Shown here piece after piece: positions 1 to 44,065 of a stretch of 44,065 nt of DNA (the stretch's first letter is position 1; each line of letters starts with the position of its first letter). Where the stretch lies: the IMG/VR virus record IMGVR_UViG_3300037631_006005, positions 1 through 44,065 of that record; one strand, given 5' to 3'. The notes under the pieces were generated by a model, which worked only from the letters and a program-made list of their open reading frames with translations, was not told the origin of the DNA and did not search any database. Source of the DNA: a virus (Duplodnaviria > Caudoviricetes). The position numbers and the translations under genes were made by a program.

Positions 1-82
1 TTTTATTAGTTTCTTCTTCGATATATTCGAACTCGTCGGAGACGTCTGGCTTTTCAACAACCAAATTAAGCTTAAGAGACAT
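1..82 (-). CDS. 5' end of a gene running off the window, probably prohead protease (T4 gp21-like)
   Basis: Not in the ORF track. Reads MSLKLNLVVEKPDVSDEFEYIEEETNK... and is preceded by TATAAATA-N5-ATG. The N-terminus style and position in the head cluster resemble gp21, but only 27 codons are visible. Confidence 0.5.
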   Translation of the reverse strand, partial: MSLKLNLVVEKPDVSDEFEYIEEETNK

Positions 83-112
83 ACAATTATTTATACAATA
101 GTAACGTAAAAG

Positions 113-550
113 TCAAATTAATTCTTTCTCTGTTAGTATAATAAAGGTTAAACCCCTCTTTTTGCCATACTTTTTAGCTGCTTCCCACTTAGCTTGATTA
201 ATAACATAATTTTTTTGCTCGTATATAAGGTGTTGCTTTTTTCTATATTTTGTCTGCGGTGGTTTGGTTTGTTTAGATGGTTTAATCTCTACTAAGTATT
301 TCTTAATATCATTTCCCTCTTTTATTACTACATAGTTATCAACATAATATCTATGAACTCTACCATCTAGTGGACTAGTATATGGTACAATAACATTTTC
401 ACTACCCCATTTTAGTACGTTTTTATTATTATCACAGAATCTAAAAAACTTTAACTCTAGACCTGATCTATATGTAGCTTTTAAACCTATAAACTTTTCT
501 TTATTATTTGGTACAAACTCCCCTTGTCTCCATTTTGGTCTCTTTTTCAT
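113..550 (-). CDS. gp4: Head completion nuclease, T4 gp4-like (TnsA-N-like endonuclease fold)
   Basis: Motifs QGxFxPxNxxK, YRSGLELKFFRFCD, WGSE, PYxSPLDGRVHRYYVD, VEIKP, NQAKWEAA and F-I-ILTE. Coupled to the upstream gene by a TAATG overlap. Confidence 0.9.
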   Translation of the reverse strand: MKKRPKWRQGEFVPNNKEKFIGLKATYRSGLELKFFRFCDNNKNVLKWGSENVIVPYTSPLDGRVHRYYVDNYVVIKEGNDIKKYLVEIKPSKQTKPPQTKYRKKQHLIYEQKNYVINQAKWEAAKKYGKKRGLTFIILTEKELI

Positions 551-1701
551 TACCCAACGAAGAATAAAGTAGGATCATTATCACCCATACCTGGTGATGA
601 ACCTTCTAGTAGTTTTTGCTCTAGCTCTGCTTTCTTAGTAGAACCTTCACTTAACATATCTGCATTTAGAGAGCCGCCTCCAAGTAGATTAACACTACCA
701 AACTTACCTCTTACTCTTCCTATCGTAATCATACTTAACGCTAAAGCATATTCATACACCCACTGCTCTTTAATAATATCTCTAATAGGTCTCTCAAGAT
801 AACACGATATAACACCATAAAATCTCTCTAACTTAGGTTGCGGGTACATTGTTAAATACTGCGTACGTTCATCAAACTGTATGTCCTTCCTTATTGCTAG
901 CATTTTCTCTCTTGTATCCATCCACTCTTTAAGTGAATACCAAGATACTAAATCAAACCCGTAGTTACCTAATGCATAACTAAAATATGTCTGTTGGGCT
1001 AATGTCTGCTCCAAAGTAAATAATGTATTAATACCGGAGGATGAACCTTGTTCAAAGTCTGTAACGGACATAACTTTCCTATAATCCATTACATCGTAAT
1101 CATATACATTTTGAAAGGTAGTAGCATCAGTAGAGGTACCTTCCATAGATAGAGTTTTTCTTCTATTTTCTTTAAACGAAGAGGATAAAGAAGTATTAAA
1201 CGATGTAATAGTACTATAAAGGGTCTTATCAAACAATTCAAACTGGTCTATACCATCAGTAAACGTAGAAGAAAGAGTAGTTGATGCTGCAAACGCTGAA
1301 GATAATATAGAGGAAGTAGCTGTAAATATAGACTCTGGCGTCTCACCATAAAATTCTACACTTGGCCCTCTAGGATTTGTACCTGCTACTTTCTTAGCGT
1401 TACTATCAAGATCTGTATTGGCTAGGGTATACAATAGATCTAAACGAATACCTTTATTTGTTTCATATAAATCAGAATCAAATATCATATACTCTCTAGT
1501 ATAGCCTGCGTATTTTGTAAAATATTCTACTGCAATTTGAATATTCTCCCTAAGTTGGTCTGTATGAATCTCTAAAGAAACGAGAGGAAATCCTAAGGAT
1601 CTTTTAATTCTATCACCTAACCTATCGAAAGTTTCAATCTTATTATTTAAATTTGTTGATAGAAAAGCCGAAAGGGGGGTAATTTCACACGCTAGAGCCA
1701 T
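550..1701 (-). CDS. gp13: Neck protein, T4 gp13-like, with an S/T-rich insertion
   Basis: N-terminal IKRSLGFPLVSLEIHTDQLRENIQIAVEYF and C-terminal WVYEYALAL...GRVRGKFGSVNLLGGGSLN...FFVG match the gp13 pattern. Confidence 0.85.
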   Translation of the reverse strand: MALACEITPLSAFLSTNLNNKIETFDRLGDRIKRSLGFPLVSLEIHTDQLRENIQIAVEYFTKYAGYTREYMIFDSDLYETNKGIRLDLLYTLANTDLDSNAKKVAGTNPRGPSVEFYGETPESIFTATSSILSSAFAASTTLSSTFTDGIDQFELFDKTLYSTITSFNTSLSSSFKENRRKTLSMEGTSTDATTFQNVYDYDVMDYRKVMSVTDFEQGSSSGINTLFTLEQTLAQQTYFSYALGNYGFDLVSWYSLKEWMDTREKMLAIRKDIQFDERTQYLTMYPQPKLERFYGVISCYLERPIRDIIKEQWVYEYALALSMITIGRVRGKFGSVNLLGGGSLNADMLSEGSTKKAELEQKLLEGSSPGMGDNDPTLFFVG

Positions 1702-1768
1702 ACCATTATTTAGTCGTACAAAAATAAAAATATAGGAGAAAAAAATATGCTTTATATTAAATATTGAT

Positions 1769-1930
1769 ATGGCACTTTCAGCAACAGTAGTCCCTTCCGT
1801 AACTGGCGGCCCAATGTCCGCAGCATACCTTTCTACATTTATGACAGCAACCGTACCATCCGGTGGTACGTTGATACAAATTCTTGAAACAGGTCCAAGA
1901 ATGGTATTAATCTTTGATGACGGTAATTAA
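1769..1930 (+). CDS. Small unannotated late protein, 53 aa (MALSATVVPSVTGGPMSAAYLSTFMTATVPSGGTLIQILETGPRMVLIFDDGN)
   Basis: Open frame from ATG 1769 to TAA 1930, with TAAATA at 1758-1763 five nt upstream. It fills the gap between portal and gp13, and its stop overlaps the portal stop. Confidence 0.75.
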   Translation: MALSATVVPSVTGGPMSAAYLSTFMTATVPSGGTLIQILETGPRMVLIFDDGN

Positions 1931-3729
1931 ACCTCAGCAGCTGGTTCAACTGGTTCAGCAGCGTCAGCAGCGTCAGGTATATCACCCTCTGTAGCTTCAC
2001 CTCCGCCAAACTCAGGTACACCTCCATCAGCACCAACATCACCTGCTGCTACCCCACCACCCTCACCGCCGGCACCAGGCTCAGCAGCCATATTTTCTGC
2101 AGCAGCAGCCTCTTTCCATGACGGTCCGGCGTTTTGTATTTGAGATAATTCCCATTGGAGCTCCATATCTTTTCTTAAGAACTCTCTGTTAGCAAGAATA
2201 TCTTTATCTTTCCATCCAAGATATTTCTTCTGAGCGTAGGTTGCTGAGACAAATTCGTTCGCAGCTAAATTATTGTAGTTAGCAGCTTTGAGCTCAAGCT
2301 TTTGATTTTCTCTTAATTCGTAGAAGTTAGTAGGTACGTTAAAAATAACCTCTAAATTATTTTCAGTTATATCGTACTTATCGATAATACCTCTCATTTT
2401 TAAATGAGTGTAGAATCCTCTCTTAATACCTGCAGCAAATCTTTGCTGTTGTCTAACTACAAATTTAGCAAACTTAAGCTCTTCTCTTAACATGGTAGAC
2501 CCATCAGCTGAAGCTTGATCAGCAGGATCTAATCTTGTAGAAGGTACTTTAAGAGCTCTATATAGCTTCTTAATAAAATACATTAAGTCAGATAACTCAC
2601 CGAGATTAGCACCTCCTGGTAACTGGGTTACTGACGTACCTTCTGAACCTTGACGCTTTGCAAACCAGAAAGCATCGAGCATTGATTGTGGGTTAAACTT
2701 ATTTACCACACTACTTTGATCATTGTCGAATGTTTTCTTTGACCAATAGTTTTGAATTAACTTTCTTAAATATGCTTCAGCTTTAGGAGGCGCCATATTA
2801 CCTACATCAACGTTAAACACTAAACGTTCTGGAGCTCTGACTAATCTATAAATGACTATAGCATCCTCAATAAGTGAAAGTTGACGGTAAGGTCTTCTAG
2901 CATTTTCTAAGAATGGTGTAACAAAGTTTTTCGTTTCATTATAAACACCGGAATTAACATATATTACCTGATTCTCTTCCATAGGAATCATCTCTGTCTT
3001 TTCTACCTTCGCTGGATCAGTAATACTAAAAATAGGCTTTTTATATACATATCCCTTTACGAGCATGTTTTGAATGTTATTATATACAGGGTCAATTATC
3101 TCCGAAGGTATATTAATAGCACCCAATATACCCTCATTTGTATAATTCTCATGTACTATCAATTCGAAGAACACTTCCCCTTCTACTAGTAACTGTCTAA
3201 AGAACGACCATCCTTTATTTTTAAGGTCGAAGAACTCAATAAATTTACTAAACTCTTTATCAATCTCACTTTTCTCATCAATTGAAAGATCGATATTATC
3301 ATACAACAATTTAGCAACATCACCACTATCATCTACATTAATAATTTCATCGCATATCTCATCTAAAGCATCTGACACTTCAGAGTATGCTGCCATTATT
3401 TTATAATCACGTAATCTACCTGGCTTATCTGGTGATAAGCTAGCGTACATTACATCTCCAAATGAAGTATCCTTACCAAAATCACCTATTGGTGTAGAAT
3501 TATAAGGATTAGAAGAAGATACAGAAGACTTAACAAGAGCATCAGCTCTTCTCATTCCCGTTTGTTTAAATATCTTATATTTCGGATTTAAAGAATCGTC
3601 TTCTGTATTACCAGCGTATGGAAGTCTATTCTGAATATATTGAACTAAACTTCTTCCAAAAGTTGAAGCACGTCCATCATTTGTTACATACGATCTATTT
3701 TGACCTGAAGATGTTGAAGAGTCAGCCAT
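1927..3729 (-). CDS. gp20: Portal protein, T4 gp20-like
   Basis: Motifs EDAIVIYRLVRAPERLVFNVDVGNMAPPKAEAYL, DAFWFAKRQGSEGTSVTQLPGG, KLYRALKVPSTRL and REELKFAKFV. Confidence 0.97.
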   Translation of the reverse strand: MADSSTSSGQNRSYVTNDGRASTFGRSLVQYIQNRLPYAGNTEDDSLNPKYKIFKQTGMRRADALVKSSVSSSNPYNSTPIGDFGKDTSFGDVMYASLSPDKPGRLRDYKIMAAYSEVSDALDEICDEIINVDDSGDVAKLLYDNIDLSIDEKSEIDKEFSKFIEFFDLKNKGWSFFRQLLVEGEVFFELIVHENYTNEGILGAINIPSEIIDPVYNNIQNMLVKGYVYKKPIFSITDPAKVEKTEMIPMEENQVIYVNSGVYNETKNFVTPFLENARRPYRQLSLIEDAIVIYRLVRAPERLVFNVDVGNMAPPKAEAYLRKLIQNYWSKKTFDNDQSSVVNKFNPQSMLDAFWFAKRQGSEGTSVTQLPGGANLGELSDLMYFIKKLYRALKVPSTRLDPADQASADGSTMLREELKFAKFVVRQQQRFAAGIKRGFYTHLKMRGIIDKYDITENNLEVIFNVPTNFYELRENQKLELKAANYNNLAANEFVSATYAQKKYLGWKDKDILANREFLRKDMELQWELSQIQNAGPSWKEAAAAENMAAEPGAGGEGGGVAAGDVGADGGVPEFGGGEATEGDIPDAADAAEPVEPAAEV

Positions 3730-3749
3730 TATACATATTTATCTAACTA

Positions 3750-4547
3750 TTAATAATAATCACCGTATATATCGGTATTATTAGCACTCATATCAAAAAC
3801 ATCCTCTTTTGACACTACGTCAATGTCATAAGGCTCTTCTTCTGTGGGGTAAGTCTTACCGTCTGAAGTTAGTTGATCTACTAGTGTTGTTGAGAGAGTA
3901 CCACTAAATGAATTATCGTAAATCTGCTCATTTGCCCTTTCTGCAGACAATCCATTTTCAAATGAGAAGTCATAACGCTTACCTCTCAATCTGTAGACAT
4001 AATGTCCTAAGACTGGGTTAAGTGCTGTGAGATCTTGATCCATCCTTTCAGTAATTTCATAAAGAACAGACCCCCTATCATTAGGCCTATCACAACCTAA
4101 TACTGTTAAATCTATTACGTCACCTGCCTTAGGTTCAATAGATTGCCCTACAGAAGAATAATCAAAATATGCAGATGCTGCAGTTGTAAAAGTATCTATA
4201 TGCACATATGCAGTAAATTCATCTCCAGCATCAAAACCGAATTTCGATAAATTAATTGCACTATCATCTAATTCAACATACATTTGAATCCCAGATAAAG
4301 GCCCTTGAAACTTTTTGGTTGTATCTTCACCATATAATAAATCTGCAGCTGATAGATTAAAAGTATTGATATAGTAATCTACTGGTAATCCAAAATTATT
4401 AATAAGGTCATTAAAAGCTTGGTCATACACTAATTGCTCTGCTTGTAAATTGGACGGGTTAACAAGCCTACCGCAGGAGGGTATAGCCGTAGCAGCTAGA
4501 ACTTCTTCTGGTGTACAATTTAACCTATTTTCATTACAGATCGACAT
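3750..4547 (-). CDS. gp14: Neck/head-closure protein, T4 gp14-like
   Basis: LINNFGLPVDYY, DLLYGED, LSKFG, PKAGDVI and LYEIT follow the gp14 pattern. Confidence 0.8.
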   Translation of the reverse strand: MSICNENRLNCTPEEVLAATAIPSCGRLVNPSNLQAEQLVYDQAFNDLINNFGLPVDYYINTFNLSAADLLYGEDTTKKFQGPLSGIQMYVELDDSAINLSKFGFDAGDEFTAYVHIDTFTTAASAYFDYSSVGQSIEPKAGDVIDLTVLGCDRPNDRGSVLYEITERMDQDLTALNPVLGHYVYRLRGKRYDFSFENGLSAERANEQIYDNSFSGTLSTTLVDQLTSDGKTYPTEEEPYDIDVVSKEDVFDMSANNTDIYGDYY

Positions 4548-4548
4548 A

Positions 4549-4884
4549 TTATTTTTTGTTTAATACTCCACAACTATTACCTTCTTCATCCTCATACATT
4601 TTACACTCTATATTAGAGTTTCCTAGGCTTTTTATTTGACCAGGTGCATAATCTACTTCATAATCATTAAGTAGTTGTTGAAGAGGTAGGCCCATTAATT
4701 TAATTTGTGACGCGGAACCTCTTAATAAGTTATTCACATGGTGATTTTTATGCGAATAATCTTTACTCTGTGTAGTCAAATGCTTTTTATCAAAACCAAG
4801 TCTATTGGGATCTTTATTACCCACTTTAAATTTTAAAAGCTTTTCTCCCTGATAGTATTCAAAAAATTTTTTAAAGCTTTTCAT
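4549..4884 (-). CDS. Hypothetical protein, candidate internal head protein
   Basis: Has its own TAAATA promoter. The N-terminus MKSFKKFFE resembles the T4 capsid-targeting sequence. Confidence 0.6.
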   Translation of the reverse strand: MKSFKKFFEYYQGEKLLKFKVGNKDPNRLGFDKKHLTTQSKDYSHKNHHVNNLLRGSASQIKLMGLPLQQLLNDYEVDYAPGQIKSLGNSNIECKMYEDEEGNSCGVLNKK

Positions 4885-4897
4885 ACCTATATTTATT

Positions 4898-4929
4898 AAA
4901 AAAAGCCCGGAGGCGTACCTCCAGGCTTT
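4898..4929 (-). terminator. Intrinsic terminator
   Basis: Minus strand reads AAAGCCTGGAGG-TACG-CCTCCGGGCTTTTTTT: a GC-rich stem with one G:U pair, a UACG loop and a U-tract, just downstream of 4956..5933. Confidence 0.9.
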
Positions 4930-4955
4930 ATTTTATTGTTAAGCTTTGTTATTCT

Positions 4956-5933
4956 TTATTCGAAAGCGCCTTGACCAGCTTTAAGATTACCGACTTTATT
5001 GTTCTTTCCATCGTTATAATGTGTGTTCATTGCTGAACCCGGATCAACTTTTCCAGAAGCGCCTTTTGCAGAAGCTGCTCCTTTAGCTTTAAGATTGCCT
5101 ACTTTGTTGTTCTTACCGTCATTATAGTGAGTATTCATTGCAGTAGGTGTACCTTCTTCATCTTCCTCATAATCTTCAACACCCTCCATATCTTCTGGAG
5201 CTTCCACTTCAAAATCTACTTCATCTCCATCACCGTCTTCATCACCACATGCAGCTTTAAGAACGTCGCATAATTGCTGTGCCATTTCTTTGTCTAAAGT
5301 AATTGTTACTTCATCGTCACCGTCTCCAGCCTCTGCATCTGTTTCTGCATCTGCTAATCCAAGTGCATCGAGATCATCTTCTGCTGCTTCGTCCGCAAAA
5401 GGAAAGTTCTCATTAACCATCACCTTATCATAAAGTTTATCGAATACTGATTTAGTCGCCATAAAATTATTTAGGCTCTCCTTTGCAATTTTCTCTGTTT
5501 CTTCTGAATTTTCTGCACTTTCTTTACCTTTTTTCTTATCTTTAGCAGCCTTTTTCATAGACTCCTTCTTATTACCATCCTTATCTAAATCAATATAGTC
5601 CGGTTTTTCATTATCTTCTTCATCTTCTTCACCAACGATTCCAGAATAAGCATTACCCTTACCTGTAGGTAATGGACCATCACAACCTAAACCAGGATCA
5701 TCTTCACCACCGTAAGAATAACCTCTTACATTATACGGGTTCTTACCTTTTTTAAGTTTCTCAATATCAACTTCTGACTCTTTAAATCCACCTCTTTCAG
5801 TTGGCCCACCCTGCTTTTCTAAATCAGCATTTCCTATTTCACCAACCGGTACATTTTGTTCAGTTACAACAACTTTATTGAGAACATCACTATAAATTTC
5901 TCCTAGATTAGTGAGATCATTGTTTTTAGACAT
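4956..5933 (-). CDS. Highly acidic prohead core / internal head-like protein
   Basis: D/E-rich, with the motif KPDYIDLDKDGNKKESMKKAAKDK and a duplicated C-terminal peptide. Has its own TATAAATA promoter and terminator. Confidence 0.6.
   Translation of the reverse strand: MSKNNDLTNLGEIYSDVLNKVVVTEQNVPVGEIGNADLEKQGGPTERGGFKESEVDIEKLKKGKNPYNVRGYSYGGEDDPGLGCDGPLPTGKGNAYSGIVGEEDEEDNEKPDYIDLDKDGNKKESMKKAAKDKKKGKESAENSEETEKIAKESLNNFMATKSVFDKLYDKVMVNENFPFADEAAEDDLDALGLADAETDAEAGDGDDEVTITLDKEMAQQLCDVLKAACGDEDGDGDEVDFEVEAPEDMEGVEDYEEDEEGTPTAMNTHYNDGKNNKVGNLKAKGAASAKGASGKVDPGSAMNTHYNDGKNNKVGNLKAGQGAFE
4977..5143 (-). repeat. Direct repeat, 108-nt period, encoding AMNTHYNDGKNNKVGNLKA twice
   Basis: Identical 19-aa peptide in two copies with synonymous DNA differences. 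Confidence 0.85.
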
Positions 5934-5968
5934 ACAATTATTTATACTAGAGATAAATATTTTACATG
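5931..5968. promoter_or_regulatory. Back-to-back divergent late promoters
   Basis: TATAAATA on the minus strand (5939-5946) 5 nt before ATG 5933, and TAAATA on the plus strand (5954-5959) 6 nt before ATG 5966. Confidence 0.8.
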
Positions 5969-7660
5969 CCTCAGCAAGATAATATGTATTATATGGGTAA
6001 TAAAAACTTACCCAACGTTAATTGGAAGGGTGAATATACTAAAGAACAGGTAAAATCGCTTTCTAAAGCTCATAAAAATATTTTATATTTCGCAGAGAAT
6101 TTTTTCTATATTGTCAATTTAGATAGAGGTCGTGAAAAGATCGAGTTATACAAGGCGCAAAAAAGAGCTCTTAGAAAGATGAGAGATAATAGATTCTTCA
6201 TTCAATTAGCTTCTCGACAGATAGGTAAATCGACTATGATGACTATCTATATCCTCTGGCAGGCTATCTTTAATAGTGATCAAAGAATATTATTAGTAGC
6301 TAACAAAGAAGCAACAGCGATTGAAATCTTTCAACGTATTAGAATGGCTTATGAGGAGCTTCCCAACTGGTTAAAATCACCAGTAAAGGAATATGCTAAG
6401 ACATCTATGACGTTAGAGAATGGATCACGGATTGGTATTACAACTACAACCGGGACAGCTGCTCGTGGTCAATCTGTCAACTGCCTTGTTATTGATGAGA
6501 TGGCATTTATTGAGCCTCACTTAGTAGAAGAGTTTTGGAAGTCGGTCTTTCCTGTTATTACATCTTCTAAAAAATCTAAAGTCTTTGTTTGTTCAACAGC
6601 TAACGGTACTGATAATCTATTTTATAAGCTATATTCTGGTGCTGAGTCTGGTGAAAATGGCTGGGCTTACGATAGAATCTTATGGGATGAGGTACCGGGA
6701 AGAGATGAAATATGGGCAAATAACACTAAGCAAGCTATTGGCTCGCATGATGCTTGGTTACAAGAGTTCTGCTGCCAGTTTATAAATTCTGGTGAATCAT
6801 CTATCGATGATGAGTTATTCGATAAGATGCAGACGCAGGTATGCGAGCCTAAAATAGTTCTAGATGACGGTCATTATAAAATTTGGGAAGAAGCAGATCC
6901 ATCTAGAGTATATGCTGCAGGAGTAGATACAGCAGAAGGAGTAGGTGTTGATTCTTCAGTAATTCAAATATTCGATATTACTGATTTGAGAGATATTAGA
7001 CAAGTAGCTTGTTATACTAATAATAAGATACCTCCTGCGGAGTATACTAATAAAGTCTATTCTATTTTACGTAACTATGGATCTCCATTAGCTTTAATAG
7101 AAAGAAATGGACCTGGAGCGCAAGTGGTAGATAGATTGGCAAACGATTACGGGTACGAAAAGCTAGTATCTTACGGAAATGCTGCAGCTCATAGAAGAAA
7201 AGTAATGCAAGGTATGATAGCGCATACAAATACTAAATATAAAGGTGTTCTTAATATGCGTTATTATATTAATGAAGCGCGTTCTGTTACTATTCGGGAT
7301 GAAGAAACGCTCAAAGAATTAAAATCTTTCGTTAGGTACCCTAACGGTACTTGGAAAGCTAGACAAGGTTATCATGATGATAAGGTAATGTCAACTCTAT
7401 ATGCTCTGTTCATATTAGAAAAAGAGATTACAGAGCGTTTCTTTGAGATATTAGAATTAGACGATATGGGTAAGCCTCTTGTATTGGAACCTATGGATTA
7501 CGGCGTTCAATATTTTGAAGATGCGACTTCTATATATTCAGATAATGAAGTAGTAGGATCAAATAATATGCTACCCCCAGTTGTTTTTGGTATGGGTGAT
7601 AGTCAAGCAGAGGATGATATGGCTGAATTAGAAATGAATGGGTTTACTCACCTTCAGTAA
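5966..7660 (+). CDS. terL: Terminase large subunit, T4 gp17-like
   Basis: Walker A-like ASRQIGKST, Walker B LVIDEMAF, STANG, QEFCCQF, and nuclease motifs GVDTAEGVGVDSS, IERN and HDDKVM. Confidence 0.97.
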   Translation: MPQQDNMYYMGNKNLPNVNWKGEYTKEQVKSLSKAHKNILYFAENFFYIVNLDRGREKIELYKAQKRALRKMRDNRFFIQLASRQIGKSTMMTIYILWQAIFNSDQRILLVANKEATAIEIFQRIRMAYEELPNWLKSPVKEYAKTSMTLENGSRIGITTTTGTAARGQSVNCLVIDEMAFIEPHLVEEFWKSVFPVITSSKKSKVFVCSTANGTDNLFYKLYSGAESGENGWAYDRILWDEVPGRDEIWANNTKQAIGSHDAWLQEFCCQFINSGESSIDDELFDKMQTQVCEPKIVLDDGHYKIWEEADPSRVYAAGVDTAEGVGVDSSVIQIFDITDLRDIRQVACYTNNKIPPAEYTNKVYSILRNYGSPLALIERNGPGAQVVDRLANDYGYEKLVSYGNAAAHRRKVMQGMIAHTNTKYKGVLNMRYYINEARSVTIRDEETLKELKSFVRYPNGTWKARQGYHDDKVMSTLYALFILEKEITERFFEILELDDMGKPLVLEPMDYGVQYFEDATSIYSDNEVVGSNNMLPPVVFGMGDSQAEDDMAELEMNGFTHLQ

Positions 7661-7671
7661 TAAATATAGAC

Positions 7672-8250
7672 ATGGCAAGAAACGCTACACCACAATCTAT
7701 TCTTAATAAGTCTAGAGCTGATAAGTTTCTTTTAATTTTTGATGTACCACCAATTTTAAAGGAATTTAGCTCTAAGTTTAAGAATGATAATAAAACTATA
7801 GTACCAGATTCTGTACAATTTTCAATATATGGTACAGCTGTACCTGAGATAGTTGTACCGGCTGTAGAAAATAGATACGCGGGTAATACACTATATTTGT
7901 CATCTCATTCAAAAAACTCATACCCTCCTGTTAGTGTTAAATTTAATATAGATAATGAGTATAAAAACTACTGGGTTTTATATAATTGGTTAAATCTACT
8001 ACACGATCAAAGAGAAGGTAGGTATAATGCTAGAGAGATAAATGTTGATAAAAACTTTGCCGACTATCAAACAAACCTTACAATTAAAGGTAAGGATGAG
8101 TTTAATAATGATAGAATAAAATTCACTTATACTGGAGCTTTTCCAACGTCTCTTGATTCAATAGATTACGATTATCAGAAATCTAATGAATTGATATCTG
8201 GGTTTACGTTTGTTTATTCACAACTTCACACTGAAATTGTAGATTTTTGA
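7672..8250 (+). CDS. Tail tube terminator / tail completion protein, gp3-like
   Basis: Tube-fold pattern YPPVSVKFNIDNEYKNYWVLYNWL and FTYTGAFPTSL, located before the sheath gene. Confidence 0.7.
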   Translation: MARNATPQSILNKSRADKFLLIFDVPPILKEFSSKFKNDNKTIVPDSVQFSIYGTAVPEIVVPAVENRYAGNTLYLSSHSKNSYPPVSVKFNIDNEYKNYWVLYNWLNLLHDQREGRYNAREINVDKNFADYQTNLTIKGKDEFNNDRIKFTYTGAFPTSLDSIDYDYQKSNELISGFTFVYSQLHTEIVDF

Positions 8251-8282
8251 GTTTTTTGGGCCGAATTTAAATAAATAATTTT

Positions 8283-11039
8283 ATGGCTCAAAGAACTATC
8301 ACCTCACCAGGTGTTGAAATAAGAGAATCGGATTTATCTCTTATTGCACCACAGAATATAGGTACAAATTTTTATATTACAGGATTTGCTCAGCAAGGTC
8401 CATTGGATGAAGTTTTAAAAATTACTACTAAGCAAGAGTTGGACCAGGTATTTGGTACTCCTACTAATTCAGCAGAAAGGTATTTTTACTACTCTATAAG
8501 TGAAATGCTTAATTCTCCAGGAAATGTTTATGCATCCAGACTTCCTTACGGTCCTGGTACCGGTGACGGGTTCGGAGCTAAATATTCTGCTCTAGTTTAT
8601 CCAGTCAGATCAGTTACTAACCCAGCTACAGCGGGTGGCACTTTAAGTGGTTATGATATAACTTTCAAATATCCCAATGCTGCAGCTTCAACAAATGCCC
8701 TTTCTGGTTCTACATTTACCTTTAGAAGCACAACTGGTGCTTTATCCACAGTAGGCTTTACTAAATTTGGAACATCTGACGCAGACTCAACTACTGGTGG
8801 ATATGCTACTGCCCCTAATATACTAATTACGATTGATACCGCTTCTGTATCTAAAACAGCAGCAGCTACTGCAGCTATAGAGGACATCCAAGCTGCCATC
8901 GATGCAGCTCCAGATGCTCAAAACTATGGTACAATCACTAGTGATGGTGCCACGATAACCATTCCAGTTAGTTCTGTTGATTCTGGAGGATCGGCTACAT
9001 CTACTCCAGGTAAGATCTTCCCTTACAGTAATAACGCGGATAACTCGTTTACTATAAGCGGTCTTACTGATTTAGCAACCGACCAAATAGTTACTACAGA
9101 CTTAGATGTGTTATCAGGTACATACGTATTAGGAGAGCCTACCCACCTTGAACTAACTCAAAACGAGTATTTTACTGCTATAGAAGGTTCTGCCTTTAAT
9201 TGGTCGGCAACTGCAGGTGCTAAAGATTCCTTCACTGATATAAGTACTATTGGAGGAGCTGGTTTAGTTGTACTTAATAAAGCTCAAACAACTATTAATA
9301 GCCAGTTTGAAGGTTACTACTTAGGTATAGCTGATAATACAAACATTAATCCAGACTCTAATTTCGATTCTATTATAGACATAAAGTCTGTTGATAAAGA
9401 TCTTGCTTCAACTACCGATTACACAACTATACCTTCCGGTATTTTACAATTCAGTTTATCGGCAACTCCACGTGGTACACAAAATACTGTATCTGAAGTA
9501 ATGGAAAATCTTACAGATTATAACATTGACGGTAGAGAAGATGATGATGTTCTTAACATTGGTGTATTTAAACTCCGTAAATCAATCTACGCTAATGAAG
9601 CATTTAAGCTTGATTATGTTCTTGAAGAAGGAATTGTTGGATCTGCTAACTATCAGAGACAGCAACTTAATTCTAACGGAGGTCCTAACATACCGTTCTT
9701 CCTCGAAACACGCGATAGTCGTTCAAGAAACGTTGAAATATTAGTTAATCCGTATATTTCAAACTACTTTAGTGGTACAGATGCTCTTGTAGATGGTAAG
9801 CCTATAAAGAAGTTAAGAGTTAATACTACTCAGTTAGAGAGTGTTGATTCTGAAATATCTGGTATTGATACTGCTAGATTTACAGAGCTTAACACGCAGT
9901 TAGGTAAAGCTGAAAATCTTTACGCTGCCGGAGCTTTTGTTAATAATAAGATAAAAGATAAGCTCTTAGGTGATATACCAACTAAATTAGATAGAGCATT
10001 AGCAGGAATTAGTAATGATGAAATATATGATATTGACGTTGTTGTTGAAGGTGGTCTAGGTACCGTTTATGCAGCCGCTTCCGCTGCCGAGACAAAATAC
10101 TATGATGAATACGATACTAGCGCTAAGTTAATAGGTGCAGTTGATGGTTTGCGCACTAGTAATGATATTGTTAATGACGCAAGAGATTTAAGAAACAATT
10201 ACTCCACAATCTTTAATAAGTTTGAACAGTTCTGCTCACCACCATACTTAGGAGGTGGTAGAGGAGATTGTATGTTTGTAGGAGATGTATTACGTCATAT
10301 TCTCATAATGGGAGAGAAGTCAAGAGTTCTCGATAACAAAGCGAGAAACTTCCAAAAAGACGTATACTGGCCGATTCGCCACCAGTTTGAGAATGAAAAT
10401 ACATCGTATGCAGCGGTTTACGCACAATGGCCGTTAGTTTATGATAATTATTCTGGTCGTCAAATCTTCATTCCATTCTCAGGATTTGCTGCAGCTGCAA
10501 TGGCTAGAACAGATGCTGCAAACTTCCCATGGTTTGCTCCAGCAGGATTTACTAGAGGATTAGTTCAATTCGCTAACGATCTTGCAGTTAATCCTAACCA
10601 GAAGCAAAGAGATGAACTTTATAAGGCTAACATTAACCCGGTAGCAAACTTCCCTAACCAAGGACAAGTTATATTCGGTCAAAAGACACTTAGTAAGAAG
10701 CCAAGTGCATTTGATAGAATTAACGTTAGAAGGTTGTTCTTAACACTCGAAAGGCCTACTAAGAAAGCTTCTAGGTTCTTCGTATTTGAACAAAATACTG
10801 AGTTTACTCGACAGAGACTTATTAATACTTTAACCCCACTATTCGAAAAAGCTAAAAACAACGAAGGTATTTACGATTACTTGATTGTTTGCGATGAAAG
10901 AAATAACACACCAGAGGTTATTGACGCAAATGAATTAGTAGTAGATATTTACATTAAGCCGGTTAGAACTGCTGAGTTTATCTTAGTTAACTTCTACGCT
11001 ACAAGAACTGATGCAAACTTCGAAGAAATTATCGGTTAA
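8283..11039 (+). CDS. gp18: Tail sheath protein, T4 gp18-like, with large insertion domains
   Basis: SPGVEIRESDLS, WFAPAGFTRG, RDELYKANINPV, FGQKTL, SAFDRINVRRLF and IYIKPVRTAEFILVNF. Confidence 0.97.
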   Translation: MAQRTITSPGVEIRESDLSLIAPQNIGTNFYITGFAQQGPLDEVLKITTKQELDQVFGTPTNSAERYFYYSISEMLNSPGNVYASRLPYGPGTGDGFGAKYSALVYPVRSVTNPATAGGTLSGYDITFKYPNAAASTNALSGSTFTFRSTTGALSTVGFTKFGTSDADSTTGGYATAPNILITIDTASVSKTAAATAAIEDIQAAIDAAPDAQNYGTITSDGATITIPVSSVDSGGSATSTPGKIFPYSNNADNSFTISGLTDLATDQIVTTDLDVLSGTYVLGEPTHLELTQNEYFTAIEGSAFNWSATAGAKDSFTDISTIGGAGLVVLNKAQTTINSQFEGYYLGIADNTNINPDSNFDSIIDIKSVDKDLASTTDYTTIPSGILQFSLSATPRGTQNTVSEVMENLTDYNIDGREDDDVLNIGVFKLRKSIYANEAFKLDYVLEEGIVGSANYQRQQLNSNGGPNIPFFLETRDSRSRNVEILVNPYISNYFSGTDALVDGKPIKKLRVNTTQLESVDSEISGIDTARFTELNTQLGKAENLYAAGAFVNNKIKDKLLGDIPTKLDRALAGISNDEIYDIDVVVEGGLGTVYAAASAAETKYYDEYDTSAKLIGAVDGLRTSNDIVNDARDLRNNYSTIFNKFEQFCSPPYLGGGRGDCMFVGDVLRHILIMGEKSRVLDNKARNFQKDVYWPIRHQFENENTSYAAVYAQWPLVYDNYSGRQIFIPFSGFAAAAMARTDAANFPWFAPAGFTRGLVQFANDLAVNPNQKQRDELYKANINPVANFPNQGQVIFGQKTLSKKPSAFDRINVRRLFLTLERPTKKASRFFVFEQNTEFTRQRLINTLTPLFEKAKNNEGIYDYLIVCDERNNTPEVIDANELVVDIYIKPVRTAEFILVNFYATRTDANFEEIIG

Positions 11040-11064
11040 TACAAAATAACTATTAAATAATATT

Positions 11065-11598
11065 ATGGCAACTACAATTCAAAACTTCTTCTCAAGAGCA
11101 GCAGATAAGCAATTTTCAAGAGACTTTTTATTCAGGGTTAAGCAAATTGACATTGAGGGTGTATCCCTCGATGGTGATTCTGATTTAGTTTATGCTAAAA
11201 CAGCTGCATTACCAGGTAGAAATATTGAAAATAAACAAGTAAACTATTACGGTCAAACGTTTAACATACCCGGTAAGTCTACTTATCCAGGTTCAGAAGC
11301 TTATACAATTGAGTTCTTTCATGATGAACAGAATGAATTGAGAACTAAATTTGAAGAAGCTTCGCGAGCTGTATTTGATAACGAAACTTCTACTGGCCAG
11401 TACGGTATACCTGGAGAGGGCGATCTTATTACTTTAGAGGTGATAGATAAAGATTTAGCTCCAGTTCAAACGATACAGCTAGTAGGCGCATCTATAAGAG
11501 ATATCAATCCAATTGATTATACTATAGCTGATGGTACAGGCGAAGTATTAAGTACAACTGTTACATTTTCATATCATTTCTATAAAAACTTTAGTTAA
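11065..11598 (+). CDS. gp19: Tail tube protein, gp19-like
   Basis: Follows the sheath gene. Motifs AKTAALPGR, YYGQTFNIPG and TVTFSYHF. Confidence 0.8.
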   Translation: MATTIQNFFSRAADKQFSRDFLFRVKQIDIEGVSLDGDSDLVYAKTAALPGRNIENKQVNYYGQTFNIPGKSTYPGSEAYTIEFFHDEQNELRTKFEEASRAVFDNETSTGQYGIPGEGDLITLEVIDKDLAPVQTIQLVGASIRDINPIDYTIADGTGEVLSTTVTFSYHFYKNFS

Positions 11599-11629
11599 GG
11601 GTAGCAAAACTCGACCATAAATATATTAT

Positions 11630-12223
11630 ATGGCCGGCGAGTCTAATACCTTTCTTAACGCGTTTAGCGAGAATCCTAACTTTTTTGTATCGCACCCCTT
11701 TCTTTGGAAGGTTAGTTTAGATGCTGGAAATGTTATGGGTGCTATTAATACTGCGCTTCAAAAAGCTAATGAAACCTGGACTGCTACAGTACAATCATCA
11801 GACTTTACAAGAAATGGTACTTTATTAGTTGCGAGGCAGATGACTATTCCTCAAGAATCAAGTGAGTTTACACCTATAGGCGTTGACAATCGTGGTGGAT
11901 TCTTACCTGGTTATGGGTTAACTCAAAGAACAGACTTCCTATCTAGATCGTTTAGTTTAAATGTTTTAGAGACAGGCGCTGATATAGAGCATCAATTCTT
12001 TAGACCATGGCTTATAGCGCTAGGTATTGATGGTCTAACAAATTTTAAATTAAAATGTGATATTACTGTTAACCAATATAATAGTGATGGCACGAAAAGA
12101 AAAGGTTATGTGTTCGAGCAAGCTTTTCCTACCGCGGTAGAGGGTTATACTTTAAGTTACAACGATGGAGATTTTATGGAAAAATCAGTAACTTTCGCTT
12201 GTAAAAATTATAGACAGACGTAA
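11630..12223 (+). CDS. Tube-fold protein, probably baseplate tail tube initiator (gp54-like)
   Basis: FFRPWLIA, YVFEQAFPTAV and SVTFAC; a tube paralog by pattern and position. Confidence 0.6.
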   Translation: MAGESNTFLNAFSENPNFFVSHPFLWKVSLDAGNVMGAINTALQKANETWTATVQSSDFTRNGTLLVARQMTIPQESSEFTPIGVDNRGGFLPGYGLTQRTDFLSRSFSLNVLETGADIEHQFFRPWLIALGIDGLTNFKLKCDITVNQYNSDGTKRKGYVFEQAFPTAVEGYTLSYNDGDFMEKSVTFACKNYRQT

Positions 12224-12230
12224 TTAATAT

Positions 12231-12983
12231 ATGTTAGGATTAGTTCTTCCTACTTCTAAATCAGTTCTTTTAAAAACTCTTACAATTGAGAACTGTAAGG
12301 AGCTCTACTATATTCAAGATAATATAGACGCTGTTATATCGTATCTTGATAATCTCTTTTATACACCGGATCTAAATATATTGGAGAAGTTATATTGTAT
12401 TTTACATATTAGAGACTTATGCGTAGGTAACGTTGTTGAGTTAAGAGATTATAGTTTTGATGTAATAGAAATACAAAACGAATTATTAGAGATTGCTGAT
12501 ATTAGAGAGGTCTTAACATTTAATGATAATACTATCACTTTAAACTACCCTAAGACTTTTATATCAACTACTTTTTACGAAGGTCACTTTATAGAAACTA
12601 TAATATTAGATGGGGAAACTATTGACTTTTGTAGTTTAAGCTCTACAGAGCAGGATTTAATTTTTAATTATTTACCTTTAGAGATAAAAACAAAAATAAC
12701 TGAGTTTTATAAAACTCATATTTCAAAACTTGAGATAAATTTTACGTTGAGAGGTGATAATATTAAGCTAATCTTATATGATTCATTTTTCATAAATTTC
12801 TTAGCTACAATGTTGAGCCCTATTGATATTCGTACCTATAGGGATTATATGTTTATTTTAAGTGAAAGAATGCATGATATTACATTTTTACAGAAAAGTA
12901 CATTCTTAGATATAAGAGACTATATGGATCTTTATGTTAAAGAAAATAAAGAAAGAAATGATGAGATGAAGAAGAAGAGTTGA
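12231..12983 (+). CDS. Baseplate hub assembly protein (gp26-like with gp51-like C-terminus)
   Basis: ITLNYP and LIFNYLP resemble gp26. The C-terminal YRDYMFILSERMH...IRDYMDLYVKENKERN resembles gp51. Confidence 0.5.
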   Translation: MLGLVLPTSKSVLLKTLTIENCKELYYIQDNIDAVISYLDNLFYTPDLNILEKLYCILHIRDLCVGNVVELRDYSFDVIEIQNELLEIADIREVLTFNDNTITLNYPKTFISTTFYEGHFIETIILDGETIDFCSLSSTEQDLIFNYLPLEIKTKITEFYKTHISKLEINFTLRGDNIKLILYDSFFINFLATMLSPIDIRTYRDYMFILSERMHDITFLQKSTFLDIRDYMDLYVKENKERNDEMKKKS

Positions 12984-13012
12984 AAAAGTAGGACATTGCA
13001 ATAAATAAATTT

Positions 13013-13744
13013 ATGTCACAAATTTCAAGCGGCCTTCTTAAAAAGTTAAAAGATATTGAAACTAATTTAAAGCTTCCTATTACATCAGGGGAGGTGGTAT
13101 TAAAAACGTTAACTTTAAAACAGCAGAAAAATTTACTTAGTACAGCTGTAACGGGTATTAAAGGAGCTATTGAATTTAAGAAAGTTTTAAATGATATTAT
13201 TTTAGAAAATGCGGATACTGATAAAATTTTTACAGTTGATAGATCTAAAATAGTACTACATTTAAGAAGACGATCACTTGGTAGTGAAGTTAGTATTGAT
13301 GGTGATATTTATAATGTTGATAAATATATCGATAAAATAGATAAAGTTAAAAAATCATTCGATATGGAGGGTGGAGCCAAAGAAGGTAAAGTTGAACTTA
13401 AGTTTAAAATACCAACATTAAAAGAAGAGAATAGTATTATTAGCAAATGCTTAGCAGAATTAAATAAAGGTAAAGCTGAGCCCGAGGCGGATAAAGCTTT
13501 TGGATTGATTTACATTTACGAGCTAATAAAGTATATTGATTCAGTTAGCGTGGGTGATGAGACGGCGTTATTTGATGATCTTAAAATAGCTGAAAGAGTA
13601 GAAATAATTGAAAATTTACCACTTACTGTATATAAGCAGCTAGCTACATTCTTTAAAGCATTCACATCATACGAGACTGAAATATTAACTTTCGATGAAA
13701 AAACTATAGCTATAGAACCTACCTTTTTTGATACATCCAATTAA
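13013..13744 (+). CDS. Baseplate hub assembly protein, gp26-like
   Basis: LPITSGEVVLKTLTLKQQKNLL, LHLRRRSLG, LKFKIPTL and IIENLP. Confidence 0.7.
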   Translation: MSQISSGLLKKLKDIETNLKLPITSGEVVLKTLTLKQQKNLLSTAVTGIKGAIEFKKVLNDIILENADTDKIFTVDRSKIVLHLRRRSLGSEVSIDGDIYNVDKYIDKIDKVKKSFDMEGGAKEGKVELKFKIPTLKEENSIISKCLAELNKGKAEPEADKAFGLIYIYELIKYIDSVSVGDETALFDDLKIAERVEIIENLPLTVYKQLATFFKAFTSYETEILTFDEKTIAIEPTFFDTSN

Positions 13745-13753
13745 ATATTGTAG

Positions 13754-16018
13754 ATGGCAGGGATTGTAAGTGAGTTATTTAGCGATAATGATGAATCAGA
13801 ATCTGAAAAAGTATCTAAAAATGTAATTGAGTCAGATGCTACCACTTTTGGTAAAAAGAAGGGAAAAAAGTCTACCTTATCATCTTCAGAAAAAAAGAAA
13901 ACTACTTCTATAGCTGATATTTTTGTTGACGCGTTTTTCGATAAGGAGAAATCGCAAAAAAAAGATACTTCGCTAGCAACTAAAGTATCATCAAAATTTG
14001 GAGGGGACACCCCAGCTTCTGAATCACGTAAAACGGTGGGTAAAGGTAAAAAACCTAAGTCGAAAGGTCTTTTAGGTAAGTTAAAAGAAGGGGCCGGAGG
14101 AGCCGCTGGTGGTATAGCTGCAGCTGCAGCAGCATTAGCTCTATTGGTAGGAGTAGGTCCTATACCAGGAGTTCTACAAAACTTGGCTAATATAGAATGG
14201 AGTAGTATAGGTAAAGCTTTCATAATTTTAGGGGGATTAGTTATAGTGGGTAAGTTTATGGAAGAGGGCTCGAAAGGTATACTCATAGCTGCAGCAGCAT
14301 TAGCTATACTTGTTGGAGTAGGTCCTATACCAGGTGTTCTACAAAACATGGCTGAAATAGAGTGGGGTATGATAGCTAAAGGTTTCGTAATTTTAGGAGG
14401 ATTAGCTATAGTGGGTAAGTTGATGAAAAAAGGCTCGTTTGGTATACTTATAGCTGCAGCTGCATTAGCTATACTTGTAGGGGTAGGTCCTATACCAGGC
14501 GTCCTTCAAAACATGGCTGATATAGAGTGGGGAACAGTTGCCAAAGCATTAATAATTTTAGGTGGTATAGCACTTGCAGGTAAGTTCATGAAATCTGGAG
14601 CAGTAGGTTTAATACTTGGAGCCGCGGCGCTGACGTTAATGGTACATGGTGCCTTAATACCTCTACAGGACATAGAATGGAGTACGATAGGTAAAGCTAT
14701 AGTGGGTATACTAGCATTAGGAGCAGTTGCAGCCCTTGCAGGGTTAGTAGCGGGTCCTATAGCGTTAGGAGCACTTGCTCTAGGTTTATTAGGTCTAGCT
14801 TTAATACCTATTTCGTACTCGTTAATGCAATTTCAGGAATTAGAATGGTCGACGCTCGGTAAAGCCTTTGTAGGGTTACTGGTATTAGGAGCTGTAGGAG
14901 CTATTTTAGGTATAGTTTCGCCGTTTATAATATTAGGTGCATTCGCTCTAGGTCTATTGGGATTAGCTCTTATACCTCTAGCTTACGGTATTTCTTTGAT
15001 AGTACCGGGATTTGAGTCCTTTATGCCCATGATAGAAAAGCTTAGTAAGATTGATGCTATGCAGATGTTACTCTTGGGCCCTGCTCTTTTAGGTATATCA
15101 GCAGGTCTAGTAGCGTTGGCAGCCGGTGATCTTGTCGGTAAAGTCTTAGATACTTTTGGAAAACTTTTTGGTGGTGAAGGTCCTCTCGATAAGCTAATTA
15201 AATTAGGTAACGTTGCTGAACCTATTCTAAAGCTTGGGGATAGTTTAGATTCTTTAGGTGAAATTGATTTAGATGATTTAAAAATTTCTGGTGATCCGGA
15301 GGTTGCTGTAGATGGTGTAGATATGATTACCAATGCAGTATATAGGCTACTAAATGCACAACAGAAAGCAGTTGGGAATTTTAAGCAAATGTTTAGTGGT
15401 CCTCCCTCAAGCGGTCCAAGCATTTTCGACAAGCTCTTCGGTCTCGGTAAGAGTAAAAAGGAAAAGAGCAAAGAAGGTGGAGCAAGTGGAGATGTAAAAA
15501 CTTGCTGTTGTGATTATAAAGCCGAGAGATCAGGTGACAGTGAAGATGAAAAACTGAGAAGCGAGATCATCAAAGAGTTTAATGAAATACCCGAGGAACA
15601 AGATTCTGGAAGTGTCTTCTTACCCGGCTTCATGAGTAAACTAATGGGAGCACCGTCAAAAGTTGCTTCACCGAATGAGTCTTCAAGAGGGCCGTCGGGA
15701 GTTGTTTCTCCGGAGTTTTCTAGACCGGAAGCTGTCGATGTTCCAACTCCTGGTAAAAAGGATCCGTTTAAAAAAATAACACAAGTTGTTGAGGCCTTAC
15801 AGGTTCAGGTACAAACTTTAGCCGGTTATAGTAGACTAACATCTGATAATACAGGTAAAACAGTTGAGGCTATTAAAAATATAAAAATTGGTAATAGTTC
15901 TGCCGCGGCCCCAGCTCAAAGCGCCCCTCAGGAAAGTTCAACTACCCCAGAATCTATAGTAAATTCTAGAACAGACTATGCTTTATCACCTTATAGCTTA
16001 AACGTATCGAGTGCGTAA
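13754..16018 (+). CDS. Tape measure protein
   Basis: A/G/L-rich helical repeats with periodic Trp, placed after the hub chaperones and before the baseplate genes. Confidence 0.75.
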   Translation: MAGIVSELFSDNDESESEKVSKNVIESDATTFGKKKGKKSTLSSSEKKKTTSIADIFVDAFFDKEKSQKKDTSLATKVSSKFGGDTPASESRKTVGKGKKPKSKGLLGKLKEGAGGAAGGIAAAAAALALLVGVGPIPGVLQNLANIEWSSIGKAFIILGGLVIVGKFMEEGSKGILIAAAALAILVGVGPIPGVLQNMAEIEWGMIAKGFVILGGLAIVGKLMKKGSFGILIAAAALAILVGVGPIPGVLQNMADIEWGTVAKALIILGGIALAGKFMKSGAVGLILGAAALTLMVHGALIPLQDIEWSTIGKAIVGILALGAVAALAGLVAGPIALGALALGLLGLALIPISYSLMQFQELEWSTLGKAFVGLLVLGAVGAILGIVSPFIILGAFALGLLGLALIPLAYGISLIVPGFESFMPMIEKLSKIDAMQMLLLGPALLGISAGLVALAAGDLVGKVLDTFGKLFGGEGPLDKLIKLGNVAEPILKLGDSLDSLGEIDLDDLKISGDPEVAVDGVDMITNAVYRLLNAQQKAVGNFKQMFSGPPSSGPSIFDKLFGLGKSKKEKSKEGGASGDVKTCCCDYKAERSGDSEDEKLRSEIIKEFNEIPEEQDSGSVFLPGFMSKLMGAPSKVASPNESSRGPSGVVSPEFSRPEAVDVPTPGKKDPFKKITQVVEALQVQVQTLAGYSRLTSDNTGKTVEAIKNIKIGNSSAAAPAQSAPQESSTTPESIVNSRTDYALSPYSLNVSSA
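14110..14990 (+). repeat. Tandem ~55-aa (165-nt) repeats in the tape measure protein
   Basis: GGTCCTATACC occurs at 14156, 14321 and 14486. EW anchors fall at about 14195, 14360, 14525, 14675 and 14843. Confidence 0.9.
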
Positions 16019-16032
16019 CTATAAATATAAGT

Positions 16033-16815
16033 ATGAGTAGGAATATCCTTTTAAACGGTTCATGGACTTCTTCACCACCTGGGTCTAGTTTAAGAAAAGA
16101 GGCTCCAAAAGTGAGGGTTGTACCTTATAAATTAGATGCAACACAACTCGAAAGCACGATTGAAGGCTTTGTTTCTGTTCCAAAGGAACTTGCAGGTGGT
16201 TCATCGTTTTATAATAGTTTATATAAAGCGCAAAAGTCTGGTAAAGCGTTTGTATTTCCTTTCTTTAACAACGAGTTTAGAAACTTTTCAAGTGAATTTG
16301 CTGATACTCTATCTAACATTACGGATAGGGGTACAGTATCAGTTAGTCAGATGGTAAATGAATTCACTGGTGAGGCAACAGGTGTAGGTGCGCAGGTTGC
16401 TGATTTTATAGCAAATCTTAAAGGTGTTAGTGGAGGTCCTAGCACAGGAACATATATTGAAACTCCTAAATTTTATCAATTTGCTAACAATGATCAAGCT
16501 CTTAGTTTTTCTTTTCCTCTTTTAAATACTGTATCCGAGGGGGACGCGGCAACAAATACTGCTTTTATTAAAGAGTTTACTGAATTGAATAGGCCGAGAA
16601 GAGAGAGTGCTGTTAGTATGAACTTTCCCCATATTTATAAGGTAAAGGTACCGGGGTTAAGATTTATAAGATGGGCCTATTGTGAAAATCTAAGTTTTAG
16701 TATGTTAGGTCAAAGGAGACTAATAAATAAAAAGATGGTACCAGAGGCATATATGTGTAGTATGTCATTTAAATCTCTTACTGTTGAAGTTGCAAACTTC
16801 CTGGATAAGATATAA
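16033..16815 (+). CDS. Baseplate tail tube cap-like protein (gp48-like)
   Basis: YIETPKFYQF...LSFSFPLLNT, PHIYKV and MSFKSL; position follows the tape measure gene. Confidence 0.5.
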   Translation: MSRNILLNGSWTSSPPGSSLRKEAPKVRVVPYKLDATQLESTIEGFVSVPKELAGGSSFYNSLYKAQKSGKAFVFPFFNNEFRNFSSEFADTLSNITDRGTVSVSQMVNEFTGEATGVGAQVADFIANLKGVSGGPSTGTYIETPKFYQFANNDQALSFSFPLLNTVSEGDAATNTAFIKEFTELNRPRRESAVSMNFPHIYKVKVPGLRFIRWAYCENLSFSMLGQRRLINKKMVPEAYMCSMSFKSLTVEVANFLDKI

Positions 16816-16827
16816 AAGATTAAAAAC

Positions 16828-17238
16828 ATGAAATCAATTACAGGCAAATTAGGTAAATACCAAGACGATATTCCAGCTCTATCGAGTCTAGATATTGTCG
16901 ACTATGAAAGAATTTTCAAAGTTCATACTGCTAATAGTGAAGGTAAGCAATTCTATTTTTATAATATTTTAAATAAAATAGAGTTTCCCGAAAATATAGA
17001 TTCTGATATTTTAGGCTTATACACCGCCAAATCTAAAGAGCCTCTAACTACAACATCGTATACTCTATATAATGATATAAAGAGTTGGTGGATAATTTAC
17101 CTGCTAAATAAAAATGTACTTAAAACTCAGTTTTTTGTGGAGGGGGGTCAACAACTTAAGTATATATTACCTCAGTTTAGAAGCTTTATCTATTCGCAGA
17201 TAACTTCCACAACAGTATATGATAACCAACACTTTTAA
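16828..17238 (+). CDS. Baseplate wedge protein, gp53-like (LysM-like)
   Basis: EPLTTTSYTLYNDIKSWWIIYLLN...GGQQLKY. Confidence 0.75.
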   Translation: MKSITGKLGKYQDDIPALSSLDIVDYERIFKVHTANSEGKQFYFYNILNKIEFPENIDSDILGLYTAKSKEPLTTTSYTLYNDIKSWWIIYLLNKNVLKTQFFVEGGQQLKYILPQFRSFIYSQITSTTVYDNQHF

Positions 17239-18563
17239 TGTCTGAAAAATTTGTCATAAATGGAGCTCCGTTTGAATGTGAGTTTCAACTTAAGGATGAT
17301 AAAGGTGAGGTAAAAGGTGACTTTACCAAATCTTCTATCAAACTATTAGATTTAAGTGAAAATTACTTAGAACCTTTTACGAATGGTACAATTGTCATTA
17401 ACAACCCTTACGATTTTATTGAAAATCTTATGTTAACAAGGGGTGATGGTAGGGATGTTTTTACATTTTCCCTTAAGCCGGAGAAAGGGGGTGAAAAATT
17501 AGAGTATAATTTTGTGTTAGATGGGGAAGATAATAGTGTTGGTAAGCAAGATAGAGCTGGTAACTATAAGATATTTACTTTGTTAGATGAGAACTTCTTT
17601 AAGCTTAACGAAAATATACCGTATGGTAAGAGATTTAGAGGAGCTACAGGTGATATTATAAAGAGTATCCTCAAAGACGTAATAAGTGAAGAAATAGTTG
17701 ATGAGGAAAATTTCGAGGCAGGGGATAATGTAATAGATGTATTTCCGGAGCATATAATACCATCAGACTCTTTTAGATATTCTGACCTAATAAAATACTT
17801 ACTACGTGTATCTTATAAAAAGGAAAAAGGGTTAAATGTAAGATCCTTTTTAACTTTTGATAGAAGTGAAAAAAAATATAAGTTACAGACTCTATCTAAA
17901 CTTTTTGAGAAAAATAAAGATGAAGTAACTGAAGCTTTTGCTGCTAATGATTTAGTAGATAAAATAAATTCAAATAAAAATAATCCACCACCTGACGCGC
18001 CAGTAAACTTATATTCAACGGCTTTGCCGATGACAAACCTTACAACTCCAATGCTAACTTATAGCAACGAATTTTTTATGAACTATAAAGCAGTAGGGTT
18101 TGATCCGATTTTGGGTGAGCATGCAATACGTGAAAAAAGAATTAAGGACATTAAAGAATTGTGGAAGAAAAATTTTGTGGATGTATTTAAAAGTGAGGGT
18201 GGTAAACCTAAACCTTTTTTACCCCTCAATAACCAAAAGAAAGAAAATTTATTTAGAACTATAAGTACCCCATTTTCTGTTGATAAGTCTGCAAATATTG
18301 CAGAAGCAGAAATGTCATCAAATTTAATATTTTATAACTTATGTTTATCTATTGATGTATTAGGTGATACAAAGCGTCAAGCTGGTAAGTTTATAGATAT
18401 ATATAGAACTGCTGAGCAAGTAGATTCGGATAAAAAATTATTAGGACGGTGGTTAGTTACTAAATGTAGACATAGATTTTACGGAGACACCTATAAGAAC
18501 TTTATGCAGTGTGTTAAAACTTATGTAGGGCCAGATGTTAACTTAGATGATGATATTGACTAA
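17238..18563 (+). CDS. Baseplate hub protein (gp27/GpD-like)
   Basis: LSENYLEPFTNGTIVI at the N-terminus and VLGDTKRQAGKFIDI...GRWLVTKCRHRF at the C-terminus. Confidence 0.65.
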   Translation: MSEKFVINGAPFECEFQLKDDKGEVKGDFTKSSIKLLDLSENYLEPFTNGTIVINNPYDFIENLMLTRGDGRDVFTFSLKPEKGGEKLEYNFVLDGEDNSVGKQDRAGNYKIFTLLDENFFKLNENIPYGKRFRGATGDIIKSILKDVISEEIVDEENFEAGDNVIDVFPEHIIPSDSFRYSDLIKYLLRVSYKKEKGLNVRSFLTFDRSEKKYKLQTLSKLFEKNKDEVTEAFAANDLVDKINSNKNNPPPDAPVNLYSTALPMTNLTTPMLTYSNEFFMNYKAVGFDPILGEHAIREKRIKDIKELWKKNFVDVFKSEGGKPKPFLPLNNQKKENLFRTISTPFSVDKSANIAEAEMSSNLIFYNLCLSIDVLGDTKRQAGKFIDIYRTAEQVDSDKKLLGRWLVTKCRHRFYGDTYKNFMQCVKTYVGPDVNLDDDID

Positions 18564-19579
18564 TGGATACTGAAATTACAAAGAAAGTAGAATTACTTAG
18601 AGCTCTTTTAAGGACAAAGGATCAGTTCGATGAATTAATTGATACTGGCGCTAATGATGAGTTTACAGATAAAGATAAAGAATTCATGGAAGAATTCAAA
18701 AAGATTTATTATTCAGGACTTGAGCAATTAGAAAAATTTATTGATAAGATAGACGAAGAGGGTAAGGAAATTAGTATTGAATCTATCGAATATTATAAAA
18801 GTATACTTCTTAACGGACCACTAGCAGGTAATACTTTAGCGTTAGCAAAACCACCAGAAGGTGCTAAGAAATTTTTTAAAGATACAACTGACAGTTTAGG
18901 AACTAATGGAAATACCGCAGCTGATAATAACTCTATACCTATTTGGTCAACCGACGTTGTAGCATTTAACAATACTGTAAACTCTAATAACAAGTCAGCT
19001 AAGTTTATTAACGACTTAATAACAACCGCTACAAAGCAGACAGCTGCAACAACAAAAGCAGCTTCAGAATATCTACACGATACAGATAACACGAAGCCTT
19101 TTATCGATAAAAAACAGTCTGAAAGGGTAAGTCTCGAGGGAGAGGATGGGTTTAATAAGGAGTCGCATGGATGTTATTGTGTAAAGGATGTAGAGTTTAG
19201 AAAAGTCGCTGAAGAAATATCAGAGGATATATTTGATAAGGTAGAAGAATATCTAGGAGAAAGTGACTTTGCAGTATTTGTATTTAAAAAGCTTTCTAGT
19301 TACTACGGTGATGATAATAAAGCCAAGTCTGAAAACAATAAAATAAAGAGAAAACTTCAATTTATGCAACGTTCTTATGATGAAGAAGGTGTTGAAGAGA
19401 TAGAAATTAAGGATACAGAAATAGAAACTGACCTTATAGGTAATCAATTTGACTCTCCTGATAGAAGAGGATTTACATTTAAAATTATAGGTGATAAAGA
19501 TAAGATCTTTAACCCTAACACTATCGAAGGTCAGCTCGGAAGCGGTGAGGAAGTAAAGGAAGATCCTATTAGTGATTAA
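18563..19579 (+). CDS. Hypothetical acidic protein
   Basis: Long ORF coupled by TAATG to the hub gene; no recognisable motif. Confidence 0.6.
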   Translation: MDTEITKKVELLRALLRTKDQFDELIDTGANDEFTDKDKEFMEEFKKIYYSGLEQLEKFIDKIDEEGKEISIESIEYYKSILLNGPLAGNTLALAKPPEGAKKFFKDTTDSLGTNGNTAADNNSIPIWSTDVVAFNNTVNSNNKSAKFINDLITTATKQTAATTKAASEYLHDTDNTKPFIDKKQSERVSLEGEDGFNKESHGCYCVKDVEFRKVAEEISEDIFDKVEEYLGESDFAVFVFKKLSSYYGDDNKAKSENNKIKRKLQFMQRSYDEEGVEEIEIKDTEIETDLIGNQFDSPDRRGFTFKIIGDKDKIFNPNTIEGQLGSGEEVKEDPISD

Positions 19580-20016
19580 ATGTCGATCGTTTTATCGTCT
19601 ACCTTATCAATTAAAGCGTTCATAATATCCTCACGTGACATTAACACTTTTGTTTGATTATCGGTAATATTCATGCGCTCTTTTGCCTCTACATCCATTT
19701 TTTTAACTTCCTTCTGAGTTTCGTTTCGCTCTTTAGCAGTATGAAGCTTGTTAAGAGTTTCTATAGCAGAAGAAGATGCCTTAATTAACTCCGCCATGGC
19801 GGTTACATCCCTATTTTCAGGAGCAGAACTAATGTAATCATTTACATTGTCTACTATTGTAAGTGATTTATTAATAAGCTTACTACTCTTCTTTATTAAA
19901 AACTCTTCTAATTTTTCTGGATCTAAAATCTCTTCTTCAGTAGCTGGTACAGCTTGCTTATTACCTTTAAGCTGGGTAATAATATCATTTACTGCGCTAT
20001 TGAGGTCATCTGACAT
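19576..20016 (-). CDS. Terminase small subunit, gp16-like (start revised to 20016)
   Basis: RDVTAMAELIKASSSAIETLNKLH and NQTKVLMSREDIMNAL follow the gp16 pattern. TAAATA at 20024-20029 favours the second ATG. Confidence 0.65.
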   Translation of the reverse strand: MSDDLNSAVNDIITQLKGNKQAVPATEEEILDPEKLEEFLIKKSSKLINKSLTIVDNVNDYISSAPENRDVTAMAELIKASSSAIETLNKLHTAKERNETQKEVKKMDVEAKERMNITDNQTKVLMSREDIMNALIDKVDDKTIDI

Positions 20017-20039
20017 ATACATATATTTATTCTTATTTC

Positions 20040-20067
20040 TTGATTTTAATATAATTTAAGTTATACT
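20040..20067 (+). promoter_or_regulatory. Sigma70-like promoter for dUTPase
   Basis: TTGATT-N16-TATACT, 8 nt before ATG 20076. Confidence 0.5.
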
Positions 20068-20075
20068 AGGTATAT

Positions 20076-20498
20076 ATGACTTTGAAATTTGAAAAGACAC
20101 ATGTAGATGCTGTACTTCCTAGTAAAAATTACGATAGTGATACAGGCATGGATGTTACTAGTATTGAGGATTTTATTATTCCAGCTCATGGCTCAGCTGT
20201 TGTCGGTGTAGGGCTTAAGTTTGCTTTTATTGAACCTGGCTATTGGGTTAAGGTAGAAGGTCGTTCAGGTCTTGGATTTAAGCGTGGTATTATGCCTCAT
20301 CCAGGTATTATTGATCAAGGCTATCGTGGGGATGCTGGTATCAAACTTTATAATCTCACCGGTGATGATTATAAAGGTAAAGCGGGGGACCGTATTGCTC
20401 AGTTCGTTGTCTATACTAACCATAATGTAACTGTTGCAGAGGGTGAGGTAATTGATTCAGAACGTGGTGTTAAAGGGTTTGGTTCTTCTGGTAAGTAA
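20076..20498 (+). CDS. dut: Trimeric dUTPase
   Basis: Motifs GMDV, GRSGLG, GIIDQGYRG, GDRIAQ and RGVKGFGSSG. Confidence 0.97.
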   Translation: MTLKFEKTHVDAVLPSKNYDSDTGMDVTSIEDFIIPAHGSAVVGVGLKFAFIEPGYWVKVEGRSGLGFKRGIMPHPGIIDQGYRGDAGIKLYNLTGDDYKGKAGDRIAQFVVYTNHNVTVAEGEVIDSERGVKGFGSSGK

Positions 20499-20514
20499 GG
20501 AACACAGGTATAAT
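20498..20514 (+). promoter_or_regulatory. Candidate early/middle promoter AGGAAC-N5-TATAAT
   Basis: Lies 5 nt before the clamp loader ATG; the same architecture occurs at 43992-44008 on the minus strand. Confidence 0.55.
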
Positions 20515-20519
20515 AAGTT

Positions 20520-21443
20520 ATGGTAGATTTTGATAAGATTTGGGTAGAGAAGTATCGTCCTACTAAGTTGGATGATGTTATTCTAGATGAGGCTTCACTA
20601 AGAGTTGTATCGCAGTTCGAAGAAGAGATACCTAACCTATTGTTTGTTGGTAATCCCGGTACTGGTAAAACTACACTTGCTAGAATTATTGTTAATGATA
20701 TTCTTAAGTGTAATTATCTATATATTAATGCTTCTGATGAATCAGGTATTGATACTATTAGACATAATATTACTAATTTCGCTCAAACGAAATCGTTTGA
20801 CGGTAAGGTAAAGGTTGTTATATTAGACGAGGCAGACGGACTTACTGGTCAAGCACAGGCGGCTCTTCGTAATACTATGGAGTCCTTTGCAAAGTATTGT
20901 AGATTTATACTAACAGCTAACTATAAACATAAGATTATACCAGCTCTTCAGTCAAGGTGTCAGTCTCTTGATCTTAAACCTGTGATCGATCAAGCTGTAA
21001 AGAGGTGTTATAATATTTTAAAGACAGAGAAAGTAAATATAAGTGATGAACAAAAGAAAAAATTCGTACAGCTGGTCAAGAGATTCTTCCCGGACCTCCG
21101 GAAAACAATTAATGAAATCCAGAAAGCAGTTATTGATTCAGAGCTGTGTATTAGTAACACTGGGACTGATAACGAGCTGTTGGATAAAGTATACCAAGGA
21201 GTAGTTACTGATACAGTTAAGTTACGTAAGTATCTAATTGAAAATGAAGATCGTTTTCAGGGTGATTATGATACTCTTCTAGGTACCTTTCTGGATCATA
21301 TCTACCTTAAACAAATCGACGATATGAAAAAGAAAGAGATGATAGCCATTATAGCTGATCATCTCTACAAGAGCGCGTTTGTCGTAGATAAAGAAATTAA
21401 CGCGTTCGCTTGTTTTATAAATCTTGAAAACGTCTTGCGTTAA
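20520..21443 (+). CDS. gp44: Sliding clamp loader ATPase subunit (T4 gp44 / RFC small subunit-like)
   Basis: WVEKYRP, GNPGTGKTT, INASDESG, ILDEADG, LQSRC and FPDLRK. Confidence 0.95.
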   Translation: MVDFDKIWVEKYRPTKLDDVILDEASLRVVSQFEEEIPNLLFVGNPGTGKTTLARIIVNDILKCNYLYINASDESGIDTIRHNITNFAQTKSFDGKVKVVILDEADGLTGQAQAALRNTMESFAKYCRFILTANYKHKIIPALQSRCQSLDLKPVIDQAVKRCYNILKTEKVNISDEQKKKFVQLVKRFFPDLRKTINEIQKAVIDSELCISNTGTDNELLDKVYQGVVTDTVKLRKYLIENEDRFQGDYDTLLGTFLDHIYLKQIDDMKKKEMIAIIADHLYKSAFVVDKEINAFACFINLENVLR

Positions 21444-22096
21444 GCTGGTGCTGGTGCAGCACCGCCCGCAGGTTCGGATGTAGCGGGAGCAGCAGCAGAT
21501 CCTTGCTTAAATCCTGCTTTCGCAGCACCTCCTACACCTCCAAATACACCTTTATCTCTAGCGGCTGTTGCTGCTCTTCCCTTGTTTCCAGCGGTTTGAG
21601 CTAATGCCTGCTTAAGCTGACCAAGAGTCAGATCATTAAGATTTTTACCTTTTAATCTAGATGCAGGTGATGCTTCAATATGCTGCGTGAAAAGTTCTTC
21701 TAATTTTCCAAGTTGATCAGCAAGTTGTTTCTTACGCTTACCAGCAGCTGCTTCATCTTCACCAGACTGGTACATATCCTTTACATTTTGACCAGCTTGC
21801 TGTGCACCTGCTTTAATAGCTTGACCAGCTCCTTTAGCAGCTTGACCTACAGCTTCACCAGCACCCTTAGCAGCTTGACCTACAGCTTGACCAGCTCTTT
21901 GTAGACCTTCTTTCGCTCCCTTTGCGAGATTTTTTATACCACCCAAAAATTCTTCTATAACTTCTAATTCAGATGGTGAAGCATTTTCTAATACTACCTG
22001 TATCTGATCTATAGTCAGATTAGGAATATGCTGTTTTAGATTCGTAGCTTGATATGCCTGTTCTAATAAAAGTGTATCGAGGTGTCTTTGTCTCAT
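21440..22096 (-). CDS. Hypothetical A/G/Q/K-rich late protein, candidate internal head protein
   Basis: TAAATA promoter, N-terminal LLLEQAY and 11-mer amphipathic repeats. Confidence 0.65.
   Translation of the reverse strand: MRQRHLDTLLLEQAYQATNLKQHIPNLTIDQIQVVLENASPSELEVIEEFLGGIKNLAKGAKEGLQRAGQAVGQAAKGAGEAVGQAAKGAGQAIKAGAQQAGQNVKDMYQSGEDEAAAGKRKKQLADQLGKLEELFTQHIEASPASRLKGKNLNDLTLGQLKQALAQTAGNKGRAATAARDKGVFGGVGGAAKAGFKQGSAAAPATSEPAGGAAPAPA
21834..21888 (-). repeat. 33-nt period repeat (AVGQAAKGAG[E/Q])
   Basis: TTAGCAGCTTGACCTACAGCTT at 21834 and 21867. Confidence 0.8.
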
Positions 22097-22123
22097 GTTA
22101 TTATTTATTTAAAAATTGAAATT

Positions 22124-22708
22124 TTAGCTAAGTTCTTTAAGATAATTGTGAGTGTATGAAGTAACAGCCGGTGAAGGTGTTACCGGATCACAAGGTATTT
22201 CGGTGTTAGTCTTTGGTAAAGATCTTTCAGTATTAGAAAGCTCACCATTACCTCTATCAGTTTTATTTTGAATATTATCTGTATCTTCCTCTGCCTCTTC
22301 CGGCTTAATAGTAACCTTATCGTTACGTCTCATAGCATCTGGAATTGGTGGTAGGTTTGGAGCATACTGAACTGGCTCTCCTAAACAACAAGGTATAGAG
22401 CAATAGTGAGTCATTCTACCTCCACCATTATCAAGAGCAATATCAAGAACTACATCAAGTGAAGTTGTATCTGAATTAGCAGGGTAACGAGCAGGGCTCG
22501 TATCTTTAATACCTACAACGCGTACATGTAACCCCGAATCTACCATTTGGTCTAATAGCTCATGTACGTTAGTACCTAAACACTTATATTCCTCGGATGA
22601 TTTAAAATTATCATTAAACTTAAAAATATCACCTACTAGAAATCCACCTCGTTCAAAACGTTTCATGTAACTTTCAAAAAGATTAACAAACTTCTTTACT
22701 TTAGCCAT
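22124..22708 (-). CDS. Hypothetical late protein
   Basis: TAAATA promoter. N-terminal FVNLFE, then GGFLVGDIFKF (an SH3/KOW-like opening). Confidence 0.65.
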   Translation of the reverse strand: MAKVKKFVNLFESYMKRFERGGFLVGDIFKFNDNFKSSEEYKCLGTNVHELLDQMVDSGLHVRVVGIKDTSPARYPANSDTTSLDVVLDIALDNGGGRMTHYCSIPCCLGEPVQYAPNLPPIPDAMRRNDKVTIKPEEAEEDTDNIQNKTDRGNGELSNTERSLPKTNTEIPCDPVTPSPAVTSYTHNYLKELS

Positions 22709-22743
22709 ACAATTATTTATGCAATATAATAAATAATAATATG
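22706..22743. promoter_or_regulatory. Back-to-back divergent late promoters
   Basis: TAAATA at 22714-22719 (minus) and 22730-22735 (plus), each 5 nt from its ATG. Confidence 0.8.
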
Positions 22744-23394
22744 GAATTTAACAATTTAGTTGAGGGTATCCTTCAGTCCTTAAATGAGACTAAAGAAGCA
22801 CCTGATGGTTATTACTATACTGAGAAAGGTAACCTAAGAAAAGGCAATCCAGCCTCTGATGGAAGAGGTGGTCCAAAGTATGCTTCCGATCCAACTGATA
22901 GGAAGAACTACGGTCCTAGAGAGGACAATGAAGAGGTTACTGTTGTTAATGTGCCAGAGATTTATAGAAAGACTCTTCGTGGTGAGTTAAAAAAATTAGC
23001 AATTCCACACACGTTTAGTGTAGATAGTGTTGAGGTAGGTGTGGATGACGTGGCAGATGTTAAAACAGCATTAGCTAATCTCAAAGGAAGTAGAGCTCGT
23101 ATAGGTGACAAAGCAGAAGAAGATGCTGAGTATAGAGGTCGTAAAGTTTCACTTAATAAACCAACTCGTGGTGATGTTAAAAAATTTAAAGTATATGTAA
23201 AGGACCCTAAATCAGGTAACGTTAAGAAGGTTAACTTCGGTCATGGTGGTACATCGGCTAAACGTAAGGGTGAGAAGACTATGAAGATTCGTAAGAGTAA
23301 TCCTAAAGCACGTAAATCTTTCAGAGCTAGACATAATTGTGATAATCCAGGACCTAAAACAAAAGCGAGGTATTGGAGCTGTAAGAAGTGGTAA
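22741..23394 (+). CDS. Modular protein with a basic C-terminal domain
   Basis: AEYRGRKVSLNKP...KKVNFG...ARKSFRARHNC...ARYWSCKKW, a domain type I recognise from T4-like phages. Confidence 0.75.
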   Translation: MEFNNLVEGILQSLNETKEAPDGYYYTEKGNLRKGNPASDGRGGPKYASDPTDRKNYGPREDNEEVTVVNVPEIYRKTLRGELKKLAIPHTFSVDSVEVGVDDVADVKTALANLKGSRARIGDKAEEDAEYRGRKVSLNKPTRGDVKKFKVYVKDPKSGNVKKVNFGHGGTSAKRKGEKTMKIRKSNPKARKSFRARHNCDNPGPKTKARYWSCKKW

Positions 23395-23870
23395 TGAAAA
23401 CATTTAAACAATATTTTACAGAAGGGCTATGGGCCAATATAAACGCTAAGAAAAAGCGTGGTGGTAAGAGTGCTAGTAAAGGTAGTAAAGCGTATAAGGC
23501 AGCTAAAAAAGCTGGTGATAAGCTTAACAAGACTAAGCATTCTGATGAGGAAGATGCAGAAAGTAGTCCTGGTCGTGTTAAGCGAGCTGGGGCTAGCTGT
23601 AATGGCTCTGTAACTGAGCTTCGCAAGAGGGCTAAGAAGTACGGTGGTGAGAAGGGTAAAATGTATCATTGGTGCGCTAACATGAAAGGTGGTAGGAAAA
23701 AATCTGAAAGTGAAGAAATACCTGAAGAGGATGCTGAGAAGAAAAAGAAAGTATCAAAAACTCGCGCTAAGTGTCAGGCTAAAGCTAAACGTAAGTATGA
23801 CGTCTGGCCATCAGCTTATGCATCTGGGTATGTTCAGAAATGCGTTAACCGTGGAGGTAATATAAAATGA
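23394..23870 (+). CDS. Basic modular protein with capsid-targeting-like N-terminus (start revised to 23394)
   Basis: The TAATG overlap gives MKTFKQYFTE. Modules GLWANINAK..., HWCANMK and WPSAYASG..KC are separated by EEDAE. Confidence 0.75.
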   Translation: MKTFKQYFTEGLWANINAKKKRGGKSASKGSKAYKAAKKAGDKLNKTKHSDEEDAESSPGRVKRAGASCNGSVTELRKRAKKYGGEKGKMYHWCANMKGGRKKSESEEIPEEDAEKKKKVSKTRAKCQAKAKRKYDVWPSAYASGYVQKCVNRGGNIK

Positions 23871-24112
23871 CCCAAAAGCAGCTATTAGAAAATTTAAGAG
23901 ACTGGTTTAAAACACGTACAGATAAGAAGACTGGTAAGAAATTTAAAGGTTGGGTCAACTGCAAGACAGGAGGGCCTTGTGGCAGAAAGAAGGCAGGTAA
24001 GAAAGGTTCTTCATATCCTGCGTGTAGACCGACTCACGCTGCATGTAAAAGGATTAAAGGTAAAAAATATAAGAAAAGAGGTCCGAAGAGGCAGCAGTGG
24101 AAAAAGAAGTAG
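23867..24112 (+). CDS. Small basic Cys-containing protein
   Basis: LLENLRDWFK...WVNCKTGGPCGR...YPACRP; ATGA overlap with the upstream gene. Confidence 0.7.
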   Translation: MTQKQLLENLRDWFKTRTDKKTGKKFKGWVNCKTGGPCGRKKAGKKGSSYPACRPTHAACKRIKGKKYKKRGPKRQQWKKK

Positions 24113-24127
24113 CTATTAAATATATAC

Positions 24128-24616
24128 ATGGCTCTAATAAAGATAGATACTGTATCAGTAAGTAAGGCTGATGATAATGCTATTAAACAAAACTACCTTT
24201 ATAAAGATCTATTTCTAGATGTAAATAACTCTTATTCCTATAACGCTCAACTTAATAGAAAGGAAGAGCTAAAAGATGTAGCTGGGTTATATGATATAGA
24301 GGCTATTAAAAATAGTATCGCTAATGCTCTTTTAACATCTCCTGGAGAAAAAATACTAAATCCTAGATTTGGTATTGATTTAAGAAGGTATATATTTGAA
24401 CCTGTAGACGAGTTTACAGCAGAAGATATAGAAGAAGATATAGAGGATAACTTACCTAACTTCGAACCAAGAATAGAGTTGGAAAAAGTTGAGGTTGAGG
24501 GTCTAGAAGATGAGCAACAATACAATATTCAATTACAAATAAACGTACCATCACTAAATGTATACGGTCTTTCACTTAGATCGGTATTAAATAGTAATGG
24601 ATATAACTTCATTTAA
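24128..24616 (+). CDS. gp25: Baseplate wedge subunit, gp25-like
   Basis: AIKNSIANALLTSPGEKILNPRFGIDLRRYIFEP and FEPRI. Confidence 0.92.
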   Translation: MALIKIDTVSVSKADDNAIKQNYLYKDLFLDVNNSYSYNAQLNRKEELKDVAGLYDIEAIKNSIANALLTSPGEKILNPRFGIDLRRYIFEPVDEFTAEDIEEDIEDNLPNFEPRIELEKVEVEGLEDEQQYNIQLQINVPSLNVYGLSLRSVLNSNGYNFI

Positions 24617-24621
24617 AAATT

Positions 24622-26451
24622 ATGGCTGATAAAAATAACGATTTTCTAGATTTTAATTTACCGCAAGACGCTTACGCTGCTTTTGATGCAGTTAGTTTAA
24701 AGGATTTTATTGTAAAACGATTAAATGAAAATGAAAAGTTTACGGATCAAAATTTTGAAGGTAGTAATTTAGCTGCCATTATAGATATAGTAGCGTATTC
24801 CTATCACGTTTTATTATTCTATCTCAACAATACTGCTACAGAAGTTTCATTTGATCAAGCTACGTTATATGAAAATATGAATAAAATAGTTAAGACTATT
24901 GGCTATAAACCATCTGGTAAGCAAACTTCTTTAGCTTCTATTAACGCCACAGCCGATGCTAGCTTAACGACCGGCAATTACACTATTAAAAAATATTCAT
25001 ACTTTCTCGTAGACAATGTACAATTTACTACTAATAAAGATTATAGCTTTACTATATCAGAAGCTAAAAAGCAAAGTTTAGAGGTATTAAACGAGAACGT
25101 TATTTTATATCAAGGTACAGTAGGTGAGTATCCAGATTACACCTCTCAAGGAAGTGAGTTTGAGACTTTAACTATAGTTGTAGATAATGTATTAGATAAT
25201 AATGATGGTAGATTTATAGCCGATAATACCATCAGCGTGTATGTTAAGGAAGTTGAATCTGGGTTGTATTACGAATATAAAGAAGTTGATAGTCTTTATA
25301 TTGCAGATAAAAATGAAAGGGTTTTTGAAAAGAGACTTAATGAAAATGGTCACTTTGTTGTTAAGTTTGGTGATGGTGTCTCAGGTAAAAGGTTATCACA
25401 AGGTAGTATTGTATCGGTAAATTATATTTTATCTGACAATCAACGAGGTATTATAAGTAAAAACGCAATAAACGGTGATAAATTATTTGTATACGATAGT
25501 TCACGGCAAAGAAAGATTTTTAATGATACTTACACCAATAAAGATTCTACTACTTTTGTAACTACAGCTAATAGTTCGCTGCTTACGTTTAATAATCCTA
25601 ATAATTCCTCCCCTGTAGTTGAGGAAGAGACAGTCGAACAAATAAGAAAAAATGCTCCTAGTGTGTTTAACTCTCAACTAAGACTAGTCTCTACTCAAGA
25701 CTATGAATCCTTTATGAATAAAAGTTTCAATAACATAATTATTGATGCAAGAGTGGTAAATAACCAGTCGTTTATAAATGAATATATTCAATACTTTTAC
25801 AATATATGCGTAGATCCGGATAAGTCAAATAGAGTTCTAATAAATCAAATTAATTTTGCAGATAGTTGTGATTTTAATAATGTTAACATATTTACAGTTC
25901 CAAGATTTACGTTAGCTAATGATGGTGATTATCCTGAATTTTTAAGTAACTCTCTTAAAAATCTTATTATTGATAATGCTAATGAAAAGAAGAGTCTCTC
26001 ACAGGAAGTAGTTCCAAGAGATCCAATATATATGGCATTCGATTTAGGTATTTCTAATCAAAATGACTTAGTTCCAGAAATTAGCCAAGAAACAACTCTA
26101 GTAATTGTAAGAGAAGCTAGAAATAAGATAAACAAGGAGAGGCTTAAGTCTCTGGTAAGTGGTGCTATATTAAATTTCTTTAATCCAGTAACAAATACTC
26201 TAGGCCAAGAGTTGTCATTAAGTAGTTTAACATCAACTCTTTTAAGTATAGAAGGTATAAAAAGAATAGAGACAAGAAATAATAATGAAAGTATTTCCTT
26301 TAAAGGTGTTTCTTTAATTTCTTATAATCCACTTTACCCTTCAGCTGATATAGAGTTGGTAAATCAAAACATAACTCTACCTTACTTTAAGTTCCCATAT
26401 CTTATCAATCCTAATTCTTTATCCAGTAAAATAGTAATAATTGATGAGTAA
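24622..26451 (+). CDS. gp6: Baseplate wedge subunit, gp6-like
   Basis: FTDQNFEGSNL, IGYKP, VKFGDGVSGK and ETVEQIRKNAP...QLRLVSTQDY. Confidence 0.92.
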   Translation: MADKNNDFLDFNLPQDAYAAFDAVSLKDFIVKRLNENEKFTDQNFEGSNLAAIIDIVAYSYHVLLFYLNNTATEVSFDQATLYENMNKIVKTIGYKPSGKQTSLASINATADASLTTGNYTIKKYSYFLVDNVQFTTNKDYSFTISEAKKQSLEVLNENVILYQGTVGEYPDYTSQGSEFETLTIVVDNVLDNNDGRFIADNTISVYVKEVESGLYYEYKEVDSLYIADKNERVFEKRLNENGHFVVKFGDGVSGKRLSQGSIVSVNYILSDNQRGIISKNAINGDKLFVYDSSRQRKIFNDTYTNKDSTTFVTTANSSLLTFNNPNNSSPVVEEETVEQIRKNAPSVFNSQLRLVSTQDYESFMNKSFNNIIIDARVVNNQSFINEYIQYFYNICVDPDKSNRVLINQINFADSCDFNNVNIFTVPRFTLANDGDYPEFLSNSLKNLIIDNANEKKSLSQEVVPRDPIYMAFDLGISNQNDLVPEISQETTLVIVREARNKINKERLKSLVSGAILNFFNPVTNTLGQELSLSSLTSTLLSIEGIKRIETRNNNESISFKGVSLISYNPLYPSADIELVNQNITLPYFKFPYLINPNSLSSKIVIIDE

Positions 26452-28534
26452 TATAAATACAATTTATGCACTATTTGATGTACATGATTATAAAAATGAA
26501 AGTGTTCTTTCTTCTTATAATTTAGATATCACACCCTTAACTTTTAAAGCAGACTTACCTTCAACAGACTTTTATTCAGATGTAAATAAATTTGAAGCGT
26601 TATTCGACTTTGGAGACGGTACTGTAGGTACAGGGTTAACAGCATCACACACTTACACTCTACCCGGTGAGTATAAAGTAAGAATGGTAATTAATGATTG
26701 CGAGAATAATGCTTTATTAGCTTCCTATTCAGCTGACATAAATATCTACGATTATATAGAAAATACATTTTCTGTAGATATAGAAGATAATATTCTACCA
26801 CTTTCAGCAGGTGAATTTTCAAAACCAATTACTATAACTAATAAAGCTCCGTTTTATCAAGAAAGTAATAATATATTCTACTCTGTATCCGGATTAACTA
26901 TACCTAACTATTTTGACCTCACGCCATATAAGTTTAATCACCTTGAAAAATACTACGCCTTTTACGAGAAGTCTTATATTGAAAATTTATCAGCAAGTGA
27001 ATATAATGAAATACCCTTTATAAGCGTTAGTGGTTCAAATATATATGTAAAGCTATCTGGCAACAAGCTAGTGAATGCTAAAAGTACAGATGTTGATAGT
27101 GTATTTGTTGGGACATCTGGTCGCGAATCATATTATTTTTCTTCAGATCAAATTGCAAGTGGAATAACAATTAACCTTTTTAAAGATAGGAATACAATTT
27201 TTAGTAGAGATAATAGCTTAGATTATTCGCTTAATAATTATAACAATAATTTATCTATATCTTTAACAGCTAACGTTGGCACTACTTCACTTTCTTCAAA
27301 TTTACAGTTTTTAACCATTAATGATAATGGATTAACTGAGGAGGGAGAAGACGAAGCTCAAATTTTTAATCTTAGCCCGGTGCAGTTTAAAAAGGCTCCT
27401 ATACCATTCGTTGTAAAACCTACAAGCGTATCTAATTATACTGTAAAAGATTTAACTTTAAATGGTAGTATTTCAGGTAAATTATATGATAGCAATAACC
27501 AAGAAGTAGATACATCTTACTATAGTATATCTAGTCTAAATAGCTCTATTTCCGGTATTAATACAGACTTTTGGTTTTATGGTTATTTAGCATATGATGA
27601 TGGGCTTCCTAGTGTCGATTCTTTTACATTCGTAGTTAGTGCAGAGTTTACAAACGCATCTGAGACTTTTATGCTGGTCGGTGAAAGTATTAGTTTTAAT
27701 ATATACCCTAAGGATTATTACTATTTTGCAAAATCAAATGAAGATATTGATTATACAGAGGTATTTAAAAGCTTAAGATTTCAGGAAATTTTATTAGATA
27801 AAAATATACTGTTTGATGATTTTATAGGTTCTATTTTTGGTAATTTAAGTTCTGATAATTCATCTCTCGGTAAAACGATAAATGAAAAAATCTTTAACTT
27901 TGTTAATAATAACACAAATATTGACACATGTAATTTAAACAGCCTTATTAGTATAAGCGATCAACTAAATGAAGAGGCAAACGTGTATGATAACTCACTC
28001 TTTAACTTTCCACCGGCAATAGTAAGGTTAATGAATATGTTTTCTACTGATTATAATCAATTTAAAGGAACTTCAAATAAATTTAAGGAGAACTTTAACG
28101 ATAAAGGAATAACTACAAGAGAAACATATGGAAAAAATCTAGGCTCGGAAATTGAAACATATTCTTATACAGTGACTGCTGGTACCGATATAGTAGCTTT
28201 AGAAAAGTTTAGTAATAACTACTCTCTTCTAAATACCTACCAACCAATTTGTGCAGTAGATGCATTGCAATATAAGTTGAGTGAATTTAACACCGACTGG
28301 GGATGGCCATTAGTACTGCCTGATAATTTTATTTCGACTGATTTATCTAAGTTTTATACCTTTTACGACTACACTTCTGGGTTTGAAGGAACTGTATATG
28401 ATGGAATCTTAAATTATGAAGATATTTTAAATACGTTTGACGTAACTACATCGTTAAGTAGTTTTAAGGGTGATAATAATATAGAAGATATAGCAATCCG
28501 TAATGCATTGTTCAGTAGCTTATCTATAATCTAA
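26444..28534 (+). CDS. PKD-domain virion structural protein (baseplate-associated)
   Basis: PKD signature FDFGDG...ASHTYTLPGEYKVRM. ATG 26444 is preferred over TTG 26441. Confidence 0.7.
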   Translation: MSNINTIYALFDVHDYKNESVLSSYNLDITPLTFKADLPSTDFYSDVNKFEALFDFGDGTVGTGLTASHTYTLPGEYKVRMVINDCENNALLASYSADINIYDYIENTFSVDIEDNILPLSAGEFSKPITITNKAPFYQESNNIFYSVSGLTIPNYFDLTPYKFNHLEKYYAFYEKSYIENLSASEYNEIPFISVSGSNIYVKLSGNKLVNAKSTDVDSVFVGTSGRESYYFSSDQIASGITINLFKDRNTIFSRDNSLDYSLNNYNNNLSISLTANVGTTSLSSNLQFLTINDNGLTEEGEDEAQIFNLSPVQFKKAPIPFVVKPTSVSNYTVKDLTLNGSISGKLYDSNNQEVDTSYYSISSLNSSISGINTDFWFYGYLAYDDGLPSVDSFTFVVSAEFTNASETFMLVGESISFNIYPKDYYYFAKSNEDIDYTEVFKSLRFQEILLDKNILFDDFIGSIFGNLSSDNSSLGKTINEKIFNFVNNNTNIDTCNLNSLISISDQLNEEANVYDNSLFNFPPAIVRLMNMFSTDYNQFKGTSNKFKENFNDKGITTRETYGKNLGSEIETYSYTVTAGTDIVALEKFSNNYSLLNTYQPICAVDALQYKLSEFNTDWGWPLVLPDNFISTDLSKFYTFYDYTSGFEGTVYDGILNYEDILNTFDVTTSLSSFKGDNNIEDIAIRNALFSSLSII

Positions 28535-28548
28535 AATAAATAATATTA

Positions 28549-31341
28549 ATGGAAAATGTAATAAAAGGTTATCCTGAAGTCCCACAGTCTATTACTAATA
28601 GTAATGTAGTAGGTACTAATGCTTTAGATCGAAACCAAGCTTTTTCCCTGATCGAATTTATAAAAGTAGTAAAGGTAAGCTACGAACCGAGTACAGTACA
28701 GGAGTATTATACTTCTTATCTAAATAACTGGAACAGTAAAATCACCAACAAGACAACCTCTAATAATAGTCTAATAATAGATAGATATAGAGACTTCTTG
28801 AAGGAAATTACTATTAATTTTAGTAATAAGACTGAAAAGAAATTTCTACAACATCTCGATTTTAGTGATAATAATGATATATCTATAGCAGTTTCATTTT
28901 TTAGTAAAAAATTAAGAGAAGTTGTAGAGTATTATAGGGTAGAACGCGTTAATTTATTTAACGCTTCAAATAAAGTTAAGACTAAAACGAGCAACTTTAA
29001 CGTAGTAAAAAGTGCTTACAATTCTGTCCTTAACTTTCTTGATAATCGGGAGGACGGGTTAATAGATTATAACTTTAGTGAAATAAAGCGTAGTATACGC
29101 GTCTCATTGACTGAGTACTTTGATGTTTATACGTCATATTTCAATCAAGAACCGGTTGAGACAGAATACGGTAAGCATTTTTTAAGCTATAGCCCAGATG
29201 ATTTACCTACTGATAATATCTTTCTTTCTAGTACCACCGAGTTAGTATCAGAGGTATTTGAAGGTTATAGTGAAGTTTTAAAGTTATATTTAGAAGCAGA
29301 TAGTATTTTTGATAACAAGAAATCTCTTACTGAAAAATATATTGGTACAGATTTTTATTATATTTCTTCAAATGCCGTAGGGGAATATGTTTATGATATT
29401 CTTTTAAAAGCTGAGAACCCGTATAGTGATTTTTTAAATCAACAATATCCAACCACTGCTAGTGTTTTTGCAAATAAAATAAGTACAAAGCAAGAAGTTG
29501 GATTCTTCAAACCAACTAACACCGGTATTAATGTCATACAAGCACCGGCTATTGACTTTGAATTAAATAAGCAATACGAGCCTGATAGTCTTTTTATATT
29601 TCCCGACCCTAAAGTATTTACTAATAATGAGAATATATTAGTTTTTAATATAGAACCTAGTGTATTCTTTAAAAATATTTCTAGCGGTGTAGCTAAATTA
29701 CAACCTAATACAAATAAGGAGGATACATCTTATCTAGGGTACAGTTCTCAATTTGACACCAGAGCAGAAAGTACTGATTTAGCGTTTCTTTTTGATAAAG
29801 GTTATATAGATGATAGTAAAAAAGATCTATTTGGCAATATTTTCGGTTTAGTAAAAGATAATAACCATTTTAGAGATAATTTAACTGTTATAAATCCTCC
29901 AACTGTAAAAAATCTTATATTAAATGGATATCAGTTTTATGATAGTTTATATAATGAAGGGTTCAACTTTAACTATAATACTGTAGATTTAACTACCTTC
30001 AATGAAACAAAAAGATCGGGTCTATCTTCATTTACCAACGGGTTAACTGCACGTGAAACTTCACCATTTTTTCCATCTTCTGCATATAATATATTCTTTA
30101 GATATTTCTGCCCTTACGAGGAACTCATCGAACCTATAACTACAAATGTTGATTTCTTAAACAAGACTACTGATACAGCAGGAGTTATAGACGGTGCATA
30201 TTTTTTAAAGACTGATTTCGATTTTTTACCAGATCCTATTTCTTCTGACTTAAGTGCATTTTCTAATACAACTCAACAATTCTACTATTCTAATTTAATA
30301 GAAGGAGGTATTGCTAGTTTAAGTGGCGCTTCTATACAACGTGCTTTATTAGATGATACTACTGCAGTTACTGAAAGTTTGACCGGTGATTTTTCTTTAA
30401 GTCTTCAACTTACCGCTTTAAATGCTTTGTATAGTAACTACGAAGGTGGTAGATTTACAGACAAGTTAACTTTTGATTATAGCTTAGCCCCTGAAAGCTA
30501 TTTTTACGATGATACGCTTTTAGAGACTACTACTGTAGTTAGCAATACGTCTGCTACTTTTGATCAATTTAACTCTAAAAACCTGCAGGGTAAAATTTAC
30601 GTCAAAAATGCATCAACTAACACTGGTGGAGAGATTTTTGATTTACTACCATACCTTTCATCGAAATATAGTACAACTATAGTCAGCGACCTTTCAAGTA
30701 ACGTTTTAAATTTCGACTTAATGTATGATACACTATTCATACAGACAAGTAGTTTCTTTGTAATTGAACAATTACAATTTGAAGATAATAAATTTAATGA
30801 CTCGTTTGCTGATAATATATCACTTACTCTGAATACTAATAATTTTGATAAAATAAGTAATAGATTTAAAAAGGATCTCAATGTATATTACTACAAGCTT
30901 AAAGTAGAACAGGATTCTACACAAACTAAAACCCTATCTGTCTATCCAGAAATATACGAGTATAGTTATACAGCAAACACTAATATAAAGATATTCCCAA
31001 GAAATAATTCAGAGCTTAGTAATAATATAAATAGATTTATTTTATCAGGCTACGATGTATTATACGATAAGGTTGATACACCTATTATTACATATAGAGG
31101 TGATTTAGATTTATTTAATTTAAGTTATCTTATAAAGGATCAAAATATGTCACCGGTTATAGTTAGTCATAACTTTTTTGTTGATACAAATAGTGACGTA
31201 ACGTTTGTAAGGGGTGATTATGTAAGAGCTGTACATGATAATAAGACGTTTACATTTGAAAATACAAACACGTTAAATTCCTTTAGCTTTAATTTGAGCT
31301 CCGAGCCTTTAACTGTTAGTAATAACTCCCTCATACTATGA
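28549..31341 (+). CDS. Large hypothetical virion structural protein
   Basis: 930 aa, N/S/T/F-rich, late promoter, located in the baseplate cluster. Confidence 0.6.
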   Translation: MENVIKGYPEVPQSITNSNVVGTNALDRNQAFSLIEFIKVVKVSYEPSTVQEYYTSYLNNWNSKITNKTTSNNSLIIDRYRDFLKEITINFSNKTEKKFLQHLDFSDNNDISIAVSFFSKKLREVVEYYRVERVNLFNASNKVKTKTSNFNVVKSAYNSVLNFLDNREDGLIDYNFSEIKRSIRVSLTEYFDVYTSYFNQEPVETEYGKHFLSYSPDDLPTDNIFLSSTTELVSEVFEGYSEVLKLYLEADSIFDNKKSLTEKYIGTDFYYISSNAVGEYVYDILLKAENPYSDFLNQQYPTTASVFANKISTKQEVGFFKPTNTGINVIQAPAIDFELNKQYEPDSLFIFPDPKVFTNNENILVFNIEPSVFFKNISSGVAKLQPNTNKEDTSYLGYSSQFDTRAESTDLAFLFDKGYIDDSKKDLFGNIFGLVKDNNHFRDNLTVINPPTVKNLILNGYQFYDSLYNEGFNFNYNTVDLTTFNETKRSGLSSFTNGLTARETSPFFPSSAYNIFFRYFCPYEELIEPITTNVDFLNKTTDTAGVIDGAYFLKTDFDFLPDPISSDLSAFSNTTQQFYYSNLIEGGIASLSGASIQRALLDDTTAVTESLTGDFSLSLQLTALNALYSNYEGGRFTDKLTFDYSLAPESYFYDDTLLETTTVVSNTSATFDQFNSKNLQGKIYVKNASTNTGGEIFDLLPYLSSKYSTTIVSDLSSNVLNFDLMYDTLFIQTSSFFVIEQLQFEDNKFNDSFADNISLTLNTNNFDKISNRFKKDLNVYYYKLKVEQDSTQTKTLSVYPEIYEYSYTANTNIKIFPRNNSELSNNINRFILSGYDVLYDKVDTPIITYRGDLDLFNLSYLIKDQNMSPVIVSHNFFVDTNSDVTFVRGDYVRAVHDNKTFTFENTNTLNSFSFNLSSEPLTVSNNSLIL

Positions 31342-31979
31342 ATTCATACAATATCTCACTTGCAACAACTTCAACATCGTTAACTTCTAATTACGATACT
31401 ATTGATTTGTTTGATCAAACAGAAGTAGGGGTAAATTTAAGCAATATTTTTTCTGATGTATTCCCATACTATGTTGTTATAGACTGGGGAGATGGATCTG
31501 AAGTTTTTGAGCCTGAAATAAAGACGTTTATAAATTATAGAACGGAAAGTATAATAGATGAAATCGTGAAGGGTGTTTCTCCACCATTCCTTAACACTAC
31601 TTACAAGCATATTTACGACCCTTCACCTGATAGTCTGGTTAAATCACTTACCTTAAAAGTTGGTATACAATACACAACAGGGGAAATCACCCAATTTATT
31701 ATTCCTATTGATATTCGCACCGAGGGGTATTACGAAAATATTAGAGATATAAAGCTTGAAGATGTAAAAATAATTAATAATGTAAATCTCGATACTACAC
31801 TACAGCTAAGAACGGAGATTGATAACTACATTATTGAAACAACAAACAATACTAATGCAGATTCCTTCACTTCCTTTGTCGTTAATGATGTAGGCGAAAA
31901 TTTGGAAAAGATTGAACGTGATAATGGGAATGTAATAGTAGATAATAAAGATGGTACTGAAGTCATTATTGTTGAGTAA
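31338..31979 (+). CDS. PKD-like structural protein
   Basis: IDWGDGS...YKHIY motif; ATGA overlap. Confidence 0.55.
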   Translation: MNSYNISLATTSTSLTSNYDTIDLFDQTEVGVNLSNIFSDVFPYYVVIDWGDGSEVFEPEIKTFINYRTESIIDEIVKGVSPPFLNTTYKHIYDPSPDSLVKSLTLKVGIQYTTGEITQFIIPIDIRTEGYYENIRDIKLEDVKIINNVNLDTTLQLRTEIDNYIIETTNNTNADSFTSFVVNDVGENLEKIERDNGNVIVDNKDGTEVIIVE

Positions 31980-32021
31980 TTTGATTCTTTAAAACATAGA
32001 TAATGGCTTAAATATATAGTA

Positions 32022-34343
32022 ATGAGTTCAACTACTGTAAGTTTAAGTACATATAAATCTAATAGAGTGGGGTTGTGTATGGATTCTCTCAACTTAAAAC
32101 AGTTTAGTAGAACTTATGCCGGTAATTTCTCTTTCAACTTTATTACAGCGCTATCTGGAACAGTAGACTTTCAGAATAAAAACTACACTGATTTTTATCT
32201 AACTAATTCAAATACGCTTGATAAATTTATCGAATTTAAATCAGAAAGATTAAAGCCTAAATCTATCTATTCTTCGTTGCAGTTTTCTAAGTGTACCGGT
32301 GGTGGTAATTATCTAAAGTTTGTAAAAAATATTAGACCTAGTTTTTTTAAAGACGATGATAATTTTGTTAACTTACAATTTTATGGGGCTACTGGTTTTA
32401 GTAACAACCAAAATGACAGCTCTAATCTGTTTAATATTGAGTTTATAGACGATTTTTATTGCTCAGTATCATATGTAGACAATAATAAAAGATATTATCT
32501 AGTAGCGTCTGACGACCCTGAAGAAGAGGGTATTATACCTGTGTTATTTGTAAGGGATAATAAACTTAAAGAAGAAAGTAGAAAGATTGAGTATATTCTA
32601 ACTAGGGCAGGTAGTGTACAGTATTTAACGTTTATAGTTAAAAAAGGTAGTAAAAAGTATATTTTAAGAAAACAAGATGACGTGTTAGTAGGTAGGGCTA
32701 TTGATAAGTTTGAAAATATTAACTACTTTTATTTTAACGGTACCTCCGCTAAAATAATTTTTAATCAGAATACGTTAATATCTAACCCTATAAATACATC
32801 GTTTATTGAGTATACAGACACGGAATATTTAGCAAATACAAATAAGAGCTCATTTGATATAGAATCTAATTATCTTTTTTATAAAAATAGTAGTGTAGGA
32901 AGTGGTAATTTTAACCTAATAAATTTAAAAAACATAGCTGACACCGCAGATAGCTTTACTTCCTCAAATAATTTGCTTAGTTCTAATACCGATCTAGTGT
33001 TTAACGATAATATAAGAAATTATACTTCTATATTTAACGATATTAACGCCGAAGAAGACGCATCTTTAGAGTTAAATTTTGTAACTTACAATCTTTCTTA
33101 TAAAATAACACCCGGCTCAACTTCATTTACAGCACCTTCATCTCTAAATCCTTTTGGTAGACTTAATATTAACGATACAAAATTTGTAGAGTCAGGTGCC
33201 TTTGCGTTTCCTTACCCGTATTTTGCTGATAAGGTACATAAAAAGCTAGATAATATACCTGTTACAGAAGGTCAATACTTATGTACTTGGTTATCTGGTA
33301 TGCCAGGTGAAGCGGGTATATGGGTTGATAGATATTACTACCCAGACTTAGTCTCTAAAGCGACAGCATTAGGTAGTAAACCTATTTACAATATTACATA
33401 TGATGATGCCATTGAAAATCTTATTGAGAGTAATACTAAATTAAAAACCTCTGTAACTGAAAAATTATTTTTCGATAAATTAAGCGATCTCACTTTTGAG
33501 CCTAAAAAGGAATATATATACGAAAGAGTTAAAAATATAAAGAAAGTCGACGAAGAACTGCAATTGAAATATTGCGATTTGAAAAACCAAGAACGAAATG
33601 CACCTAACTACTATAAGACTATCAACACTAATGGCGGTTATACCTTAGCGTTTAAGTTTTTTAGTAATGATTTTTCTATAAAATCGCATGTAAATGAAAT
33701 AGATGCAGGATTTTCTATTGTCAAGACAGGTACAATTTTAGAGTTACAATTTAAGTTTTTTGACAATGCGTCAACTCTGTATAAAACTTTTACAAAAAAA
33801 ATTACATTATCTGAGTTAACTAACAACGACCTATATATATCTTTTAATAATTCTACAGGTTTAGGTACGGTATATTTAAATACTATAGAAGTATTTACAT
33901 ATAATTTACTTTCTTTTCAATTTGCTAATAAGCAGATATTATATGGCGATATTAGCTTAACGAGTAAGGATTTTAGTGGGGATATTCTCTTATCGAACAT
34001 ATCAAATAACAACGCTATAAGTGATTTATTTTTATCATTACAGCCTGTATCTACACAGGATCTAATTATATCTATATTTACAAGAAGCATAAAAACAATC
34101 GATGATATATATATTTCCCTACCTTGTGGTATGAGAAACTATACTGATAATATTGATACACTTAATACATTAGGAGCGAATTTAAAATCAAAATCAAACG
34201 TAGTTGATATTAACATCGATAATTTAAATATCACAGATTTAAATATTTTAAATCAGGTAAAGGATAATTTGTTAGCAGGAATACAAAAAAGTTTACCAGC
34301 TACAACAGTAATAAACAAAATAAACTTTAAAAATTTTAAATGA
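32022..34343 (+). CDS. Large hypothetical virion structural protein, beta-rich (possible ConA/LamG-like C-terminal region)
   Basis: Late promoter; GYTLAFKF...LYISFNNSTGLGTVYLN pattern. Confidence 0.55.
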   Translation: MSSTTVSLSTYKSNRVGLCMDSLNLKQFSRTYAGNFSFNFITALSGTVDFQNKNYTDFYLTNSNTLDKFIEFKSERLKPKSIYSSLQFSKCTGGGNYLKFVKNIRPSFFKDDDNFVNLQFYGATGFSNNQNDSSNLFNIEFIDDFYCSVSYVDNNKRYYLVASDDPEEEGIIPVLFVRDNKLKEESRKIEYILTRAGSVQYLTFIVKKGSKKYILRKQDDVLVGRAIDKFENINYFYFNGTSAKIIFNQNTLISNPINTSFIEYTDTEYLANTNKSSFDIESNYLFYKNSSVGSGNFNLINLKNIADTADSFTSSNNLLSSNTDLVFNDNIRNYTSIFNDINAEEDASLELNFVTYNLSYKITPGSTSFTAPSSLNPFGRLNINDTKFVESGAFAFPYPYFADKVHKKLDNIPVTEGQYLCTWLSGMPGEAGIWVDRYYYPDLVSKATALGSKPIYNITYDDAIENLIESNTKLKTSVTEKLFFDKLSDLTFEPKKEYIYERVKNIKKVDEELQLKYCDLKNQERNAPNYYKTINTNGGYTLAFKFFSNDFSIKSHVNEIDAGFSIVKTGTILELQFKFFDNASTLYKTFTKKITLSELTNNDLYISFNNSTGLGTVYLNTIEVFTYNLLSFQFANKQILYGDISLTSKDFSGDILLSNISNNNAISDLFLSLQPVSTQDLIISIFTRSIKTIDDIYISLPCGMRNYTDNIDTLNTLGANLKSKSNVVDINIDNLNITDLNILNQVKDNLLAGIQKSLPATTVINKINFKNFK

Positions 34344-37300
34344 TAAACTATTTTAAATATACTTCAGGAGACGCATTTACACTTAGTGGTGTAGATTATA
34401 ATGGGTTTGTTAATATCGTTGATGGTAGGCCATTTACAGGACGTGTTAAGAACTCCTTTTCGGTTGAGTTAAGCGCGAAAAATAATTTTTTATCGAAAAG
34501 TATTCTTGAAAGGCGTGAGTTTGATAACTCTCCGACATCTTTTACAACAAATAAATTAACAAGTCCTGAATATTCTCCAAGAAATGTTCTCAGTAATGAT
34601 TTTTTAAGAAAAAACTTTAATATACTATATCAAAATAATCTTTCTATCTTTAGTTTAAGCCAGGTCTATAATAATTCTTATTTAGATACTTCTTCTTTTA
34701 AAGGTGAGTCAAAATTTGGTGGGTTTTTTGGTTTATCATCTACAACTGTAGACGAAAGGGATGACGATAACAACACATTAAAGGATCTGGTAACACCATA
34801 CCATATAGACCCATTTAAAAGTGCTAGTAAAGAGAGGTTTCCTGATCTTTTTGAATTAGACAATGCTAAAAAAACATATATCGAAACATTTGATGATGGA
34901 TTTGTATATACTATTACTACTGACACTAAAACAATTGCTTTTAGTGGATGCTTTACTGGTCAAATCGAAAAAATTAGAAATAACAAAGTTCAAAATGATT
35001 TAAACGGAGTAAAAAACTTAGTTGTTGATAAAGCAAACGGGTTTATTTATTCCCCATCTTTAGAAGATAATGGTGTTAACTATACTAATATATATGATAG
35101 GGATATTTACCGTGCATGTTCTAGATTAAAATTGGTAGATAGAATAAAAACTTCTAATTTTAGAGTTGTTAACAATAATGTAAGCTTTGGTAAAACCTAT
35201 AAAGTAGTACAGGTAATAAATGATGAAAATAATGTTGTATTAGAGATTTCACCTAACAGAACTAGTGAGATTCTTGCTACTTTACCTATTTCTAATTTAA
35301 ATAACCCGGAATATGTTAAAGTAGAGTCAAGATTTACGGATGATCTACTACTAATAGTGACTAAACCGGTAAGTAATACCGAAATTTTTAACACCTACTT
35401 TATAGATTTACCAGAATTTATAGAAAGCGGTGTAATTCCTGAACCTATAGAAATTAGTAGAGTCAATTTTGAAGAAAAACCTCTATCCCCTATTGGTCTG
35501 GATAATATGTTTACTGTTTTTGGTGTAGCTAGTTCATTATATGTTGAAAATACTCTAAATGGTCAACTTTCTCCAGAACCCCGCTACTACTATCCGTTAT
35601 TTGAAAATAAGTCTGCTGTAAAGGAGTTTAGCTTATCAGAACCACGCGAAATTACTTTTCCAGAAGAAAGTTCCTTCGCGGGTAGGGTTTTTTACTTTGC
35701 AGAGGATTATTTGAATGGATCAGAAGAGAGACCGGATGGATTTTTTATCTATCGTGGTAATGATAAATTAATTAAAATGGATATATCTTTTTCTGATTAT
35801 GATAGTAACTTATTCTTACTAACAGATAACGGTAATGTAACAGAACGAATGATAACTAATCCTTTACCTGTTACTTCTTTTACAGATTTAGAAGATTTAT
35901 TATTACCACCAGATATTCTCTTTACATCCCCTTACAAATTTAACACAAATTCATGGAAGTTTAATACTAACCTCCTCGAATCAAATAACGTATCCTTGAT
36001 TAATAACTTTACAGATACGTTAAAAGATAAGACTTATTCTTATTACCATAACATAGGTAGAATTTACTTTTCTTCTGATAAAAGCAATAAAAAGCGAATA
36101 AGTTTAGCACCTGCTGATCTACAAAGCTTTTTTAATCCGGATATTTTTAATACGGTTTGTGAAACTAGTTTAGGTGTTAATGTAAACATTTTAATACAAG
36201 ATATTTTACGCGATACTATTAATATATATAACAATTTTACAAGAATACCCAAAGCAGGTGTAGTAAAAAGTTTCAAAAAGCTCGGATTAAATACCTCCGA
36301 CGTTACCCCGGAACCGGCAGAGAAGATTAAATTAGGAAGGGTTACTTCACGTGTTGAAAATACTCCGTTTGAGCCTTTAACCGACGAGCAACTAAAACTG
36401 ATAGATGTTGCGTTTGATATTGGGTCTACGAGTTCCAGAACGGAGTCTTTTTTAACTTATAAAAAAGTTCCTGACCTCACGCCGTTCTTGCCGAAAAGTG
36501 GCTCCGTATTTGACATTAGAGAGGATTATATAAATGCTCAAAAAGAATGGGATAAACTTCCAAACCCGATCTATGCAAAGTTACCGGATGGCACCGAAAG
36601 GTTGGACGCTGCGGGAACGAAGACGCGTAAAATTATCAGCAATCTAGGACCATTCAAGATGATGTTACGACCTGCTGAAGCTTTTAATTTGAGTTACGCT
36701 AGAGATACCCGGGTTAGAGATTCTCATTATGGTGTCGATTTTGCTGATAAGCCTGATGTGATAACAAATATTTCTGTAAATTATCGAAGGTCATTTGGGA
36801 CGGACAACCTAGATTCTAATGCGTTCTTCCCGAGGGGTCAGATACCCAACGGCTACCGGAAGTTCGTAATACCTACGAGTGGAATCCACGGTTCAGGTAT
36901 ATTCGTCAAACATTTCAATGGCAAATACGTGGGAGGTAATCTGGGCCGGGAATTTCCAGCGATGGGTGTAAAGATAATTGGTCGGCCAAGCCCCGTTGTC
37001 TTTCCGGATTTTTATACGGAAGAGGAAAAAGCAGAGTATGCAAATGATCCAGACTCCTATGAATCAGAACGATTGAGGTTTGTGAAATCCTCCAGGGAAG
37101 CGCGCCAGTTCTCCGGCCGGAGTGGTGGTGACGGAAACGGTTTGTTTTTCTCACTGTTCGGCTACCCGCCTGGTCCAAAGGATGTAGAGTATACTGGCAT
37201 TTTTGATAGTGTACATATAAAAGGCGACAATGGAGAAATACGTGGTGATGGTGGTATCAATGATATAAATGGTAATTACTTACCAATTTACGGTGATGGA

Positions 37301-38104
37301 GAAGCCCCTAAGGGTTATGCCATGGGTGAGACCGGGTTTTTGCCCGGGTTGAACGAAGATGACCCAAACGACAGCGATGGTTTGCAGCTCGTAAAAAGCC
37401 GCACGCGTGCTAAAAATGCCGAGATCCGGTCAAGGTACGATGTCAGCGCTTATAAAAAATATCTTGAAATACGTGACCTCAGTAAAAGAGAGCAAATAGA
37501 ATATTACTATGATCGCATAGGAAGAAAAGGTCCCGAGAATTACTATATTGTTGTAGAGGATCACGTCGGCAATATTAGTGAGACTCAGGTTGATTATGGC
37601 ACGTACAGTGAATTTCAACAAATGTCTGAAGCAGAAAAAATGGAGAGGTACTATGTCATTCCAGAAGTTTTTGATTGTGAAAATGCAAATGTTAGGTGGA
37701 AAGAAGGAGTAGACGAATATAATTTACCAAAGGGAGCTAACCTAAATCAGTTAATTGAGGTTAGCGAAGGTACAATCCTCGACGTTACACCCTCACAGGT
37801 CGGTGATGATTACGGTGGTGAGATACAAACGTTCACAGTTAGGGTAAATATACCTGATGGATTCGTAGCTCCAAACCTTGAGAATATTGCATCTATACCC
37901 TGCAAAATAAAAGGTACAAATGGTGAAAACTTTTATGGTGTTAAAGTATTTAACGATTATAAGATACCTGCGCCGCTAGAGATAGATACGCGCAATTTCT
38001 ATTTTCATAGTAATGAGAGTGTAAACTACTTATCTGTTAACAGAGTATTTAGTAAATTATTTGAACTTCAGAAAACTATTTACGATAGCATTCTAAGCAG
38101 CTAA
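34340..38104 (+). CDS. Large virion protein with a GC-rich inserted domain
   Basis: 1254-aa ORF with an ATGA overlap and a composition shift at about 36270-37900. Confidence 0.65.
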   Translation: MINYFKYTSGDAFTLSGVDYNGFVNIVDGRPFTGRVKNSFSVELSAKNNFLSKSILERREFDNSPTSFTTNKLTSPEYSPRNVLSNDFLRKNFNILYQNNLSIFSLSQVYNNSYLDTSSFKGESKFGGFFGLSSTTVDERDDDNNTLKDLVTPYHIDPFKSASKERFPDLFELDNAKKTYIETFDDGFVYTITTDTKTIAFSGCFTGQIEKIRNNKVQNDLNGVKNLVVDKANGFIYSPSLEDNGVNYTNIYDRDIYRACSRLKLVDRIKTSNFRVVNNNVSFGKTYKVVQVINDENNVVLEISPNRTSEILATLPISNLNNPEYVKVESRFTDDLLLIVTKPVSNTEIFNTYFIDLPEFIESGVIPEPIEISRVNFEEKPLSPIGLDNMFTVFGVASSLYVENTLNGQLSPEPRYYYPLFENKSAVKEFSLSEPREITFPEESSFAGRVFYFAEDYLNGSEERPDGFFIYRGNDKLIKMDISFSDYDSNLFLLTDNGNVTERMITNPLPVTSFTDLEDLLLPPDILFTSPYKFNTNSWKFNTNLLESNNVSLINNFTDTLKDKTYSYYHNIGRIYFSSDKSNKKRISLAPADLQSFFNPDIFNTVCETSLGVNVNILIQDILRDTINIYNNFTRIPKAGVVKSFKKLGLNTSDVTPEPAEKIKLGRVTSRVENTPFEPLTDEQLKLIDVAFDIGSTSSRTESFLTYKKVPDLTPFLPKSGSVFDIREDYINAQKEWDKLPNPIYAKLPDGTERLDAAGTKTRKIISNLGPFKMMLRPAEAFNLSYARDTRVRDSHYGVDFADKPDVITNISVNYRRSFGTDNLDSNAFFPRGQIPNGYRKFVIPTSGIHGSGIFVKHFNGKYVGGNLGREFPAMGVKIIGRPSPVVFPDFYTEEEKAEYANDPDSYESERLRFVKSSREARQFSGRSGGDGNGLFFSLFGYPPGPKDVEYTGIFDSVHIKGDNGEIRGDGGINDINGNYLPIYGDGEAPKGYAMGETGFLPGLNEDDPNDSDGLQLVKSRTRAKNAEIRSRYDVSAYKKYLEIRDLSKREQIEYYYDRIGRKGPENYYIVVEDHVGNISETQVDYGTYSEFQQMSEAEKMERYYVIPEVFDCENANVRWKEGVDEYNLPKGANLNQLIEVSEGTILDVTPSQVGDDYGGEIQTFTVRVNIPDGFVAPNLENIASIPCKIKGTNGENFYGVKVFNDYKIPAPLEIDTRNFYFHSNESVNYLSVNRVFSKLFELQKTIYDSILSS

Positions 38105-38118
38105 CATAAATATATTAT

Positions 38119-38835
38119 ATGTCGGCGAGTTTAGAAAATCAATTTATCTCAGATAGGTATACATCCCTCTTACATTTAAGTGGTAGCTCAATTACAGCAG
38201 ATTTAGATTCTGTATTCGACGGGTTAGGCAACGCAGCGCCTATTCAAATAAGTGATAGTAGAGTAGTTATTGGAGCTGGTAGTTCAATTATAGATGTAGA
38301 TGAAAATGAGAATACAGTTAGTATAAATAATATACTATTACCTACTGTTTCTACCGCTACTACGTTATTCGATGTAATATTTCCGGTTGATTCAATTTAT
38401 CTTACGGCTACTAACACTAATCCTAGTAATACATTCGTTGGTACAGTATGGGAATTAGTTTCAGAAGGTAGGTATCTAGCAGGTGTCGGTGTTGGTACTG
38501 ATAAAAATGGTGATCAAGAAACTATTAGAGAGGGCGATCTTGATAATATTGGGGAATACAACCACACACTAACCCAGCCCGAGATGCCGAAACATAAGCA
38601 TGGATTTTCAGGAGGTGATGATAGGGGAGATACGCAAGGTTTATCGCCATTTTTAATTACACGTGATGATCCTGAACAAAGAATACTTCCCGGTGAACCA
38701 GGTAATCAGGATTTTCAATCTGGTGGGTCGTCTGGATCGGATGGAGAGACAGGTATTTTCGCTGCTGGTGGAAGTCAATCACATAATAATACTCCACCGT
38801 ACTTCGGAGTTTACGTTTGGAAAAGAACACTTTAA
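38119..38835 (+). CDS. Baseplate/short fibre protein with a gp10-C-like domain
   Basis: FPVDSIYL...NPSNTFVGTVWE...GRYLAGVG...HTLTQPEMPKHKH...HNNTPPYFGVYVWKRT. Confidence 0.75.
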   Translation: MSASLENQFISDRYTSLLHLSGSSITADLDSVFDGLGNAAPIQISDSRVVIGAGSSIIDVDENENTVSINNILLPTVSTATTLFDVIFPVDSIYLTATNTNPSNTFVGTVWELVSEGRYLAGVGVGTDKNGDQETIREGDLDNIGEYNHTLTQPEMPKHKHGFSGGDDRGDTQGLSPFLITRDDPEQRILPGEPGNQDFQSGGSSGSDGETGIFAAGGSQSHNNTPPYFGVYVWKRTL

Positions 38836-38847
38836 TAAATTTTAGCA

Positions 38848-40287
38848 ATGCCAGATATTACAATAGTAAAGATAAAAGTGAGACGTGGATCAGATGATCA
38901 ACGTAAGAAATTAGTATTAGACCAAGGTGAGTTAGGTTATACTATAGACACTAAAAGAGTGTTCGTAGGTGACGGTTCTTTATCCGGTGGTAGGGTTGTA
39001 GGTAATAAGAACTTCGGTGTCGTTAATTTAGAATCTAGTCTAGGTAATGTCGCAGGCGCTCAAATAGGAGATATCGGCTACGCTAATTCAAAACTATACA
39101 CTCTTACAGCAAGTGAGTATGATTCTTCACTTACCGGCTGGGCTTATATAGGACCTGCACCAGATAATGAAAATATTGAATTTACAGCTGCAAATACACT
39201 AACTGTCAAGACAAGCTCTTTAGATGCTGATGATATAAAAGAAGCTGCTTTTGGTGATGGTTTAAAAAAGGATGGTAGTGCTATTGCAGTTGCTTATAAT
39301 GCTAATAGCTTCGCGCTTTCTTCTTCACTACTAACAATAAGAGATAATGCTATTACGGAATATGAAATTTCCCCCACCACCGTCTTGAGTGGATTAGCTG
39401 GAGGTGGAGGTATTCCAATTAGTATCAATATTGGAGACGGTTTAGAGTTAGATGATGATAACAATCTACAAACTGCGGCCGCAAAAGCTAATTCAGTAAC
39501 TTTTGAGTCATTTGATGCACAAGCGTTTGGTGATGGGTTATTATATAATAACACTACTAATCAAATTGAAAGTATTTTATCTGGTATTAACACAGAAAAT
39601 TTTAACTTACACAAAAAACAACTTTCTCTCGTAAATCAAGCTGTATCTGGAGATTACGAAATGGCACGAATCTCATTAAATGATTATGGTATAATAGATG
39701 GTGTACCCGAATCTGCCTTCTATGATTGCTTAACAGCGACATCGTTAACAGGAGCTGATTTTGTACCTGTAGGTGCTATATTACCACATGCAGCTGCTAT
39801 AGGTACAGTACCTGACGGTTATCTACTTTGTAATGGGCATTATTTATCACGTGATCCTGCTCCTGTTGGGTACAAGGAGCTTTTTGACGTTATAGGTACT
39901 AATTATGGTAGTAATAGTAATACCAACTTTAGATTACCTAATTTAACAGGCGGTAATGTGTTACAATTTGGTACCGGTGAAGCTCCTAATTCTCAATTCT
40001 GGTATTTAACAGGCAGTCAGACAGATTCAAGTGGTGCCAATTTATCAGCACTTGCTACGAACTATATAATTAAATACACATCTTCACAAACAGGCATATT
40101 TACAGGAGCACCTAACCAAGTATCACAAGGTATTATGCATAATGGTACAACCTACTCTACTACTGATTCAGACGGCATTACACAGATTCTCAGTTCAGCA
40201 GGATTTTTAACACTAGCTTTGAGTGGGACTACGCGAAATAATGACGAGACTTTTGATAGATATGCAATTCCAATCTTTAACTACTAA
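38848..40287 (+). CDS. Tail fibre protein: Mtd_N-like N-terminus plus phage tail collar domain
   Basis: KVRRG...LDQGELGYTIDTKRVFVGDG...GG, and the collar motif VPVGAILP...PDGYLLCNG...ELFDVIGTNYG...FRLPNL. Confidence 0.8.
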   Translation: MPDITIVKIKVRRGSDDQRKKLVLDQGELGYTIDTKRVFVGDGSLSGGRVVGNKNFGVVNLESSLGNVAGAQIGDIGYANSKLYTLTASEYDSSLTGWAYIGPAPDNENIEFTAANTLTVKTSSLDADDIKEAAFGDGLKKDGSAIAVAYNANSFALSSSLLTIRDNAITEYEISPTTVLSGLAGGGGIPISINIGDGLELDDDNNLQTAAAKANSVTFESFDAQAFGDGLLYNNTTNQIESILSGINTENFNLHKKQLSLVNQAVSGDYEMARISLNDYGIIDGVPESAFYDCLTATSLTGADFVPVGAILPHAAAIGTVPDGYLLCNGHYLSRDPAPVGYKELFDVIGTNYGSNSNTNFRLPNLTGGNVLQFGTGEAPNSQFWYLTGSQTDSSGANLSALATNYIIKYTSSQTGIFTGAPNQVSQGIMHNGTTYSTTDSDGITQILSSAGFLTLALSGTTRNNDETFDRYAIPIFNY

Positions 40288-40295
40288 CATATACC

Positions 40296-41807
40296 ATGGC
40301 TTCAATTGAAATATTAGAAAACACACTCTTAAAACTACTAGTACGTAGAGGTACTAACGAAGATAGAAAAAATATAACTTTAGATGAAGGTGAATTGGGA
40401 TATGCTTCCGACACTACACGATTGTTTATAGGTGATGGTACTACTGTTGGAGGTAATTTAATTGGTAATAGATTTTTAGGTAGTACAGAGGATCTCACTA
40501 ATTTACCTGGTGAAATAAATGATTTAGCTTTCGACAGTGATAATAGAACATTACAACGCATTAAGCAAAATAACGGTTCTGATATTTCAGATTGGGAAAC
40601 AGTATCAAATTTATTGAGCTCGGGTAATGAGTCTATTGTAATTGATGATGCTCAACGCGCGACGGTAGGTACTCTCTCTGCTAATAACTTTTCAGCTGAT
40701 GCGCTAGGAAATAGTATTGAACTTGACACAGGCAATAGAATATCTTTAAAACGTATTATTAATATTGATGAGATTACACAGCGTACTGTTGATGCTACTA
40801 GCTACTTAACTTTACCTTCTAAGCTTGACATTAATGCAATTGATTATGATTTCCCTTCTATAGCTCCATCAACAAATAATAGTTTTCTTCTATCTGATAT
40901 AAATAATCAATTAACGTGGGGATTACCTCCAGTTGTAACAAGCGTTGTACCAACAACTACAGCAAATCAAATACCTGCAGGTACGATAGTACCTTTTATA
41001 ACAGGAGCTGAGTATATCCCATACGGTTGGTTAAAGTGTGATGGCTCTCTCGTCGCCGGCGCAGATTATCCGGAATTGTCAGCTGTAATGGGTAATAGGT
41101 ATGGTGGTGATACAGTTAACTTTAACTTACCGGATTTAACTAATAGTGCTCTTTACGGTACAAACGTAAACGATCCATTTTTATCTACAAAATATAGTAT
41201 AGCTTCAGGTCATAGTACTGATACTAACGAGCTTTCTGCGTTCGGGACAACATTTATTATTAAAGCCATTGAGGCCTATGTACAAGCACCCACTCTAACC
41301 GTCAACACACCATTATCCGCTTCATTAAACGGGTACGATATTACCAACAAAGCCACAGAATTTCTAGATGGTACACTTGAGGTAGGATTATCTAGTTATA
41401 AGGAAGATAACTGCATATATAAAACAGTTTACCTTGACGATCCTTATACACTACTTGAAGGAAGGGAGAACTTCCCAGATGGAATGAAGGCATGGAGAAC
41501 ATTTAATTTAGACGCGCTAGCGCCGCCGTCTGTGGGTATAAAGGCGATTTTTGGACTAGCAAGGATGGGTGATCGACAGACCAAAAGCTCCACTGCGTTG
41601 TACAGTACCTATGATAATTCTTTACCACCAAACGGAACTTCTAGAAAATTTATGATAGCTGAACACCAGGCACCTTCAAAAAAACATGATATGCATGCTG
41701 CGGGATTTTCAGCAAGAGTTGATAAAGCTAATAATAATATTTACTTGGCTAAGGAGAACTACATAGGCGGCGACGCGTATATAGAAATTCATGGATATAG
41801 CGTTTAA
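40296..41807 (+). CDS. Tail fibre protein paralog: Mtd_N-like, collar and distinct C-terminal domain
   Basis: LVRRG...LDEGELGYASDTTRLFIGDG, and IPAGTIVPF...GWLKCDG...YPELSAVMG..YGG...FNLPDL. Confidence 0.8.
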   Translation: MASIEILENTLLKLLVRRGTNEDRKNITLDEGELGYASDTTRLFIGDGTTVGGNLIGNRFLGSTEDLTNLPGEINDLAFDSDNRTLQRIKQNNGSDISDWETVSNLLSSGNESIVIDDAQRATVGTLSANNFSADALGNSIELDTGNRISLKRIINIDEITQRTVDATSYLTLPSKLDINAIDYDFPSIAPSTNNSFLLSDINNQLTWGLPPVVTSVVPTTTANQIPAGTIVPFITGAEYIPYGWLKCDGSLVAGADYPELSAVMGNRYGGDTVNFNLPDLTNSALYGTNVNDPFLSTKYSIASGHSTDTNELSAFGTTFIIKAIEAYVQAPTLTVNTPLSASLNGYDITNKATEFLDGTLEVGLSSYKEDNCIYKTVYLDDPYTLLEGRENFPDGMKAWRTFNLDALAPPSVGIKAIFGLARMGDRQTKSSTALYSTYDNSLPPNGTSRKFMIAEHQAPSKKHDMHAAGFSARVDKANNNIYLAKENYIGGDAYIEIHGYSV

Positions 41808-41824
41808 GTGCTGTAAATAACTAT

Positions 41825-41983
41825 ATGGAAGAGTTAATAGTTGAAGGACTTGATTACGAAGACTTTGTTAATTTAAAAAGTTATCTACATAAATTGTCGT
41901 TTAATGTAGATGAATTAGAAGAATTAGTGAAGGTAAAAGACATTATAGGTAAGCTCGATCAGATAATTGACGCGTTTAATTAG
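41825..41983 (+). CDS. Small unannotated helical late protein, 52 aa (MEELIVEGLDYEDFVNLKSYLHKLSFNVDELEELVKVKDIIGKLDQIIDAFN)
   Basis: ATG 41825 to TAG 41983, with TAAATA at 41814-41819; fills the intergenic gap. Confidence 0.75.
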   Translation: MEELIVEGLDYEDFVNLKSYLHKLSFNVDELEELVKVKDIIGKLDQIIDAFN

Positions 41984-42005
41984 TTCTACCGTATAAATAT
42001 GTATA

Positions 42006-42869
42006 ATGGCCTTCCCATCCGACATTCTTCTACCATCTGATGCAAGATATTATCAGTTTGTAGAGACAGATTTAAGTTATAACTCAAATTATGACATAGT
42101 ATGGTCGTTACAGTTTAAATTACCTGGTGATAATGTATATAATAGTAACTATGAGTATGCGTTTGGTACTTTTTTAACTTCTTTAACAGGAGAACTATCA
42201 GCTCTACCCGGTCAATATGTAGGTGATACTGACCCTCTATTAGTAGCAGGACAAGAATCATTAATCACAGAACAATCCCCTACATCCTCGATAACTACTC
42301 AGGGAGGTATAAATTTAGTTATAGATTCTACAACTTTAAGCGGTCAACTCATTAAAGTGGTGTTCGATAGTACAGGCATGTATGGACTATCAGGTAGAGA
42401 CGGTAGAGATGGTGTTGGAGAGCATCAAATAAAGAAAAATAGCTTATGTATACGTGATTTTTCTCACGATTTAGTGTTTTACGAACATTTATCAGCTTTT
42501 TCACCTACTTTTTCGCTAACTTCTGATGAATTTCAAACATTAAGGGTTAGATATGCTAATTTAGGTACTAAAATCTCCATAGATAAGAAGATAAGTAACA
42601 AATATCAAACTCTAACCACTGTGGAGTTGCCATTTAGACTTAAAGAATTCAATAATCTTGACAATATTTACGTTGGTTATTCGTTTAGCACGCCAATCTC
42701 TACACAAAATACAGCATTATCTGTAGGAAACTTCTTCGTTAAAAATGCTCACATAGAAGGATTGGAAACTACTGAAGTATTAACGCAGACGGTTACTTCA
42801 GCTCCGTTAAAGTTTAATCCAAATAAATCTTTTACAACGGTATCTAGTATTAACGCTATACCAGAGTAG
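42006..42869 (+). CDS. Beta-sandwich, L-type lectin-like virion protein
   Basis: TATAAATA promoter. IVWSLQF, FGTFL, KVVFDSTG and FQTLRVRY resemble the strand order of legume lectins. Confidence 0.45.
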   Translation: MAFPSDILLPSDARYYQFVETDLSYNSNYDIVWSLQFKLPGDNVYNSNYEYAFGTFLTSLTGELSALPGQYVGDTDPLLVAGQESLITEQSPTSSITTQGGINLVIDSTTLSGQLIKVVFDSTGMYGLSGRDGRDGVGEHQIKKNSLCIRDFSHDLVFYEHLSAFSPTFSLTSDEFQTLRVRYANLGTKISIDKKISNKYQTLTTVELPFRLKEFNNLDNIYVGYSFSTPISTQNTALSVGNFFVKNAHIEGLETTEVLTQTVTSAPLKFNPNKSFTTVSSINAIPE

Positions 42870-42899
42870 ATTTAAAAATAAGACGATGTAAATAGTCTC

Positions 42900-43736
42900 G
42901 TGAGTAAGCTGACTATCGGACTGGCTGTGTATGATGATTATGATGGAGCTTTTTTTACCCTTCAGTCACTAAGAATGTACCATTCCGAGGTAATGGATAG
43001 GGTTGAATTTGTTGTTATAAATAACAATCCTACAAGTGAGCACGGGAAAGCTCTTAAAAATATGGTTGATATAATAACTGAACCAAAAACCTATATAGAG
43101 TTTACAAAGTATAGTAGCCCTTTTATAAAAGGTAAAATTTTTGATATAGCAGACACGGAATACGTATTAGTTATGGATAGTCATGTTTTGCTAGCACCAG
43201 GTTCCCTTAAAAAGTTACTCGATTACTACGACAAAGGTCTAGATAACGGTAATTTGTTGCAAGGTCCACTACTATACGACGATTTATGTAATGTATCTAC
43301 CCATTTTGACTTTTCTTCTAAGAAGTGGAGCGGTTATATGTGGGGCGCGTGGGCTACAGATGATAGAGGTAAAAAATCATCTAGTAAACCATTCACTATA
43401 CCTGGCAACGGTATGGGGTTATTTAGCTGTAGAAAAGATGCTTGGTTAGGCTTCAATAAAAGTATGAGAGGGTTTGGTGGTGAAGAAGGTTATATACACG
43501 AAAAGTATAAACTTGAAGGTAAAGAAACTATATGCTTACCATTTCTAAGATGGAATCACCGTTTTGCTAAACCTAGTGGTACTCCTTATAAGCTTGATGT
43601 AAAACAAAGGTTTAGAAATTATATGATTGCTTTTAAAGAGGTAGGGAAGGATACACAAGAAGTAATTGATAACTTTACACCAGTTGTTCCTGCAGATTAT
43701 ATAAATGAAGTAAAGCAGGAGTTAGATATTACCTAG
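42900..43736 (+). CDS. GT-A fold glycosyltransferase (GT2/GT27-like)
   Basis: LTIGLAVYD, EFVVINN, EYVLVMDSH, GLFSCRK, GFGGEE and WNHRF...PY. GTG start 5 nt after TAAATA. Confidence 0.9.
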   Translation: MSKLTIGLAVYDDYDGAFFTLQSLRMYHSEVMDRVEFVVINNNPTSEHGKALKNMVDIITEPKTYIEFTKYSSPFIKGKIFDIADTEYVLVMDSHVLLAPGSLKKLLDYYDKGLDNGNLLQGPLLYDDLCNVSTHFDFSSKKWSGYMWGAWATDDRGKKSSSKPFTIPGNGMGLFSCRKDAWLGFNKSMRGFGGEEGYIHEKYKLEGKETICLPFLRWNHRFAKPSGTPYKLDVKQRFRNYMIAFKEVGKDTQEVIDNFTPVVPADYINEVKQELDIT

Positions 43737-43985
43737 CTTAGCCTCAACCTTTAAGTCTTGATATAGAGAAGGGAATCTCTCTTCAACGTATTTATGAAAT
43801 GCGAGAGGTTTCACCCAATCGTTATTATTCATATTAACGCCCTTCTCTTCTAGTTTATCTGCTACTTTACCTACACCTTCGATAAGACAAGCCCATCTTA
43901 CAAATTCATCGAACTGCATTACTTTAGTCGTTCCATTTTTGAGATTAAAAGTAAATGTCTTTTCGTATTTTTCGTTAGTATTCAT
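43722..43985 (-). CDS. Hypothetical protein (early/middle class)
   Basis: 87-aa ORF convergent with the glycosyltransferase, preceded by AGGAAC-N5-TATAAT. Confidence 0.7.
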   Translation of the reverse strand: MNTNEKYEKTFTFNLKNGTTKVMQFDEFVRWACLIEGVGKVADKLEEKGVNMNNNDWVKPLAFHKYVEERFPSLYQDLKVEAKLGNI

Positions 43986-43991
43986 ATTATT

Positions 43992-44008
43992 ATTATATGA
44001 TAGTTCCT
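43992..44008 (-). promoter_or_regulatory. Candidate early/middle promoter AGGAAC-N5-TATAAT
   Basis: Minus strand reads AGGAAC TATCA TATAAT AATAAT ATG. Confidence 0.55.
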
Positions 44009-44065
44009 ATTATCATTCTAATACTATCACACCAGTGAATACTTTCTCCGCGAGTTCGTTACCTC

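Follow-up and report, generated by a model that had tools for sequence, protein, structure and literature searches.

Genes of the window and the LS[A/G] tripeptide

We analysed a 44,065-nt stretch of viral DNA (the window). Genes relevant to the motif described here are listed in Table 1, together with a putative glycosyltransferase (GTa) at 42900. The 53-aa ORF is conserved, with its motif, in three close relatives. We infer from its place after gp6 that the PKD-domain protein is a wedge protein; its neighbour at 28549 had no family match in Pfam/PHROG-type searches. The 42006 protein carries an added Thr/Pro tail in some relatives (e.g. L006).

Table 1. Motif-bearing genes of the window and the adjoining glycosyltransferase gene; family counts are given as motif count vs expectation.
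Feature	Position	Strand	Assignment	LS[AG] in window	Family count
gp13-like head-tail adaptor	550..1701	-	phrog_211, E 1e-19	1	LS[AGS] 13 vs 3.0 (4 sequences)
53-aa ORF starting with motif (candidate)	1769..1930	+	no assigned function	1	
gp14-like head closure	3750..4547	-	phrog_679	3	LS[AGS] 37 vs 4.5 (12 distinct columns)
Tail sheath	8283..11039	+	Pfam/PHROG	4 (residues 121, 140, 277, 392)	
PKD-domain protein, baseplate-wedge gene run	26444..28534	+	PF18911	3	59 vs 9.8 (32 columns)
Wedge-region protein	28549..31341	+		3	57 vs 12.7
Small wedge-region protein	31338..31979	+		0	motif-bearing, 20 vs 4.2
Wedge-region protein	32022..34343	+		2	92 vs 26.2 (36 columns)
Large baseplate/fibre-region protein	34340..38104	+		2	21 vs 6.1 (5 sequences)
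gp10-C-domain tail protein	38119..38835	+	PF21939, E 8e-19	1	29 vs 11.3
Collar-domain fibre protein	38848..40287	+	PF07484, PF18454	5 (plus 6 LT[AG])	213 vs 38.4 (52 columns)
Second collar-domain fibre protein	40296..41807	+	PF07484, PF18454	4	166 vs 29.4
Fibre-operon protein	42006..42869	+		4	97 vs 18.4
Soluble GT-A glycosyltransferase (GTa)	42900..43736	+	GalNAc-transferase-like shape (predicted)		

An earlier note had counted LS[A/G] by eye and proposed it as a glycosylation sequon; its count was exact for every gene, with a sum of 33. Per-protein shuffling, the check suggested at the time, left the excess intact: the 37 main genes hold 32 sites against 12.0 expected (ORF 1769..1930 enters only the whole-window total of 33), and none of 2000 shuffles reached 32, the maximum being 24. 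Of the 37 main genes, 26 (31338 among them) have no copy of the tripeptide. This split into outer and other genes is post hoc within the window, and relatives provide the independent test. LSS, overlooked in the earlier count, is the second most enriched tripeptide of the window (26 vs 8.3 expected), and the motif is therefore L-S-[A/S/G]. The broader consensus first proposed, a hydrophobic residue, Ser or Thr, and a small residue, fared poorly in the 12 outer-protein genes, where [IVF]S[AG] occurs 18 times vs 13.3 and LT[AG] 14 times vs 5.8. The 58 motif sites of the window are encoded by 49 distinct 9-mers, so the motif is not a DNA repeat.

The motif in related phages

The motif carriers are T4-like phages from aquatic habitats that form a large, uncultured group. 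Across 158 related loci (dereplicated at 70%), LSA (359 vs 100.5), LSS (449 vs 179.4) and LSG (324 vs 134.6) are three of the top six among 8000 tripeptides, the other three being TTT, PPP and CCP. The motif is strict for Leu and Ser: with Ile, Val or Phe preceding Ser the ratio is 0.9-1.3x, and LTA reaches 1.5x. In alignments of the relatives, motif sites occupy 289 distinct columns, spread over 11 families of neck, sheath, wedge and fibre proteins. When 1229 tripeptides are ordered by their number of distinct sites per expected count, LSA comes top (3.01; median 0.64). The count is zero in the tube, hub, portal, gp25 and GT families of the relatives.

Six near-complete genomes are motif-rich in core virion families, with observed/expected counts of 26/6.6 (G001), 26/6.2 (G002), 33/7.4 (G003), 26/7.1 (G015), 31/8.6 (G017) and 38/7.4 (G053). 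Replication and portal anchors of these six genomes have no excess (28 vs 25.3), nor do the core virion families of cultured T4-like controls (1/2.2 and 3/2.5). Some LS[AGS] excess is background: counted genome-wide it can reach 1.6x, and the control phage Mosig shows it too (65/40.6).

Position of the sheath sites

We mapped sheath sites on an AlphaFold model (mean pLDDT 84.9), in which the four motif serines of the window are predicted to lie in the middle domains, three in loops and one in a strand. Among 82 homologues, 247 of 287 motif serines fall within residues 106-555, compared with 3154 of 5555 other serines. By model mapping, 135 are in loops, 69 in helices, 44 in strands and 39 in insertions. 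Strands are not favoured (18% of motif serines vs 15% of other serines, p 0.24). The middle domains are presumably outward-facing, by analogy with T4 gp18, and from this position the sites would be surface-exposed.

GTa and the mucin-like proteins

GTa is modelled as a 278-aa soluble single catalytic domain with a DxH motif and a GT-A fold closest to GalNAc-T. It shares 15-17% identity with polypeptide GalNAc-transferases (CAZy GT27; mouse GalNAc-T1, 8v9q; Toxoplasma GalNAc-T3, 8uhv). Its bacterial homologues are fused to HPr-kinase-like domains and lie near PqqD and NTP_transf_5 genes. GT27 enzymes have a type II membrane anchor and a ricin lectin domain; neither was found for GTa in the model or by Pfam search.

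The earlier note took this enzyme to be the writer of LS[A/G]. However, G015, G017 and G053 (93-100% complete) are motif-rich (3.6-5.1x) without it, and in G053, the closest relative of the window, its place is taken by other genes on contiguous DNA. Its family follows poly-Thr proteins rather than the LS motif: of 70 phage GT loci, 46 have a mucin-like protein directly upstream and 53 have one no more than 6 kb away. Such proteins occur at 21 of 78 bacterial GTa loci vs 1 of 252 sheath loci, the latter an imperfect control since they represent a different genome region. Bacterial GTa loci have no LS[AGS] excess (601 vs 530). In favour of GTa as the writer, it ends the fibre operon, has a GalNAc-transferase-like fold, and is intact in the window and the five closest GT loci, though no mucin-like protein is nearby there. 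We consider it very improbable that GTa writes the LS[A/G] sites, and as a necessary writer it is largely refuted. GTa is likely, as judged from its poly-Thr neighbours, a second and optional mucin-type initiator for Thr/Pro tracts.

Joint loss of the motif and three conserved transferases

Three other transferases, GTb (GT-A, GT2-like), GTc (GT4-like, at a fixed position between gp46 and DNA polymerase) and GTd (GT-A, PF13712-like), are present in all six motif-rich genomes, each of which also has variable sugar-nucleotide and transferase clusters. All three lie outside the 44-kb window, and it is from relatives that we deduce them for this phage. Searches of GTb, GTc and GTd against solved structures gave weak or empty results, with no protein-modifying match; for GTc, no solved structure matched by sequence.

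GTb, GTc and GTd are all absent from G011, G050 and the fragment G012 (core families 6/5.2, 8/6.4 and 4/4.9), as confirmed by six-frame checks; motif enrichment in the two GT-less genomes is just 1.15x and 1.26x. A Pfam search for glycosyltransferases among 103 ORFs of G011 gave no match, and GTc is cleanly missing from the gp46-polymerase interval of the branch. The GT-less genomes form a single branch nested among GT-bearing genomes in a phylogeny made with FastTree only and having long branches. Of 43 families common to the six motif-rich genomes, six are missing from both GT-less genomes: GTb, GTc, GTd, two small unannotated proteins and a hub homologue. These genomes also differ in having ThyA (both) and NrdD (G011). 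At 11 conserved motif columns, GT-less orthologues fill 29 cells and have the motif in just one of them, with mostly other residues in its place, including Tyr, Phe, Lys and Asp; G050 retains the best-conserved sheath site and four sheath motifs. G019 has all three transferases but weak core-family enrichment (10/5.7, p 0.06), and one giant G019 protein has the motif 22 times vs 4.2. The co-loss is one event, and a niche shift could have removed motif and transferases independently.

Interpretation

The motif vanishes in the branch without the three conserved transferases and is therefore likely a sugar-coating signal of the virus particle. It is in excess, strict, subject to site turnover, restricted to certain families and lost jointly with these transferases in one nested branch. 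The sequon idea of the earlier note gains support from clade-wide enrichment, turnover, outer-virion restriction and co-loss with conserved transferases; its link to 42900 is not supported. We think it reasonably probable that L-S-[A/S/G] acts as a sequon for serine O-glycosylation, from which the phage would build a glycan coat by means of GTb, GTc and GTd. In outer proteins of the neck, sheath, wedge and fibres, the motif serine would carry a sugar. One of the three enzymes would be the initiator, its first sugar starting the coat; GTc is favoured solely by analogy to GT4 serine transferases such as GtfA. The remaining two and the genome-variable clusters would lengthen and vary the glycan within the host cytoplasm, giving a coat that would shield the particle or tune it.

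An unmodified tripeptide would serve instead as a structural or compositional signature of beta-rich outer domains, or as a docking motif for a small decoration protein. The mild LS[AGS] background in unrelated proteins and the loss of two small unannotated proteins along with the motif would fit this. Yet the sheath serines lack a strand bias, Ile or Val cannot replace Leu, the sites in GT-less orthologues are mostly swapped for other residues, and cultured controls lack the excess; we regard this reading as improbable. Slightly less so, though still unlikely, is that the serine is modified by a host enzyme or otherwise (e.g. phosphorylation), with DNA or the host envelope as the target of the transferases, which the same niche shift would have removed. 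The single loss event and the location of GTc among replication genes, which fits a DNA-modifying role, agree with this, and DNA and host-surface roles of phage transferases are discussed in PMC12619734 and PMC12801897. Against it, the thymidylate-synthase family (PF00303), which would include a hydroxylase or hydroxymethylase, was found in 0 of 13 GT-bearing records (2 GT-less records have it; control 10/14), so that the handle used by T4-type DNA glucosylation is missing. A TET/JBP search matched 0 of 15 records, its positive control also being without a match. No kinase, ligase or protease is named among the core families lost with the motif, two of which are unannotated, and phages as deeply diverged as those that the motif spans would probably not share one host enzyme.

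More broadly, though more tentatively than for the sequon itself, the widespread T4-like clade might have general sequon-directed cytoplasmic O-glycosylation, in which a core transferase reads L-S-[A/S/G], strain-variable glycans form 'serotypes' and a GalNAc-T-like enzyme adds optional mucin-type tracts. With a three-residue rule and named candidate enzymes, three soluble proteins and synthetic peptides would be enough to put the question to the test. If the sequon is real, abundant aquatic phages would have variable glycan coats, possibly affecting adsorption, grazing and host range; the rule could be read from sequence across thousands of genomes; and a small cytoplasmic Ser-sequon transferase would be useful for glyco-engineering.

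Comparison with known systems

Soluble enzymes, among them GtfA/GtfB and SdgA/B (GT4, as GTc resembles) and the heptosyltransferases AAH/TibC, put the first sugar onto Ser in the bacterial cytoplasm, and others extend it; their targets are repeat tracts of one adhesin family. To our knowledge, the L-S-small consensus matches no cytoplasmic Ser O-glycosylation system. General O-glycosylation in Bacteroidota is periplasmic and host-encoded and uses the sequon D-(S/T)-hydrophobic. Like that sequon, the motif has three residues and is common to many unrelated proteins; unlike it, Asp before Ser is not enriched across the 158 loci (D-S-A 0.71x, D-S-G 1.11x, D-S-S 1.07x), and phage assembly is cytoplasmic.

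Few phages have had their virion glycosylation measured, and we found no sequon for it in the published literature searched. Moraphages, large uncultured aquatic phages, have four core putative glycosyltransferases and heat-shock chaperone genes (for DnaK, in part of the group) but no recognised tape measure, according to the available text of PMC12619734, which names virion glycosylation as a possibility and gives no sequence motif; compared by this published description, HSP70 is in 0 of 10 genomes here. Mycobacteriophage transferases are reported to place glycans on capsid and tail-tube subunits, at their C-termini (Freeman et al. 2023, as cited in PMC12619734 and PMC10877033). Relative to the mycobacteriophages, our phages differ in a short internal motif found in a dozen proteins of neck, sheath, wedge and fibre that are unrelated to one another, with none in the tube, and are alike in phage-encoded transferases, here putative, that would act on structural proteins, with shielding as the proposed role.

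Enrichment of a Leu-Ser-small motif

The window is a 44-kb T4-like phage fragment with neck, portal, terminase, sheath, tube, baseplate and collar-fibre genes. Cultured phages are all distant from it (portal matches 27-35% identical), and among its IMG/VR relatives are complete genomes of roughly 195-250 kb. The earlier note had counted LS[A/G] by eye and found it in predicted outer virion proteins only; all of its counts were exact on recount. The excess survives composition correction: 37 main genes encode 32 sites versus 12.0 expected, a number reached in 0/2000 per-protein shuffles. Because LSS is enriched as well (26 versus 8.3), A or G at the third position was correct but incomplete, and we define the motif as L-S-[A/S/G]. 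Confinement to outer proteins held for LS[AG], with 32/32 sites in 12 outer-protein genes, and weakened to 51/58 for LS[AGS], in a grouping drawn after the motif had been seen. These 58 sites are encoded by 49 different 9-mers, and the motif is therefore not a DNA repeat. Elsewhere in the window, two small Lys/Arg-rich proteins, possibly DNA-binding internal head proteins, are motif-free, and one 1254-aa protein far exceeds its orthologues in loci L002 and L004 (684-702 aa), the G+C-richer part in its centre being a variable insertion.

We counted tripeptides in 158 related loci, retrieved by searching with the transferase, a fibre and the sheath (2547 ORFs; 1016 at 70% dereplication), excluding window proteins. 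LSA (359 observed/100.5 expected), LSS (449/179.4) and LSG (324/134.6) ranked within the top six of 8000 tripeptides by enrichment, together with TTT, PPP and CCP. The first two positions are strict: substituting Ile, Val or Phe for Leu gave only 0.9-1.3x and Thr for Ser 1.1-1.5x, contrary to the hydrophobic-S/T-small consensus first proposed. Position -2 prefers Pro, Ala, Ser or Thr. Counting alignment columns to control for shared ancestry, we found 289 distinct motif-bearing columns across eleven families, mostly in a minority of sequences; with 3.01 distinct sites per expected count, against a median of 0.64, LSA led all 1229 tripeptides. In this count the tube, hub, portal, gp25 and transferase families had zero motifs, and TerL had 4 versus 10.1 expected. 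Among the best 150 sheaths from a search of 1.8 billion representatives, the 139 long enough for use held, with references, 398 motifs versus 170, including two motif-poor subgroups (11 sequences, 13/18; 6 sequences, 3/5).

Several proteins of related genomes are listed in the table. The capsid site occurs in 5/7 transferase-bearing genomes and is absent from G011 and G050. The G020 protein (36 LS[AGS] versus 4.8 expected), a good test substrate, adjoins a sulfotransferase and a putative transferase with no Pfam hit, which we take to be GT9-like. The 14 LSG in the protein of G022, a distant T4-like phage, may be a repeat; the 80 kb read there held no transferase of these families. Asn/Trp/Ser-rich short tandem repeats, a possible second acceptor or fibre repeat, top the tripeptide ranking in fibre-type proteins of G017 and G026.

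Features in the window and related records
Feature	Location	Description
Basic proteins	window 22741-23870	phrog_7595, phrog_11180
Long protein	window 34340-38104	1254 aa
GTb		GT2-like; in all six motif-rich genomes
GTc	between gp46 and DNA polymerase	GT4-like; in all six motif-rich genomes
GTd		PF13712-like; in all six motif-rich genomes
Sugar cluster	G001 23262-33953; G003 83718-90160	differing gene sets in related genomes
Major capsid protein	G001 3-836 (-); G003 104667-106142 (+)	one conserved motif site
Motif-dense protein	G020 100870-105612 (-)	1580 aa
LSG-bearing protein	G022 64169-76480 (-)	4103 aa
Tandem repeats	e.g. G026 19039 region, L548	Asn/Trp/Ser-rich
Leucine-rich-repeat proteins	G011 67351-71645, 188915-202240	several, BspA-type
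RiPP-like cluster	L203, L216, L232, L237, L261, around 8200-12400	bacterial homologues of the 42900 enzyme

Transferases and motif across genomes

The earlier note had proposed that the window's own transferase, encoded at 42900, starts or extends the glycan coat. We scored LS[AGS] in eight core virion families of related genomes. Those with this enzyme gave 26/6.6 (G001), 26/6.2 (G002) and 33/7.4 (G003); G015 (26/7.1), G017 (31/8.6) and G053 (38/7.4), 93-100% complete, are motif-rich without it, which argues against its being required. A 14-marker tree places G053 as sister to the window, and G053 has other genes where the enzyme would lie. A search of 50,697 phage records gave no match to the enzyme. 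Its bacterial homologues lie in a RiPP-like cluster with an HPr-kinase-like/GT fusion, PqqD, NTP_transf_5 (a family present in 30/78 bacterial loci) and sometimes a sulfotransferase, next to leader-bearing proteins with poly-Thr tails; we found no description of this cluster in the literature searched.

Three other transferases, GTb, GTc and GTd, all encoded outside the 44-kb window, are retained in 6/6 motif-rich genomes. G011 (99% complete) and G050 (93%) had none of the four transferases by profile, nor GTb, GTc or GTd by six-frame search, and Pfam gave no transferase hit in another 103 ORFs of at least 150 aa in G011. Together with fragment G012 they group as one branch (FastTree support 1.0; long branches) that lies within the transferase-bearing genomes, and their scores are 6/5.2, 8/6.4 and 4/4.9, respectively. 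At 11 conserved motif columns, orthologues from this branch keep the motif in 1/29 filled cells, and 3 others retain just the serine. An unbiased profile gave 43 families common to all six motif-rich genomes: 35 occur in both G011 and G050, 2 in one, and 6 in neither, namely GTb, GTc, GTd, two ~100-aa proteins and the hub, which there is probably too diverged for detection. Cultured P-SSM7 and Mosig have neither transferases nor motif excess (1/2.2, 3/2.5). G011 also encodes leucine-rich-repeat proteins, perhaps an alternative surface decoration.

Some results count against the association. The co-loss is one event only, in genomes that differ in nucleotide metabolism too; G050 retains four sheath motifs; G019 has GTb, GTc and GTd and weak core enrichment (10/5.7); fragments G025 and G027 score 2/1.3 each; genome-wide LS[AGS] background reaches 1.6x, in Mosig; and none of the three transferases lies in the window itself. 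GTc might instead act on DNA, as its place among replication genes would suit, but a thymidylate-synthase-family gene, the source of the acceptor base for DNA glycosylation as described in PMC13326640, occurs in 0/13 transferase-bearing records. A TET search gave 0/15, with no positive control to gauge it.

The motif might also merely mark beta-sandwich structure. In a sheath model (82-sequence alignment, pLDDT 84.9), loops hold three of the window's four motif serines and a strand the fourth. Of the motif serines across homologues, 135 map to loops, 69 to helices, 44 to strands and 39 to insertions; they are no more strand-bound than other serines, which speaks against the structural reading. 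Residues 106-555 hold 247/287 motif serines versus 3154/5555 other serines. By analogy with T4 gp18 the middle domains presumably face outward; weaker constraint in them might also contribute to the positional bias.

Proposed mechanism and known systems

Given the enrichment and co-loss, we consider it rather probable that L-S-[A/S/G] is a Ser O-glycosylation sequon, and infer its chemistry, writer and purpose as follows. In the cytoplasm, a soluble phage transferase would recognise Leu-Ser-small on late proteins, attaching the first sugar to Ser; the remaining core enzymes and a variable cluster would lengthen the chain. Selection would maintain several sites per exposed protein while leaving positions free to move. 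The 42900 enzyme is probably a second initiator, optional and acting on Thr/Pro tracts. G001 and G003 differ in their clusters of transferases and sugar-nucleotide enzymes (GT2s, epimerases, DegT aminotransferase, a transketolase-like pair, FkbM methyltransferase, a NodZ/FUT8-like gene), which suggests strain-variable glycans.

In the openly accessible literature searched, neither a sequon for phage virion glycosylation nor any account of the LS[AGS] motif came up. Bacteria have cytoplasmic Ser glycosylation systems, and the proposed system would work similarly, but with a short sequon across unrelated proteins. It would also resemble mycobacteriophage virion glycosylation, reported, as cited in PMC12619734 and PMC10877033, at capsid and tail-tube C-termini; unlike that case, the predicted sequon here is short and spread over unrelated proteins.
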